Below are positions 1 through 64,000 of a stretch of DNA of 64,000 bases, piece by piece. The translations under genes and the position numbers were made by a program. The stretch spans positions 864,001-928,000 of the forward strand of contig CAWIGG010000004.1 of assembly GCA_963835575.1 (NCBI GenBank). Reading direction: 5' to 3'. The notes under the pieces were generated by a model. The model saw nothing but the letters and a program-made list of their open reading frames with translations, had not been told where the DNA came from and searched no databases. The DNA comes from an uncultured Spirochaetota bacterium. Lineage in GTDB: Bacteria > Spirochaetota > Brevinematia > Brevinematales > JAOACQ01. The number at the start of each line of letters is the position of its first letter. The first letter of the stretch is position 1.

Positions 1-277
1 TCTGCCCGATCTTCCATTTTTCGGCAAGATGAATGGAAAAATCCTCCAAAGATTCACCCTCAAGCGATGGGAATACCGCCACGGCGATCTGAATACCGGT
101 ATTATCCTCAAAAGCCTGAAGTGTTGAATTTATATCAGCTTTACTTTCCTCGCTCATTATCCCCGCCCAGTCGCTCACGCGGCCGAGGGGAGCCGCCGGA
201 ATTTTGAGGGAAAACGCCGGCAGGCTTTGTATTAGAATAAATAGTATTAATAAAGAAATGCGTTTTATATATTTCAT
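1..277 (-). CDS. TPM-domain (YgcG-like) protein, N-terminal part; runs off window start
   Basis: Manual translation from ATG at 277: MKYIKRISLLILFILIQSLPAFSLKIPAAPLGRVSDWAGIMSEE...GIQIAVAVFPSLEGESLEDFSIHLAEKWKIGQ. Signal peptide plus TPM-like motifs; lies downstream of lemA, the usual pairing. Confidence 0.85.
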   Translation of the reverse strand, partial: MKYIKRISLLILFILIQSLPAFSLKIPAAPLGRVSDWAGIMSEESKADINSTLQAFEDNTGIQIAVAVFPSLEGESLEDFSIHLAEKWKIGQ

Positions 278-369
278 AAATATCCTTGTCTTAGAATCAA
301 GATAATTGTAAGAAGCTACCCCAAGAGTCCCTTTTCTACTATCAGCAGTGTCTCAAAGAATACCAATAA

Positions 370-502
370 TTCTTTGTGTCCATTCGCGTGGATTAACGGA
401 TTGATTGGTCTTCCGCTAAGCCACACGAAGACACGCTAATGAGAATTTATTTTCAAATTATTCAATTTCCTTCGCGTCTATTCGCGTGTATTAGCGGATT
501 AT
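370..502. repeat. Cluster of short periodic repeats (ttcgcgtg.atta.cggatt; ccacacgaagacacg)
   Basis: attcgcgtggattaacggatt (~382) and attcgcgtgtattagcggatt (~480); same style as the other intergenic periodic repeats. Confidence 0.55.
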
Positions 503-529
503 CCGTCCTTATACCGGTTTTAAGCACCG

Positions 530-1138
530 TTACTCAAACTTTACCTTCGGGGCTGTTTTGGCGCCTTCCTCGGCCTGGAAATAGGCTTTTTCCTGGAAGC
601 CTCCCATATTGGCTATAAACATGGCCGGGAAGCTTCTGCGGAACGCGTTATACTGCTGTGCGGCCTCATTATAGCGCATTCTTTCCACAGTGATGCGGTT
701 TTCCGTTCCTTCCAGCTGGGACTGGAGGTCCAGGAAGTTTTCGTTCGCCTTTAAATTGGGATAATTTTCCGTCACGACAAGAAGCCTGGAAAGCGCGCCG
801 GAAAGCTCGCCCTGAGCGGCCTGGTATTTCTTAAAGGCTTCCGGGTTATTAATGATGCTTTGATCGATCTTGATGGACCCGACGCGGCTCCGGGCGTCAA
901 CGACGGCCTGGAGGGTTTCACTTTCGTGTTTTGCGTAGCCTTTCACCGTTTCCACAAGGTTCGGGATCAGGTCCGCGCGTCTTTGATAGACGTTTTCCAC
1001 CTGCGCCCAGGCGGATTTCACGCCTTCGTCCATATTCACAAGCTTATTGTAATTTCCCGGCCCGACGCAGTAAACAAATCCGCCTAGAATTATGATAACG
1101 CCGAGAATGATCAGGCCGGTCCTTATGCCTTTACTCAT
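530..1138 (-). CDS. lemA: LemA family protein
   Basis: N-terminal TM; QRRADLIPNLV, ENYPNLKANENF, LEGTENRI motifs. Confidence 0.95.
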   Translation of the reverse strand: MSKGIRTGLIILGVIIILGGFVYCVGPGNYNKLVNMDEGVKSAWAQVENVYQRRADLIPNLVETVKGYAKHESETLQAVVDARSRVGSIKIDQSIINNPEAFKKYQAAQGELSGALSRLLVVTENYPNLKANENFLDLQSQLEGTENRITVERMRYNEAAQQYNAFRRSFPAMFIANMGGFQEKAYFQAEEGAKTAPKVKFE

Positions 1139-1364
1139 ATTATTACTCCTTTTTAAAATCAGACTGCTTTAAATTTACATTAAATAATGTTTAATATCAA
1201 GTGAAACGGGTGATTTAGAGTAATTTTTACCCTTTGATAAAGATAGATTGCTTTATAAAAAAATGAAGGCGGTAAAATTCTCTTTAATATTATTCTAAGT
1301 CCCTTTAAATGACAAGCATAGTTCAAAAATGAAAAAATAATATTTTTGAATGTAATATTGTATA

Positions 1365-2561
1365 TTATTGCTTGTTTTCAAGAGATTTTAATAAAACATA
1401 AAGTCTTACCAGTCTGTTATTAAAAATATATTTGCCTTTTTCATCTCCAGATTTTAACACATTAAGTTTTTTCATTCTTTGCAGGAAATTATTAAATTTT
1501 CGTTTTTCCTGCTCAGTTAATTTATCCTCAATATCTGCTTTTTTAAAAGACAAATCAAAACTTTCTTTTCCTAATTTAGATAAAATTGAATGATAATCAC
1601 CGCTTCTTAAAGCTTTATAAACCTGCTGATCAACGAACTTTCTTCCAATATCTTCCGCGCTTAAAATTATTCCATTTATGACAACTTCTTTATTAATAAC
1701 AGGTTCTTGAGCAAGCCAGTAGATATTATCACCAATTATATGCATGATTTTAGGAAAACCTGCGGAGTAATGTATTAATTCCGACATACCCGCTTCTTCA
1801 ATAGTCATATTTGCGGATTGGAAAGATTTTTGATAAAAATCTTTCATTTCCTCTTTTAACATTGGTTTAATTTCAACAATATCAAATATCCTTTCAATCG
1901 GCTGGTGATTCAATATCATTTCTCTTCTTCTTTCTTCGACCCCGCTAAGCATTAATAAAAGAGGGAGAGGCTGCCGACTTAATGCGTTTTCATCAACTAA
2001 ACTTTTAATAAAATGGGCGAATTCCCTATTTTCAGCAATTCCGTTTATTTCATCAAGGATTAAAAAAATTCCTTTGATACCATCTTCTTTTACTCTATTA
2101 TATAGTTCATTTAAAAAAGGCAGGAATCCTTTTTGAAAATTCAGAGCATCTGTCTTTAATACATCAAAATTAATACTAAAACCGAAAATCTCCTGTTTTC
2201 CTATGTATTTAGATAAAAAATTCCTTATTTTTTCCGATGTAGTAGGCTTATATACATCCCTTTGAATAATTTCTATTAAAATTTTCTCGGTTGTTTCAAT
2301 AACGTTTTTTGCTCCTCCTAAGAGGACATGAATACCTAATAAATTATTTATTTCCTCTGCGAAATAACGCATAAAGCCTGCTAATGAGCTTTTGCCAATG
2401 CCATATTCACCTGTTAAAAATATATATTGCGGTTTACCAAGTTCTACCTGTTTAATAGCTCTGGTAATCCGCTGTATTTCATTACTTCTACCAACAAAGT
2501 ATTCTATTGGAACAGGTTGTCCAGGGTAAAATGGACTCTTACCCTTATTAATTAATTCCAT
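1365..2561 (-). CDS. AAA/STAND-type P-loop ATPase (archaeal-ATPase-like)
   Basis: SPFYPG..FVGR, Walker A GEYGIGKSS, Walker B LILDE, GFP motif; AT-rich relative to neighbours. Confidence 0.8.
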   Translation of the reverse strand: MELINKGKSPFYPGQPVPIEYFVGRSNEIQRITRAIKQVELGKPQYIFLTGEYGIGKSSLAGFMRYFAEEINNLLGIHVLLGGAKNVIETTEKILIEIIQRDVYKPTTSEKIRNFLSKYIGKQEIFGFSINFDVLKTDALNFQKGFLPFLNELYNRVKEDGIKGIFLILDEINGIAENREFAHFIKSLVDENALSRQPLPLLLMLSGVEERRREMILNHQPIERIFDIVEIKPMLKEEMKDFYQKSFQSANMTIEEAGMSELIHYSAGFPKIMHIIGDNIYWLAQEPVINKEVVINGIILSAEDIGRKFVDQQVYKALRSGDYHSILSKLGKESFDLSFKKADIEDKLTEQEKRKFNNFLQRMKKLNVLKSGDEKGKYIFNNRLVRLYVLLKSLENKQ

Positions 2562-2705
2562 TTAAAACCTCTTATACACTGAATAATTAATAATATTAAA
2601 TTATTTTAATATGATGTAATTAAACAAGCAATAAAATAAAAGTATTTTTTGTTTTAATATATAATATAAACCATAAAACTTGTTTGATCAAATTGGGATA
2701 AATTT

Positions 2706-4526
2706 ATGATTCAGGTTCAGGGAATAAAAAAATCCTACGGCTCGCAGATGCTTCTGGATAATGTCAGCTTTAATATCAACGCCGGCGAGCATATCGGCCT
2801 CATCGGCAGGAACGGCCATGGAAAAACGACGCTTCTCCGGATCATAGCCGGCATGGAAGAACCGGATTCGGGCTCCATAACCATACCCCGGAATTACACC
2901 ATCGGCTTTTTGGAACAGCAGATAAAATTCATGGAATCGAGCGCGCTGGGTGAAGCAAGCCTCGGACTTTCGGAAGAACACAAAGGCAATACCTGGATGG
3001 CCGAGAAGATCCTTTCAGGCCTCGGGTTTTCCGCGGAGGACATGGAAAAAAAGCCTGTGCTCTTTTCGGGCGGTTACCAGGTCAGGATACAGCTCGCGAA
3101 AGTCCTTGTCGGCGATCCCAACCTCCTGCTTCTGGATGAACCGACGAACTACCTGGATATTGTTTCCATACGCTGGCTGATCCGCTTTCTGCGCGATTTG
3201 AAAAAAGAGTTCATTTTAATTACCCATGACCGGAGCTTTATGGACAGCGTGACGACGCACACGATGGGCATCCACAGGAAGAAAATACGCAAGATCGAGG
3301 GGCCGACGGAAAAGCTTTATCAGCAGATCATAAAGGAAGAAGAAGTTTATGAAAAGACCCGCGTGAATGACGATAAAAGACGGAAGGAAATAGAGCTCTT
3401 TATCACCCGGTTCAGGGCGAAAGCAAGGCTGGGCGGGCTGGTGCAGTCCAGGGTCAAGCTCCTGGAAAAGAAGGAAAAGCTCAATAAACTCGAGAAAATG
3501 AAAACGCTGGAATTCTCTTTCAGGGAAGCACCGACCGACGCGAAGTGGGCGGTCGAAGCGAAAAACACATCTTTTTCATATGATGGGAAAAAGCCATATC
3601 TTATCAATAATTTTAACCTGATCGTCGGCAAAAATGACAGGATTGGGATTGTAGGCAGGAACGGGGCCGGTAAATCGACATTAATGAAGCTTCTGGCCGG
3701 CATCATGACCCCGCTGGAAGGGGCTGTCAAAAACCACCCTCAGATCAGGATGGGTTATTTCGGGCAGACGAATATCGAACAGCTCAATGAGTACAGGACG
3801 GTTGAGGAAGAGATCGCCGCTTCCCATCCCGAACACGACCGCCAGGCCGCCCGGGACATCTGCGGGGCGATGCTCTTTGAAGGGGACATGGCGCTCAAAA
3901 AAATATCGGTTCTATCAGGCGGCGAGAAAAGCCGGGTCCTTCTCGGCAAGCTTCTGGTTTCACCCACGCACCTTCTATTATTAGATGAGCCGACGAACCA
4001 CCTCGATATGGAATCATGCGATTCGCTGATTGCCGCGCTGGATTCCTTCAACGGCTCCGTGATCATTGTGACGCATAACGAGATGTACCTGAACGCTCTG
4101 ACAAACCGCATGGTCATATTTGACCGGGATAAGATCACCCTTTATGAGGGGAATTACCAGGACTTTCTGCATGATATCGGCTGGTCGGGCGAGGATGATG
4201 GGAGGAAAAAGGAAGAGATCAATCCGGCCAGTAAAAAGGCGATCCGGAGGGCCCGCGCCGGGATCATACAGGAAAAGTCAAAAGTCCTGCGGCCGATGGA
4301 AGAGAAAATCCGGGAAAAGGAAAATGCGATCCATCAGCTGGAAATGGAAATTAAAGATGACAATCAGCTGGTGATTGAAGCTTCCATCAAAGGGGACAGC
4401 GCCGGGATCGCTCAGCTTTCAAAAAAAATCAGCGATGCCCAGTCAAAGCTGGACCTGTTCATGAAAGAATGGGAAGACCTGCACACAAAGTATGAAGAGG
4501 AAATGAAGAAATTTGAGATTGATTGA
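2706..4526 (+). CDS. ABC-F family ATP-binding protein
   Basis: Two ABC domains (GRNGHGKT/FSGG/LLLDEPTN; GRNGAGKS/LSGGEK/LLLDEPTN), no TM, C-terminal coiled coil. Confidence 0.93.
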   Translation: MIQVQGIKKSYGSQMLLDNVSFNINAGEHIGLIGRNGHGKTTLLRIIAGMEEPDSGSITIPRNYTIGFLEQQIKFMESSALGEASLGLSEEHKGNTWMAEKILSGLGFSAEDMEKKPVLFSGGYQVRIQLAKVLVGDPNLLLLDEPTNYLDIVSIRWLIRFLRDLKKEFILITHDRSFMDSVTTHTMGIHRKKIRKIEGPTEKLYQQIIKEEEVYEKTRVNDDKRRKEIELFITRFRAKARLGGLVQSRVKLLEKKEKLNKLEKMKTLEFSFREAPTDAKWAVEAKNTSFSYDGKKPYLINNFNLIVGKNDRIGIVGRNGAGKSTLMKLLAGIMTPLEGAVKNHPQIRMGYFGQTNIEQLNEYRTVEEEIAASHPEHDRQAARDICGAMLFEGDMALKKISVLSGGEKSRVLLGKLLVSPTHLLLLDEPTNHLDMESCDSLIAALDSFNGSVIIVTHNEMYLNALTNRMVIFDRDKITLYEGNYQDFLHDIGWSGEDDGRKKEEINPASKKAIRRARAGIIQEKSKVLRPMEEKIREKENAIHQLEMEIKDDNQLVIEASIKGDSAGIAQLSKKISDAQSKLDLFMKEWEDLHTKYEEEMKKFEID

Positions 4527-4584
4527 TGCTGTTAATAAAGTTTAAAATTATTAATTCTGATATTATAATATTTGGAATAAAATG

Positions 4585-4747
4585 TTACAGGAAGTAAGGA
4601 AGCCGGGAAGAAATTAATAGTTAAGGATAAAAGTTGGAAGATTGTCTTATATTAATAATCCAGATTCTTAATTAATATATGAATGCTTGGAAATTTAATT
4701 GAGATACTTGTTTTTAGCGACCTTCCCGCCTTCCAGTCTTCCTGTAA
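4585..4747. repeat. Inverted pair of ggaag-periodic repeats enclosing AT-rich filler
   Basis: ttacaggaagtaaggaagccgggaag (4585-4610) versus reverse complement of 4722-4747, ttacaggaagactggaaggcgggaag. Confidence 0.75.
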
Positions 4748-4773
4748 AATTAAAGATTTGAAGAGGAGTCCGT

Positions 4774-6177
4774 ATGGCCATTCGATTTTACAACACTCTT
4801 ACCCGGAAAGTGGAAGAATTTATTCCCCTGAAGAAAGGGCAGGTCAGCCTCTATACCTGCGGCCCGACTATTTACAACACGCCGCACATCGGCAACCTCC
4901 GGACATTTGTCTTTGAGGACCTGCTCCACCGCTGGCTGGAGTACAGGGACTACCAGGTCCACCATGTGATGAACCTCACTGATATCGACGACAAGACGAT
5001 CAAGAACTCCATACAGAGAAAAATGAGCCTGAAGGAATACACGGATATTTACAGAAAGGAATTCTTCGATTCCATTCAGGCTTTGAACTTTAAAACCGCC
5101 GAGCATTATCCGGCCGCCACGGAGTATATCCCGGAAATGATCAAACTGGTGGAAGGCCTGCTGGAAAAAGGCTTCGCCTATGACGCGCCGGATGGAGTGT
5201 ATTATAAGGTCTCCGCTTTTAACGAATATGGAAAGCTCTCGCATATGGATAAATCTTCGCTCAAGGCCGGCGCCAGCGGCAGAATGAGCCGGGATGAGTA
5301 CACAAAGGACGAGGTGTCCGATTTCGCGCTCTGGAAAAAATGGACGCCGGAAGACGGCGATGTAAAGTGGAGCGCTCCCTTCGGCGAAGGGCGCCCCGGA
5401 TGGCATATCGAGTGCTCGGCGATGAGCATGAAACTCCTGGGGGAGACACTGGACATCCACTGCGGCGGCGTGGACAATATGTTCCCGCATCATGAGAATG
5501 AGATCGCTCAGAGCGAGGCGTTTACGGGAAAGAAGTTTGTCAATTACTGGCTGCATTCCGTCCACCTGATGGTAGACGGTGAGAAAATGGCCAAGTCGAA
5601 AGGGAATTTTTATACAATCAGGGACATTTCGGAAAAAGGCTATTCGGCGAGAGTCCTCCGCTACGCTCTGATCACGACGCATTACAGGAAGCCGCTGAAC
5701 TTTACATTCGACCTGCTGAAACAGGCGGAATCTTCCCTCAAGCGGATTGACGATTTTATTTTTGATCTGAAAAATGTCGCGAAAACCGGAAGTAAAGACG
5801 CCGGGCTGTCCGGCGCCCTGAGTAAGGCGGCGGCCGGTTTCGAAGCTTCGCTTGATGACGACCTGAATATATCGGAGGCTATGGCCGCATTGTTTGAACT
5901 CATCTCCTATTATTATGATAATAAGGCATCGGCGGTCCGGGAAAATATTCCTGAAATTCTGAGCTTTCTGGAAAAAGCCGACAGCGTGCTCGGTTTCATC
6001 AAAACGGAAAGTAAAGATACCCTGTCGCCTGAAGAGGAAAAGCTCCTGCAGGAACGCGCTGACGCCAAGCAGAATAAGGATTACGCCCGCGCCGACGCCG
6101 TCCGCGCCCGCCTGCTGGAACTCGGCATTGAGGTCCGCGACACGAAAGACGGCGTTGTATGGAAGAGGATTAATTAA
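4774..6177 (+). CDS. cysS: Cysteine--tRNA ligase
   Basis: YTCGPT, HIGN, GRPGWHIECSAM, FPHHENE, KMAKS motifs. Confidence 0.97.
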   Translation: MAIRFYNTLTRKVEEFIPLKKGQVSLYTCGPTIYNTPHIGNLRTFVFEDLLHRWLEYRDYQVHHVMNLTDIDDKTIKNSIQRKMSLKEYTDIYRKEFFDSIQALNFKTAEHYPAATEYIPEMIKLVEGLLEKGFAYDAPDGVYYKVSAFNEYGKLSHMDKSSLKAGASGRMSRDEYTKDEVSDFALWKKWTPEDGDVKWSAPFGEGRPGWHIECSAMSMKLLGETLDIHCGGVDNMFPHHENEIAQSEAFTGKKFVNYWLHSVHLMVDGEKMAKSKGNFYTIRDISEKGYSARVLRYALITTHYRKPLNFTFDLLKQAESSLKRIDDFIFDLKNVAKTGSKDAGLSGALSKAAAGFEASLDDDLNISEAMAALFELISYYYDNKASAVRENIPEILSFLEKADSVLGFIKTESKDTLSPEEEKLLQERADAKQNKDYARADAVRARLLELGIEVRDTKDGVVWKRIN

Positions 6178-6234
6178 ATATATTTAATAAAATTATGACA
6201 GGAGAGATCGAATAAAATTTAGTTCAATTGAGCA

Positions 6235-6263
6235 TTGACATTTTGGGTTAATGTCAGTATACT
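6235..6263 (+). promoter_or_regulatory. sigma70-type promoter with overlapping palindrome
   Basis: TTGACA-17 nt-TATACT; tgacatt-N7-aatgtca inverted repeat at 6236-6256. Confidence 0.75.
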
Positions 6264-6271
6264 TCATATAT

Positions 6272-6406
6272 AAGGGAAGAGCAGGTTTTCAAACCGGGCC
6301 TCCTTGAGAGGCAGTAGAAATAAAGAGCTTTTCTACAGGACTTCCTTCAATTTAAAATGTTATGAATTGGAGCGGTCACAGGTTGTGAAAGTTGTTGTTC
6401 CCTTTT
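6272..6406 (+). ncRNA. Candidate rod-shaped structured RNA (possibly 6S-like) or structured leader
   Basis: Begins just after the promoter; ends pair (aagggaa/ttccctt, tttcaaacc/ggttgtgaaa, ctcc/ggag, gtagaaa/tttctac) with an AT-rich bulge; U-run at the 3' end. Confidence 0.45.
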
Positions 6407-6473
6407 CTCATTTTTCACCCCGCCCGGAATGTTTTTTTATTTTGAATCCATCTAAGTGAATTGAAAGGTTTAT

Positions 6474-7448
6474 ATGAGAAGTTTATATGGAGTCATATTG
6501 TTATCGCTGGGTTTTTTGATAATGAATCAAATGTCTTTCGCGGACAGAATACGCGCTAAATTCGAGCCGCCCGAAGGGAAAAAACTCTTTATAATCGGGC
6601 AGGACAACAATACGATAGAGAATTATATCGCATCCAACAGCCATGTTCCGGCGGGCTTTATGCTGTACACTTCAATCCAGAAACTTGAAGGGCTTGATAA
6701 TGAATCGCCGGACTACGGTTCCGGTATTATGCATGCGGAAGAGCTCATCCGGAAATATCCCAATACAGTTCTCCAGATAGGTCTCTATATGGTAGGCGCG
6801 TTAAAGGAAACCTATGAAGGCCGGTATGACGGCAATATCCTGAGGCTGGCGGCATGGCTCAAAAAAATTAAAATCCCTGTTTTTTTACGCATCGGTTATG
6901 AATGCGACGGCCCCCATAACCGCTATAATCCCGACGATTATAAAAAGGCGTTCCGGCACATAGTCGATCTGCTCAGGCGGCAGAATGTTTATAATGCCGC
7001 TTATGTCTGGCATGTACATTCTCATAAGGCAAAACCGGGGCTGAACGCCTGGTATCCGGGCGATGATTATGTGGACTGGGTCGGCGTCAGTTATTTTGAT
7101 CAGCCGCAGAGCGTCATTGCCGCATCGGTTCAATTCGCCAATGATCATAAAAAGCCGGTCATGGTGGCTGAAGGGACGCCGAAAGGAGTGGGCAGCGGCC
7201 GCGGCCGTTATTCCTGGGAAGCCTGGTACGGCGATTTCTTTAATTTTATTAATAAGCATGAGATCAAGGCGGTTTGCTATATCAATAACAACTGGGATGA
7301 ACAGGAAATGTGGCGCGGCCAGGGATGGAAAGACGCGCGTGTCGAGGCGAATGAGTATGTAAAGAAACAATGGCTTAAAGAAATCAATAAAGACAAATAT
7401 TTGAAATCATCAAAAGAATTATATGATTCCTTAACTAATTCAAAGTGA
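6474..7448 (+). CDS. Secreted glycoside hydrolase, GH26-like
   Basis: Signal peptide; LRIGYE acid/base region, WYPGDDYVDWVG, KPVMVAE nucleophile. Confidence 0.82.
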   Translation: MRSLYGVILLSLGFLIMNQMSFADRIRAKFEPPEGKKLFIIGQDNNTIENYIASNSHVPAGFMLYTSIQKLEGLDNESPDYGSGIMHAEELIRKYPNTVLQIGLYMVGALKETYEGRYDGNILRLAAWLKKIKIPVFLRIGYECDGPHNRYNPDDYKKAFRHIVDLLRRQNVYNAAYVWHVHSHKAKPGLNAWYPGDDYVDWVGVSYFDQPQSVIAASVQFANDHKKPVMVAEGTPKGVGSGRGRYSWEAWYGDFFNFINKHEIKAVCYINNNWDEQEMWRGQGWKDARVEANEYVKKQWLKEINKDKYLKSSKELYDSLTNSK

Positions 7449-7484
7449 AAAAGATATCCGGTAAAAAAAGATAAATTGGCCCGT

Positions 7485-9383
7485 TTAATAAAACTCGATC
7501 TGTTCTATCGAAATAGTTCCCGAGCCCTGGCTGCCGGGGATGGCCAGTTCAATATCATTCAGTCCCTGAAGATCGATTGTTTTATTGCCGGATTGATTTC
7601 CCCAGACCGGCCGGATATTGAAAGACTCAAAATTATAGATATAATTAGTCAAGATGCTGATCCCGTAAGATTCATCGGCGGAAAAGCTTTCGCCGTCGGC
7701 GCCGTTTACGCCCGGATATTTCTTTTTCCATACCTGGTCGACGCCGCTCTCATTAAGATAAATAATGAATTTCAATTTCTGGGGTACAGACATCCTGATA
7801 TTAAAACCTTTATAGCCCGTGGCATCATAATAGCCGGTTTTCTCAAAATTCGGCGGGAAAATAGAGATCCCGCAGCCCCATCCTGTGCCAGTGTTAAAAT
7901 TTAAAATCAGGGCCTTTTTCTTTTTCTGAATAGTGATCCTGGCATCATTATCGGAGTCGCCCCATGTTGTTATCAGGTTATTCAGGGCAGTGTTTGTGCT
8001 GAGGTAAACAGAGTCGAAATCAGGGTTTTTTCTGCCTTTTCTTACTGATATTATATCAGCCAGGCGGATGCTTCCCGGTTGTATATTAATTTGACTGTCC
8101 CTGTGAAGGGCTTGTATTTTGGGGTTTGTTTCGCGCATGGCTTTGATAAGCGGCTGATAGAGTCTGCCGTATATGTCCACCAGACCGTAATTGCTGTCTT
8201 CATCATCCGAAGCCCTGCCGTCCTGGGGGTCGTCAAAGAACTGGAACCAGTGATAGCCGACTATAAATGGAAGTTCCGCAAAGGATTTCGCGTATTTAAT
8301 AAAATGGTTCCCCCTTTCCTGCTGATTGGAAACGGTAGTATCGGGACCGACTTTATTCAAGAGGCCTGAAGTATTGTCCATGGAGCGGAAAGTGAATTCG
8401 GAAATGATCAGAGGCTTGCCGGCATAATAAGATAGAGCGGCAAGAAAGCTCCGGTCAATGTCCGGCAGGTTTTTATAATAGTTGATTGATACTGCATCGC
8501 AATATTTTCCTGATATTTTTACAACTGTTTCAGGAACAGAATTGGCAAAACGGTCGGAAAAGATGAGATGGTTTTTATCCAGGGCCCGGATTTTTTCCGT
8601 TATGACGTTGTAGTAGCGTTCCGCCACTATTGCGAGAAATTCATTGCGGAGCTTATTGATATTTTTTGAATTAAACTGGTACTGTTTTAAATCAGCGATA
8701 TCCTCAAATTTCTTTAAATTCAAGCCCCAGTCATTATTAAAACCTTGAATATCCTTATATTTCTGTTTCATGAAATCAATGACCCTTTTTTTACCGGCTG
8801 AATAACCCGGCAGTTCGAAATACATATCCAGCAGATAGGATTCATGGCCCATATAAAAAGAATAATCTCCGTACCAGTTCAGGTCATTCCCGACAAAATA
8901 ACCGATCAAATTCGGGTCATTTATATAGGGCTTACTCTGATCCCGGACGATGAATTCCATTTCTTTTTCAAACTGAGCGTCGAAAATATCGACAAGTTTG
9001 TTTTTATCGAATTTTTTATATTCAATAATGACCGTATAAGGGATTTTCTGTTTATAGATTTCCTCCGAAGACCAGCTTCCCATGGTATTAAATCCGATGT
9101 TTGTCAGAAAAGTGATCGTTTCTTTTGCCCAGGCCTCTTCAGTTTTGGATTTTAAGCCGTTGTAGTGATTCGCTCCGAGTTTGACGTCTTTATCCTCCGG
9201 GGTCACATTGCATATGCCGATGGAGAAGAACGGTTTATTGTCAGGCGTCTGGAACCACCATTTACCGCCGATTTTCTTCAATGTAATAAATTTCGAAAGG
9301 TTTGTCTGACTTTCTGAAAAATCCTGTTCAAAATTAAGAAAAAAAACCATTAAGATAAGAATATAACTAAAAATACGGATCAT
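7485..9383 (-). CDS. Secreted clan GH-A hydrolase (GH50/agarase-like) with C-terminal CBM-like domain
   Basis: WWFQTPD, GFNTMGSWS, LIGYFVGND, PLIISEF, VGYHWFQFFD, ENSNYGLV-like (EDSNYGLVD) motifs. Confidence 0.7.
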   Translation of the reverse strand: MIRIFSYILILMVFFLNFEQDFSESQTNLSKFITLKKIGGKWWFQTPDNKPFFSIGICNVTPEDKDVKLGANHYNGLKSKTEEAWAKETITFLTNIGFNTMGSWSSEEIYKQKIPYTVIIEYKKFDKNKLVDIFDAQFEKEMEFIVRDQSKPYINDPNLIGYFVGNDLNWYGDYSFYMGHESYLLDMYFELPGYSAGKKRVIDFMKQKYKDIQGFNNDWGLNLKKFEDIADLKQYQFNSKNINKLRNEFLAIVAERYYNVITEKIRALDKNHLIFSDRFANSVPETVVKISGKYCDAVSINYYKNLPDIDRSFLAALSYYAGKPLIISEFTFRSMDNTSGLLNKVGPDTTVSNQQERGNHFIKYAKSFAELPFIVGYHWFQFFDDPQDGRASDDEDSNYGLVDIYGRLYQPLIKAMRETNPKIQALHRDSQINIQPGSIRLADIISVRKGRKNPDFDSVYLSTNTALNNLITTWGDSDNDARITIQKKKKALILNFNTGTGWGCGISIFPPNFEKTGYYDATGYKGFNIRMSVPQKLKFIIYLNESGVDQVWKKKYPGVNGADGESFSADESYGISILTNYIYNFESFNIRPVWGNQSGNKTIDLQGLNDIELAIPGSQGSGTISIEQIEFY

Positions 9384-10955
9384 TTAAACCTCCTGCCGTT
9401 TTAAAGCGCGTTTTTTTAACTGGACCTTGATTAAAAAAATAATCAAATAGACAATCAGAAAGACCTGGGTCAATATCAGCAGAATAAACCATCCTAAAAA
9501 AGGATAGGATTCCCATAGCCTGAAAGTGATATTTTTAAGAAGAACCGCATTGAGAAGGTTATAAGTCTCTATGGAGATTATCGCGGCCGATATGATTATA
9601 AAACTGATGAAATGCTTGGAAACAGTATGGACCTTTTTCTGGGAAGGCACCCATTCCAGTTTTCTATTGATGATCATCACAAGAAGAGTATAGAAATAGG
9701 TAAAAGACTGAAGGGTGGAAGCCACAATAGATCCGATATTCACTCTTTTTAAGCGGTATAAAGGCTGTATGAGGAACATAAACAGGAAATACGGAATAAA
9801 ATATACAAAGTAACGGGTATCGATCGTATGATGTTCTATAGTCATCATAACGCTGAATAAAAGAATGACCAGAATTGAGAATGCCTCTGCTATATAATAG
9901 AAAATATTTGAAAGATAAGACAACCGGATAGGAAAGCCGATGGGCGCTTTAAACATTTTTTTGGAGAATAAAAGCCTCATACAGCTGTAGCACCACCGCC
10001 GGTGCTGGTTGAAATAAGCCTGCGGGTCTTCAGGGCTGCGTCCCTGCGCCAATATCAGCGGGATGTACAGGATATAATCCCCGCTGGCGGTAACATTAAA
10101 ACCCGTTTCAAAATCCTCGCACCATGAGACCGGCGCTATTCCGCCGGCCTTTTTGAGGCTTGACCTTCTGTATAAAACATTTGTCCCCACGCATATCGCC
10201 CCATGGAAATTATTGCGGGACGGCTGAATGATCTTGTAGAAATCCTCCTGCAGAGAGGCTGACCCTTTTGTCAGGATTGTGTCTTTGTAATCCGAGTCTT
10301 TTTCCAGAAAAAATTGGGGGGATTGTATGATCCCGGTTTTTTCATCGGAAAAATACGGCAGCAGGTCTTTTAAAAATTCCTTTTCGGGTTTGAAATCGGC
10401 GTCAAATATGGCAATGAATTCTCCTTCAGTATAGCCCATGGCATATCTGATATTTCCGGCTTTTTTTAAAAAACCTTTATCCGGCCTGCTGATATAACCT
10501 ATGCCGAGCTCTTCAGAGAGATTTTTGATTCCTGTGTCTCTGGAATCATCAAGAATAAATATTTTTTTATTTTCATAGTCAACATTCTTCGCGGCCAGGC
10601 AAGTCTGTTTTATAATGGCAATTCCTTCTCCGCTGTAGGGAATGAAGATATCCACGGAGGGCCTGTTTTTATTATCCAGCCAGAATCTTTCTGCCCATTC
10701 CTGATGAAATTGGGGCTGGAATTTTTTATAAAACAGGTTAAAAATATAATGAGTGGTATAATAAAACAAAAAGACCGCTATCAGCGGCGTGAAAATAATA
10801 AAAAAAGCCGTATTGCGGATGCAGAGCAGAATAAGACCGAAGATCATGATTAAACTTGTTAATAAACCAATTATATTGATGATCTTAGTATAGAGCTCAT
10901 TATAATCGGAATAATAGTATTTCATAGGCGGTGATGGACGCTTTGTGTTTTTCAT
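9384..10955 (-). CDS. Processive GT2 glycosyltransferase (cellulose synthase-like)
   Basis: ILDD, KAGN, FDADF, QSPQ, CED and QHRRW (QxxRW) motifs; N- and C-terminal TM helices. Confidence 0.88.
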   Translation of the reverse strand: MKNTKRPSPPMKYYYSDYNELYTKIINIIGLLTSLIMIFGLILLCIRNTAFFIIFTPLIAVFLFYYTTHYIFNLFYKKFQPQFHQEWAERFWLDNKNRPSVDIFIPYSGEGIAIIKQTCLAAKNVDYENKKIFILDDSRDTGIKNLSEELGIGYISRPDKGFLKKAGNIRYAMGYTEGEFIAIFDADFKPEKEFLKDLLPYFSDEKTGIIQSPQFFLEKDSDYKDTILTKGSASLQEDFYKIIQPSRNNFHGAICVGTNVLYRRSSLKKAGGIAPVSWCEDFETGFNVTASGDYILYIPLILAQGRSPEDPQAYFNQHRRWCYSCMRLLFSKKMFKAPIGFPIRLSYLSNIFYYIAEAFSILVILLFSVMMTIEHHTIDTRYFVYFIPYFLFMFLIQPLYRLKRVNIGSIVASTLQSFTYFYTLLVMIINRKLEWVPSQKKVHTVSKHFISFIIISAAIISIETYNLLNAVLLKNITFRLWESYPFLGWFILLILTQVFLIVYLIIFLIKVQLKKRALKRQEV

Positions 10956-11196
10956 AAAACCCCGTTCTTAATTTTTAATAATTCTTATATAAAGCTAACA
11001 AATGTTTGTGAATAAGGCAAAAATACTTTATAAAAAGGATAAATACCTTGTGAATTACAGACAATTTCAAAGCTTCATTTTGCATAGCGGCATTTATTGA
11101 TTATTTAATAATATCAACATACTATTTCTTAATAATTCCATTACTTTGTTGGATTAAAAGTTATAAAGAACCCGGCATTATTATTGCCGCTTCGAG

Positions 11197-11925
11197 CTAA
11201 TGCTTTCTTATAAAACCCTTTATTTCGACCAATGCCTTGTCTCTGACCTCATCCTTTTCCATCAGGATTTCGTGGTATGAACTTTCGAACAGCACTTTCT
11301 TGCAGCCTTTGATCCTTGAGGCCGCCTCATTCATTCCGCCCGGATTGACTATCTTATCGTCCTCTGCCTGCAGGAACAAAACGGGTATTTTGACTTTATC
11401 CGCTTTCTTCAAAGCGGTATTCCCGACGTCCAGACAAACCTTGATCCAGTTAAAATTGGCTCCACCCAGGGTTATTGACGGGTTTTCCGGCACATAATAT
11501 TTTTCCCATAAAAACCAGCGCTGGAAATCCCTTGAATTCAAATTCTTATCAAACTCCGGTACAATTCTGTAGCCCTGCCCCGTCGCGAAAGACTGACCCT
11601 GTCCGAGGCAGACGTTCAAGCCGCTGAACAGCCCGGCGAGCCATTTCGGAAAAGAGCCGGTGTTCATATCGACCAGCGGCGAAGAGAGGATAGCGCCGTT
11701 AAAATCGTCCGGGTATTCTTCTATAAACCGGAGGGCTTCCAATCCTCCCAGGGAATGGCCCAGGATAAAAAGCTTTTTCGGCATATCGGGCTTGATGATT
11801 TTTTCGACAAAAACCCTGACGTCGGTCAGATAATCGTCAAAATCTTTGACATAGAGTTTTTGAGTGTCCGGCAGCAGCCTTTCGGAAAAACCCATGCCTC
11901 TATGATCGAAAATGTATATTGAAAA
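11197..11925 (-). pseudogene. 5'-truncated alpha/beta hydrolase (lysophospholipase PldB-like)
   Basis: GHSLGG nucleophile elbow, D and HEIL triad residues. Frame extends only to FSIYIFDHRGMG before an in-frame stop; the N-terminal part is absent. Confidence 0.65.
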
Positions 11926-12896
11926 TTATTGACATGAAAGGCGCAGCCGTATTGCCCGGCTTCTTTAATACGCATGTCCATAACGCCTATAATGAAAATA
12001 ATTTAAAAACCTGGGCCGGATCGGGGATCACCACCGTCAGGGATTTATCGACAGGCCTGAATTCCCTGGACAGCGCTTTAATTATGCGCGACAGGACTTT
12101 AAAAGACCCATATCTGGCCAGGATCGTATCCGCCGGGACCGGGATAACCGTGCCGGAGGGCTATCCGGTCAGGCAGTTCCATATGGATTCTGTTCTGGCC
12201 GCAACGCCGGAGGAAGCCGGGACGAAAACAGAATGGCTTCTGAATAAAGGCGTTGACGTCATAAAGATATTTCTGGAAAGCGGTAAAATCTTTCTCTATG
12301 CCAATCTTAAATGGCCCGTCCTGACAAAGGAAGAAGTAATCAATATTATAGAAGCCGCTCATAAAAGGGGTACAATTGTCACCGCCCATGTCAGCGATTC
12401 GTCCGATTTGAAGTTGGCCCTGGAATGCGGGGTCGATGATATCGCCCATATGGTCACGGATGAGCTCAAGGATGATGAGCTTGTTAATATAATGGTTTTA
12501 AACAATATCTACTGGGTCCCTACGCTCGAGCTCTGGAAAGGGGTCCATCTGGACAGATATACTACAAATAATCTCAGGCGGTTTATTCAAGCCGGGGGCA
12601 GAACCGCCCTGGGGACGGATTATGCCGGCTATTCCATGCCTTTTCAATTAGGGATGCCTATCCTGGAAATGGAGCTGATGCTTGATGCCGGTATGACGCC
12701 GATGCTGGTCATCATGGCCGGGACAAAAAACGCGGCCCATGTCTGCAGCAGGGAAGCGGTTCTTGGGACATTGGAGACAAATAAGATCGCCGATATCATT
12801 GCCGTCGGCGGCAACCCTCTTCAAGACATTCACTGCCTGACGAATGCCCTGTTTGTCATGAAAAGCGGTGTTATAATAAAAAATACGCTTAAATAA
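11919..12896 (+). CDS. Amidohydrolase family protein, probably 5'-truncated
   Basis: IIDMKGAAVLPGFFNTHVH, GITTVRD, GTD, GTLE..KIADII. Begins at the internal strand just before the HxH motif; no RBS or normal N-terminus. Confidence 0.75.
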   Translation: MKIIDMKGAAVLPGFFNTHVHNAYNENNLKTWAGSGITTVRDLSTGLNSLDSALIMRDRTLKDPYLARIVSAGTGITVPEGYPVRQFHMDSVLAATPEEAGTKTEWLLNKGVDVIKIFLESGKIFLYANLKWPVLTKEEVINIIEAAHKRGTIVTAHVSDSSDLKLALECGVDDIAHMVTDELKDDELVNIMVLNNIYWVPTLELWKGVHLDRYTTNNLRRFIQAGGRTALGTDYAGYSMPFQLGMPILEMELMLDAGMTPMLVIMAGTKNAAHVCSREAVLGTLETNKIADIIAVGGNPLQDIHCLTNALFVMKSGVIIKNTLK

Positions 12897-12911
12897 AAGG
12901 AGGATAGAAGA

Positions 12912-13796
12912 ATGACTTTTTTCAGGAAAGCATTGCTTTTAGCGTGCCTTATTTTCTTTTCAGGAGGATGGTTTTATGCCGGGGAACTTCCTGCCGGCTG
13001 GAAGATCGCGTTCCAGTCAAAATACTCCGATGACAAAAAAATGTATGTTGCCGGGTTTTTAAACGATAAGTTCGGAGTTATGGCCGGTTACGCCGGCGCC
13101 GTTTTCTATACATCGGACGGCGGGAAAACATGGTACGGCGGAAAGAACACTTCATGGTGCCGGTGGGGAATGGACATACTGGATGAAAAAACCGCTTATA
13201 CCTGCGGCAATAGCGGGCATAACCGGATCTCGAAGGACGGAGGCGTTACATGGACGCTTTTGTCGGATTACGGCGGGATGGAACCGGACAATGGAAAGTT
13301 CATTTCTTTTGCCGACAGGGATAACGGCTGGGCTGCCGCACGGCTTAAGCTTGCTTCGACCCGGGATGGAGGGTTGACATGGAATGAAATCGCGCTGCCC
13401 CCGGACTCAAAAATGCTTTATGCCGTAACTCTGCGTAAAAAGGATGAAGGATATATTCTGGACAGGACGGGCCAGCTCTTTGAAACAAAAGACGGCGGTA
13501 AAAGCTGGAACAAAATGCATTTTGAATTAAACGGAAGAACGATTATTCCATTTCCTTTTAACAACGCTGTCGCTTCCGTCGGTTTTTGGGATGAAAAAAA
13601 CGGAAAGGTTATTTTGTTTATGGTCAAACCCGAAAGGCAGTGGGTTTCGTATATAACTTCGGATGGTGGAAAATCCTGGAAGGAAGAAAGCCTTCCAATC
13701 AATACTTTTGGGGCCGTATACCTTTCTCATGACGGAAAAACCCTTTCCATCACGGATACAATAGATAAAATGATAACAGTACTACACCCCCTGTAA
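12912..13796 (+). CDS. Secreted BNR/YCF48-like beta-propeller protein
   Basis: Signal peptide; repeated (T/S)xDGGx(T/S)W Asp-box motifs; aggagg RBS. Confidence 0.85.
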   Translation: MTFFRKALLLACLIFFSGGWFYAGELPAGWKIAFQSKYSDDKKMYVAGFLNDKFGVMAGYAGAVFYTSDGGKTWYGGKNTSWCRWGMDILDEKTAYTCGNSGHNRISKDGGVTWTLLSDYGGMEPDNGKFISFADRDNGWAAARLKLASTRDGGLTWNEIALPPDSKMLYAVTLRKKDEGYILDRTGQLFETKDGGKSWNKMHFELNGRTIIPFPFNNAVASVGFWDEKNGKVILFMVKPERQWVSYITSDGGKSWKEESLPINTFGAVYLSHDGKTLSITDTIDKMITVLHPL

Positions 13797-13817
13797 GTAC
13801 CAGACTATCAAGTAAAG

Positions 13818-13842
13818 CGGCCTTGTTTTAAAAACAAGGCCG
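13818..13842. terminator. Probable bidirectional terminator hairpin
   Basis: cggccttgtttt-a-aaaacaaggccg between convergent genes. Confidence 0.65.
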
Positions 13843-13904
13843 TTATTTTATAGAATATCAAACAGCTCAATTCAGGAATAATAAACTTCTGAAAGAAAAG
13901 GTTT

Positions 13905-14000
13905 TTAAAATTTTATAAAGTGGCCGAGCCAGAACATAAAGGCAACGGCAAAAACATGCAGAATCCACCAGCCCAGCTTGAATAATAATATCTTACTCAT
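13905..14000 (-). CDS. 31-aa membrane microprotein
   Basis: MSKILLFKLGWWILHVFAVAFMFWLGHFIKF; gggagga RBS right after the upstream stop codon. Not in the ORF track. Confidence 0.7.
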   Translation of the reverse strand: MSKILLFKLGWWILHVFAVAFMFWLGHFIKF

Positions 14001-14011
14001 ATAATCCTCCC

Positions 14012-14479
14012 TTATTTCCACAGAATGTGGCCGAGGTAATACACTATGCTCAGGGCAGCCAGATGCACTCCCCAGTAGCCCATATTCGGGTAGCGGAAAA
14101 AGCGCCCCTTATGCCGCGGCGCATCAAGATTATTGGTGTTTGTCATCTCCAGATCAAACAAAAGCTTGCCGATGAAAAACACGCCCCAGAGTATAAGAAT
14201 GTCAGGCAATATAGGATGCTTAACCAATCCATAATGCACCATTGTTATGGTGCCGATGATAGCAAGCATTCCGTTGGTCAGATAGGCAAAGGGAATGAGC
14301 TTTTTGAAGCAGAACATCGTGGAAACAACCAGGACGCTGATGATCCCGGCGAAAAACGGAACAAAATTGGCCGGAAGCTTCTGAATGGGGTGAATCCCCA
14401 GATGAAGCAGAAAACCGCCCAATGAGATGCAAACCAGTGTAGTAATGAGAACAATCTTCAGGTATTTTTTCTGGACCAT
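14012..14479 (-). CDS. Hypothetical multi-pass membrane protein, His-containing helices
   Basis: About five hydrophobic segments; ggagg RBS. Confidence 0.8.
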   Translation of the reverse strand: MVQKKYLKIVLITTLVCISLGGFLLHLGIHPIQKLPANFVPFFAGIISVLVVSTMFCFKKLIPFAYLTNGMLAIIGTITMVHYGLVKHPILPDILILWGVFFIGKLLFDLEMTNTNNLDAPRHKGRFFRYPNMGYWGVHLAALSIVYYLGHILWK

Positions 14480-14808
14480 ATAGACCTCCCTTTTTAATGT
14501 TTATCAGGTGTTTTTAGGATTTGTATAGATTCAGCCTCATTCCCGCCAAATTATATAAAAAAATGAATTATAAACCGGGATAAAGGAAAATAATAATCTT
14601 CCGGCTGTTAGTCAAACAGCTTTTGTTAAAAAGCATATTGAAAATTATATTGATAAGAATTTTGCAGACCGGTTTCAGGTCATTTGGAATTTATATTTGA
14701 CATTTGCTGTGTTAATTCATACCTTTCTATATATATTATTAATTTGCATTATTATGAATCTTTTTTTATGATTTTAGACTTAACAGTTTATATTACAGGA
14801 ATTTTTGC

Positions 14809-16197
14809 ATGTGGAATTTTATGAAAGTCTTTTGCAGTTTATTATTATGCTTATTTATTGCCGGATATATCTATCCCGGTGATGTTTTAACCCTGACCCT
14901 CAGCAATGCCCTGGATCTGGCATTAAAGAACAATCTGGACGTTCTTCAAGCCGATAAAGATGTCCGTGTGGCGGAAGCTCTGGTGGGGCAGAGCTATGCC
15001 GATTTGCTCATTCCTACTGTTACCGCATCGGGCAATTTCAGTTATCTTGACCCGAAAACGGCCAGCAAGGGAGTTGTCACCGAGCCCTACGGGTCGCAGA
15101 ATGCTGTCATCACAAATACTTTTCCGGACAACTATTCAGGAGCATTAGGCATTACAAAACCGCTTTTCCAGGGATTCAAATACTGGAACGCCGCTGTGAC
15201 GCAGAGGCTGAACCTTGTCCTCGCGCAGAACAAGCTGCAGGACACTATAAAGAACGTTCAGATGACCATCATGACGAATTTTTATGATCTTTTTCTTTAC
15301 CGTGAAAATGTCCGGATCAACAATGAAATCGATCAAAACCTGAAAGGAAAAGTGGACTCCGCCGAGATCAGCAATAAAAGAGGCATGATATCGGAGCTGG
15401 ATTATTTGAAGGCCATACTTCCATATAAAACAAATATCCCCAAGCTTACCAAGGCAAGGCATGATGAAATTTCCGCCAAAGTCGCGCTCTGTGATTCTCT
15501 TAATTTAACTAATTATGATGGAGTGGAATTTATCGGGAGTTTTCTGGATATTACCAATTATGCCGGGGAAGAGACCAATGAAGAGTATCTTTTTATTGAA
15601 ACTGTTTCCAACGATATTACCCTCCAGACGATTGTCTATAATATCGACAGCGCGAAATTGACCAAACAGACGCAGGAATGGTCCCGCCTGCCGTCGTTAA
15701 CGGCCGGTTTCAATTATGATTATGATTATAAGAAAAATGATTTTTCTTCATTTGATAATACACGGTACTGGCAGCCTTCCTGGACATTTAATTTACAGCT
15801 TTCCATGCCAATCGATGATCTTCTGCCTTTTTCCTCATCGGCAAAAAATATTGAGTCTCAGGATGAAAACATAAAAAAACTGGAATTTTCGCGGCAGAGC
15901 CAGGTGAATACCTTAAGAGAAACTGTAATAACATCACTCCATCAGATAGAGGAATTGAAGGAAACGGCTCAAAGCCAGGCCGATAACCTGGAAATCGCGC
16001 GGAGAACACTGGAGATGACAAAACTGCAGCTGGGAAGGGGTAACGTGACCGGGCTTGATCTTCAGGACGCGCAGATCAGCTATGACCAGGCCCTTCTGGC
16101 GTATTACCAGTCTTTGTACGATTATATTTCTGCGGTTTTGAAGCAAAGGCGGACGAGCGGATTAAGCTTGTTCGGAAAGAGTTTTCCGAAAACATAA
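14809..16197 (+). CDS. TolC family outer-membrane efflux protein
   Basis: Signal peptide, LTLSNALDLALKNN, two OEP repeats; heads an efflux operon. Confidence 0.88.
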   Translation: MWNFMKVFCSLLLCLFIAGYIYPGDVLTLTLSNALDLALKNNLDVLQADKDVRVAEALVGQSYADLLIPTVTASGNFSYLDPKTASKGVVTEPYGSQNAVITNTFPDNYSGALGITKPLFQGFKYWNAAVTQRLNLVLAQNKLQDTIKNVQMTIMTNFYDLFLYRENVRINNEIDQNLKGKVDSAEISNKRGMISELDYLKAILPYKTNIPKLTKARHDEISAKVALCDSLNLTNYDGVEFIGSFLDITNYAGEETNEEYLFIETVSNDITLQTIVYNIDSAKLTKQTQEWSRLPSLTAGFNYDYDYKKNDFSSFDNTRYWQPSWTFNLQLSMPIDDLLPFSSSAKNIESQDENIKKLEFSRQSQVNTLRETVITSLHQIEELKETAQSQADNLEIARRTLEMTKLQLGRGNVTGLDLQDAQISYDQALLAYYQSLYDYISAVLKQRRTSGLSLFGKSFPKT

Positions 16198-16221
16198 ACT
16201 GTGAGAAGAGAGGAAGAGGAT

Positions 16222-17478
16222 ATGAAAAAAAGAACTTTGCTGATTATCGGCATTGCGGTTGTTATTATCGCCGCCGTTGTTATATTCCTGAATCTGCCCC
16301 ATAAGCAATATTTTCAGTATGTGAATATTCAGAGAGGGGATATAGAACAGACAATAGCCAGCACCGGTAACCTTCAGTTTGATAAAACGAATAATGTCAA
16401 CGCGCAGATCGCCGGGACAATTGCCGGGGTTTATACGGATTTTAATAAAAAGGTTTATAAAGGCCAGCTTCTGACCAAGCTTGATGATTCCCTTCTTGCG
16501 GCGGCTGTGGATGAAGCAAAAGCCAATCTGGATAACGCAAAAGCGCTGCTTATAAAAGCCCAGCAGGATTATGATGATGCCAAAGCCCTTTTTGATCAGA
16601 AATTTAAGGCCCAAACGGACCTGAATACGGCCGCGAATACCCTTGTAAGCGCAAAGGTCGCGGTTGAAACGATGCAGGCGGAATTGGAAAAAGCGCAGAT
16701 CAATTTGAAATATGCTTATATCCGGTCCCCCATGAACGGTTTTGTTGTCCAGAAAAACGCCGAAATCGGCCAGGTTGTCAGTACCGGAAGCATTCCTCTT
16801 TTCATCATCGCTTCCGACAGGTCTAAAATGCAGATCCTGGCGGCGGTCGCCGAAGGGGATATCAGCCAGGTAAAGCGGGGAGAAAAGTCCCGTTTTACAG
16901 TGCAGGCCTACAGCGATAAAACATTCAACGGCACTGTGAGCGATATTTATCTTCAGCCTGTCATCATACAGAATGTCGTCAATTTTACTGTTGTCATAGA
17001 TTTTATTGATAAGGAAGGCCTCCTTATGCCTGGAATGACGGCCACAATCGACATCGTCACGGATTCGAGGACCAATATTTTAAAAATCCCGAACAGCGTC
17101 CTGAAGTTCCGGCCTACACAGCAGATGTACAGGCAGTTCTTCGGCAATGCCACGAATAATAATATGAACCGGTTCAGAGGAACAAACCAGGGAATGGCAA
17201 ACCGCCAGACCGGCCAGCAAAGTATGAGGACAAACCAGCAGAACGGGACGGTACTCTGGATTTCGGATGAAAAAACCGGCAGGGTTCAGCCTGTAAGGGT
17301 TAAATTAGGAATGTCTGACGGCCAGATGACGGAAATAGAATCGGACAGAATCAGCGAGGGGATGAGCGTCATCAGCGGCCTGTCCAATCAGAACGGCCAG
17401 TCCGGCCGGAACATAAGTCAAAGTACATCGCCCTTCCAGGGTGCTTTTCCGGGCGGCGGCGGCATGGGCATGCGCTAA
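16222..17478 (+). CDS. MacA-like efflux periplasmic adaptor
   Basis: N-terminal TM, lipoyl/hairpin (IRSPMNG), LMPGMTA; ATG at 16222 after gagga. Confidence 0.9.
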   Translation: MKKRTLLIIGIAVVIIAAVVIFLNLPHKQYFQYVNIQRGDIEQTIASTGNLQFDKTNNVNAQIAGTIAGVYTDFNKKVYKGQLLTKLDDSLLAAAVDEAKANLDNAKALLIKAQQDYDDAKALFDQKFKAQTDLNTAANTLVSAKVAVETMQAELEKAQINLKYAYIRSPMNGFVVQKNAEIGQVVSTGSIPLFIIASDRSKMQILAAVAEGDISQVKRGEKSRFTVQAYSDKTFNGTVSDIYLQPVIIQNVVNFTVVIDFIDKEGLLMPGMTATIDIVTDSRTNILKIPNSVLKFRPTQQMYRQFFGNATNNNMNRFRGTNQGMANRQTGQQSMRTNQQNGTVLWISDEKTGRVQPVRVKLGMSDGQMTEIESDRISEGMSVISGLSNQNGQSGRNISQSTSPFQGAFPGGGGMGMR

Positions 17479-17490
17479 AAAGAGGATAAA

Positions 17491-18222
17491 ATGAAAGATA
17501 ATGATGATATAATCAGAACAACCGGGTTGACAAAAATATACCAGGCGGGCGAAGTCCAGGTTGAAGCGCTGAAAGGCATAGATATGGTGATCCGCCGGGG
17601 GGAATTCACGGCGATCATGGGGGCTTCCGGTTCAGGTAAAAGCACATTGATGAATATTCTGGGCTGCCTGGATGTCCCGACAGCGGGGGATTATTACCTT
17701 GAGGAAATCCGTGTGAACACCCTTTCCCATGACGAGCTGAGCGATATCCGCAACAGAAAAATCGGTTTTGTGTTCCAGGGGTTCAATCTTCTGGCCCGCA
17801 CCAGCGCGCTGGCAAACGCGGAGCTTCCGCTTCTTTATAACAGGAATAATGAGGGGCATGACCCGGAAAAAAGGGCCATTCAGGCGCTGGAACAGGTCGG
17901 TTTGAGGGACAGGATGCACCATTTTCCCAATCAGCTTTCCGGAGGCCAGCAGCAGCGCGTGGCCATAGCGAGGGCGCTGGTCAATAACCCGGCCCTGATC
18001 CTGGCGGATGAGCCGACGGGAAACCTTGACACTAAAACAAGCGTGGAGATCATCGCCGTTTTTCAGGAATTGAATAAACAGGGCATCACGGTGGTCATTG
18101 TCACTCATGAGAACGATATCGCGGAATACACGAAAAGGATCATCGAATTCCGGGACGGAATTATCATGAGGGACCATAAAAACCCGAAGCCGAGAAACGC
18201 TTCGGTGGAAACCGGCAGATAA
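17491..18222 (+). CDS. MacB/LolD-type ABC ATP-binding protein
   Basis: [34 protein letters not shown]. Confidence 0.95.
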
Positions 18223-18238
18223 GGGCGGCGGAGGAATT

Positions 18239-19456
18239 ATGCGGCTGCAGGACCTTTTAACAATCGCATTTCAATCCATCTTTAAAAATAAAATGCGGAG
18301 CTTTCTAACCATGCTCGGCATCATCATCGGCGTCGGCGCCGTGATTGTTATGGTCTCCATCGGTCAGGGAGCTCAAAAGCAGATCAAGGACCAGATCCAG
18401 GGCCTTGGGGTCAATCTGCTGACTGTTTTTCCTGTCGCGTTCAGGCAGGGCGGCGTCAGTTACGGCGGAGGATCACTTTCGCGCCTGACGGTCGACGATG
18501 TGAATAAACTCAAAAAAGAAAGCACGCTCCTTGCCGGTGTTTCCCCGGTCATCCGCACGAGCGCCCAGGTGATCGGCGGCTCAGGGAACTGGAGCACTTC
18601 TATTATGGGTGTTTCCCCTGACTATCTGATCATCCGGGACTGGAGCTTATCGAGCGGCAGCCCGTTCACGGATAATGATGTCCGGGCGCAGACAAGGGTA
18701 TGCCTGATCGGTTATACTGTTGCCACAAATCTTTTCGGCAGCAGCGACCCTGTTAACCAGAGGCTCAGGATCCGAAGCGAACCTTTTAAAATTATCGGTG
18801 TGCTTTCCGTTAAAGGCCTGGCAGGCAGCGGGGTCGACCAGGATGATGTTATCCTTGGCCCGTACACGACAGTCCAGAACAGGCTCAGCCAGAACCGGTA
18901 TATCCAGCAGATCCTCTGCAGCAGCGTTTCCGCGGAGCAGATGGATAATGCCCAGGATGAGATCCGCTCCTTATTGCGGGAAACCCATAAAATCCCGGAA
19001 GGGGCCGATGAAGACTTTACCGTCCGGAACCAGGCTGATGTGATCAATACGGCCAATCAGACCACGGGGATACTCACGGCGTTTCTGGCCGCGATCGCCG
19101 GGATTTCGCTCCTTGTCGGCGGCATCGGGATTATGAATATTATGCTTGTTTCCGTTACTGAAAGGACAAGGGAAATCGGCATACGGATGGCCGTCGGCGC
19201 GAGAAGCCTGGACATACTGATGCAGTTTCTTGTGGAAGCCGTTGTACTTTCTCTTACGGGAGGGATCATCGGTATTATACTGGGCTTTTTAGTCACTGTT
19301 TTTATACAGGTTGTCTTTAACTGGTCCATGGTATTCTCTTTTCAGACGATTCTATTGTCGTTTGTTTTTTCCTTTATCGTGGGCGCGTTTTTCGGTTTTT
19401 ATCCCGCAAGAAAGGCATCATCTTTGAACCCGATCGACGCTCTCAGGTACGAATAA
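18239..19456 (+). CDS. MacB/FtsX-type ABC permease
   Basis: RSFLTMLGIIIG, GGIGIMNIMLVSVTERTREIGIR, PIDALRYE. Confidence 0.95.
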   Translation: MRLQDLLTIAFQSIFKNKMRSFLTMLGIIIGVGAVIVMVSIGQGAQKQIKDQIQGLGVNLLTVFPVAFRQGGVSYGGGSLSRLTVDDVNKLKKESTLLAGVSPVIRTSAQVIGGSGNWSTSIMGVSPDYLIIRDWSLSSGSPFTDNDVRAQTRVCLIGYTVATNLFGSSDPVNQRLRIRSEPFKIIGVLSVKGLAGSGVDQDDVILGPYTTVQNRLSQNRYIQQILCSSVSAEQMDNAQDEIRSLLRETHKIPEGADEDFTVRNQADVINTANQTTGILTAFLAAIAGISLLVGGIGIMNIMLVSVTERTREIGIRMAVGARSLDILMQFLVEAVVLSLTGGIIGIILGFLVTVFIQVVFNWSMVFSFQTILLSFVFSFIVGAFFGFYPARKASSLNPIDALRYE

Positions 19457-19468
19457 ACACATTTAAAC

Positions 19469-20052
19469 GACCCCAATTCGGCAGGATCAGCAGGATTTGT
19501 CAGGATTCTTGGAATAAAATTTCACAGGAAGACGGGAAGGCACGAAGGGAAATTAACGTCACTTTATTTTTAATTGGAAATGTTCATCATAATTTCTTTG
19601 TGGTAATATCCGATGGTGCACACGGATGATGCAGGTAATGTGGATTTGCACGGATCTTGGGATTGGGTACGACTGAGGTAACCACAGATTTCACAGATTA
19701 CATAGACAGGGAGCGAGGAATCGGAGGAAATTGTTTTGGAGTTGCGCACTGTGAACAAGGTATAGCCTCCTCCTAAAATCCCTATTCACAAATGTCCTAT
19801 ATCATATCCGGCTTCGAATAAAACTTTACAGGCATCGTTAAGTAATACTAAATCCTATAAATCCGCCTTCATCCATGCAATCTGTGTGAAATGGGGTCGC
19901 TCATTAAGCTTTAATAAAACAAAAAGGACATCTCAATCAAAATCTCTCATCTACCGGGCGTAGCCCCCGATTTCAGTCCTTTCCGTGAAATTCTGTGGTA
20001 GACTTCGCGTTTTCCTGTATAATTCTAAAAAAAATCCTGATTTATTGGGGTC
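19469..20052. repeat. Nested mosaic of inverted periodic-repeat pairs with no cargo gene
   Basis: gaccccaatt..caggatt / aatcctg..ttggggtc; cacaggaag..cgaag / cttcg..ttcctgt; accacagatttcac / gtgaaattctgtggt; cacggatga / tcatccatg. Homologues at 27.5, 29.4, 38.7 and 48.0 kb. Confidence 0.75.
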
Positions 20053-20165
20053 AATACTTAAAAGAATTTTAAAGGACAGAACTTTTCTTAATTTATTTTT
20101 GAATTTAAATTCAATCATTTGTATAATTTATACAATTGATTTATATTTTTATCAGGAATAGTATA

Positions 20166-21500
20166 ATGAATAAGGATAAATCTACTCCGCTGTTTGAAAA
20201 CATGAAGCATACGTTCAGGGCTTTCCGGAACAGGAATTACCGGCTTTTTTTCGGCGGCCAGGGTATTTCCCTCGTCGGGACCTGGCTCCAGCAGATCGCG
20301 ATGGGCTGGCTCGTTTACAGTATGACAAACTCAAAATTTCTACTCGGGTTTGTCAGTTTTTCGGGCCAGATACCGCTTCTGTTCCTGACGCCGCTGGCCG
20401 GGGTCCTGAGCGACAGGCTGAACCGCCGGACAATTCTGATTATAACACAGACGCTTTCCATGGTCCAGGCTTTGATATTGAGCGTTCTCGTGTTGACAGG
20501 GAATATACAGGTATGGCATATCATAGTCCTGTCGATATTTCTGGGCACGGTAAACGGGTTTGATATGCCGATACGTCAGGCGTTTGTCGTGGAAATGGTC
20601 GAAAAAAGAGAGGACCTCAGCAATGCCATTGCCCTGAATTCGGCCATGTTTAACGGAGCGCGTTTTATCGGTCCTTCCATCGGAGGTTTGCTCATCGCTG
20701 TTGTCGGCGAAGGGATGTGCTTTTTGCTGAACGGCATTAGTTATATAGCCGTTATTATCGCCCTGTTCCAGATAAGGACAAAGTTCAAAAAAAGAGAAGT
20801 AAAAAAAGAAAAAATCTTAACTGAATTAAAGGAAGGTTTTAAGTACACATTCGGTTTTCCGCCTCTGCGCGACATCATTCTTTTTATCGCGCTGGTCAGC
20901 CTGACGGCTATGCCCTATGCCGTCATCATGCCGGTCTTCGCGAAGGATATTCTCCATGGCGGGCCGCAGTCGCTCGGGTTTCTGATGACGGCTGTCGGCG
21001 CGGGCGCCCTTACGGGAGCGCTTTATCTCGCCTCGCGTAAAAACGTTCTGGGTCTTGGCAAAATCATTGCCGGGGCCGCGCTTTTTTTTGGAACAGGGCT
21101 GATTCTTTTTTCTATTTCCCGTCTGCATTGGCTTTCTCTGGTTATTCTCTATTTTACCGGGATCGGTATGATGATACAGACAGCCAGCTGCAATACTTTA
21201 CTGCAGACAATCACGGATGATGATAAACGGGGAAGGGTGATGAGCTTTTATTCCATGTCGTTCATGGGCATGGCGCCCTTCGGCAGTCTTTTAGTAGGCT
21301 TTTTATCTGACAGGATCAGCGCGCCGGCAACCGTTGCAATCGGGGGTATTTGCTGTATTCTGGCCGGTGTATTATTTTCCAGAAGGCTTCCAGATCTTCG
21401 AAAACTGATTCACCCGATTTATATCAGGAAAGGGATCATAAAGGAGATTGAGATCGGGCTTGAATCGGCCGCTCAGTTGACAAGGCCTCCGGACGCTTGA
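20166..21500 (+). CDS. MFS transporter (MFS_3 / transmembrane secretion effector family)
   Basis: RNYRLFFGGQGIS, GVLSDRLNRR, RGRVMS; about 12 TM helices. Confidence 0.9.
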   Translation: MNKDKSTPLFENMKHTFRAFRNRNYRLFFGGQGISLVGTWLQQIAMGWLVYSMTNSKFLLGFVSFSGQIPLLFLTPLAGVLSDRLNRRTILIITQTLSMVQALILSVLVLTGNIQVWHIIVLSIFLGTVNGFDMPIRQAFVVEMVEKREDLSNAIALNSAMFNGARFIGPSIGGLLIAVVGEGMCFLLNGISYIAVIIALFQIRTKFKKREVKKEKILTELKEGFKYTFGFPPLRDIILFIALVSLTAMPYAVIMPVFAKDILHGGPQSLGFLMTAVGAGALTGALYLASRKNVLGLGKIIAGAALFFGTGLILFSISRLHWLSLVILYFTGIGMMIQTASCNTLLQTITDDDKRGRVMSFYSMSFMGMAPFGSLLVGFLSDRISAPATVAIGGICCILAGVLFSRRLPDLRKLIHPIYIRKGIIKEIEIGLESAAQLTRPPDA

Positions 21501-21506
21501 TTCTCT

Positions 21507-21671
21507 TTATGCCCGGCCGGCCACGCTTTTCATGTACTTCTTCGGTTTTTTAACAAACAAATCCCGGCAATCCTTAGAACAGAAATAATAAGTCTTGTCG
21601 ACAATTTCGATTTCGGCAAACGCATCCCATTTTTCCAGTTCCATTCCGCAAACGGGATCTTTTTCTTTCAT
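21507..21671 (-). CDS. YHS/TRASH-domain protein (54 aa)
   Basis: Manual translation MKEKDPVCGMELEKWDAFAEIEIVDKTYYFCSKDCRDLFVKKPKKY...; ggagg RBS. Not in the ORF track. Confidence 0.85.
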   Translation of the reverse strand: MKEKDPVCGMELEKWDAFAEIEIVDKTYYFCSKDCRDLFVKKPKKYMKSVAGRA

Positions 21672-21788
21672 AAAAACCTCCATCGATTAGATTATTTAAA
21701 TTATAATTCCAGAAACTGTTTGCGTCAAGGCGGTACAACATTTGTTTCTATGCGTTAGAGGCCGGGTAAAATAACAATGCTATTGATT

Positions 21789-21832
21789 TAAGGGCAGTTC
21801 CAAAAACTTTAAGGTTTTTGGAACTGCCCTTA
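21789..21832. repeat. Perfect 19-bp palindrome (REP-like)
   Basis: taagggcagttccaaaaac-N6-gtttttggaactgccctta between divergent genes. Confidence 0.8.
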
Positions 21833-21841
21833 TAATAATTA

Positions 21842-21870
21842 TTGCTAAAAAACGAATAATTTATTATAAT
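21842..21870 (+). promoter_or_regulatory. Putative sigma70 promoter of the hydrogenase operon
   Basis: TTGCTA-17 nt-TATAAT. Confidence 0.55.
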
Positions 21871-21961
21871 ATCCAGTTAGAGTTCATTGTCCCATAGAAG
21901 ATTAGATCAATATTCACATCACTTAAAAATCACTGCATTTCTCTAATCCGAGGAGGAAAAC

Positions 21962-22450
21962 ATGTTTGAAAAGAAAGAAGCGGCTGTTCACCTGACCGAA
22001 AAACTCATCGCCTTTATTGATAAATGGAAACATGTGGAAGGCAGTTTGATCATGATCCTGCACAGCGTTCAGGAAGAATACGGCTATATACCGCGTGAAG
22101 TCGCCCTTCAGCTGTCCAGGATGCTGAACGTCCCCCTGGCGAAAATATACGGGGTTATCACGTTCTATCATTTCTTCAAGCTTAAAAAGCCCGGCAAATA
22201 TAATATAGCCGTCTGCATGGGGACGGCCTGCTACTTAAAAGGCGGAGAGGACATCCTGAACGAGCTGGAAACGCACCTCGGGATCGGCGTGGGCGGCATT
22301 ACGGAGGACAGTCTCTTCTCACTGGAAGCTGTACGGTGCGTCGGCTGCTGCGGCCTTTCCCCTGTGCTGACGATCAATAACGAAGTATTCGGGCGGCTGA
22401 CAAAAAAGGGAATACCGGAAATCCTCTCAAAATTCAAGAGTAAGGTATAA
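21962..22450 (+). CDS. [FeFe]-hydrogenase NuoE-like 2Fe-2S subunit (HydC/HndA)
   Basis: CMGTAC and CVGCC cysteine motifs. Confidence 0.92.
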   Translation: MFEKKEAAVHLTEKLIAFIDKWKHVEGSLIMILHSVQEEYGYIPREVALQLSRMLNVPLAKIYGVITFYHFFKLKKPGKYNIAVCMGTACYLKGGEDILNELETHLGIGVGGITEDSLFSLEAVRCVGCCGLSPVLTINNEVFGRLTKKGIPEILSKFKSKV

Positions 22451-22464
22451 AAAAGGGGGTTATT

Positions 22465-22854
22465 ATGTCAAAGCTGAATTTAAAGTCCCTGCAAACATTA
22501 AGGGAAAATGAAAAGAAAAAAATAAAGGATAAATTGTCGGAAGGTAAATTAACGACCATTTTGGTCGGCATGGGCACATGCGGCATAGCCGCCGGCGCGA
22601 AAGAAAGCATGAAGACCTTCATCGAGCAGGTGGAGAAAATGGGGCTGAAAGATGTGGAGGTCAAACCGACCGGGTGTATGGGGAGCTGTTTCGCGGAGCC
22701 GACCGTGGAGGTCATTTCTCCCGGTATGCCGGCCGTTCTTTACGGCAGAGTCACGCCGGGAACGGCAAAAAAAATCCTGGAGCGGCATGTTGTCCAGAAG
22801 CTGTTATTGAACGATAATATTTTTGACAAACCGGCGATGGATATTTTGAAGTAA
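22465..22854 (+). CDS. Thioredoxin-like 2Fe-2S ferredoxin subunit (HydD/HndB)
   Basis: VGMGTCGIAAGA, GCMGSCFAEP. Confidence 0.9.
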   Translation: MSKLNLKSLQTLRENEKKKIKDKLSEGKLTTILVGMGTCGIAAGAKESMKTFIEQVEKMGLKDVEVKPTGCMGSCFAEPTVEVISPGMPAVLYGRVTPGTAKKILERHVVQKLLLNDNIFDKPAMDILK

Positions 22855-22872
22855 AAGGGGGCAGTCAATCAT

Positions 22873-24659
22873 ATGACATATAAAAAGTATGTTCTTGTCT
22901 GCGGCTGCGCGAACTGCGACAAAAATAACTCGCATGAAATTTATGAAAATATCAATAAAGAACTGATCGCGGAAGGATTAAAGGAAGAAGTCCAGGTGGT
23001 CAAGGCCGGCTGTTTCGGCTTCTGCGGACAGGGGCCTGTCGTGAAAATACTTCCCGAAGAAACGATGTATGTGCATGTCGGGCCGGGCGACGCCGCGGCG
23101 ATTGTCAAAGAACATCTGAAAAATGGAAAGGTTGTAGCGCGCCTTCTTTATGATAAGAGTTTGAGCAGGAAGAACGTCAAAATTAAAGACATGGATTTTT
23201 ATCAAAAGCAGTTCCGCATCGTTTTGCGCAACTGCGGTGTGATCAACCCGGAAAGCATAAATGAATATATAGCCCGCGACGGGTATAAAGCCCTGGAAAG
23301 GGCGTTGTTTGAAATGAAGCCCGGTGATATTATCGAGGAATTGAAAACCGCCGGGCTCCGCGGCAGGGGCGGAGCGGGCTATCCGACATGGAAAAAATGG
23401 GTCCTTACAAAAGATGAGAACTCGGACATCAAGTATGTCGTCTGCAACGCGGATGAGGGAGACCCGGGCGCCTATATGAACCGGAGCACCATCGAAGGCG
23501 ACCCGCACAGTATTCTCGAGGCGATGACTGTCTGCGGCTATACTGTCGGCTCCCATAACGGCTATATCTACATCCGCGCCGAGTATCCGCTTGCCATTCA
23601 AAGGCTGGAAATAGCGATAAAACAGGCGCATGAGCTGGGGCTCCTCGGCAAAAACATCCTCGGAAGCGGTTTTGATTTCGACATCGAGATCCGCCTCGGA
23701 GCGGGAGCGTATGTCTGCGGAGAGGAAACGGCGCTGATCGCTTCCATAGAAGGGAACAGGGGTATGCCGAGGCCCAGGCCTCCATTCCCTTCAGCAAAAG
23801 GGCTCTGGAACAAACCGACCGTGATCAATAACGCCGAAACCTGGGCTAATATTCCCGTCATCCTGACAAAGGGCGGGAAGTGGTTCTCGTCTATCGGCAC
23901 AGAAACATCGAAAGGAACAAAGGTTTTCGCTCTGACGGGAAAGGTCAATAATTCCGGCCTGGTCGAGGTCCCGATGGGGACAACTTTGAGGGAAGTGATT
24001 TTCGACATCGGCGGCGGAATAAAAGACGGCAGAGAGTTCAAAGCGGCCCAGAGCGGCGGGCCTTCGGGCGGCGTCATTCCGGCGGAATATCTGGACACGC
24101 CCATCGACTATGAGAATCTGCAGAAACTGGGCGCCATCATGGGCTCGGCGGGCTGATCGTCATGGACGAGGACGACTGCATGGTCGACATAGCGAAGTTT
24201 TACATGCAGTTCGCCGTGGACGAGAGCTGCGGGAAATGCTCGCCTTGCCGGATCGGGGGAAAACAGCTTCTGGAAACCCTTGAGTTGATCAGTAAAGGAA
24301 AGGGGCAGATGGAGCACCTGGCCAACCTCAAAAGGATTTGTTTCGCGATGCAGAAGGCCTCTCTCTGCGGACTGGGGCAGAATACGCCGAACCCGGTGCT
24401 TTCCACGCTCAAGTATTTCGAGGGCGAATATATCGACCATATTCAGAATAAGAAATGCCATTCCGGATCATGCAAGAGCCTTATCAGCTTTGTTATCGAT
24501 CCTGAAAAATGCATCGGCTGCGGCCTCTGCGCCATGAAATGCCCGGTGAACTGCATCGGCGGTGAAAAACGGAAGCCCTATACGATCGATCAGATCGAGT
24601 GCATCAAATGCGGCGAATGCTTTGAAGTCTGCAAATTCGGCGCCGTGATCAGGCAGTAA
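22873..24659 (+). CDS. [FeFe]-hydrogenase NuoF-like flavin subunit (HydB/HndC), split by a 1-nt frameshift near 24148
   Basis: GRGGAG, NADEGDPG, CGEET, GGPSGG; then ESCGKCSPCR and two 4Fe-4S motifs in the next frame. One added G restores GSGGLIVMD. Confidence 0.88.
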
Positions 24660-24789
24660 CAGCAAGTTGCAATCAATATTAGAGCAACTTTGTTGTGCGG
24701 GACTCGGCTCTGACTTACGAAAGTGTTTCTCTGCCGGGGAAAGAGCACAACAAATAGCTGCTTTTTGATTGCAAGATAAAGGGGGAAAT

Positions 24790-26550
24790 ATGGAAAAGAT
24801 AAAGAAGATCAATGTAAAAATAAACGGCATACCGGTCAAAGTTGACGGTAATTCGACCATTCTCAACGCGGCCAGGCTGGTCCAGGTGAACATCCCAAAA
24901 CTCTGCAATCATCCCGACCTTCCGCCGAGCGCGGCTTGCGGGCTCTGCATTGTGAAGATCAAAGGCTCGTCCAAAATGGTCCGCGCATGCGCGACCGCTG
25001 TCGAAGAGGGAATGGACATCACGACGCACGACCCGGAATTATTCGGGGTCAGAAGGACGGTGCTCGAGCTGATCCTTTCCAACCATCCGAATGACTGCCT
25101 CCAGTGCGCCCGTAACGGCAACTGCGAGCTCCAGCAATTGGCGGGCGATTTCGGGATCAGGGAAGTGGACTTCTCTCAGATGCTGGTGAACCATCCCGTC
25201 GACAATTCGACCGGTTCGATCGTCCTGAACCCGGAAAAATGCGTCAAATGCGGTAGATGTGTCGAAGTCTGCCAGATCATGCAGCACGTCTGGGCGATCG
25301 AGTTCATCGGCAGGGGATATAACATGAGGATCGCGCCCGCCGCGGACACGCTTCTGAAAGACAGCCCATGCATCAAGTGCGGACAGTGTACGGCGCACTG
25401 CCCCGTCGGCGCGCTGTATGAAAAAAGTGATAATGTCCGGGTCTGGCAGGACCTGGAGAACCAGGACCTGCATAAAGTCGTTCAGATCGCGCCGGCAACG
25501 CGCGTGGCTCTGGGCGAGGCGTTCGGGCTGGAACCCGGCGCCGTGACGACAAAAAAAATGTACACGATTTTGAGAAGGCTCGGGTTTGACGCCGTTTTCG
25601 ACACAAACTTCGGTGCAGACCTGACTATAATGGAAGAAGCCTCCGAGTTTGTCCAGCGGTTTGGAAAGAAAAAGGGCGATCTGCCGCTTATCACGAGCTG
25701 CTGTCCCGGTTGGGTGGACTACCTTGAAAAATTCTATCCCGAGATGATCCCGCATTTTTCGACGGCAAAATCCCCTCATCAGATGGTGGGCGTCCTGTCC
25801 AAAACCTATTACGCGCAGAAGATGGGAATAGACCCGGCCAAAATATATATGGTGTCGATCATGCCCTGTACGGCGAAGAAGTATGAGATCAGCCGGACGG
25901 ACGAGATGTTCGCGAGCGGCTACCAGGACATCGATGTCGTGCTGACGACGCGCGAGCTTTCCAGGATGATCAAGGCCTCAGGCATCGACTTCCTCAATCT
26001 GCCCGATTCCGAGGCGGATTCGATCCTGGGCGACTATTCCGGGGCGGCGACGATCTTCGGCGCCACGGGCGGCGTTATGGAAGCGGCGCTGAGGACGGCC
26101 TACCACCTCATCACGAAAAAAGAGCTGGGCAATGTGGACTTTGTGGAAACACGGGGGCTCAATGGAATAAAAACAGCGAAGGTCGATATAGAAGGAAAGG
26201 AAGTGAAGATCGCCGTGGCGCATGGACTTGCCAATGTCGAATTTATTATGGAAGAGGTCAAGGCCGCGCAAAAGGAAGGCAAAGAACTTCCCTATCATAT
26301 CATCGAAGTGATGGCATGCCGCGGCGGGTGCGTCGGCGGGGGCGGACAGCCCTACGGCGCGACGGACGAGATCCGCAGGAAGAGGGCCATGGGCCTCTAT
26401 GAGGACGACCGCGAAAGCATCCGGCGCTGTTCGTACCAGAACCCGTATATCAAGGAACTGTACGACGAATTCCTGGGGACGCCGTTGTCGGAAAAGGCGC
26501 ATGAGCTTCTGCACACGCAGTACCATGAAAGGCCGCTGTATAATAAGTAA
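24790..26550 (+). CDS. hydA: [FeFe]-hydrogenase catalytic subunit (group A, HydA/HndD)
   Basis: H-cluster motifs TSCCPGW, MPCTAKKYE, EVMACRGGCVGGGGQP; N-terminal 2Fe-2S, His-ligated and 2x4Fe-4S clusters. Confidence 0.95.
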   Translation: MEKIKKINVKINGIPVKVDGNSTILNAARLVQVNIPKLCNHPDLPPSAACGLCIVKIKGSSKMVRACATAVEEGMDITTHDPELFGVRRTVLELILSNHPNDCLQCARNGNCELQQLAGDFGIREVDFSQMLVNHPVDNSTGSIVLNPEKCVKCGRCVEVCQIMQHVWAIEFIGRGYNMRIAPAADTLLKDSPCIKCGQCTAHCPVGALYEKSDNVRVWQDLENQDLHKVVQIAPATRVALGEAFGLEPGAVTTKKMYTILRRLGFDAVFDTNFGADLTIMEEASEFVQRFGKKKGDLPLITSCCPGWVDYLEKFYPEMIPHFSTAKSPHQMVGVLSKTYYAQKMGIDPAKIYMVSIMPCTAKKYEISRTDEMFASGYQDIDVVLTTRELSRMIKASGIDFLNLPDSEADSILGDYSGAATIFGATGGVMEAALRTAYHLITKKELGNVDFVETRGLNGIKTAKVDIEGKEVKIAVAHGLANVEFIMEEVKAAQKEGKELPYHIIEVMACRGGCVGGGGQPYGATDEIRRKRAMGLYEDDRESIRRCSYQNPYIKELYDEFLGTPLSEKAHELLHTQYHERPLYNK

Positions 26551-26565
26551 CACTGCAGAATGAAG

Positions 26566-26662
26566 CCGTCCCTTCGCAAGCTCAGGGCAGGCTATTGCGA
26601 GCGGAAATTTATCGTCATCGCAATAGTTTTACGCGCGAAGCAATGGTTCGACAGGCTCACCA
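26566..26662. repeat. REP-like short elements
   Basis: cccttcgcaagctcagggcagg and ggttcgacaggctcacc; related cccttggctgtgctcgggacagg at ~38594. Confidence 0.5.
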
Positions 26663-26719
26663 CGGCGTCTGTCAGCTCATTAAGGTTTTTTATCAGCAAA
26701 CAAAAAAGAGAGGTATATA

Positions 26720-27484
26720 ATGTTCGAATCCGTAAAATCAAGGATCAGCCATGGTTTTCCATACATTCCGAATATCCGGAAAGCGGGTGTGGACGAAAAA
26801 TTCCGCGGTCTTCCATCATTAAAGAAAAATGTCTGTAAAGACTGCTCATCGTGCGTCGAGGTTTGCCCGACCGGGGCCATCTCGCTTAAATCGTTCAGGA
26901 TAGACATCGGCAAGTGCATCTTCTGCGGCGACTGTGAGAGGGAGTGTTCAAAAGGCGCTGTAAATTTTACACCATTTCATAAAACGGCAGCCTCATCGCG
27001 GGAAGCCCTTATCGTTTCGGAAGGGGATTCTTCCGCCGATTTCGAGAAGAAGGCAATACAGATAGACGAAAAGATACGAAGTATCTTCGGAAGGTCGCTG
27101 AAGCTCCGGCAGGTCTCGGCCGGCGGATGCAGCGCCTGCGAGATGGAGCTCGGCGCCTGCTCGAACGTCAATTTCGACATGGGGCGCTTCGGCATCGAGT
27201 TTACCGCCTCCCCCCGCCATGCGGACGGGATCGTCATAACCGGGCCTGTAACATTTAATATGGCTGAAGCCCTGGAAGACGCCCTGAGCGCAGTGCCGGA
27301 ACCGAAGCTCATCATCGCCGTGGGAAGCTGCGCGATCAGCGGCGGGATTTTTCAGGACTCGCCGGCGATGAAGAGGGATTTTTTCGAGAAGCATAAAGTG
27401 GATTTGTATGTGCCGGGATGTCCCATCCATCCTTTGACGTTTATCAACGGACTGCTGGATTTTACAAGGGGCAAAAGGGATTAG
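26720..27484 (+). CDS. Ehr/Hyf-type small subunit: 2x4Fe-4S ferredoxin fused to a NuoB-like domain
   Basis: CxxCxxCxxxCP motifs, GGCSACE, SPRHAD, GSCA, PGCP. Confidence 0.88.
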   Translation: MFESVKSRISHGFPYIPNIRKAGVDEKFRGLPSLKKNVCKDCSSCVEVCPTGAISLKSFRIDIGKCIFCGDCERECSKGAVNFTPFHKTAASSREALIVSEGDSSADFEKKAIQIDEKIRSIFGRSLKLRQVSAGGCSACEMELGACSNVNFDMGRFGIEFTASPRHADGIVITGPVTFNMAEALEDALSAVPEPKLIIAVGSCAISGGIFQDSPAMKRDFFEKHKVDLYVPGCPIHPLTFINGLLDFTRGKRD

Positions 27485-27620
27485 CCACGAGGCACGGAGG
27501 ATGGGCTACGCCTGACAGATAAAAGCTCTATACTATGAATTCCTTTCTGTTTTATTAAAAATCATGATTCAATCCCAATTTCACACAGATTGCACGGATG
27601 AGGCGGATTGACGCGGATTA
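27484..27620 (+). repeat. Left-hand periodic repeats flanking the kinase gene
   Basis: gccacgaggcacggag; cccaatttcacacagattgcacggatgaggcggattgacgcggatt, near reverse complement of 19860-19897. Confidence 0.7.
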
Positions 27621-27689
27621 TCTGTAGTAACTTATGTTTTGGCTTTTTCTAAAAAAACACTTTTTCAACAATCTCGTAAAGCGGCGAAA

Positions 27690-29216
27690 TTACGCTAAAA
27701 GTAGACGTAACCACTTCTCTATTTCAGCATTTTCAAGTTTTTTCGTTTCTACTTCTCGTACATGCATAGCAACTCTAGAGAGATTATATTCATTATAGAA
27801 TTCGTTACTATCCAAAGCGTAATTTTCTTTATGCGGTCCACGAACTAAAGCAGAATCTTTAAATATAGCAAAATACCATTCTCCATAAATATCATCTTGC
27901 TTTTCTTTCCTTAAAATCAAATTCACGGAATATTCGTTCTTTGTACCACTTAAATTCATCACCCCAACCAAAATTATCAGTTCTTTATCGAAAATTATAC
28001 CTTCAGGTTCTTGCATAACCATTCCATATTTTTGTTTCTGAAATTCTATAGATCTTCTTCTTCGTTCATCTTTATAATTAGCAATCCCATTCACATCAAA
28101 AAATGATATATCTAATGCTCGTTCCATAAAAGATACTCTTAGACTTTCTAAATTATTTCTTTTCCCATTTTTTATGATGAATTTTGCATTTTCTAAGTTT
28201 TTGTTCACAGACTCAACTAGAGAACATACAGAATTAATCAATTCATTGATAGAATAATTTAAATATCGCAACTTCTCCTCATGTTCATCTTGTCTCTTTG
28301 AGCTTTTTGCCAATTCCTCTTCTTTTTTTCTAATAAGCTGATGAGCCATACTAGCAATCGACGTAGCTATATTCGCGTCTTTTGTATTACTTTTAAGAAA
28401 ATCGTTAAGACTCTTAAGTATTTCTTCATCATTTTTATATCGCTGGTCCTTTTTTTTATTTGACATCTTTATGATTATTTCTTTTAATTTTATAGGAACA
28501 TCGCTTCTATTTGTACTTAAATCCGGTAACGGTTCAAATAGATGACACTGTCTATAATCTTGTGGTGTTGCACAAATATAGGGTTTCTTAAGTGTTAAGA
28601 TTTCAAAGAACATTATCCCCATTGAATAAATGTCCATTGAAATCGTATTTGCTTCTCCAAGCCATGCTTCAGGAGACATATAAGCATAAGTCCCTGCACC
28701 TTTAAAAGAGAATGTTTTTGTTGATTCATCTACATATTTTGACATTCCAAAATCGCAAACCTTAGCTGTGCCATCCACATCAATTAATATATTATTCGGC
28801 TTCAAGTCTCTATGTATCACTTTTTTATGAGCATATTCCAATCCTTTCAATATATCTGTAAAAATACTATAGCATTTATCCAAAGGCAACATAACCTTCT
28901 GCGTTTTTAGAAATGCATCTAGGCTGCCATTAGGCATATATTTCATTACCAAATAAAAATAATCACCCGCATCACTTTCTCCAGAATAGTAAGTACTTAT
29001 TATATTAGCATGTGCTAGTGTGGCGGATATATCTATTTCTCTTTTTAAGGTTTGTCTATATTGCTCATCAAAGATAGGGGCAATTTTTATTGCCACTTTC
29101 GTTTTATTTATTAAATCATCAGATAGATAGACGTCGCCAAATCCACCTGCATTAATTTTTGTACCAAGCTCATACTGTTCACTGCTTTCAGGACCTCGTA
29201 ATTTATTCATGACCAC
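27690..29216 (-). CDS. Hanks-type Ser/Thr protein kinase with uncharacterised C-terminal domain
   Basis: GGFGDV, VAIK, HRDLKPNN, DFG, SPE; markedly AT-rich. Confidence 0.92.
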   Translation of the reverse strand: MVMNKLRGPESSEQYELGTKINAGGFGDVYLSDDLINKTKVAIKIAPIFDEQYRQTLKREIDISATLAHANIISTYYSGESDAGDYFYLVMKYMPNGSLDAFLKTQKVMLPLDKCYSIFTDILKGLEYAHKKVIHRDLKPNNILIDVDGTAKVCDFGMSKYVDESTKTFSFKGAGTYAYMSPEAWLGEANTISMDIYSMGIMFFEILTLKKPYICATPQDYRQCHLFEPLPDLSTNRSDVPIKLKEIIIKMSNKKKDQRYKNDEEILKSLNDFLKSNTKDANIATSIASMAHQLIRKKEEELAKSSKRQDEHEEKLRYLNYSINELINSVCSLVESVNKNLENAKFIIKNGKRNNLESLRVSFMERALDISFFDVNGIANYKDERRRRSIEFQKQKYGMVMQEPEGIIFDKELIILVGVMNLSGTKNEYSVNLILRKEKQDDIYGEWYFAIFKDSALVRGPHKENYALDSNEFYNEYNLSRVAMHVREVETKKLENAEIEKWLRLLLA

Positions 29217-29295
29217 TTTTACTCCCTCATATGAAATTTGTATTACGTCTTACTTCATATAAGCAAATTTAATATATGTGAATTTTCTCCCCTTC

Positions 29296-29324
29296 ATCTT
29301 AATAAAGCCCAATTCACCTGTCAA
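29296..29324 (-). promoter_or_regulatory. sigma70 promoter, repeated module copy 1
   Basis: TTGACA-ggtgaattgggctttat-TAAGAT on the minus strand. Confidence 0.7.
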
Positions 29325-29344
29325 GACCGATATCGGGACGCAAT

Positions 29345-29510
29345 AATCTGATCCGTGAAAATCCGCATCATCCGCCTAATCCGCGTGCCGAATCGGATCA
29401 GTACAATAAGGCGGCAATTATTATAGAATTACAATAGCTTAACAAAGGCATTGAAATGAAATAATTCTCTGTGCCCCTGTGTCTCGATAGCGAATTCTCT
29501 GTGGCGGTTT
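29345..29510 (-). repeat. Right-hand periodic repeats flanking the kinase gene
   Basis: atccgtgaaaatccgcatcatccgcctaatccgcgtgccgaatcggat, then ctctgtgcccctgtg and ctctgtggc; inverted relative to 27484-27620. Confidence 0.7.
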
Positions 29511-29521
29511 ATCCTGTAATT

Positions 29522-30178
29522 CTATTTATCCTTCCATAGTGTCTCGCCCTTTATGAGCCATGAAACGCCGAAAGCCCATAGAGTGAATGATTCCAGAATC
29601 AAATCGGGTTTGATAATTGAAATTATTGAAGTCTTTAAAAAGAATTCATATATTCCAATCAAGATTATAGAAATGACTATTATGATACCGCAGGCTCTAT
29701 ATATTCTATTTCTCACTATTTTTTGACCGGTCATTATTTTGGCGTTGCTTTTTGTAAACAGGAAGAAGGATATAAAAGCCAGTATCCCGAAGAATAAGCC
29801 GGCGCATATAAAATGAATTACCCCGGAAATATGATCGCTGATCTGAAATGTCCCGACTATTACGGCCTGATCACTTCCTGTAAATGTCGGAAACAGAGTC
29901 ACTCCAAGAGCGCAGGCCCCGCAGATTGTCGCTATAATATCGTCAAAATTACCGTAACCTTTGTAAGAGATTAAAAACAGGGCCAATCCGCATGTAATGC
30001 CGATAAAAACATCCCTCAAATTCGTATAATAATAACTGCTGATCGATTCCTGGATCGCTTTTCCCGCGATCAAACCGCCGATGAATAAAATAAACGGCAG
30101 GATAATCCCTAAAATACCGAGAATCCGGCGCATTGTTAAATACGATATTGTCAGACAATTGCTCTTTGGAACAGGCAT
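29522..30178 (-). CDS. Hypothetical membrane protein (DUF998-like)
   Basis: About six TM helices; SISSYYYT, FPT, IHFICA; aggagg RBS. Confidence 0.75.
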   Translation of the reverse strand: MPVPKSNCLTISYLTMRRILGILGIILPFILFIGGLIAGKAIQESISSYYYTNLRDVFIGITCGLALFLISYKGYGNFDDIIATICGACALGVTLFPTFTGSDQAVIVGTFQISDHISGVIHFICAGLFFGILAFISFFLFTKSNAKIMTGQKIVRNRIYRACGIIIVISIILIGIYEFFLKTSIISIIKPDLILESFTLWAFGVSWLIKGETLWKDK

Positions 30179-30315
30179 TGTTTCCTCCTTAAAGTTTTAG
30201 GTATTACTTCTGATATAATGCAAATTACAGAAATTTAGAGATTGCCGGGCGATTTTGCCAAAAGTGTACTCGCCGCAGCCGGCAACTTGATTTTAGACGT
30301 TGTAAAGAAAAAGTG

Positions 30316-30780
30316 TTATTCAACAACATTAAATCCCAATTTTGCATATAATTTCATCGCCGGTTCATTCCCTTCGAGTATTTTTAATGTAACTTCCATA
30401 CTTCCTTTTGAAAGTATTTCATTAACTGCATATTTTGTTAATTTTGAGCCATAACCTTTTCGCTGAAATTTCCTATCAATACTGAGAGATTGAATATAAT
30501 TATTAAGAAATAGTATAGACCCTATTAAATAATTGCCTATATCAAAGAGGAAATAAAATGTATCCTTATTTTTATTAAAAAATGATTTTATCTCACTTAA
30601 TTCTGATTCGGATGATTCGTTTATCCTGTGAGGAGTTATATTGTTTTTTCCCCGTAATTCGTAAAATAAGTCTGATTCCAAATCAAGTTCCATTTTAAAA
30701 TAATCATCACAATATTTTACCGGATTAATTTCCGGATCTTCATATATGGGTCCTTTATAAACTAATTTTAATTCATTCAT
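30316..30780 (-). CDS. GNAT family acetyltransferase
   Basis: FQRKGYGSKL and NEPAMKLYAKLGF motifs; AT-rich. Confidence 0.85.
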   Translation of the reverse strand: MNELKLVYKGPIYEDPEINPVKYCDDYFKMELDLESDLFYELRGKNNITPHRINESSESELSEIKSFFNKNKDTFYFLFDIGNYLIGSILFLNNYIQSLSIDRKFQRKGYGSKLTKYAVNEILSKGSMEVTLKILEGNEPAMKLYAKLGFNVVE

Positions 30781-30794
30781 TTGTCAGCCGCTTT

Positions 30795-31133
30795 TCAGAG
30801 GGCGTCTTCCCCGGTCTGGCCCGTCCTGATGCGGATGGCTTCCTCAATAGTGCTGATAAATATCTTCCCGTCGCCATGCTGGCCGGAATGGCAGATCGTC
30901 CGTATTTTTTCCACGATCTTTTCAACAAGCGCCTCGCCGGTGACTATTTCCAGCTTGGTTTTCGGGACCAGCGAAACATCGCCCTCGGCGAACTCGATGA
31001 TGCTCTGGTGCCCGCGCTGGTGGCCGAAGCCTCCTGCCTCGATAACGGTAATTCCCTGGACCCCCAGGTCTGAAAGGGCCTTCTGGATTTCAGCCAGTTT
31101 GGAACGGCGGATAATCACCTCTATTTTCTTCAT
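30795..31133 (-). CDS. P-II family nitrogen regulator, divergent T-loop
   Basis: MKKIEVIIR, GFGHQRG, PKTKLEIV, GDGKIF, IRIRTG; 112 aa from ATG 31133. Confidence 0.9.
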   Translation of the reverse strand: MKKIEVIIRRSKLAEIQKALSDLGVQGITVIEAGGFGHQRGHQSIIEFAEGDVSLVPKTKLEIVTGEALVEKIVEKIRTICHSGQHGDGKIFISTIEEAIRIRTGQTGEDAL

Positions 31134-31436
31134 GAAGGGGCCTCCTGAACTGTCAATTATAAAAAATATAACCATATCTTACTGATGATATAAAAAAATT
31201 ACAATAAAATAAAAAATGCCGTATTTCCCGCGAAGATTTTCAATACAAAATTTCAACGGGATATTATTTCACAGTCATATTATTTCAATTTATATTTCTG
31301 ATCCGGAAAACTTTCAGATAAAACTGAAAATATTTCATTCAGGCCCCCATCCTTAATACGTAATGTTTGATTTTTCCGCCGTTCCGTGCTAAAATTTTGA
31401 ATTAGTTTTTTAGAGGGGCAGGTCATAGAGTAGAGT

Positions 31437-32111
31437 ATGGATCTGAAATTAAAAGATGTCTGCGGCCTTCTGGGCGTCGAAGAAAAAAAGCTTGTCGGCT
31501 GGATTAAAGAGAATAAAATACCGGCTTATGAAATCCAGCATCAATATTTTTTCAACAAAGCCGAAATTCACGAGTGGATCCTTAAAAACAACTGGCCGGT
31601 CTCAAAAAGCGCGCTGGACCTGGCTTTGACGAACGAGCCGGTCTCGCTCGTTTCCCTTCTGGACAAAGGCGGGATTTTTTATCAAATCCCGGGCAGGGAT
31701 GCCAGGTCGGTTATAAAGAATTCCGTAAAAAACATTCCTCTCCCGCCCGGACAGACCCAGGATACGGTTATTTCGACGCTGCTGGAAAGGGAGGAGATGA
31801 TGCCGACGGCGGTCGGTAAGGGGATTGCCATTCCCCATCCGCGGAACCCGATCGTTTCCGATATTGAAAACGAGAGCGTGTCCCTCTGCTTTTTAAAAAA
31901 TAAAATAGATTTCGGGGCGCTGGACGGACTGCCTATAACGGCGCTCTTTATTGTCCTCAGCGCGAATGCCAGAAGGCACCTGGAGATTTTATCTAAAATA
32001 TCCTATCTCTGCCAGAATAATGATTTCAGCGGACTGATGGAAAAACAGGCGTCCAGGGATGCGCTTCTGGCTTATATTGAAGGAAAAGAAAAGGATTGGA
32101 TAAAAAGGTAA
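31437..32111 (+). CDS. Excisionase-type HTH fused to PTS EIIA(Ntr/Fru)-like domain
   Basis: N-terminal HTH_17-like region; ERE..PTAVGKGIAIPHPR; first gene of the ehr operon. Confidence 0.85.
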   Translation: MDLKLKDVCGLLGVEEKKLVGWIKENKIPAYEIQHQYFFNKAEIHEWILKNNWPVSKSALDLALTNEPVSLVSLLDKGGIFYQIPGRDARSVIKNSVKNIPLPPGQTQDTVISTLLEREEMMPTAVGKGIAIPHPRNPIVSDIENESVSLCFLKNKIDFGALDGLPITALFIVLSANARRHLEILSKISYLCQNNDFSGLMEKQASRDALLAYIEGKEKDWIKR

Positions 32112-34103
32112 ATGGGCATGCTGTTTTTTTATATATCCCTTATCATCTTATTGATCGGCGGGCTATTCTGTCTCATCGTTCCGGAAAAGGTAAAGAGCGT
32201 CGTTAATTTTATTTTTTACGCTGTCAGCTTTCCTTTAATTCTTGTTCCTTCCATTGAAGTCCTGACAAAGAATACAGTTTTGAGCGCCTCATTTTCATTG
32301 AATTCCCTTTTCGGCCCCGTGAATATCGTCATCGATCCGCTTTCGGCTTTTTTTGTTGTCATCATCTCGCTTGTCGGATTGCTGGCCTGCCTTTATTCCA
32401 TAGGTTATATGAAGCCTTATATCAAAGAGCGGAAAAGATTGTCCTCGCATTACTTTTTTCAGAATGTCCTTATCATTTCCATGCTCCTTGTCGTGACCCT
32501 GCAGAACGCTTTTGCGTTTCTCATCGCGTGGGAATTGATGTCGCTCTCATCATTTTTCCTGGTGATCTTTGAGAGCGAGAAAGAGGAAGTGATCAAAGCG
32601 GGAATGAATTATCTCATCAGTATGCATATCGGCCTGATTTTCATCATTTCAGGCTTTATATTTCTGTCAATCCAGTCGGGAAGTTTCGGTTTTGATTCAT
32701 TTAAAAAAGTTTTTGAATCTAATAAAACAACCGCGGATATTCTATTCATCCTGTTCTTCGCCGGATTCGGGATAAAGGCTGGTTTTTTCCCTCTGCATAC
32801 ATGGCTGCCCAGGGCGCATCCGGCCGCGCCAAGCCCCATCTCGGCCATCATGTCCGGGGTGATGATTAAAACAGGGATTTACGGAATCCTTCGGGTCTTG
32901 AGCTGGACCGGCACGCCGTCGTTTTTTATTTCCTATTTTGTTCTGATAATCGCCCTTCTTTCCGGGATTATAGGGGTCATATACGCGATAGCCCAGCACG
33001 ACCTGAAAAAACTGCTGGCCTATCACAGCGTGGAAAATATCGGCATCATCGGCCTGGGCATCGGTGTAGGGATGCTGGGGCTGTCTTATCAGAATAGTCT
33101 TGTGTCCGTACTGGGTTTTTCCGGCGCGGTGCTCCATGTGCTGAACCATGCCCTGTTCAAAGGGCTTCTCTTTTTCGGGGCCGGCGCGGTTTATAAAGAA
33201 ACCGGAACAAGAAATATTGAGAAATTGGGCGGTCTGGTCAAAGCCATGCCGTTTACGGCGGCTTTCTTCCTCATAGGCTCCATCGCTATTTCCGGTCTTC
33301 CGCCTTTGAACGGATTCATCAGCGAGTTCCTGATCTATTTCGGCCTGTTCAAGGGGTTCAATCCTGCGAATTTGATCTATACGGTCATACTCATTTTGAC
33401 TATTGCCGGATTATCGCTTATCGGCGTTATGGCCATGCTCTGTTTTACTAAAGCCTTCAGCGTGGTCTTCCTGGGGAGCCCCCGTTCGGAACCGGCGCGG
33501 AAAGCGCTTGAAGCGCCTGTCAGCATGATCATTCCGATGTTTATTATGGGGCTGTTGATCGCCTTTATCGGCTTATTTCCGCAGGCCGTGTTTTCTTTTA
33601 TCAGGCCTGTTGTTATGATTTTATCCCCGGCGGCGGATATTGCACTGGATACGGCGGTATTGAATGTCCTCGGTTCGATCTCGAAAGCGCTGTTCATTTT
33701 TATCGGAATGTTCGCTGTTGTTTTTTTGCTGCGTTTCCTTCTATTAAGGAAGAGAAAGGTCAGTATTCAAAAAACCTGGGACTGCGGCTATCAGGCGGGT
33801 ACACCGCGGATACAGTATACGGCTTCTTCTTTTGCGGAGCCTTTCCTGCTGCTGGCAAAAAAGCTGATTGATTACAAAACTATCATCAAGCCGCCCGCGG
33901 GTTTATTCCCGAAAGAAGCATCACTGGAAAGAGATTCCGCTGACATGATCGAAACAAAGGCGATTATGCCGACTGTCAGCCTGCTTAATAAATTTTTAAA
34001 TCTTTTCTCCTGGATACAGAGCGGCAGGACGCAGAATTATTTAATATACGGGATAGTCTTTCTGCTTCTGGCACTCCTGTTTGTCATAGGGGTCCGGCTA
34101 TGA
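32112..34103 (+). CDS. HyfB-like antiporter-type membrane subunit (EhrA)
   Basis: WELMS, KAGFFPLHTWLPRAH, KKLLAYHSVEN, WDCGY. Confidence 0.9.
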   Translation: MGMLFFYISLIILLIGGLFCLIVPEKVKSVVNFIFYAVSFPLILVPSIEVLTKNTVLSASFSLNSLFGPVNIVIDPLSAFFVVIISLVGLLACLYSIGYMKPYIKERKRLSSHYFFQNVLIISMLLVVTLQNAFAFLIAWELMSLSSFFLVIFESEKEEVIKAGMNYLISMHIGLIFIISGFIFLSIQSGSFGFDSFKKVFESNKTTADILFILFFAGFGIKAGFFPLHTWLPRAHPAAPSPISAIMSGVMIKTGIYGILRVLSWTGTPSFFISYFVLIIALLSGIIGVIYAIAQHDLKKLLAYHSVENIGIIGLGIGVGMLGLSYQNSLVSVLGFSGAVLHVLNHALFKGLLFFGAGAVYKETGTRNIEKLGGLVKAMPFTAAFFLIGSIAISGLPPLNGFISEFLIYFGLFKGFNPANLIYTVILILTIAGLSLIGVMAMLCFTKAFSVVFLGSPRSEPARKALEAPVSMIIPMFIMGLLIAFIGLFPQAVFSFIRPVVMILSPAADIALDTAVLNVLGSISKALFIFIGMFAVVFLLRFLLLRKRKVSIQKTWDCGYQAGTPRIQYTASSFAEPFLLLAKKLIDYKTIIKPPAGLFPKEASLERDSADMIETKAIMPTVSLLNKFLNLFSWIQSGRTQNYLIYGIVFLLLALLFVIGVRL

Positions 34104-35023
34104 TGGAAAGACTCATAAATATCCTGTTCCTGCTGTTTATGCCTTTTTTGTTCCTCGGGATCATCAATAAGGTCAAGGCCGTCTGGGCCGGAAGGAAAGG
34201 GGCGCCTATCCTCCAGCCTCTCTATGAGTTTATCAGGCTCATCAGGAAAGGGGAAGTCGTCAGCCGGACAACTTCCTTCGTTTTTCAAATCGCGCTGTCG
34301 ATTTCTTTTACGGCCGTTCTTTTTTCAGGCCTACTGGCGCCGCTGGCCCAGAGGTTGTGCTTTTTCCCGATGGAGGCGTCGTTTATCATTTTCGCCTTCC
34401 TATTGGGACTGGGCAGGTTCTTCTCGATCCTGGGCGCGATGGACACGGGTTCCAGCTTTGAGGGGATGGGCGCGAGCCGCGAGGCCGCCTTCAGCAGCCT
34501 GATCGAGCCGGCGTTTTTTATCATAATCGGGACGCTCGCTTTTTTGAACGGCGGGCTTTCCTTCCCGGACATCCTGAATTTAACGGAGAAGCATGATCCT
34601 TTCTTCATGCTCATTACTGTATTAACGGTCATCGCTTTTTTTATCATGCTCCTGACGGAAGGCTGCAGGGTGCCGGTTGACGACCCGAATACCCACCTGG
34701 AGCTTACGATGATCCATGAGGTGATGGCGCTGGATAATTCGGGCGTCGACCTGGCCTTATTGTCTTACGGCGCGGGCATGAAAATGGTCGTCATCACGTC
34801 CCTCATAGCCGCCCTAGTCATTCCGAAGGATTTGGGTTTTACCGCGTCGGCTTTTGCCTGGCTCGGGATAGAATCGGTCGCCGCCGTTTTTATCGGGACG
34901 ATTGAATCGCAGACGGCGAGGCTCAGGATGCTGCATGTACCGCAATTTATCTTTGTCATGACAAGTCTCGCGCTGATCATTCTCTCGGCCGCCGCGCTGT
35001 GGATGAAGGGAGGGCTGAAATGA
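34100..35023 (+). CDS. HyfC/NuoH-like membrane subunit
   Basis: GRKG..LQP, GASRE, RVPVDDPNTHLELTMIHE. Confidence 0.9.
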   Translation: MMERLINILFLLFMPFLFLGIINKVKAVWAGRKGAPILQPLYEFIRLIRKGEVVSRTTSFVFQIALSISFTAVLFSGLLAPLAQRLCFFPMEASFIIFAFLLGLGRFFSILGAMDTGSSFEGMGASREAAFSSLIEPAFFIIIGTLAFLNGGLSFPDILNLTEKHDPFFMLITVLTVIAFFIMLLTEGCRVPVDDPNTHLELTMIHEVMALDNSGVDLALLSYGAGMKMVVITSLIAALVIPKDLGFTASAFAWLGIESVAAVFIGTIESQTARLRMLHVPQFIFVMTSLALIILSAAALWMKGGLK

Positions 35024-35658
35024 TCAGTTTTATTATCATACTCTTCGGCGTGACTATGCTTTTTGTGTCGGCGACGGGAAGGATAGAAGGGTATATTAAA
35101 ATACTGTCCGTACAGGGAATACTGTTGATGCTTCTTGTTCTTTTCGGCTTTGATGATTTCAGTATCCTTAATTTTGTATTTTTAACAGCTGAAACACTGC
35201 TTATAAAAACCATTATAATTCCGGTCTTTCTCATACGGATCGTCAGGAAGAATGGCATCCAGAGAGAGGTGGAAACAAACCTGCCGAATTTTTTCTCGCT
35301 CCTGATCGCCAGCGCCCTTTTTATGCTCGGCTTTTTTATTTCCTATTGGGCCCTTAAATTCGGGACTGCAGTCAATTCCCTTTATTTCGGCATATCATTT
35401 TCCACCATATTCACAGGCCTTTTCATTATTATATCAAGAAAAAATATTGTTACGCATGTCCTGGGATATATGATGATGGAGAACGGGATATTTCTTCTGT
35501 CCCTTTCCGTGGCCAAGGAAATGCCGGTCATCATCGACCTGGGAGTGCTCCTGGATGTGTTCATCGGGATATATCTATTGGGGCTTTTTGTGAATAAAAT
35601 CCAATCCGCGTTTGACGAATCGCAAATTGACGCGCTCAATCAATTGAAAGACGAGTAG
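35020..35658 (+). CDS. HyfE-like membrane subunit
   Basis: Hydrophobic; MENGIFL, DLGVLLD; ATGA overlap with the upstream stop. Confidence 0.88.
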   Translation: MISFIIILFGVTMLFVSATGRIEGYIKILSVQGILLMLLVLFGFDDFSILNFVFLTAETLLIKTIIIPVFLIRIVRKNGIQREVETNLPNFFSLLIASALFMLGFFISYWALKFGTAVNSLYFGISFSTIFTGLFIIISRKNIVTHVLGYMMMENGIFLLSLSVAKEMPVIIDLGVLLDVFIGIYLLGLFVNKIQSAFDESQIDALNQLKDE

Positions 35659-35665
35659 GAAAAAT

Positions 35666-37069
35666 ATGATTATTATTTTGTTCCTGTTTCCGGTCATCGC
35701 CGCTGTTCTGCTTTTTTTCCTGAAATCAAAAAAAGTGAATAACATTACGCTTATCTGTTATTCCATTCTATATCTTGCCGTGTCCGTTTTCCAGCTTTTT
35801 TCCCCCGGCGAATTCACCCGCTATTTTAAAACCGACACGCTGGGTTCGCTTTTCATGATCACACTCGCGGTTATTTTTGTCGGTGTTGCTTTTTATAACG
35901 CGGCTTTTTCCCATGATGAGGCATCGAACACATCGCATACCTATTATACGATCTTTTTCCTTTTCTTTGTTTTATCCATGACCGGTGTTCTATTGAGTGC
36001 GCATCTGGCTTTGTTATGGGTTTTTATTGAAGCGACGACCCTCTCCAGCGCTTACCTGATTTATTACCATAAGCATGGATCTTCCCTGGAAGCGGCCTGG
36101 AAATATGTCTTTATCTGTTCCATCGGCATAGCCATGGCTTTTATCGGGATCATTCTTCTGACAATCGGTACGGGAATTGTCAATTCCCTCTTTTTTGACG
36201 ATCTGTACCGGAACGCCCCGCTCATCAACGCGTTCTGGCTTAAGATCGCTTTTGTTTTCATCCTGGTTGGCTTCGGGACGAAAGCCGGCCTCGCGCCGGT
36301 GCACGCGTGGCTGCCGGACGCGCATTCGGAAGCGCCCTCGCCCGTATCGGCGATGCTTTCGGGAACGCTCCTCAATACGGCCGTCCTCGGGATAATCCGC
36401 GTTTATAAAATAATGGAACTTTCAGGGACCGCGTCTTACGCGCGGGTATTGATGCTTGCCATGGGTTTTCTTTCGGTGTTTGTCTGCGCGGTTTATATAT
36501 CGCGGACAAAGAATTATAAAAGGATGCTGGCTTATTCTTCCATCGAGAACATGGGTATCGTCATGATCGGCATCGGGCTCGGAGGCATCGGGGTTTTTGC
36601 CGCGCTTCTCCATATTGTCGTCCATTCGCTGACAAAGGCAGGTTTCTTTCTTACCTCGGGCAATATTGTGTCTTTTTATAACAGTAAATTGATACAGGAT
36701 GTTAAATTTCTTTACCGGAAGGACAAATTCAGCGCGTGGCTCTGGATATTTTCTTTTATCGGGATTTCCGGACTGCCTCCTTTTCCCCTTTTTATCAGCG
36801 AGTTTCTTATTGTAAAGGCTTTTTTTGATAAAGGATGGATTATTCCGGCCGTTATTTTTCTCCTTCTGCTGACTATCATTTTATACGGAATGGGAAATAA
36901 CGTGCTGAAAATGTGCTTCGGCAGGGACAGCGGGGAAAAAGAGGCAAAGCGGCTCAATCCCTTCCAGTATATCCCGCAGGCCGCGTTTTTTGTTATTTTA
37001 CTCATTATCGGCCTGTTACTGCCTGAACCGGTCCGGAAGATGCTTCAGAACGCAGCCGCGCTGTTTTAG
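35666..37069 (+). CDS. HyfF-like antiporter-type membrane subunit
   Basis: WVFIEATTL, SLEAAWKY, KAGLAPVHAWLPDAHSEAP, KRMLAYSSIE. Confidence 0.9.
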   Translation: MIIILFLFPVIAAVLLFFLKSKKVNNITLICYSILYLAVSVFQLFSPGEFTRYFKTDTLGSLFMITLAVIFVGVAFYNAAFSHDEASNTSHTYYTIFFLFFVLSMTGVLLSAHLALLWVFIEATTLSSAYLIYYHKHGSSLEAAWKYVFICSIGIAMAFIGIILLTIGTGIVNSLFFDDLYRNAPLINAFWLKIAFVFILVGFGTKAGLAPVHAWLPDAHSEAPSPVSAMLSGTLLNTAVLGIIRVYKIMELSGTASYARVLMLAMGFLSVFVCAVYISRTKNYKRMLAYSSIENMGIVMIGIGLGGIGVFAALLHIVVHSLTKAGFFLTSGNIVSFYNSKLIQDVKFLYRKDKFSAWLWIFSFIGISGLPPFPLFISEFLIVKAFFDKGWIIPAVIFLLLLTIILYGMGNNVLKMCFGRDSGEKEAKRLNPFQYIPQAAFFVILLIIGLLLPEPVRKMLQNAAALF

Positions 37070-37084
37070 GAAGGAGTCGATAAA

Positions 37085-38569
37085 ATGAAATGGGCACTGA
37101 CCAATAATAACCGTGTTCTAAAACTGAGAGATATTCCTCTGCTGAAAATCGATGATTTACGGAATGAGATCATAAAAAATAAGGATAAAAGGCTGGTTTC
37201 TTTTTTCGGACATAAAAATAAAAAGGAAATTAAAATCTATGTCATTCTCGCGGATGACGATAATTCCAGTCTTTATGTTTCATCTTCCGTGATTAAGGAA
37301 GGCGGATCATATCAGTCTTTAACCCCGGAGCTTCCGGCCTTCCATCTGTTCGAGCGGGAGCTTTATGAGGAATACGGGGTCATTCCTGAAGAGCATCCAT
37401 GGCTCAAGCCTGTTCGATATAGCTTTAACCGGCATGACAAGAATAAAACGATGAGGAATTATCCTTTCTTTCAAATGGAAGGGGAGGAAATCCATGAGGT
37501 TGCGGTCGGCCCCATCCACGCCGGGGTGATCGAACCCGGGCATTTCCGTTTTCAATGCCTTGGGGAAAAAGTTTACCACCTGGAGATCCAGCTGGGCTAT
37601 CAGCACCGCGGCATTGAGGACATGCTCATAAAAATAAACCCGCGCTTTGCCGGGCACCTGGCCGAAAGCATAGCCGGCGATTCCGTGATAGCGCATACTT
37701 CGGCATACTCCGCACTGATCGAGTCGCTTCGCGGCTGTGAAATAACCCGGAGGGCGCAGGCTGTGCGCGGCATAGCGCTTGAGCTTGAAAGGATGGCAGT
37801 CCATATCGGCGATCTCGGCGCGCTGGCCGGCGATATAGCCTATCTTCCCGGCAGTTCGCAGTTCGGGGCCATCCGCACCCTTGTGATCAATACAATGCTC
37901 GTCCTCTGCGGGAGCCGTTTCGGAAGGGGGCTTGTGAGGCCCGGCGGGGTCATGTTTGACATAGATGATACTTTAAAAAAACAGATGGGGATTACATTAC
38001 GGAAAGTATTAAATGAGGTCGGCTTTGCGGCCGAGGCTTTCTTTTCCTCGTCCAGCGTTCTGGCAAGACTGGAGCTGACGGGGGTTGTCCCAACGGAAAC
38101 CGCGAAGCAGATCGGGATGGTCGGCCCCGCGGCAAGGGCTTCGGGAGTTCCCGTCGATGTCCGGAGCGATCATTCCTACAGGATCTATAAAAACTTTCCG
38201 GTCCACAAGCTGACGCTTCCCGGCGGCGATGTATTCTCGAGGGCTTACATCCGTTATATCGAGATCAGGCAGTCGGCCCAGTTCATCCTGGAAGTCCTGG
38301 AAAACCTTCCGGAGGATTCGGTTGAGCTGGTCTCATTAAAAAAGCCGCAGCCGGATTCATTCTCTGTTTCTTTGATAGAAGGCTGGCGCGGGGAAACGGC
38401 CCATATAGCCGTAACGGACAAAACCGGCAAATTAACCCGTTATAAAATAAAGGACCCTTCTTTCAATAACTGGTATGGACTGGCATTGGCGGTGAGGGAC
38501 AACGGCATCTCGGATTTTCCGCTGTGCAATAAAAGCTTTAACCTTTCCTACTGCGGGCATGATCTGTAA
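37085..38569 (+). CDS. HyfG/NuoCD-like large subunit lacking NiFe ligands (EhrL)
   Basis: FERE, VGPIHAGVIEPGHF, GYQHRG. AESIAGD replaces RxCGxC; C-terminus DFPLCNKSFNLSYCGHDL lacks DPCxxC. Confidence 0.88.
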   Translation: MKWALTNNNRVLKLRDIPLLKIDDLRNEIIKNKDKRLVSFFGHKNKKEIKIYVILADDDNSSLYVSSSVIKEGGSYQSLTPELPAFHLFERELYEEYGVIPEEHPWLKPVRYSFNRHDKNKTMRNYPFFQMEGEEIHEVAVGPIHAGVIEPGHFRFQCLGEKVYHLEIQLGYQHRGIEDMLIKINPRFAGHLAESIAGDSVIAHTSAYSALIESLRGCEITRRAQAVRGIALELERMAVHIGDLGALAGDIAYLPGSSQFGAIRTLVINTMLVLCGSRFGRGLVRPGGVMFDIDDTLKKQMGITLRKVLNEVGFAAEAFFSSSSVLARLELTGVVPTETAKQIGMVGPAARASGVPVDVRSDHSYRIYKNFPVHKLTLPGGDVFSRAYIRYIEIRQSAQFILEVLENLPEDSVELVSLKKPQPDSFSVSLIEGWRGETAHIAVTDKTGKLTRYKIKDPSFNNWYGLALAVRDNGISDFPLCNKSFNLSYCGHDL

Positions 38570-38579
38570 AGGAAATAAT

Positions 38580-38860
38580 TAACAGGAAGGCATCCCTTGG
38601 CTGTGCTCGGGACAGGCTCCGGCGGGAAGGGAAGAATATAAACGTATCTTCTATTATAATATTTAAACTAATGTAAAAGAAGCCTGATTGTAATATCCGA
38701 TTTTTCACACGGATGACGCGGATTTTAAAGGATTTAGTTTTACGCTGAGCAGCTTTTTTATTGATGATATCTGATAGAGTCTTATATTAACCACGAAGTT
38801 CGCGAAGAACACGAAGAGGGTTGGAAAGGTGGGCTGCGCCCGGTGGATAAGGCTTTGAGA
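38580..38860 (+). repeat. Left-hand periodic repeat cluster at the start of the defence block
   Basis: taacaggaag..gggaag; taatatccgatttttcacacggatgacgcggatt (38691-38724); accacgaagttcgcgaagaacacgaag; gggctgcgcccggtgga. Confidence 0.7.
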
Positions 38861-38895
38861 ACGACTGAATATCATAGAATGACACTGATGTTCAC

Positions 38896-40605
38896 TTATA
38901 TCTTAAAATATTTTTTCTCTGCTTTTTTAGCTATTTTTAAAATAGAATCCAACTTTTCACTTACTTCCTTGTCAATTTCCTCGGGTTTTGCCATACTAAC
39001 CAATTTGTAATAACGGCTTTTATCCATTAAAATCACAGAATTAATCTTTTTATAAAAATCCCTGAATACTTTATCGAGAAAATCATCACTCATTTTTGTC
39101 GTATTCCACCATTCGTTCATTTTATCTTTTTTTGCCACACCAGGAATATAATCATCGATTATATTTTTAATTATTGACGGATAAGTCTGAGTAAATAATT
39201 CTTTTCCATATTCTTCAACAATAAAACGCTCAATAACAACCGGCAATGGCAAATAATTTTCTATTTCGTTTTTATCCCACATTAACATTTTGAAATATTC
39301 ATTACTCTGAAGTTTAGCCGGAATTTTATCAAATATGGCGATGCCTGATAAATCAGGCATTGCTTCTTTTAACCCGTAAAAATGATTTTCGGCTGATGAC
39401 GGCCGGTTTGAATCAACAGTTCTGACGAATGCTTCTTCAAGGTACTTTAAAACGGGATGTCCTAATAATTTGGCAAAGGCTTGAAGTATCAAATGATCGG
39501 TCGTCCCTTCGAGATAAAGGACCCATTTCTTTTGTTCTGCAAGAACGTACTGATCAAAACCAATACTATTCAGTGATTTTACGAGCTGCTGAGTCTTATT
39601 CACACGGTGGGGATCACCGATAAACCCTATTATTGTATCCTTTTCCGCAGCCTCGTTAAGCACTGCTTCCGAGTGTGTGGCAATTATTAATTGTGATTTC
39701 TGATTCTTAATGGTTTCTGAAAGTGTGTTATAAATCTCTTTTTGCCTGATAACTTCAAGATGGGCATCCGGTTCATCAAGTAAAAGAATTGTGTTTTCAT
39801 TGCTGTAAATATAAGAAAATAACAGCAGGATTTGCTGAAAACCCCTTCCGGAGTTGGAAAGAGCCATATTTTTCTTGGAATCTTCGCGATAAGTCAACAA
39901 CAGCTTTCCCGTACCGGCATCATAAACCGGATCATCTAAATCAACAAGGAAAAACCTTTTTATGAGACTTTTTAATTCCTTCCATTTTCCATTACTGCGC
40001 TGATAGACATTCCAGCATAGGTTTCTCAGGACTTCCGCGGTCCTTCCCTCGCCGATCCTGCCCTGAATCGATCCGGGTTCAAGTTTGTCTTCCTCGCTCG
40101 CAAGTCCCGACATTGGAGGAAGAAAACCAACGCGTTCGTTTATAACTTCTTCCGGAAAAGGCAGAGGTTTCCCATTTTCATCACCCAGTATCCGGCAATA
40201 AATAGATTCGGGATTTGCATAATCAAATTCAAAACCCAGAGACCATTTAGTGTTTGAAGTAAAGCCTTCGGCTGTAATTTTTATCCTGATATTCTCCGTA
40301 CCTCTTTTACCTTCTTTTTTTATAAAACTTTTTCTGACATTGAGATCGCTCCATAATTGAAGCGCGGAGGGTAAAGGCATAGAAAGGAGTTCTTTACGGT
40401 TTATTGTTATACCTGTTCTCTGCTTCGCTTTGGTTGTACGGGAATGTTCATACCACCTTCTCATCCCGATACTCCAGAGAGAAATAGCCTGCAATGCTGT
40501 GGTTTTACCGGAATTATTCGGTCCTATAAAAGCGACAACAGGAGTCAGGTCAATTTCAACTTTTTCCAGTTTTTTAAAATTTTCAATAAAAAGTCTGGTT
40601 AACAT
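38896..40605 (-). CDS. ABC-type AAA ATPase with TOPRIM-like C-terminal domain (OLD/AbiEii-like)
   Basis: IENFK, GPNNSGKT, SGRG signature, LLLDEPDAHL, IATHS, YLEGTTD. Confidence 0.8.
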   Translation of the reverse strand: MLTRLFIENFKKLEKVEIDLTPVVAFIGPNNSGKTTALQAISLWSIGMRRWYEHSRTTKAKQRTGITINRKELLSMPLPSALQLWSDLNVRKSFIKKEGKRGTENIRIKITAEGFTSNTKWSLGFEFDYANPESIYCRILGDENGKPLPFPEEVINERVGFLPPMSGLASEEDKLEPGSIQGRIGEGRTAEVLRNLCWNVYQRSNGKWKELKSLIKRFFLVDLDDPVYDAGTGKLLLTYREDSKKNMALSNSGRGFQQILLLFSYIYSNENTILLLDEPDAHLEVIRQKEIYNTLSETIKNQKSQLIIATHSEAVLNEAAEKDTIIGFIGDPHRVNKTQQLVKSLNSIGFDQYVLAEQKKWVLYLEGTTDHLILQAFAKLLGHPVLKYLEEAFVRTVDSNRPSSAENHFYGLKEAMPDLSGIAIFDKIPAKLQSNEYFKMLMWDKNEIENYLPLPVVIERFIVEEYGKELFTQTYPSIIKNIIDDYIPGVAKKDKMNEWWNTTKMSDDFLDKVFRDFYKKINSVILMDKSRYYKLVSMAKPEEIDKEVSEKLDSILKIAKKAEKKYFKI

Positions 40606-40681
40606 AAATTGCCCCTTGGATTTTTTGATTAAGATTTATTTTAACATAAATCTTATTATTTGTCTTTTCAAATTCTAATGT

Positions 40682-43600
40682 TTATTCCATTATCTCATCT
40701 ATTTTCCCCATCACCCGTTCAGTCTCCACAAGAGCGGCAATTATCCGCTGGTAGTGTAAGATTTCGTCAAATGTTAAAGTGCGCCCTTTCCTGTCCTTCA
40801 GCCACTTCTGCGCGGGCTGGTAGCCGCCGATGTAGAACTCCCAGCTGATTCGGGAACTCCTCCGAAGAATTGCTTTTTATTGATCCATACTTTGCCATAA
40901 TTTTTAACCTTAGATTTTACCTGTTCTTTCTCAAAAATCACTTTTTCCACTTCATTATTCCCCGTTTCGGGATAAGCGGTAATTAAATTTTCAAGCAGCG
41001 GAGATTCCATCAGATGTAATTTCCTCAATACGGCCCCTTTTTCCGCAAGTTTAAAAAATATTTTAGCGCTTTCAGGATACGGTATTCGCGGAAAGTCTAT
41101 TTTTAAGAATTCCTTATATTTTTCCCGGTAGGAAGGCGAATGGAGTACGGCATAAATATAGTCGAGAATGTCCAGCGGGGTAAAGTATTTCTTCGCTCCT
41201 TTAGTTTTTTGAATAGAATCATTGTCATCTTCTTCCTTGAATTCCAGCCCAATTTTCCCGGCGATAGCATTCACGATTTCCATGTTTAGGTTAGGACGGC
41301 GATGTTCCGAAAAGCGACGATTCGAATCGTCGCTTTTCGCTTCGAAATCAAATTCCCCATCGTCGTCGTAGAGGTAGAGAGGAAATATTTTACAATTATC
41401 AAATGGCGAAACGCCATCCTTATCAACAATTTTATTTGAAATGAAATAATTAGTAACATTACCTCTTCTTGAATTTCTAATTGCTAATAGACATATATTT
41501 TCTTTTAACATATTATTCATTAATGGGCTTCGTGGATAGGCCATAAAACCCTTACTTTTTCCAGTAAAATAAGTATACCTATCATCAAAAGGATGGTATA
41601 GTACATTATTTTCGACCCCATTATTATTCTTTATATCATCCATAGCCCATTTAATAGACCAATCTCTTCCATCTTCACCCAAATTATACTTATATCTTAT
41701 CTCCTCTGTTGACAATTGTTTTAAATCAATAATAATTTTTAATAATTCTTCCTTAGAAAAAGAATAAACTAGATTATCCCTTTTAGTTTGTATTCCAGTA
41801 TTATTTGAAATAAATATTGATTCAATATTAAGTCCTTTATTATATTCTTCATCCAATCTAAAATCTTTTGGTACAAAAAAACAATACGGTTCAACAGGGT
41901 CAAGCTTCAACCATTTCAAAGATAAAATATTACTATTCCAGAGTTTATCATACTTAACCTCCCGTTCACCAAATACATCAAAATGAAAAACAGAAGATAA
42001 TTCTTTTTTCTTTCCACCATTCTTTACAAAAATATTGATTGATACCCCTTGCTGGATATCGAAAACATTTTCATCCTTGCTTCCATCCGGTGAAGTTTCT
42101 TTTTTCTTTGAATTTCCATGGAGATCATAAATATAAATTTTATCGAAAGTTTCCATCAGGTGCTTGCGCATCTGCCGGTGTGTAATGCCGTCGATATAGG
42201 AATTGTTTGTGATCATTGCCACAATACCCTGGCCGTTTTTCTCGATAAAATGCTCGGCATAGCGGATAAATTTTATATAATCGTCGTCAAGATTCAGTTT
42301 CTTCTCATTCAATCCTTCCTTATAGCACTTTATCTGGGAACGTATCCAATCGCCGGTATTGCTGGAACTGACGCTGTACGGAGGATTGCCGACCACGACC
42401 ATGACGGGCATATCCTCCTTGACCTTATTCGCTTCCTTCGCCTCAAAGGAAAGCCACTGCGCGAAAGTGGTGTTGATTGTGGCTCCCGGCTTTTCCAGGC
42501 TGTTGGTCAGGTAAATTCCCAGGCGGGGGGATCGGTCGGTAAAAGTGTAGCCGGTTTCCTGGAAAATGAATTCCATCTTGAGGTGGCACATCGCGTAGCT
42601 TGCCATCAGGATTTCGAAGCCATGCAGGCGGGGAAGAAGATGCTCGTCCACATAGCCGTTCCAGACGCCTTTCTGGGATTCGAAGCTTTTATAAATCCGC
42701 CTGATAATTTCAGCGAGGAAAGTCCCTGTGCCGGCAGCCGGGTCTAAAATCTGCACCCGGTGGGATTCAATCTTAAATAATCCCCCCGCGATGTTTTCAT
42801 GTTCCACCTCGACTTTTGAAGTATCAGCCAAGCCCATCTTAAGGCCGAATTCGGATTTCAGAATATCGTCCACGGCGCGTACAATAAAACTCACAACAGG
42901 TTCGGGGGTATAATAAACCCCGCGCGATTTCCGCTGGGCGGGATCGTACTCGGCAAGGAATGTCTCATAAAAATGGATTACCGGGTCATGACGGGCGGTC
43001 GCGTCTCCAAAGTCTGCCATAATCTTATTCAAGTCACACGCGAGGAATAGATCGGCCAGCGCGTCTACAATCCAGTCGATGCTGTTGTCCAGTTCGGGTC
43101 CGGCCACATAAGAGAAAAAATTCCTGAGAAATAGATTGGATTTCGGAACGAGGAATAAGGCTTCCTGACGGGAAAAAGTTTCCATTGTTTTATCATGAAT
43201 CCTCGCGGCGAATAGGCCGTATGCTACCGTCTGAGAGTAAATATCGGCAAATTGATGTTCGGTCATATCATGAATCAGTACTCTCTTAAATGACTGGTAC
43301 TGGCTGTAAAGGGTATTGGACGAATCACCGGAGTGATCCGGTTTTTGAAGCGTTAACGCATTATAAATAATATCACGCATCAATCGCGCCTTGTCTGCCA
43401 TCATCCGGGCGAGCTTTTCCGCGGATGTAATAGTCTGGCCCCTGTAATCACAGAAATCTCGGATCATATCCTCAAAAACAGGCCAGTCTTTTTCACAGGG
43501 TTTAAGTTTGCCGCCTTCGATTTCAGCGATTCGAGCCGTCATTTCTTTTTGCCCTGCGCGGAAAAGCCGGAATTCCAGGTAATCTGTCAGGATAAGATTG

Positions 43601-43878
43601 TCAAGGCTTTCAAGGTATTTTTTAAGCTGATCGTCTTTCTCACTTTTATCAAGCGAAATACCAATATCTTTTGTTTCAACATAACCGACTGGTATTTCTT
43701 TCCGGGTGATAATCAAATCTGGCGCGCCGCATTCCTGGCGTCTGGGTTCATTTGTTACTTTTATTTCAGGTATAATGCTTTCAATCAGCCCTTCAAGATC
43801 GGAACAATAACTGTGCTCGGTAGCAATTCCATCATTAAAAAGCCTTTTTATATTTGAAAAATAATCAGCTATCGTCAT
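40682..43878 (-). CDS. Single-chain restriction-modification enzyme (type IIG/IIL-like, N6-adenine MTase, ISP-type specificity domain); 1-nt frameshift near 40845
   Basis: GAPD..VETK nuclease motif, GVYYTP, ILDPAAGTGTF, GNPPY, YAVLHSPSYR..DFPRIP. Alternate frame continues WEFYIGGYQPAQKWLKDRKGR to TAA at 40682. Confidence 0.85.
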
Positions 43879-44079
43879 AATATACCTCAAATAATTATAA
43901 TTACAAATTAATATATTATAACAAATTAAAGATTTAAATCAAAACTTTCATTTGTATTTTTATTTCTTTATAACCATTGCACTCCGTTTTCTTCTCTGAA
44001 AGTCCGGGAAAGCCTTTTGATTTTTCCTGATGCTCACTTTGCTGAAGCCAACGGAGCGGCCAGCCAGTTCTCCGTTCTT

Positions 44080-44245
44080 CCGTTCCCGAGGCCATTTTCC
44101 TCCTGGCCATAATCTGAACATAAATCAACTCAATTTAAAGTCGTGTTATCTGTTAACATTATAATAGAAGAGAGGCAAATGTTTTTGACATAGCCTGCCC
44201 CCGATCCAATCGAGAGGATGTCAAAACCGATGCATAAAGCCATCG
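44080..44245. repeat. Structured repeat A, copy 1
   Basis: ccgttcccgaggccattttcctc.tggccataatctgaacat ... attataatagaagagagg ... gcataaagcca, shared with 45490-45630. Confidence 0.8.
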
Positions 44246-44288
44246 GCACATAAAGGAATTTTGTTTATTATTTTTTTCTCATCATCGT

Positions 44289-44638
44289 TCCCCGGCGGGG
44301 GCAGAGAGTGAACTTTTCTGGATGCGTCACTTCATTAATTATGGAATTGTAATACAGAGCATCGCGCAGAGGGCTTAGTTTTGCCCGTGACCGGCCGGCT
44401 TGAACGCGCGGAATGTCCGAGCATACCCATTGTCCATAAATTCGAAATCAAGACAGACTAATAAAGAATATTTGATAAATTACTTTCAATGGGTGTGCGA
44501 GTTCCGAGCGTGCGGCCGGGAGCGGATGCAAAACTAGCACTCGAAGCGAATGCGTTCTTTAGTCTGAAATTATGAGAAAATGATTAAATATCAGCGTCCA
44601 GAAAAGTTCACTATCTACCTTTGCCTATCGCTGGGGGA
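44289..44638. repeat. ~350 nt imperfect fold-back element (MITE-like or structured RNA)
   Basis: Perfect 16-bp IR agtgaacttttctgga (44307-44322) / tccagaaaagttcact (44597-44612); inner stems tagttttgc/gcaaaacta, ccggccg/cggccgg, acccattg/caatgggt. Confidence 0.75.
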
Positions 44639-44681
44639 CAATCTGCAGTGTGGCACAGCGCCAGCAGTGCCTCCTTTTCCC

Positions 44682-44850
44682 TTCTTTTCGAAAAGAAAGA
44701 AATATCGTAATTCCCCCGGCAGCCTGTCGGAATAATAATCCCCAATAGCTTAATAAAAAGAAAAGACGTTGACCCTTCAGCCAGAAGGCGATGCCCTTTT
44801 GACCTTGCAAAAGAAAGTGAACAAAATCCCCCGGCAATCGTTGCCGGTCT
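44682..44850. repeat. Repeat B copy 1 followed by repeat C
   Basis: ttcttttcgaaaagaaagaaatatcgtaattcccccggcag... matches ~45809-45915; aagaaagtgaacaaaatccccggcaat matches ~50904-50935. Confidence 0.8.
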
Positions 44851-44879
44851 GCGCAGCCGCATTGCACCTTTTTATTATC

Positions 44880-45095
44880 TTAAATATTATCTTTAAACTC
44901 GGATAGAGTGATATTGGCCTGTCTGAGAATACTGCGGAAAGTACCTTCAGGAATTTCTTTCTTATCCATCGGTAATATGACAATGTTCCCTTTTCCATTC
45001 TTATATTTTGCGTGGGAACCTTTTTGAGAAATAAAAGAAAATCCCAATCTTTCCAGGACTGATGAGATTACTCTTGATGAGTAAAGCTTAGACAT
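44880..45095 (-). CDS. hicA: HicA family toxin
   Basis: 71 aa; LERLGF..SQKGSH..GTFRSILRQA. Confidence 0.9.
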   Translation of the reverse strand: MSKLYSSRVISSVLERLGFSFISQKGSHAKYKNGKGNIVILPMDKKEIPEGTFRSILRQANITLSEFKDNI

Positions 45096-45294
45096 GGACC
45101 TTTTCCCTTCCGATGAAAACCTGGTCTACTTCAGGGAATTCCTTATCCTCATTTTCAAAATAAAGTTCAACAGCCTCTTTAAGATTAGTAACAGCCTCGT
45201 CTGAATTATTTCCAAAAGAGGAAACATCCACATTCAAACACTGTGAAACATAATATTGGCCTTCATGCCAGACAACATATTCGATTTCTTTCAT
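45088..45294 (-). CDS. hicB: HicB family antitoxin (short form)
   Basis: YVSQC..VSSFG..EAVTNLKEAVELYFE; overlaps the hicA start. Confidence 0.88.
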   Translation of the reverse strand: MKEIEYVVWHEGQYYVSQCLNVDVSSFGNNSDEAVTNLKEAVELYFENEDKEFPEVDQVFIGREKVHV

Positions 45295-45489
45295 AATAGA
45301 GCCTCTCTTTAAAAAAAGAATAAAGGTAATTAAGCGTAAAATCAAGTTTTAAAGTATTCGTTTATTTTTGTATAACAGACAGGAATGTCTGTTATACCGG
45401 ATTAACCGGCGCCAATTCCCATCTTTAAAAAGAATGTTTTATCATAAATAAAATGAATAAGAATTAAAAAAAGCTGTTCGGCAAATTGT

Positions 45490-45915
45490 CCGTTCCCGAG
45501 GCCATTTTCCTCTTGGCCATAATCTGAACATCAAATATCTCGATATAAAGTTGTGGCATCCGCTATTATAATAGAAGAGAGGAAGCACATGCTTGCGGCA
45601 GGGACGCCGCAACCGCCGCATAAAGCCACGCCCAGCACCACTTTGATTGCCTGTCCTCAAAGTGGTGCTGGGCAAGGATAGCGATTTAAGGCGGCTATTA
45701 TAGCAATGAACTGCTTATTAAAAAGCCGGATAACACACCTCCATACGGTCCGATAGCTTCGTATGAAAATGGCCTCGACCTGTTTTCTTTCTTTAGCGCG
45801 ATATTTCTTTCTTTTCGAAAAGAAAGAAATATCGTAATTCCCCCGGCAGTCTGTCGGACTAATAATCTCCAATAGTTTAGTAAAAAGAAAAGACGTTGAT
45901 CCTTAACCAGAGGCT
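45490..45915. repeat. Structured repeat A copy 2 plus repeat B copy 2
   Basis: Homology to 44080-44245 and 44682-44795; cgaggccattttc pairs with gaaaatggcctcg (~45765); 17-bp perfect hairpin at 45630-45673. Confidence 0.8.
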
Positions 45916-45954
45916 ATACATCTATTGGCCTAGTAAAAGTTAGTAAAAATGGCA

Positions 45955-47073
45955 TTACGCTAGTAAAAGCTTGATAGGCAGCGCCCCGTTCAACAACGCG
46001 ATTTCTTTGTTTGCTTTAAGCGAAAGCAAATGGACCGGCGCATCCGCCGGAACGAGCAGCGCGATGCGCCACGCCGAGAACCGCTCATGGATGACCCTGC
46101 CTATGTCTTTGAACAATGCGCTGATTCCGCTGCCCCCGATGCGTTCGCCGTAGGGCAGATTGGCGATCAGGAGACCGCCCGGCGCGGGAGGCGTCCACTC
46201 CTGGAAAGGCTTTACTGAAAATGCGATATACTTTTCAACACGGGCGCGCAGCGCGGAGGCGCGAGCCACGTCGACATACTTGGCGTTGATGTCCGAAGCA
46301 TAGATCGGCGCCGGCAGTTCGGACTTTTTAGCCGCGCGCAATTGATCGGAAACGCGGCGCCACAAAGGGCGGTCGAAACCGGCCAGGTGCTCCAGGGCAA
46401 AATCGTCTTTGCCCCGGTGAATGAGCGGCGCTTTATTCAGAGCGATATATGCCGCTTCGATGATAATGGTGCCGGAGCCGCACATCGGATCAAGGAGCGG
46501 TTCATTGCCGGTGTAGCCTGCCAGAAGCAGGATCGAAGCGGCCAGTGTCTCTTTCAAAACGGCCGGATGCCCGCCTGTACGCCAGCCGCGTTTATGAAGG
46601 GCGCGGCCCGCCGTGTCGATGCCGAGCGTGCAGGAACCGTTCCGGACGAATACAACGATGGTAATGGGCTCGTCGGCGTCGGGATCGAACCGGGGAGCGG
46701 ACTTTTCAAACGCGCTATTTTGTATCGATTGAACGATGGATGTAATAACCGCTTCCTCGCCCAACGCAATAGCTTGTTGATCGGTGAGGGCCGGCGCGAC
46801 CGTGAAAGGCTTATGCGAGCGCAGCCATTCCGGCCAGACGATCTTCTGCAGTTCCATCCTCAGATGTGTTATGTCAGGAGTGGCGAATTCCGCGACCACG
46901 CGCTGAATTCTGCTTGCTGTACGCAGTAACAAATGGGCGCGGTACGCGGTCTCCAGATCAGTGTCGAACGCTACGCCGCGGTGCAGTATATTCAGGTCTT
47001 TTATTCCAAGCCCGGCAAGTTCGGAAGCGAGCACATCGACAGTCTCGTGCGGGCATGTGGCAATCCATCTCAT
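45955..47073 (-). CDS. THUMP-domain RNA methyltransferase (RlmL-like), copy 1
   Basis: LRTASRI, LHKRGWR, LKETLAA, LLDPMCGSGT, NLPYGER; GC-rich. Confidence 0.9.
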   Translation of the reverse strand: MRWIATCPHETVDVLASELAGLGIKDLNILHRGVAFDTDLETAYRAHLLLRTASRIQRVVAEFATPDITHLRMELQKIVWPEWLRSHKPFTVAPALTDQQAIALGEEAVITSIVQSIQNSAFEKSAPRFDPDADEPITIVVFVRNGSCTLGIDTAGRALHKRGWRTGGHPAVLKETLAASILLLAGYTGNEPLLDPMCGSGTIIIEAAYIALNKAPLIHRGKDDFALEHLAGFDRPLWRRVSDQLRAAKKSELPAPIYASDINAKYVDVARASALRARVEKYIAFSVKPFQEWTPPAPGGLLIANLPYGERIGGSGISALFKDIGRVIHERFSAWRIALLVPADAPVHLLSLKANKEIALLNGALPIKLLLA

Positions 47074-47206
47074 AAAGTTTGAGACCTCAACCGATTAGAT
47101 TTTGACAGGTCCGGCGATAGAGCGAAATTATGTTTAACGTCCTCGATAAGCGAAGCTGCCGAAGTTTTTACTAAAGCCGAGGTAAGTGAACAACTTTGTG
47201 ACTCTA

Positions 47207-47482
47207 TTACACTATCTCAATTTTTACTTTTTTTCCTAATGCCTTTGCGATACGTTCCAGGGATGATAATTTTAAATCTTCGGCATGGTTTTCCATTCTT
47301 GATATGGCGCTTTTTGTCGTGTGAATCCTGCCAGCTAAATCTTCCTGGGTTAATCCGTTTTTGATCCTCATTTCTTTCAACATCAATCCGATTTTAAAAT
47401 CATTGTAATTTTCATCATAGTTTTCAGCGAAAGAAGGATCGGATTTTTTCCTTTTATCGACGTATTTTTTTAAATCACTCAT
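47207..47482 (-). CDS. XRE-family HTH antitoxin (HigA-like)
   Basis: GLTQEDLAGRIHTTKSAISRMEN; overlaps the toxin stop codon. Confidence 0.88.
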   Translation of the reverse strand: MSDLKKYVDKRKKSDPSFAENYDENYNDFKIGLMLKEMRIKNGLTQEDLAGRIHTTKSAISRMENHAEDLKLSSLERIAKALGKKVKIEIV

Positions 47483-47829
47483 ATATTCCTCCGTAAATAA
47501 TCGGCTTTGTATTTTTCAGCCAGTTTGATTTCATTTTCAGGTGTTTTTTGGGTCTTTTTGGTAAAACCATTAGTTAATATAAACAGTGCGTTTTTATGAA
47601 AGAATCCTAATAATCTGTAAGTATCACTTCCCTGTTGAATCCTGACTTCGTAGATATTGTCAGTATTCACTAATTTTTTAAAATAGTTTTGCGGAATTTG
47701 ATCAAAGTCTTCAATAATCTGCAATACCCATGTAATTTTCCGGGCTGTTTTTCCCGGTAAAGAATCAAGATATTCTTCAACCGGACATTTTCCATCCTCG
47801 GTTTTATAAAAGTTAATGACTCTTTTCAT
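47479..47829 (-). CDS. RelE/ParE (Gp49/HigB-like) toxin
   Basis: FYKTEDGKCPV, IYEVRI, YRLLGF, NGFTKKTQKTP; likely ATG at 47829. Confidence 0.88.
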   Translation of the reverse strand: MKRVINFYKTEDGKCPVEEYLDSLPGKTARKITWVLQIIEDFDQIPQNYFKKLVNTDNIYEVRIQQGSDTYRLLGFFHKNALFILTNGFTKKTQKTPENEIKLAEKYKADYLRRNI

Positions 47830-47834
47830 ATTAT

Positions 47835-47863
47835 ATGTTAGCATACATGTGAACATTAGTCAA
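47835..47863 (-). promoter_or_regulatory. sigma70 promoter of the TA operon, probably giving a leaderless mRNA
   Basis: TTGACT-17 nt-TAACAT ending 5 nt upstream of the ATG; imperfect palindrome atgtta..tgaacat. Confidence 0.55.
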
Positions 47864-47954
47864 TAGCATTTATAGCAATCTTGTATCAGGTTATCGTTTA
47901 ACTAGCGACATTAATGAGTTATTGTTTTATGGGTTTTAAGATTGACCAAAAGAT

Positions 47955-48111
47955 AATCCTGTAAATCCTGTGTTATCCTATAAATCCTGCCGAATTGGGG
48001 TCAGTATAATTAAGATATTCTAATTTTCAATTTCCGGCAGGATATGAAGAAATCATCTGATCTGTGCGAATCCGCATAATCTGTGTCATCCGCGTGCAGA
48101 ATCGGATATTA
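47955..48111 (-). repeat. Right-hand periodic repeat cluster
   Basis: aatcctgtaaatcctg..aatcctgccgaattggggtc (reverse complement of 19469); 48078-48111 is a 29/34 inverted match to 38691-38724. Confidence 0.75.
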
Positions 48112-48138
48112 TATAAAAGAGGTGTTAATAATAATCTA

Positions 48139-49257
48139 TTATGAAACCAGCAGCTTTACCGGTAATGCCCCGTTCAACAACGCGATTTCTTTGTTTGCTT
48201 TAAGCGAAAGCAAATGGACCGGCGCATCCGCCGGAACGAGCAGCGCGATGCGCCACGCCGAGAACCGCTCATGGATGACCCTGCCTATGTCTTTGAACAA
48301 TGCGCTGATTCCGCCGCCCCCGATGCGTTCGCCGTAGGGCAGATTGGCGATCAAGAGACCGCCCGGCGCGGGAGGCGACCACTCCTGGAAAGGCTTTACT
48401 GAAAATGAAATATACTTTTCAACACGGGCGCGCAGTGCGGAGGCGCGAGCCACGTCGACATATTTGGCGTTGATGTCCGAGGCATAGATCGGCGCCGGCA
48501 GGGCGGACCTTTTAGCCGCGCGTAATTGATCGGAAACGCGGCGCCACAAAGGGCGGTCGAAACCGGCCAGGTGTTCCAGGGCAAAATCGTCTTTGCCGCG
48601 GTGAATGAGCGGCGCTTTATTGAGCGCGATATACGCCGCTTCGATGATAATGGTGCCGGAGCCGCACATCGGATCAAGGAGCGGTTCATTGCCGGTGTAG
48701 CCTGCCAGAAGCAGGATCGAAGCGGCCAGTGTCTCTTTCAAAACGGCCGGATGCCCGCCTGTACGCCAGCCGCGTTTATGAAGGGCGCGGCCCGCCGTGT
48801 CGATGCCGAGCGTGCAGGAACCGTTCCGGACGAATACAACGATGGTAATGGGCTCGTCGGCGTCGGGATCGAACCGGGGAGCAGACTTTTCAAACGCGCT
48901 ACTCAATATCGATTGAACGACGGATGTAATGACCGCTTCCTCGCCCAACGCAAGAGCCAGTTGATCGGTGAGGGCCGGCGCGACGGTGAAAGGCTTGTGC
49001 GGCCTCAGCCACTCCGGCCAGACGATCTTCTGCAGTTCCATCCTCAGATGTGTTATGTCAGGAGTGGCGAATTCCGCGACTACACGCTGAATTCTGCTTG
49101 CTGTACGCAGTAACAAATGGGCGCGGTACGCGGTTTCCAGATCAGTGTCGAACGCTACGCCGCGGTGCAGTATATTCAGGTCTTTTATTCCAAGCCCGGC
49201 AAGTTCGGAAGCGAGCACATCGACAGTTTCGTGCGGGCATGTGGCAATCCATTTCAT
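48139..49257 (-). CDS. THUMP-domain RNA methyltransferase (RlmL-like), copy 2
   Basis: 372 aa from ATG 49257; about 15 aa differences from copy 1 by manual count. Confidence 0.9.
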   Translation of the reverse strand: MKWIATCPHETVDVLASELAGLGIKDLNILHRGVAFDTDLETAYRAHLLLRTASRIQRVVAEFATPDITHLRMELQKIVWPEWLRPHKPFTVAPALTDQLALALGEEAVITSVVQSILSSAFEKSAPRFDPDADEPITIVVFVRNGSCTLGIDTAGRALHKRGWRTGGHPAVLKETLAASILLLAGYTGNEPLLDPMCGSGTIIIEAAYIALNKAPLIHRGKDDFALEHLAGFDRPLWRRVSDQLRAAKRSALPAPIYASDINAKYVDVARASALRARVEKYISFSVKPFQEWSPPAPGGLLIANLPYGERIGGGGISALFKDIGRVIHERFSAWRIALLVPADAPVHLLSLKANKEIALLNGALPVKLLVS

Positions 49258-49295
49258 AAAGTCCGGTACCTCAACCAATAAAATTTTGAGGTCCG

Positions 49296-49341
49296 GCCTA
49301 ACGAAGCAGGTCGGACCCGAAGAAAAGAGCCGCCGTTAGCG
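49296..49341 (-). other. attC-like remnant
   Basis: Minus strand CGCTAAC...GTTAGGC between the stop of 49354-49989 and the start of the THUMP gene; shorter than a typical attC. Confidence 0.35.
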
Positions 49342-49353
49342 GCAGTACTGTCT

Positions 49354-49989
49354 CTATTTTAAAGAATTATATATGTCATCCAGTTCTTTAAAATTATACT
49401 TGTCAATGAATAATGATTTGTATTCGTTATAGTATTTATTCGCTTCTGCTATATTTCCAATTTTCTTTAATAAAAAAGAATATGCAAGTTTATGTTGAAT
49501 GTAATTATGAAAACCAAATCGAATGAATTTTCTATTGATTTTTTCTAAAAATAAAATATCTAAATCTTTTAAATGATGTATTCTTGAATAAAATGATTCA
49601 CTTTCATTTATTATAATAGAAATAATATCTTTTGTTCTTTTAATTAAATCTTTTTCACTTTTATATTCAAATAATGAAATTGTGCACTCTTTCGGTTCTT
49701 TATAATCTAATTGATCAATGTAAAAATCGTTTATATCTGCAGACTTTATTGTTTTATGCCATTTAAGCTTACCGTTGAAACTGGGGCAAAAATTTAATGA
49801 AACTCCCCAAAGAAAAGCTTTTGACATACTTTTTAGAGAGTATGCCGTAATACCTTTCATAAATTCATTATTATCTTCTTTAATCCACTTATAATCTTTG
49901 GTATGAATATATCCAAGTTTTAATAAATCTTGTGTTATGGTGTTATTTATAATTTCATTAAAAACATCTGTTTTATCATGATAACCCAT
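49354..49989 (-). CDS. Hypothetical protein, very AT-rich
   Basis: 211-aa ORF with ggaga RBS and upstream promoter; no recognised family. Confidence 0.7.
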   Translation of the reverse strand: MGYHDKTDVFNEIINNTITQDLLKLGYIHTKDYKWIKEDNNEFMKGITAYSLKSMSKAFLWGVSLNFCPSFNGKLKWHKTIKSADINDFYIDQLDYKEPKECTISLFEYKSEKDLIKRTKDIISIIINESESFYSRIHHLKDLDILFLEKINRKFIRFGFHNYIQHKLAYSFLLKKIGNIAEANKYYNEYKSLFIDKYNFKELDDIYNSLK

Positions 49990-50067
49990 AAATTTCTCCC
50001 CGGAATTGCAAGCCGGCTTATTATAAACGAATTTTATTTTATAATATTTTTGGAATTCATTCCATTC

Positions 50068-50096
50068 ATCTTAATAAAGCAATATTTTACTGTCAA
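50068..50096 (-). promoter_or_regulatory. sigma70 promoter, repeated module copy 2
   Basis: TTGACA-gtaaaatattgctttat-TAAGAT. Confidence 0.7.
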
Positions 50097-50286
50097 CACA
50101 AGGATTTCTTCTTTCTTTTAATTAAAAAGAATAAAATAATTATTTGTATTCGTTTAAAGTCTTCAAAATGACCGTATGCCTATTCAGAGTCCAAATTTAT
50201 TTTATGTGTTGTGTGCCGTTTTTCCCTATCTTTTCTAAAAAGAAAGAAAGGGCTCTTCCCCGGATAATCTGCCGGGCAAAAAATCC

Positions 50287-50751
50287 TCAAAAATTATATG
50301 CCAGATGGAATTCCAAACCATCTTTTTGCGGTATTAAAAAAAGTCTCATGTTTTGTTTTTTTTGATTATTATTATACTCTAAAACCGCCGCTCCGCCCCA
50401 TATCATGCTTGCTATGCTGAAACCTAATGAACCGAAAACGCCGATATAGCCGAATGGCGATATTTTCGGGTCAGGGGATGTGGAAGATAAATCCCTGATA
50501 ATTTCAATCCAGGTGCAGACAGTGCAGATAGAGCCTCCGGTATTTAATATCCAGAAACCGGCATAATCTTCGGCGTATATATTTCCCCATCCGAATGTTC
50601 CCGGAATCAGAATACCTAGAGTGCTGACATAACCCAGAACAACTCCTTCTATCACGCTTTTTTGTCTGACTGGCGCCTGATCATTGGTCCCGCAAAAAAC
50701 TAAAGAACTGTAAAAAACTAAAACAGTAAGTATTACAATGCTTCTTTTCAT
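50287..50751 (-). CDS. Hypothetical secreted/membrane protein
   Basis: Signal peptide, Gly-rich hydrophobic segments, C-terminal LAYNF; gggga RBS. Confidence 0.7.
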   Translation of the reverse strand: MKRSIVILTVLVFYSSLVFCGTNDQAPVRQKSVIEGVVLGYVSTLGILIPGTFGWGNIYAEDYAGFWILNTGGSICTVCTWIEIIRDLSSTSPDPKISPFGYIGVFGSLGFSIASMIWGGAAVLEYNNNQKKQNMRLFLIPQKDGLEFHLAYNF

Positions 50752-50843
50752 ATAATCCCCTGTGCAATCATTTATAATATTCTCTAATATTCGTCTTTTT
50801 TAAAATAATTGAATGATTATTTTTAATAAAATTTATTCCATTC

Positions 50844-50872
50844 ATCTTAATAAAATCATATTTTACTGTCAA
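50844..50872 (-). promoter_or_regulatory. sigma70 promoter, repeated module copy 3
   Basis: TTGACA-gtaaaatatgattttat-TAAGAT. Confidence 0.7.
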
Positions 50873-50966
50873 GACAGGTTTTTTTTACATTTTGGACGGG
50901 CACAAGAAAGTGGACATAATCCCCGGCAATTGTTGCCTCCGGACAAAAGAAAGTGAACAAGTATCC

Positions 50967-52787
50967 TTATTTATCCCTTGTTTTATTCATAACCGCTCTT
51001 TTCTCCTGATTCAGTTCTATCTTTCTCATCCGGAATGTCTTTGGGGTCACTTCCACCAGTTCGTCTTCCGCTATGAATTCGATGGCCTGGTCGAGAGATA
51101 AAATCCTGGGCACTTTCAATACGATTGTCATATCGGATGTGGAGCTGCGCATGTTGGTCAGTTTTTTTTCCTTGGTGATATTGATGTCGAGGTCGCGGTC
51201 CTTGTTGCTCTCGCCGACGATCATCCCCTCGTAAACCTCTGTTCCGACATTAAGGAACAGTTCGCCGCGGTCCTCCATGGCAAGGTGCGCGTAGGAATGC
51301 GAAAACCCGGACCTGTCGGCGACAAGGACCCCGCTCGTCCTGTGCCTGAAATTTCCCGCCCATTCCTTATAACCTTCGAAAAGCGTGTTCATGACGCCGA
51401 GGCCGCGGGTGTCCGTCAGGAACTGGCTCCTGAACCCGATGATCCCCCTTGTCGAACAGACAAATTCCAGATTGACCCTTCCCGCCCCGGTGTGTTTTAT
51501 GGTTTCCATCCGGCCTTTTTTTTGTGCCATTTTCTCGGTAATGACGCCGACATATTCCTCGGGAATATCGAAGAATATTCTTTCATATGGTTCATGGATT
51601 TTCCCATCGATTTTCTTTGTGATGATGGTCGGCTTGGATACCATCAGCTCATAGCCTTCCCTCCTCATCGTCTCGATAAGTATCCCGAGCTGGAGCTCTC
51701 CCCTGCCGGAAACCTTGAAGGCGTCCGCCCTGTCGGTATCCTCGACCCGGATGGAGACATTCTTGAGCGACTCTTTCTGAAGCCTTGCCTTGATATGCCT
51801 TGTTGTCAGGTATTCCCCGTCCCTTCCGGCGAAAGGGCTCGAATTGACATAAAAAACCATGGACACCGTCGGCTCGTCCACCCGGATGCCCGGGAGAGGT
51901 TTCGGGTTTTCAATTGAGGTGATGGTGTCGCCGATATTGATATTTTCAACGCCGGAAACGGCTATGATATCGCCCGCCTCGACCTCATTCACCTGCTTTT
52001 TAGAGAGGCCATGGAAAGTAAAAAGATTTGAGAATTTTATATTGTTCGTGATAACATTATCGCTTACCAGGGCGTACGGCTTTGAGAGTTCGAGCTTTCC
52101 ATTGAACATCCTTCCAAGCGCCACCTGCCCGATATAAGAATCGTAATCGAGGTTTGTGACCAGGAATTGCGGTTCGAGGCTGTCGTCGCCTTCGGGGGCC
52201 GGGATATAATTAATAATTTCTTCGAATAGGAATTTAAGGTCTGTCGAACCGTCCCACGGTTTTTTATAAGCGACGCCTTCCCTGGCCACCGTATAAAGGA
52301 TCGGGAAGTTAATCTGCCGGTCATCGGCGCCCAGTTCGATAAAGAGGTCGTAAACCTCGTTGATGACCTCGTCGATCCTGGCGTCCTTCCTGTCGATCTT
52401 GTTAATGACAAGTATGACTACTATTTTCTTCGCTAGGGCTTTTCTCAGCACAAATCGGGTCTGCGGAAGCGGGCCCTCGCTCGCGTCGACAAGGAGAAGC
52501 GCCCCGTCGACCATATTGAGGCCTCTTTCCACCTCGCCCCCGAAGTCGGCATGGCCGGGCGTATCGATGATGTTGATCTTGATATTCTTATAATAAACGG
52601 CCGTATTTTTCGCGGCGATGGTGATGCCTCTTTCCCTTTCCAGGTCCATGGTGTCCATAACGCGTTCCACGACTTCCTGGCCTTCCCTGAAAACGCCGCT
52701 CTGCCGGAGCATGGCGTCCACCAGGGTGGTTTTGCCATGGTCCACGTGGGCGATGATGGCGATATTGCGGAATTTTTCTTTTCTCAC
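50967..52787 (-). CDS. typA: Translational GTPase TypA/BipA
   Basis: [47 protein letters not shown]. Confidence 0.97.
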
Positions 52788-52984
52788 AGGATTGACTCCT
52801 TGTTATTTTTACACAGGCAATTTGGAAATGATTTAATAAAAGCCTTTTCTAATAAGAAATTCTGTTGATTTAAGGTAAAAAGCAGACAGGAAAATTGAAC
52901 AGAAAGGATTATTTAAAAAACCATACCCCAATAGTTTAGCTTAAAACCCCGGATTATGCAAAAAAGCGGATGAGGCTATTTTTC

Positions 52985-53014
52985 TACCACTTCTCGTTCT
53001 TATAAATCAGCAAC
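52985..53014 (-). repeat. Duplicate of the folE 3' end (att-like direct repeat)
   Basis: taccacttctcgttcttataaatcagcaac versus taccaattctcgttcttataaatcagcgac at 63464-63493 (28/30). Confidence 0.8.
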
Positions 53015-53068
53015 GTCGCGTTAAGAATGAAATTGCCTAGCTGCTTTTGTTATGTTTTTGACAACTTA

Positions 53069-56000
53069 TTACCATGCAATTGCATTCTTGCCAACTTTTT
53101 TGGCTCTGTACATGTTTTTGTCAGCTCTTTCAATAAGCTCGATCCTATTCTCATTTTCAATAAACTCGGCAATCCCGATACTGACAGTTACATTAAGCTT
53201 CTTTTTAATTGTACTTTTCAAGTGTTCAACCGAATTTTCTTCTATGGAGTTTTTGATTTTTTCCGCCACGATTTTTGCATCTTCCACTTTGGTTTCAGTC
53301 AGTACCGCAACGAACTCTTCTCCGCCGTATCTGGCGACCAGGTCGCTATTCCTCAGTGAATTATTTATCATTTGGGCAACGCTTTTAAGGACTTTGTCTC
53401 CTGTCTGATGGCCGTATTTATCGTTAAATTGTTTAAAATTGTCGATATCTATCATCAACAAACAGAGATTTCTTTTATATCTCTTGGCATTGGACAGGCA
53501 CTTCATTAAATAATTATCAAAAAAGGTTCTGTTGTAGATGCCGGTAAGCCCGTCAGTAACAGCGCGTTTATAAAGCTCGGCATTCTCGATGGAGATGGCC
53601 GCCTGCGACGAAAGAATTTGAAGCAATTCCAGCCGTTCGGGTGTAAAAGCGTTGGTTGTGAGATTGTTTTCTAGGTAAATAATGCCGGTCACTTCCCCTT
53701 TGTGGATTATCGGGGTGCAAAGTATTGATTTGGGTTTATGTTCGATGATGTATTTGTCCTGAGTAAAGGCCCCTTCGCTAGTTGCATCATTCAATATCAC
53801 AGGCTGTTTTGTTTTGCTGACATAATTCACTATTGCAACCGATAAGTTTACAGAATTATCCACAGGAATTGACTTTAATACTATAATCTCTTTTTCATTG
53901 CTGTTCTCAGCTTCGATGTAGAGTTTGTTGTCTTCTTCTTTCTTTAATATCATGAATCCCTTCTGGGCACCGGCATTTTCAATCGAGAGCTTCATAATGA
54001 TTTCAAGAAGACTTCCCAGGTTGATTTCACTAGATATGGCAAGAGAAGTTTTGATGATGGTGGAAATATCCAGAGCCTGCATTCCCTTTACCCTCGATAA
54101 TGAGGTAAGGCCGGTTGAATCCGGGGCTGGTTTGGCATCATAAGTTATCACATTGCCGAGAAGCTCTGGATATTTCGTTTCCAGTTGTCTTATTTTGGAT
54201 AAAGCACCCCATTTTGCATAGCAGCTGTGTGCCTTAATCATATATTGCTTCGTGCTCTCAATGTTTTTCATTTTTTTCATTAAAAGAGCCGCCCGTTCAC
54301 TGGCAATACCTTCATTTTGAGTATACCCGTTTTCGTTTGCGGATTTGATGGCCTCATCGTAAAAGTTTTTTGCCTTTTTAAACTGGTGATTGATTAAGGC
54401 CATTTCGGCTTCTACCAATAAATACTTATGGAGAAAGTTCTCAGGGCAATTTTTTGCCCAAAGTTTCATCCGCTTTTGGTTCAGTCTGATGATGCGCTTA
54501 TATTTCCTGCGGCCCAACCATTTTGCCTCCGGGTACAGGGCCGCCATGGCCAGCGAAGAATAAAAATTCGCCTCGGTAATGTGAAGATACCCCCTGGCGA
54601 CCTCCCGTCTGACCACCAGGTCATATAATTCCGCCGAGATTGAGACGCAATTATCGTACTCCCCGAAGAGGTAATAGACCCTTATTTTGATAAGCAGTAA
54701 AAAAAAGATACCAAGGAAAAGTCCGGATTTCCGGTAATTCCGCATAACATCCTCTTCATCGAAGTCCGCAGTGTTCAGATGACCTGGTGTGTCGGTAAGG
54801 CCTTTAAGGCAAAGGAGCATCTGGGCATTTATCCGGTAATTCAGTGCAACAAAGGGATCTTTACTTCCCAGTTGAAAACTTTTGTACTTTTCGTTTTCTT
54901 CCATAATATCATCTATGCCATCCCCCAATATGATGCGGGTGGCGCAGAGAACATTTACCGCATGATGGGCAAAAATAACATTTCCCACTTCCAGGCAATT
55001 TTTATATCCCTCCCGAATGAGATCAAGATCGTATTTTGCATGCTTTGTCCAGTGCTGAACAAAAGCCGCAAATGACCAGATGGTAAGACCAATGCTTTTC
55101 TTGCTGTCCAGCTTTTCATTGACCTTCATGCCTGTGACGGCGAATCTGTATCCCTGCTGATAAAAGCCGAGTCCCGCTCCAAGAATGGAGCCGAAAGTGC
55201 TTAAAGTAAGTCCCGAATACTCATAATTCCCATGATTCAGGATTTTAGATACTCCCTCAATTATGACATACGACCAGATATTGGTGTCATAATAGTAGGC
55301 AACGGTGCCTGTATTGATCGCCAATAAGTGCCATATGACATTTTTCGGATCTGTTGCCGGAGGCAGATCAATGATATCTTCAATTTTTATTTTTGATTTT
55401 TTGAATTGGAAATACAGCCTTATTAGTTTTGAAACTATCATACCCTTGGTGACATGCTCAGGTATTTCGCTTCCGATCATCCGCATGGCCTCGATACCCA
55501 GTGCGAGTGATTCTTTATACTTAGCCATACTGCCGTAGAGTAGGATCATTAAAATATAGCCTCTGGTTTTTTCATTATCGGTTTTCGCATTCTTCATGAT
55601 CTCCTTGAATATTTTTTCTGCTTCGGTAAAATTAAGAGTCAGGTATTCGCATTCCATTCTTTCCATTGAAAGTTCGTAGGCAAGGTCATAATGTTTTATC
55701 CAGCAGTCATGGGGAAGAAGGGCATCGGCAGTCCTGGCATAGACGGCAGCGGACGCGTATGCAGTCGAATTTTTAGCTTTTTTGCATGCCAGGAAATTCA
55801 GGCGCGCAAGTCTTATCTTTTCTTTAGCTCTTGATATAAGCGATATCCCCCTGTTGAGATGCCCGACAATATAGAATATTTTATCGAATAGCTTTTTCCC
55901 TTCGGTTTTTTTGAGCGTCATATTGCCGATTTTATAATGCATTACCGTTTTTTCATGATCCGGAATGAGTGAGTAAGCCGCTTCCCGGATTCGGTCGTGA

Positions 56001-57994
56001 TGAAATTTGTATGTGTCCCCATCAAGGCTGACCAGACCTTTTTCGATCGTCTCCGTGAGATCGGCAAGAGTTTCTTCAATGGGCTTCTCGGAAACAATGG
56101 ACAATGTTTCAAGATCAAATCTGTTTCCTATGCATGAACATATCTTGATCAAATTCAGGGATTTTTCCCGTAGAGTGGAAATTATATCCGCCATGAATAC
56201 GACAATATTGTCCGGGATCTGCATCTGTTCGATCAGGTTAAGATCCCATTTCCACCCGGTTTTAGGGTCGAACTTGAAAATATCTTTATTGTAGAGGTTC
56301 TTGAAAAATTGAATGACAAAAAAGGGATTTCCCGCGGTCTTTTTGTAGACAATCTCTGTCAGGGCCATCGATTCACCGGCTTCGCACCGGAGCGTGTTCA
56401 TCAGCATAATATTGACTTGGTTTATATCGAGAGGAGCGAGCTCTATGCTGTTTATAGCTTTGCCTCTTTTCCGGATTTCGTCCAGCGTGAGCGTCAGCGG
56501 ATGATACAGACTTACCTCGTTGTTCCTGCATGCCCCGATTAATAACAAATACTTTGTACCGTTGCCGGCCATTATGTTTTTTAAAAAATTCAGGCTTGCA
56601 AGGTCTGCCCACTGGAGATCGTCTAAAAAGAGGACCAGGGGATGTTCTTTCGCGGAAAAAATCCCGATAAGGTTTTGAAAAACCAGGTTAAATCTGTTCT
56701 GAGTCTCCTCCGGACCGAGTATCGGCACTTCCTTCTGTTTTCCGATAACCAGCTCCATTTCAGGAAAGATTTCAGTAATAATCTTACCGTTAGAACCGAT
56801 GGCGGAAAGAATCTTATCCTTCCACAGGTTGATTTTCTCATTGCTTTCGGTGAGTATCTGCCTGACAAGGCTTTGAAAAGCCTGGATAATGGAGCTGTAA
56901 GGGACATCCTTTCTGAACTGGTCAAATTTCCCGAAAATGAAATAACCCCTCTTTAAAACAATAGGTTTATATAATTCATTCACGAAAGCAGTTTTGCCGA
57001 TTCCAGGCATTCCTGACACAATTACGATCTCACTTGTGCCTCTGCTAATCCGCTCGAATGATTGCAGCAGAGCATCAAGTTCCTTTTCCCGGCCTATGAT
57101 AATCGGGGGAATATTAATTTCAACTGGAATATCCTTTGTAGCAATGGCAAATTCCTCTATTTTATCTTTTTGTCCAATCTGATTCAGGCAACTAATCATA
57201 TCTGCCATTAAGCCCTGACAGTTTTGATATCTTTCCTCAGGGTTCTTTGCCAGCAGTTTCATGATAATACTGGAAATGACCCTGGGGATGGATGGATTAA
57301 GCTTGTCCGGCTGGATTGGCTGGCGTGCAATATGCGAATGAATCAACTCCATAGGATCCTTTGCTTCAAATGGGCGTGTGCCGGTGAGCATTTCATAAAA
57401 AGTTATACCCAGAGAATAAATATCTGTACGGTAATCAACACTCCGGTTCATTCTGCCTGTCTGCTCAGGGGACACATAGGGAAGTATTTCTTCGATGACT
57501 ATCGGGTCATAGAGCTCATCATTTGCATGCGTCAGAACTGTTGATATGCCGAAATTTGTTATTTTGACCTTTTTCTGCTTCAGGTTGATTAAAATATTAT
57601 CTGGTCTGATATCCATATGTATGACATGATTTCTATGAAGCATGCTGAGGCTTTCTGAAAGCTGTAATCCGATTTGTAAAAACAATTCTAAATCAATCTT
57701 CTCCTTCTTTAAAATTTCTTTCAGAGGAATGCCGTTAAAGTTTTCCTCCACGATGGCATAATTGTTTTTATGTTCAATCAGATCAAGGGATTTTACAACA
57801 CCTTCAGCATCGATTCTTTTGATAAGATTATATTCCTGTTTGAATCTTACGATTTCTGATAATGAGGGATTCTTAGCTTTTAATACTTTTACGATGACGG
57901 TCCGAGGCTCGTTTTCTTTTTGTCCACTGTAAACTATGAAGTTCCTCATTTCATGTAATTTTTCCTTCAGGATGTAATTTGCAAACCGTTCCAT
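53069..57994 (-). CDS. Kinase-like/AAA ATPase/GAF/GGDEF diguanylate cyclase
   Basis: HMDIRPDN..NFG kinase-like domain, GMPGIGKT, LDDLQWAD, GNPFF, GAF, DGLTG..DIDNFK..RNSD..GGEEF. Confidence 0.92.
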   Translation of the reverse strand: MERFANYILKEKLHEMRNFIVYSGQKENEPRTVIVKVLKAKNPSLSEIVRFKQEYNLIKRIDAEGVVKSLDLIEHKNNYAIVEENFNGIPLKEILKKEKIDLELFLQIGLQLSESLSMLHRNHVIHMDIRPDNILINLKQKKVKITNFGISTVLTHANDELYDPIVIEEILPYVSPEQTGRMNRSVDYRTDIYSLGITFYEMLTGTRPFEAKDPMELIHSHIARQPIQPDKLNPSIPRVISSIIMKLLAKNPEERYQNCQGLMADMISCLNQIGQKDKIEEFAIATKDIPVEINIPPIIIGREKELDALLQSFERISRGTSEIVIVSGMPGIGKTAFVNELYKPIVLKRGYFIFGKFDQFRKDVPYSSIIQAFQSLVRQILTESNEKINLWKDKILSAIGSNGKIITEIFPEMELVIGKQKEVPILGPEETQNRFNLVFQNLIGIFSAKEHPLVLFLDDLQWADLASLNFLKNIMAGNGTKYLLLIGACRNNEVSLYHPLTLTLDEIRKRGKAINSIELAPLDINQVNIMLMNTLRCEAGESMALTEIVYKKTAGNPFFVIQFFKNLYNKDIFKFDPKTGWKWDLNLIEQMQIPDNIVVFMADIISTLREKSLNLIKICSCIGNRFDLETLSIVSEKPIEETLADLTETIEKGLVSLDGDTYKFHHDRIREAAYSLIPDHEKTVMHYKIGNMTLKKTEGKKLFDKIFYIVGHLNRGISLISRAKEKIRLARLNFLACKKAKNSTAYASAAVYARTADALLPHDCWIKHYDLAYELSMERMECEYLTLNFTEAEKIFKEIMKNAKTDNEKTRGYILMILLYGSMAKYKESLALGIEAMRMIGSEIPEHVTKGMIVSKLIRLYFQFKKSKIKIEDIIDLPPATDPKNVIWHLLAINTGTVAYYYDTNIWSYVIIEGVSKILNHGNYEYSGLTLSTFGSILGAGLGFYQQGYRFAVTGMKVNEKLDSKKSIGLTIWSFAAFVQHWTKHAKYDLDLIREGYKNCLEVGNVIFAHHAVNVLCATRIILGDGIDDIMEENEKYKSFQLGSKDPFVALNYRINAQMLLCLKGLTDTPGHLNTADFDEEDVMRNYRKSGLFLGIFFLLLIKIRVYYLFGEYDNCVSISAELYDLVVRREVARGYLHITEANFYSSLAMAALYPEAKWLGRRKYKRIIRLNQKRMKLWAKNCPENFLHKYLLVEAEMALINHQFKKAKNFYDEAIKSANENGYTQNEGIASERAALLMKKMKNIESTKQYMIKAHSCYAKWGALSKIRQLETKYPELLGNVITYDAKPAPDSTGLTSLSRVKGMQALDISTIIKTSLAISSEINLGSLLEIIMKLSIENAGAQKGFMILKKEEDNKLYIEAENSNEKEIIVLKSIPVDNSVNLSVAIVNYVSKTKQPVILNDATSEGAFTQDKYIIEHKPKSILCTPIIHKGEVTGIIYLENNLTTNAFTPERLELLQILSSQAAISIENAELYKRAVTDGLTGIYNRTFFDNYLMKCLSNAKRYKRNLCLLMIDIDNFKQFNDKYGHQTGDKVLKSVAQMINNSLRNSDLVARYGGEEFVAVLTETKVEDAKIVAEKIKNSIEENSVEHLKSTIKKKLNVTVSIGIAEFIENENRIELIERADKNMYRAKKVGKNAIAW

Positions 57995-58042
57995 TATTTG
58001 AAACCTCTGCTGGAGATGAATTATCCTTTTACTATATCACCA

Positions 58043-61000
58043 CTACATCTTTTTTAATATAACAAGGGACACATCATCGTTCTTTTTATATCCCTGAAGA
58101 TCTTCCAGAATTTTATCTTTGATGTCATTTGGTCTCAGTCTTCCGGAATTCTTCAGGATTTCAGCCAATTTCTCCTCTGAGAACATCACTCCTTCCTTGT
58201 TCCTTGCTTCGGTGATGCCGTCGGTGAACAGGAGAAGGATGTCCCCCGGATTCAGGTTGAGTTCACAGTCGATATTCTGCTGATTCATGTCCCAGGGTGA
58301 GAGCCATATCCCTTCGGACGGCGTTGTTTCCACAGTGCCGCTTGATGAGCGGTAAACGATAATGTCCTGATGCAGACCTGAATACACGGCCTTTCCGTCT
58401 TTTCCGATGGAGAAGGCTGTTATTGTCATATATTTGTCTTCATTCATTTTATTCATATTGTATTTTATAGCCTCGTTCACCGTGGATAATAAATCAGACG
58501 GCTTTAAATCGGGATATTTTCTGACAAGCGCCTGTATTGTGGTCTGGACCATCATCATAACAAGACCTGCCGGAACCCCATGACCGGAAACATCCCCGAT
58601 AATGACCCAGCTTTTGCTTCCGCTGTTAATGACGTCATAATAATCCCCGCCGACATCGCTGGTGGGTTTCATGTACACGGTGATATCGAACCCTTCAATC
58701 GAGGGGCTGTCCGGGAGCAAAGCGGATTGAATAGTGGCGGCGATTTTCATCTCTGTTTCCAGCTTTGCCGCGTTTTCCCTGAGTGCGACAAGCCGGGAGT
58801 TTTCTATCGAAATGGCGGCCTGGGTGGAAAGGATCTGCAGCAGTTCCAGGCGTTCGGGAGTAAACGCATGCGTGGTCAGATTATTCTCCAGATAAAGAAT
58901 GCCCGCCGTGATTCCCTTGTACCTGATGGGCGTACAGAGGATCGATTTAGGATGGTTTTTATTTATGTAGGGATCGTTTATGAACTGTTCATCACCGGAC
59001 GCATCGCTCAACACTATGTTCTCTCCGGTTTTATTGACGTAATTGACAATCGATACCGAAAACGAGCTATTGCCTTCAACGGGTACCGATTGTAAAACCT
59101 CGGCCGCTTCTTCGATCCTGCCGGCCGCTTCAATATAGAGCTTATTATCCGACTTATTTTCCAATATCAGAAAACCGCGCTGCGCGCCGGCATTTTCAAT
59201 GGAAAGCTTCATGATATTCATCAGAAGCTTTCCCAGGTCAATTTCACCGGATAATGACTGCGATGTTTTTATGACCGTTGTCAAGTCGAGGGAACGGGAC
59301 CCTGATGAAGAAGATCCTGAGTTTGATCCGGTATCGGCTACAGAGGCTAGACTGGAAGTATTCCTCATGATATTGCTGATGAGCTCCGGATATTTCTCCT
59401 CAATATCCTTTAACTTGGCTTCGGCTCCCCATCTCTTATAGCAATAGTGCGCTTCTTTCATATAATTTCCTGCCCTTTCTAAATTAAGCGTTCTTAACAT
59501 AAGAAGCGCGGCCCGTTCATAAGCGATCGCCTCATTCTGCTTATAGCCGTTCTCATGGGCCGATTTGATGGCCTGATCGTAAAGGCTTAAGGACAGTTTA
59601 AGGTTCCCTTTCAATTGCGCCAGTTCCGCCTCGATGATAAGATATTTGTGAAGGAAATTTTCATGGCAGTTATCAGCCCAGATCTTCATTTTTTTCTGAT
59701 TGTTTTTGATGATTTTTTCATATTTCTTTTTCTCTCCGTCCCCGGCATCCGGGTATAAAGATGTCAGTACCAATGAAGAATAAAAATTGGCTTCGGCGAT
59801 GTGAAGATTGCCGATGGCAATTTTCTTTTCAGCCAGCTGATCCAATTCAAAGACAAACGGCAGACATTCCGAGTGCTTCCCAAAAAGATAACGGGCGCTG
59901 ATCAGAGCCAGGGATAAATAATAGACGCCGAGCAGGTTCTTTTCCTCCCTGTAATATTGTATCTGCTTTTCCTCGTCAAATTCTCCGGAGTTCAATCTGC
60001 CCCTCTCATCCGTAAGGCCTTTCAGGCACAGGCATTGCTGTGTTTTTTCAATATAGGCATGCGCGACGAACGGGTCTTTGCTGCCCATGAGAAAATCCTT
60101 ATATTTCCCGTATTCTTCCAGAATTTCATCGATGTTGTCTCCCAGCATAAGGCGGGTCATGATGAGAAGGTTGATGGCATGCCCGCTGTAAAGCAGATCG
60201 CCTTCTTCCAGGCCATGCTTGTAAGCTTCCCTGTAGTAATCAAGGTCGTATTTCGCATGTCCCTTCCAGTGCTGGATCATCATGGCAAATGCCAATTCTA
60301 TCCGGCATCTGTTTCTTACGCTCGCGATCTTTTCCTTCAGCTTTAAGGCCGTTTCGCCGAACCGGTAGCCCTGGTCATAAAGACCGATCCCGGATCCGAT
60401 AATGGAGCCCAGGGCGCTCAAAGTAAAGGGGGATGACTCATAATTCCCGTATTTGAGTACATTGATCGCGCCTCCGATGACGGAATAACTGTATAAATTG
60501 GCATCGATAAAATAGAGCACCAGATTTATGCTGTTCCGTAAAAAGTGATACGCCAGAATTTCCGGATCTGTTGTCAATGGAATATTGATAATATCTTCTA
60601 TCTTTCTCCTGCCGAGCGTAAAATAAAGCCTGAGCAATTGCATCAGTATCATCCCGTTGCTTGCTTTCTTCGGCAGCTTGATGCCGATCATTTTCAGGCC
60701 TTCATAGCCCACTTTGAGCGCCTCCATGTAATTTCCCTGGCTGGTATAGAGTATGACCATGGTATTATAGGCGTTTGCCTTGTCGACATTGGAATTTGCA
60801 TTATCAATGATTGTTTGAAATATTCTTTCCGCTTCATTGAAAACATGTGTCAGATATTCGCATTCCATTCTTTCCATATGCAGGGAATAGGCCAGCTGAT
60901 AATGGTTCTCCCAGCCGTCATCCGGAAGAAGTTCAATGCCCGTTTTCAAATAAGCGGCGGCGGAAGCATAAGCCGTTGAATTTTTTGCCTTTTTGCCGGC

Positions 61001-63205
61001 CATTAGATTTAATTCCGCGAATTTCAGCTTTTCATCGGGGTCTGATACAAGCCGGATCCCTTTATTGATCTGATCGACGATATAAAAAATCTTTTCGTAT
61101 AGATATTTTTCTTCGGTTTTTTGGAGAACGCTTTTACCGATCAGGTAGTGCAATTGCGTCTTTTCATCGTCTTCCATGAGAGAATAAGCGGCTTCCTGTA
61201 TCCGGTCATGATGAAATTTATAGGCGTTTCCATGCAGACTGACCAGATCTTCATTAATGGCGGATGTGAGATCGGCCAGGGTTGCTTCGATCGATTTTCC
61301 GGAAACAATGGACAGCGACTCAAGATCAAACCGGTTCCCGATGCATGCGCATATTTTCAATATATCCTGGGTGTTTTTGGGGAGACTGGAGATTTTCCCC
61401 GCCATAAATTCTACAACATTACCGGTGACCTGCATTTCTTCAATCTTATTTATGTCCCATTCCCAGCCGGTCTGGGGGTTTAATTCCAGGATCCGGTTGT
61501 CATAAATCGTTTTTAAAAATTGAATCACGAAAAACGGGTTTCCGCCGGTTTTCTTGTGGATCAGCCCTGTCAGGGGCATTGATTTTTCCGCTTCACAGCG
61601 GAGGATTTTTGTTATCATGATATTTATGAATTTCTCTTCCAGCGGGTTGAGAAGTATTTTATTGACTTTTTTTCCGCTTTTTTGAATTTCATCGATGTTA
61701 ATCGAAAGCGAATGATACTCGCTGACTTCATTATCCCGGTATGCTCCGATCAGAAACAGAAATTTTGTGTCCCGGTTCGTTATGATGGTTTTCAGCAGCT
61801 TTAAACTCGCCAGATCGGCCCATTGAATGTCATCCAAAAAAATGGCCAGGGGATGGTCTTCGGCAGTAAAAACATTGATAAAATTTTGAAACACCAGGTT
61901 GAATCTGTTTTGAGATTCTTCCGGTCCGAGTACAGGCACTTCAGGCTGTTTGCCGATAATAAGCTCCAGCTCCGGTATAACGGATGTGATGACTCTTCCG
62001 TTCGGGCCGAGGGAAGAGAGCAGCTTTTCTTTCCATTCGGTAATTCTCTCTTCGCTTTCGGCAATTATCTGCCTGATAAGGCTCTGGAATGCTTGAATGA
62101 TGGAACTGTACGGAACGCCTTTTCTGAGTTGTTCGTATTTGCCGAAGATAAAATATCCCTTTCTTGCCACGATGGGTTTATGTATTTCATTAATCAGGGC
62201 GGATTTTCCGATGCCCGGATGTCCCAAAACAAGAATCATCTCCCCGGATCCTTTGCCGGCCGTTTCGAAGGCTTCCATCAAAATCTCGAGTTCTTTTTCC
62301 CGGCCGACAATGATTTGAGGGATGTTTAATTTTAATGAAATATCCTTTGTTCCGAGGGGGAATTCGTCAATCTGGCCTTTCTGATGTATCTGATTTAAGC
62401 AGGCGCTTATGTCCTCTTTTAAACCAAGGCTGTTTTGATATCTTTCCTCCGGCGTCTTTGACAGCAGCTTCATTATAATATCTGAAATGACGGCCGGTAC
62501 GGCAGGATTCAATTCCTTGGGCGGCCGCGGCTGACGCGCGATATGCGAATGAATGATTTCCATAGGGTCTTTTGATTTGAATGGGACCTCGCCGGTCAGC
62601 ATTTCATAAAAGGCTATTCCGAGCGAATACAGGTCAGTCCTGTAATCGACGCTTCGGTTCATCCTGCCGGTTTGCTCCGGAGACATATAATAAAGCGTTC
62701 CCTGTATGACATCGGGGTTGTATATTTCATCATTGGAATGCGTTAAAACTGTTGAAATCCCGAAATCGGTGATTTTGACCTTGCCTTCCTTCAGATTGAT
62801 CAGAATATTATCCGGCTTAATATCCAGGTGAATAATATTGTTTTTATGAAGTATTCCGAGGCTGTCGGATAGTTTTAATGCAATCTGCAGGAAGGCGATG
62901 ATATTGATTTTTTTTGTTTTGATGAGTTCTTTTAAGGAAATTCCGTCGAAATCCTCTTCAATGATGGCATAGGCGTCATGATACTTAACCAGATCGTATG
63001 TTTTGATAATTCCGTCCACATTGAGATTTTTTACCAGGCTGTATTCCTGCTTGAACCTGGCGACTTCCGAAGGCGTGGGGTATTTGGTTTTCAGAACCTT
63101 AATAATGACGGTATTGGCTTCATTCTCTTTTTTACCGCGGTAAATAATGGAGTTTCTTGTTTCATGAATTTTTTCCTGGAGGGTGTATTCCGAAAATTTT
63201 TCCAT
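58043..63205 (-). CDS. Ser/Thr kinase/AAA ATPase/GAF/SpoIIE (PP2C) phosphatase
   Basis: HLDIKPDN..DFG, GHPGIGKS, LDDIQWAD, GAF, VGGDYYD, GDVSGHG, FTDG, DDVS. Confidence 0.92.
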   Translation of the reverse strand: MEKFSEYTLQEKIHETRNSIIYRGKKENEANTVIIKVLKTKYPTPSEVARFKQEYSLVKNLNVDGIIKTYDLVKYHDAYAIIEEDFDGISLKELIKTKKINIIAFLQIALKLSDSLGILHKNNIIHLDIKPDNILINLKEGKVKITDFGISTVLTHSNDEIYNPDVIQGTLYYMSPEQTGRMNRSVDYRTDLYSLGIAFYEMLTGEVPFKSKDPMEIIHSHIARQPRPPKELNPAVPAVISDIIMKLLSKTPEERYQNSLGLKEDISACLNQIHQKGQIDEFPLGTKDISLKLNIPQIIVGREKELEILMEAFETAGKGSGEMILVLGHPGIGKSALINEIHKPIVARKGYFIFGKYEQLRKGVPYSSIIQAFQSLIRQIIAESEERITEWKEKLLSSLGPNGRVITSVIPELELIIGKQPEVPVLGPEESQNRFNLVFQNFINVFTAEDHPLAIFLDDIQWADLASLKLLKTIITNRDTKFLFLIGAYRDNEVSEYHSLSINIDEIQKSGKKVNKILLNPLEEKFINIMITKILRCEAEKSMPLTGLIHKKTGGNPFFVIQFLKTIYDNRILELNPQTGWEWDINKIEEMQVTGNVVEFMAGKISSLPKNTQDILKICACIGNRFDLESLSIVSGKSIEATLADLTSAINEDLVSLHGNAYKFHHDRIQEAAYSLMEDDEKTQLHYLIGKSVLQKTEEKYLYEKIFYIVDQINKGIRLVSDPDEKLKFAELNLMAGKKAKNSTAYASAAAYLKTGIELLPDDGWENHYQLAYSLHMERMECEYLTHVFNEAERIFQTIIDNANSNVDKANAYNTMVILYTSQGNYMEALKVGYEGLKMIGIKLPKKASNGMILMQLLRLYFTLGRRKIEDIINIPLTTDPEILAYHFLRNSINLVLYFIDANLYSYSVIGGAINVLKYGNYESSPFTLSALGSIIGSGIGLYDQGYRFGETALKLKEKIASVRNRCRIELAFAMMIQHWKGHAKYDLDYYREAYKHGLEEGDLLYSGHAINLLIMTRLMLGDNIDEILEEYGKYKDFLMGSKDPFVAHAYIEKTQQCLCLKGLTDERGRLNSGEFDEEKQIQYYREEKNLLGVYYLSLALISARYLFGKHSECLPFVFELDQLAEKKIAIGNLHIAEANFYSSLVLTSLYPDAGDGEKKKYEKIIKNNQKKMKIWADNCHENFLHKYLIIEAELAQLKGNLKLSLSLYDQAIKSAHENGYKQNEAIAYERAALLMLRTLNLERAGNYMKEAHYCYKRWGAEAKLKDIEEKYPELISNIMRNTSSLASVADTGSNSGSSSSGSRSLDLTTVIKTSQSLSGEIDLGKLLMNIMKLSIENAGAQRGFLILENKSDNKLYIEAAGRIEEAAEVLQSVPVEGNSSFSVSIVNYVNKTGENIVLSDASGDEQFINDPYINKNHPKSILCTPIRYKGITAGILYLENNLTTHAFTPERLELLQILSTQAAISIENSRLVALRENAAKLETEMKIAATIQSALLPDSPSIEGFDITVYMKPTSDVGGDYYDVINSGSKSWVIIGDVSGHGVPAGLVMMMVQTTIQALVRKYPDLKPSDLLSTVNEAIKYNMNKMNEDKYMTITAFSIGKDGKAVYSGLHQDIIVYRSSSGTVETTPSEGIWLSPWDMNQQNIDCELNLNPGDILLLFTDGITEARNKEGVMFSEEKLAEILKNSGRLRPNDIKDKILEDLQGYKKNDDVSLVILKKM

Positions 63206-63462
63206 AATTTTCCCCTTGTTTGATATCAAGATTAATCATGTGATGGAGCCTTAGAAACAAATTAAATGATTTTTGAATTATGCGCAGTTAATTTTTAAAG
63301 TCTGTATTTCTTGATAAGAGATTTTATATTCCAATTAAAAATATAGCAATAGCTAAATTTTAAATAATCATGACAATCAGGGAATTCAAAAAACGCTGAA
63401 ATTCTCGGGGACGATCGATTTTTCTGGCAAAAATATTCGGGTTGGTTTTTCTTCGGTAAGTT

Positions 63463-64000
63463 TTACCAATTCTCGTTCTTATAAATCAGCGACATAAACT
63501 CGCTGCGCGTCGTGTGCGACGTCCGGAAGCCGCCCAGAACGGAAGAGGTGATCATGTTCGAATTCTGCTTTTCCACGCCGCGCATCATCATGCAGAGGTG
63601 GCGCGCTTCGATGACAACGCCGACGCCTTCCGTGTCGATCGAGTCGTAAACCGCGCGGGCGATCTGGTCCGTCAGGCGCTCCTGGATCTGAAGGCGGCGG
63701 GAATACATGTCGACGATCCTGGCGAGTTTGCTGGCGCCGAGTACCTTCCCCTTGGCGATATAGCCGATATGGCAGCGGCCGAAAAAGGGCAGCATATGGT
63801 GCTCGCACATGCTGTATAGTTCGATGTCTTTTATTATGATCATATTGTTGGTTTCCTGCTGGAAGATGGCCTTATTGATAACTTTTTTTAAATCGGTTTT
63901 ATATCCGGAAGTCAGAAACTTAATTGATTCGGCAAAACGGTGAGGCGTTTTCAAAAGTCCCTGCCTGTCCGGGTCCTCGCCCATCTCAATGATCAACTCG
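63463..64000 (-). CDS. folE: GTP cyclohydrolase I (5' end outside window)
   Basis: [45 protein letters not shown]. Confidence 0.96.

What the first reader, a model, noticed from the sequence alone, without database searches (positions are those of the whole stretch)
19469..48111. Nested inverted periodic repeats that delimit empty sites and accessory-gene cargo: candidate gene-capture or rearrangement system
Seen: several families of 8-9-nt-periodic motifs (cacggat/cgcggat, caggat, ggaag, cacgaag) occur as left-hand copies just after the 3' end of plus-strand operons (4585, 19469, 27484, 38580) and as reverse-complement right-hand copies further on (4722, 19860-20052, 29345-29510, 47955-48111). 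At 4.6 and 19.5 kb the pairs enclose only AT-rich filler. At 27.5-29.5 kb and 38.7-48.1 kb they enclose foreign-looking genes in the opposite orientation. No transposase or integrase is in the window. Inference: they are landing pads or ends of non-autonomous elements acted on in trans. From memory only, similar periodic repeats flank GxxExxY nuclease-fold genes; this is unverified and none is present here.
Basis: partly seen in the sequence, partly recalled or inferred. Interest (0 to 1): 0.8.

Follow-up and report, generated by a model that had tools for sequence, protein, structure and literature searches.

The report
Repeat-armed elements that enclose foreign genes
The repeats are the two facing ends of a family of tiny, apparently undescribed mobile DNA elements whose full form carries a small nuclease gene of unknown function, and in this bacterium the ends nest inside one another and often enclose foreign, defence-like genes, which points to an unrecognised route by which bacteria pick up such genes.

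Summary
The repeats are real, and the scan has found this element before on other DNA. They are arrays of about three 7-base words at 9-10 nt period (not 8-9) that face inward in pairs: 73 inward against 8 outward among close neighbours. All 9 GxxExxY (PF13366, PD-(D/E)XK) genes of the genome lie between such arms, and word type tracks nuclease subfamily across the phylum. Tested here: genes faced by an arm are low-GC in 45 of 193 cases, genes behind an arm in 2 of 207. An arm-gene-arm unit sits between polA and dprA, which are adjacent in 4 of 4 congeners. A relative has tandem toxin-antitoxin cassettes joined by a 95%-identical arm junction. In the window, 4.6 kb and 19.5 kb are gene-less (19.5 kb is a nested composite, not AT filler) and 27.5-29.4 kb brackets a kinase. 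The 9-kb pair at 38.7-48.1 kb is unproven. Cargo orientation is random. I found no target duplication and no selection for base pairing between arms. Best reading: non-autonomous elements moved by GxxExxY in trans, whose centres take up other DNA. Mobility and the enzyme's role are inferred, not shown.

The parts
412..498 (-). Closed, gene-less element of the cgcgaat/cgctaa word family just after lemA; A-end towards the stop codon
   Evidence: hairpin z -2.7
4585..4747 (.). Closed, gene-less element of the acaggaag family between an ABC-F gene and cysS; centre 24% GC
   Evidence: spacer short and without arms in G001, G002, G004
19469..19700 (+). Stack of left arms: acaggat (19470), acaggaag/cacgaag (19524), cacggat (19608), cacagat (19680)
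   Evidence: 19536-19697 is 70% identical to the left arms of a gene-filled site
19762..20052 (-). Stack of right arms: cacggat-type with conserved tail (19897), gggctacgcc motif (19968), cacagaa (19999), acaggaa (20018), acaggat (20051)
   Evidence: 84.5% identity over 226 nt to the arm stack of the DUF2971 site
27484..27620 (+). Left composite arm: cacgag/cacggag words, gggctacgcc, linker, cacggat arm (27574)
27690..29216 (-). Cargo: 508-aa Ser/Thr kinase, 32% GC; kinase domain resembles anti-phage kinases (MAD6, PD-T4-6), function untested
29345..29520 (-). Right arms: cacggat arm (29398), cacagag arm (29465-29500), single acaggat word (29511-29520)
38580..38845 (+). Stack of left arms: acaggaag (38580), cacggat (38695), cacgaag (38789), gggctgcgcc (38831); only the cacggat arm has a same-family right arm further on
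38896..43890 (-). AAA ATPase (AriA/AbiEii-like) and type ISP/IIG restriction-modification gene on the inner side of the left stack
44880..45294 (-). HicA toxin gene and a 68-aa probable HicB partner (partner without a family hit)
45983..47115 (-). rlmL-like gene, copy 1; 95.9% identical to 48167-49297, 58% GC, not foreign-looking
47207..47856 (-). RelE/Gp49-like toxin plus HTH antitoxin, 33% GC, directly inside the right arms
47955..48111 (-). Two right arms: acaggat (48001) and cacggat (48107), just past the stop of rlmL copy 2

Best explanation
The repeats are the ends of a family of small mobile elements. SHOWN: each end is about three heptamer words at 9-10 bp spacing; two ends of one word family face inward; the two ends differ (A and B), so elements are polar; the centre is a short AT-rich loop, another such element, an IS, a GxxExxY gene or a foreign gene. 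INFERRED: the GxxExxY protein, a minimal Cas4/lambda-exonuclease-like PD-(D/E)XK nuclease, binds its cognate words on one face of the helix, cuts at or between the arms and, with host repair, copies elements in trans without target duplication. Breaks in the centre or at an end of a resident element are patched with other elements (nesting, head-to-tail junctions) or with foreign DNA (cargo). The window's sites are gene-less (0.4, 4.6, 19.5 kb) and cargo-filled (27.5-29.4 kb) members; 38.7-48.1 kb is probably a site opened by several later additions and a duplication rather than one capture.
For: 9 of 9 GxxExxY genes have inward arms; 53 of 106 phylum homologs have 2 or more inward words on both sides against 14 outward. 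Word ending follows the protein motif: 43 of 44 GPGLxE proteins have G-ending words, 21 of 24 GxGFxE proteins have T/A-ending words; 35 changes on the tree against 57.4 shuffled, 0 of 200 as low. 22 of 22 genomes with 20 or more arrays have a PF13366 match against 61 of 279 others. D71, K83, Q95 are invariant and E81 nearly so in 85 proteins. Inward pairs 116 against 24 outward. Low-GC genes: 45 of 193 in front of an arm, 2 of 207 behind; 15 of 276 low-GC islands are bracketed inward on both sides, 0 outward. The polA-dprA insertion is absent in 4 of 4 congeners. Polarity: 36 A/B pairs, 2 A/A, 0 B/B; 5 of 5 close right-left junctions join A to B of one family. G008 has toxin-antitoxin cassettes joined by a 114-nt block identical at 108 positions.
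Against: No movement, excision or cutting was observed. The cacggat/acaggat families carry most cargo (29 of 66 and 8 of 16), yet none of the 9 GxxExxY genes of this 94%-complete assembly has those arms. 11 of 52 genomes with 5 or more arrays, G008 among them, have no PF13366 match. Co-variation of word and protein can come from plain co-inheritance, and kin genomes are not independent. No cargo gene other than GxxExxY has a second armed copy in the genome, and 0 of 16 cargo homologs elsewhere have arrays. IS genes and a RAYT gene also lie inside arms. The formal nesting test is weak (7 nested, 2 crossing, p 0.18). 53 of 106 GxxExxY homologs did not reach the two-sided criterion.
Confidence: 0.5

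Rival explanations
1. Passive landing pads. The elements spread with GxxExxY's help, but cargo enters by other routes (IS activity, the host's integron-like recombinase at secondary sites, illegitimate recombination), because the AT-rich centres are neutral, accessible DNA.
For: IS256, IS481, IS5/IS1182-type and IS110 genes and a RAYT gene lie inside arms. Cargo homologs elsewhere lack arms (0 of 16). No armed cargo duplicates. Cargo orientation is random. At 27.5 kb the insertion extends past the arm.
Against: The centres are a small target (whole closed elements span a median 120 nt), yet 54 of 276 low-GC islands are faced by an arm and only 9 lie behind one. The near-identical junction block between different toxin-antitoxin cassettes in G008 ties gene gain to duplication of the arms.
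Confidence: 0.25
2. Another enzyme (a RAYT/TIRYT-type HUH transposase or a host factor) moves the arms; GxxExxY is only the commonest passenger, perhaps a toxin or selfish nuclease.
For: The cacggat/acaggat arms begin with GACCCCAAT, whose complement fits the GGGGWSAS motif of TIRYT-flanking repeats (PMC3733652, section 16). These arms lack a cognate GxxExxY here. The genome has one RAYT gene. G008 has fresh junctions and no PF13366 match.
Against: The RAYT's own flanking palindromes are of a different (GTAGAGACG) type. Word type co-varies with GxxExxY subfamily over deep divergence. All array-rich genomes have the gene. Arms are not selected for pairing, unlike hairpin substrates of HUH enzymes.
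Confidence: 0.17
3. The arms are RNA or regulatory structures (terminators, RNase III-processed intervening sequences, binding sites of a nucleoid or silencing protein placed around foreign genes), not ends of mobile DNA.
For: Arms lie close behind stop codons (median 57 nt). A short empty element folds better than shuffles (z -2.7). Layout resembles rRNA intervening sequences with an internal gene (PMC4990558, search listing only).
Against: Bases between the words match the partner arm at 47%, below the 54% of within-family shuffles. The 19.5-kb and 4.6-kb sites fold no better than shuffles (z 0.08 and -0.99). Elements are absent from the same junctions in congeners, and composite arms are copied as units.
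Confidence: 0.08

Closest known systems
REPIN/RAYT systems (REP doublets with REP-associated tyrosine transposase; PMC3337134 passages, PMC3733652 section 16)
   Same: Hundreds of small intergenic inverted doublets, group-specific pairing, variable spacer, tandem arrangements, a short enzyme gene flanked by the same repeats
   Different: Partner is a PD-(D/E)XK nuclease, not an HUH/Y1 enzyme; each end is a phased word array, not a palindrome; arms are not selected for pairing; ends enclose whole foreign genes
MITEs with cargo: TIMEs (PMC4133298, abstract) and integron mobilization units (PMC3184786, passages)
   Same: Non-autonomous ends bracket passenger genes and are thought to be moved in trans; AT-rich targets
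   Different: Those have 38-bp or IS-like terminal repeats, 5-6 bp target duplications and a DDE transposase; here no fixed-offset duplication was found and cargo lies inside one pair of ends, not between two complete elements
Integron cassette arrays (features from my own knowledge)
   Same: Stockpile of low-GC defence and toxin-antitoxin genes; repeat-gene-repeat array in G008
   Different: Cargo in either orientation, dispersed single sites, no attC architecture seen by eye at the junctions, no integrase on the G008 contig
GxxExxY / PDDEXK_3 family (TIGR04256, PF13366)
   Same: The genome's 9 armed genes are members
   Different: Listed with unknown function in PMC3424549 (table row); no link to flanking repeats found in my paper searches

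Membership tests
REPIN/RAYT | Cognate HUH/Y1 tyrosine transposase flanked by the same repeats | tested here: not met
   One RAYT gene; its immediate flanks are a different palindrome type. The genes tightly framed by the word arms are GxxExxY.
REPIN/RAYT | Two repeats of one group in inverted orientation with a spacer | tested here: met
REPIN/RAYT | Element organised as a hairpin, arms selected for complementarity | tested here: not met
   Inter-word bases match the partner at 47% against 54% for within-family shuffles, 69 pairs; fold z 0.08, -0.99, -2.74 for three window sites
MITE / TIME / IMU | Target site duplication of fixed length | tested here: not met
   69 closed pairs: 5-, 6- and 8-mer repeats at chance level; 4-mers slightly above (44 against mean 33, max 40) with no shared offset. 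Old age of copies could erase them.
MITE / TIME / IMU | Termini shared with an autonomous DDE transposon in the genome | not tested
   IS genes inside arms were typed, but their ends were not compared with the arms
MITE / TIME / IMU | Mobilisation in trans | not testable with these tools
   Only presence/absence against congeners and near-identical junction copies
Integron cassettes | Co-oriented genes each followed by attC | tested here: not met
   29 opposite and 27 same orientation; mixed orientation in the G008 array; attC absence judged by eye only
Integron cassettes | Adjacent integrase and attI | tested here: inconclusive
   None among 44 window proteins or on the 4.7-kb G008 contig; earlier notes report an integron-like recombinase elsewhere in this genome, not checked here
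GxxExxY / PF13366 | Family score and GxxExxY plus D..ExK and QxxxY residues | tested here: met
   9 matches over the cut-off, some partial or broken; TIGR04256 E 5e-42 for one; invariant columns. None lies in the window.
GxxExxY / PF13366 | PD-(D/E)XK nuclease fold | tested here: met
   Model pLDDT 91.6; Foldseek best hit Cas4 SSO0001, E 1.2e-4, TM 0.56; VIA-align best Z 7.8 (rmsd 3.4, 100 aligned), no single closest family

The most novel reading that the evidence does not exclude
A stand-alone 125-aa PD-(D/E)XK nuclease acts as the mobiliser of a new class of element. Subfamilies read different heptamer arrays, and cutting at resident copies makes them programmed landing pads that capture defence and toxin-antitoxin genes and can grow into repeat-gene-repeat arrays: an integrase-free gene-capture system dispersed over hundreds of chromosomal sites.
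Probability: 0.35. Interest if true: 0.9.

Novelty: new variant of a known kind. Interest (0 to 1): 0.72.

Why it matters
It gives a widespread protein family of unknown function a concrete, testable substrate, with a predicted code (protein motif against last base of the word). It would add a non-HUH, non-DDE route for small-element mobility, and it explains where many single defence and toxin-antitoxin genes land in environmental bacteria. The arms are also a simple marker for finding new defence genes: about 11 of the 34 bracketed genes scanned had no Pfam family.

Tried and rejected
Sequencing runs: no RNA holder listed; one DNA run held 0.11 of the words. Laying three runs gave only short contigs and no informative joint at the arms. 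Kinase relatives: no locus in viral contigs or metagenome contigs; no Atlas hit for its C-terminal part. Pattern scans for arm ends were nearly all chance: 1 of 38 genome hits and 1 of 80 listed metagenome hits had word arrays, so the exact termini are lineage-specific or too short to search. Homodimer prediction: no verdict. No solved-structure relative by sequence. Empty-versus-filled tests at three further sites (response regulator, xerC, aminotransferase) were uninformative because the far flank gene was not in the fetched loci; the MFS, rlmL and 218-aa genes had no syntenic orthologs. The conserved tail inside cacggat arms gave no open frame in its consensus. No bias of element polarity to leading or lagging strand was seen. 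A fixed hierarchy of word families in nests is only partly visible. The 9-kb pair was not accepted: family-matched inward against outward 14/10 at 5-10 kb and 4/7 at 6-12 kb. The careful tree did not finish; the quick tree is cited.
Full report
Setting. The window is C4:864001-928000 of genome G000 (4.39 Mb, 7 contigs, 94% complete). Earlier scan notes call it a Brevinematales-like spirochaete; I did not test that label. The window holds housekeeping, hydrogenase and transport operons, and none of 44 proteins scanned hit a transposase or integrase family.

The repeats are real. Reading the stated places shows arrays of heptamer words such as cacggat, acaggat, acaggaag, cacgaag and cacagat. In intergenic DNA genome-wide, 5-mers recur most at distances 9 and 10 (1458 and 1518, against 461-724 at 6-8 and 11-13). 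There are 457 non-coding arrays of 3 or more words against 6, 9 and 2 in simulations; the window has 20 doublets against 0.22 in shuffles.

They pair inward. Of 130 successive arrays under 150 nt apart, 73 are left-right, 8 right-left, 26 left-left and 23 right-right. Sequence-matched inward against outward partners number 42/1 under 150 nt, 7/1, 9/0, 3/1, 11/1 at 1.2-2 kb, 6/2 at 2-3 kb, 6/2 at 3-5 kb and 14/10 at 5-10 kb. A bracket parser limited to 6 kb finds 116 pairs against 24 with labels swapped; in the window it pairs 412-498, 4585-4747, 19608-19897 inside 19470-20051, and 27574-29398. In 69 closed pairs the words match by family, but the bases between words match the partner at 47%, below within-family shuffles (54%); no fixed-offset target duplication appears, with a slight excess of 4-mers only. 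The cgcgaat family has two end types: 36 A/B pairs, 2 A/A, none B/B, 14 unclassified.

Nesting. The 19.5-kb site stacks four left and five right motifs. Its right half is 84.5% identical over 226 nt to the left half of a site around a DUF2971 gene, where layers are almost symmetric (74/73, 43/42 and 198/194 nt). Arms, linkers and an inner tail are homologous among 26 copies aligned, so composite arms are copied as units. Only 8 of 116 parsed pairs were nested, and an order test without a nesting rule gave 7 nested against 2 crossing (p 0.18), so nesting is clear at single sites but weakly tested overall.

The partner gene. PF13366 finds 9 genes in G000, none in the window, and by eye all 9 have inward arms of one family. 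Among 106 distinct homologs from the phylum, 53 have 2 or more inward words on both sides against 14 outward. Of those with at least 3 words, 43 of 44 with a GPGLxE motif have G-ending words and 21 of 24 with GxGFxE have T- or A-ending words; 34 rows with too few words and 4 with other motifs were left out. On a quick tree the word labels need 35 changes against 57.4 shuffled (0 of 200; 43 rows unlabelled, some labels crude). In 301 genomes, 22 of 22 with 20 or more triple-word matches have a PF13366 match (20 strong) against 61 of 279 others; at 5 or more matches it is 41 of 52. Kin are not independent. The protein models well (pLDDT 91.6), keeps D71, K83 and Q95 invariant, and is nearest Cas4 and lambda exonuclease by Foldseek, with no clear winner by VIA-align.

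Cargo. Where an intergenic gap holds arms of one direction only, the gene they face is under 35% GC in 65 of 218 cases and the gene behind in 2 of 218; without GxxExxY genes, 45 of 193 and 2 of 207 (background 434 of 3472). Of 276 low-GC islands, 54 are faced by an arm and 9 lie behind one; 15 are bracketed inward on both sides and none outward. The effect is strongest for cacggat (29 of 66) and acaggat (8 of 16), the families at the window's cargo sites. Among 34 bracketed genes that I chose for scanning are a kinase, DUF2971, IrrE with DUF4411, a ClpP-like protease, PIN and MNT-HEPN pairs, Panacea with a type ISP enzyme, a methylase, 5 IS genes and 11 without a family. Orientation is mixed. 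No bracketed low-GC gene other than GxxExxY has a second armed copy, and 0 of 16 homologs of two cargo genes in other genomes have arrays, which favours local uptake over long-travelling cassettes.

Empty against filled. polA and dprA are adjacent in 4 of 4 congeners, while G000 has arm, 225-aa low-GC gene, arm between them. The ABC-F/cysS spacer lacks the 4.6-kb element in 3 of 4 congeners; the fourth is rearranged. In 2 of 5 relatives the gene ending at 27484 directly precedes the gene at 31437, so the kinase cassette is an addition, but so are three genes beyond its right arm. Congeners are only about 70% identical in protein, so exact ends cannot be set. Relatives show the same habit: low-GC genes between inward arms in G004, G002, G025 and G006, among 13 regions picked for having arrays. 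On a 4.7-kb G008 contig, PIN with DUF2281, RelB with YafQ, PIN with a small partner and a CopG-like gene follow one another, separated by right-arm/left-arm blocks, two of which are identical at 108 of 114 positions. Such B-to-A junctions occur 9 times in G000 and 6 times in G008.

The 38.7-48.1 kb block. Its cacggat arms match in family and no arm lies between, but successive cacggat arms 6-12 kb apart are inward 4 times and outward 7 times. Two left arms have no partner, and the block includes a 95.9%-identical rlmL duplicate and another repeat family. The ATPase and the RelE-HTH pair each sit directly inside an arm stack, in line with the genome-wide rule; one capture of 9 kb is not shown.

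Mechanism. Shown: anatomy, polarity, insertion relative to congeners, cargo asymmetry, link to GxxExxY. Inferred: the nuclease binds phased words, cuts, and host repair copies elements and fills centres with other DNA. The main gap is that the cargo-rich word families lack a cognate nuclease gene in this assembly, and their GACCCCAAT terminus fits a motif described for TIRYT-flanking repeats (PMC3733652).

Literature. Eight searches found no description of this pairing; the library lacks most subscription papers and I read no supplements. Seen: PMC3424549 (one table row, PF13366 'Unknown'), PMC3733652 (passages and section 16), PMC3184786 (passages), PMC3337134 (passages), PMC4133298 (abstract), PMC4990558 (search listing). 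Integron features are from my own knowledge. Earlier notes of this scan describe the same element here and in other genomes; they are leads, not support.

Verdict.

Noticed in passing
window 44060-44800 and 45370-45900: A separate repeat family of about 400 nt with some 25 or more copies genome-wide (70-89% identity), one copy holding another 400-nt repeat; it frames the HicAB pair and also lies beside restriction genes elsewhere.
   Followed up: no
window 45983-47115 and 48167-49297: Tandem rlmL-like duplication (95.9%) with a RelE-HTH pair and two arms between; the 3' end of copy 1 seems, by eye, to carry a short inversion.
   Followed up: partly
window 22873-24659: The NuoF/HydB-like hydrogenase subunit is split into two frames near 24150; unrelated contigs carry one extra base there, so a frameshift or assembly error is likely.
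   Followed up: no
L293 (G008:C63) 747-3600: Tandem toxin-antitoxin cassettes separated by near-identical right-arm/left-arm junction blocks, in a genome with no PF13366 match.
   Followed up: partly
G000:C2:500549-501097 (L215): A RAYT gene with its own palindromes lies inside a stack of word arms.
   Followed up: partly
G000:C6:2181-2540: A four-helix-bundle (PF05635) gene flanked by inverted arrays of a different short repeat (agctaac-type), a parallel gene-plus-array pairing.
   Followed up: no
L006 and L009 (upstream of GxxExxY genes): A sigma-70-like TTGAAA...TATAAT spacing lies between the left arm and the start codon, and many cacggat arms are preceded by TATAAT-like sequence; seen by eye.
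   Followed up: no
window 412-498 and G000:C6:112655-113140: Two lemA paralogs are each followed by a cgcgaat-family element, empty in the window and filled with GxxExxY on C6; downstream genes differ.
   Followed up: partly
window 53069-63229: Two tandem giant kinase-AAA-GAF sensors (GGDEF and SpoIIE outputs), about 67% identical in part.
   Followed up: no
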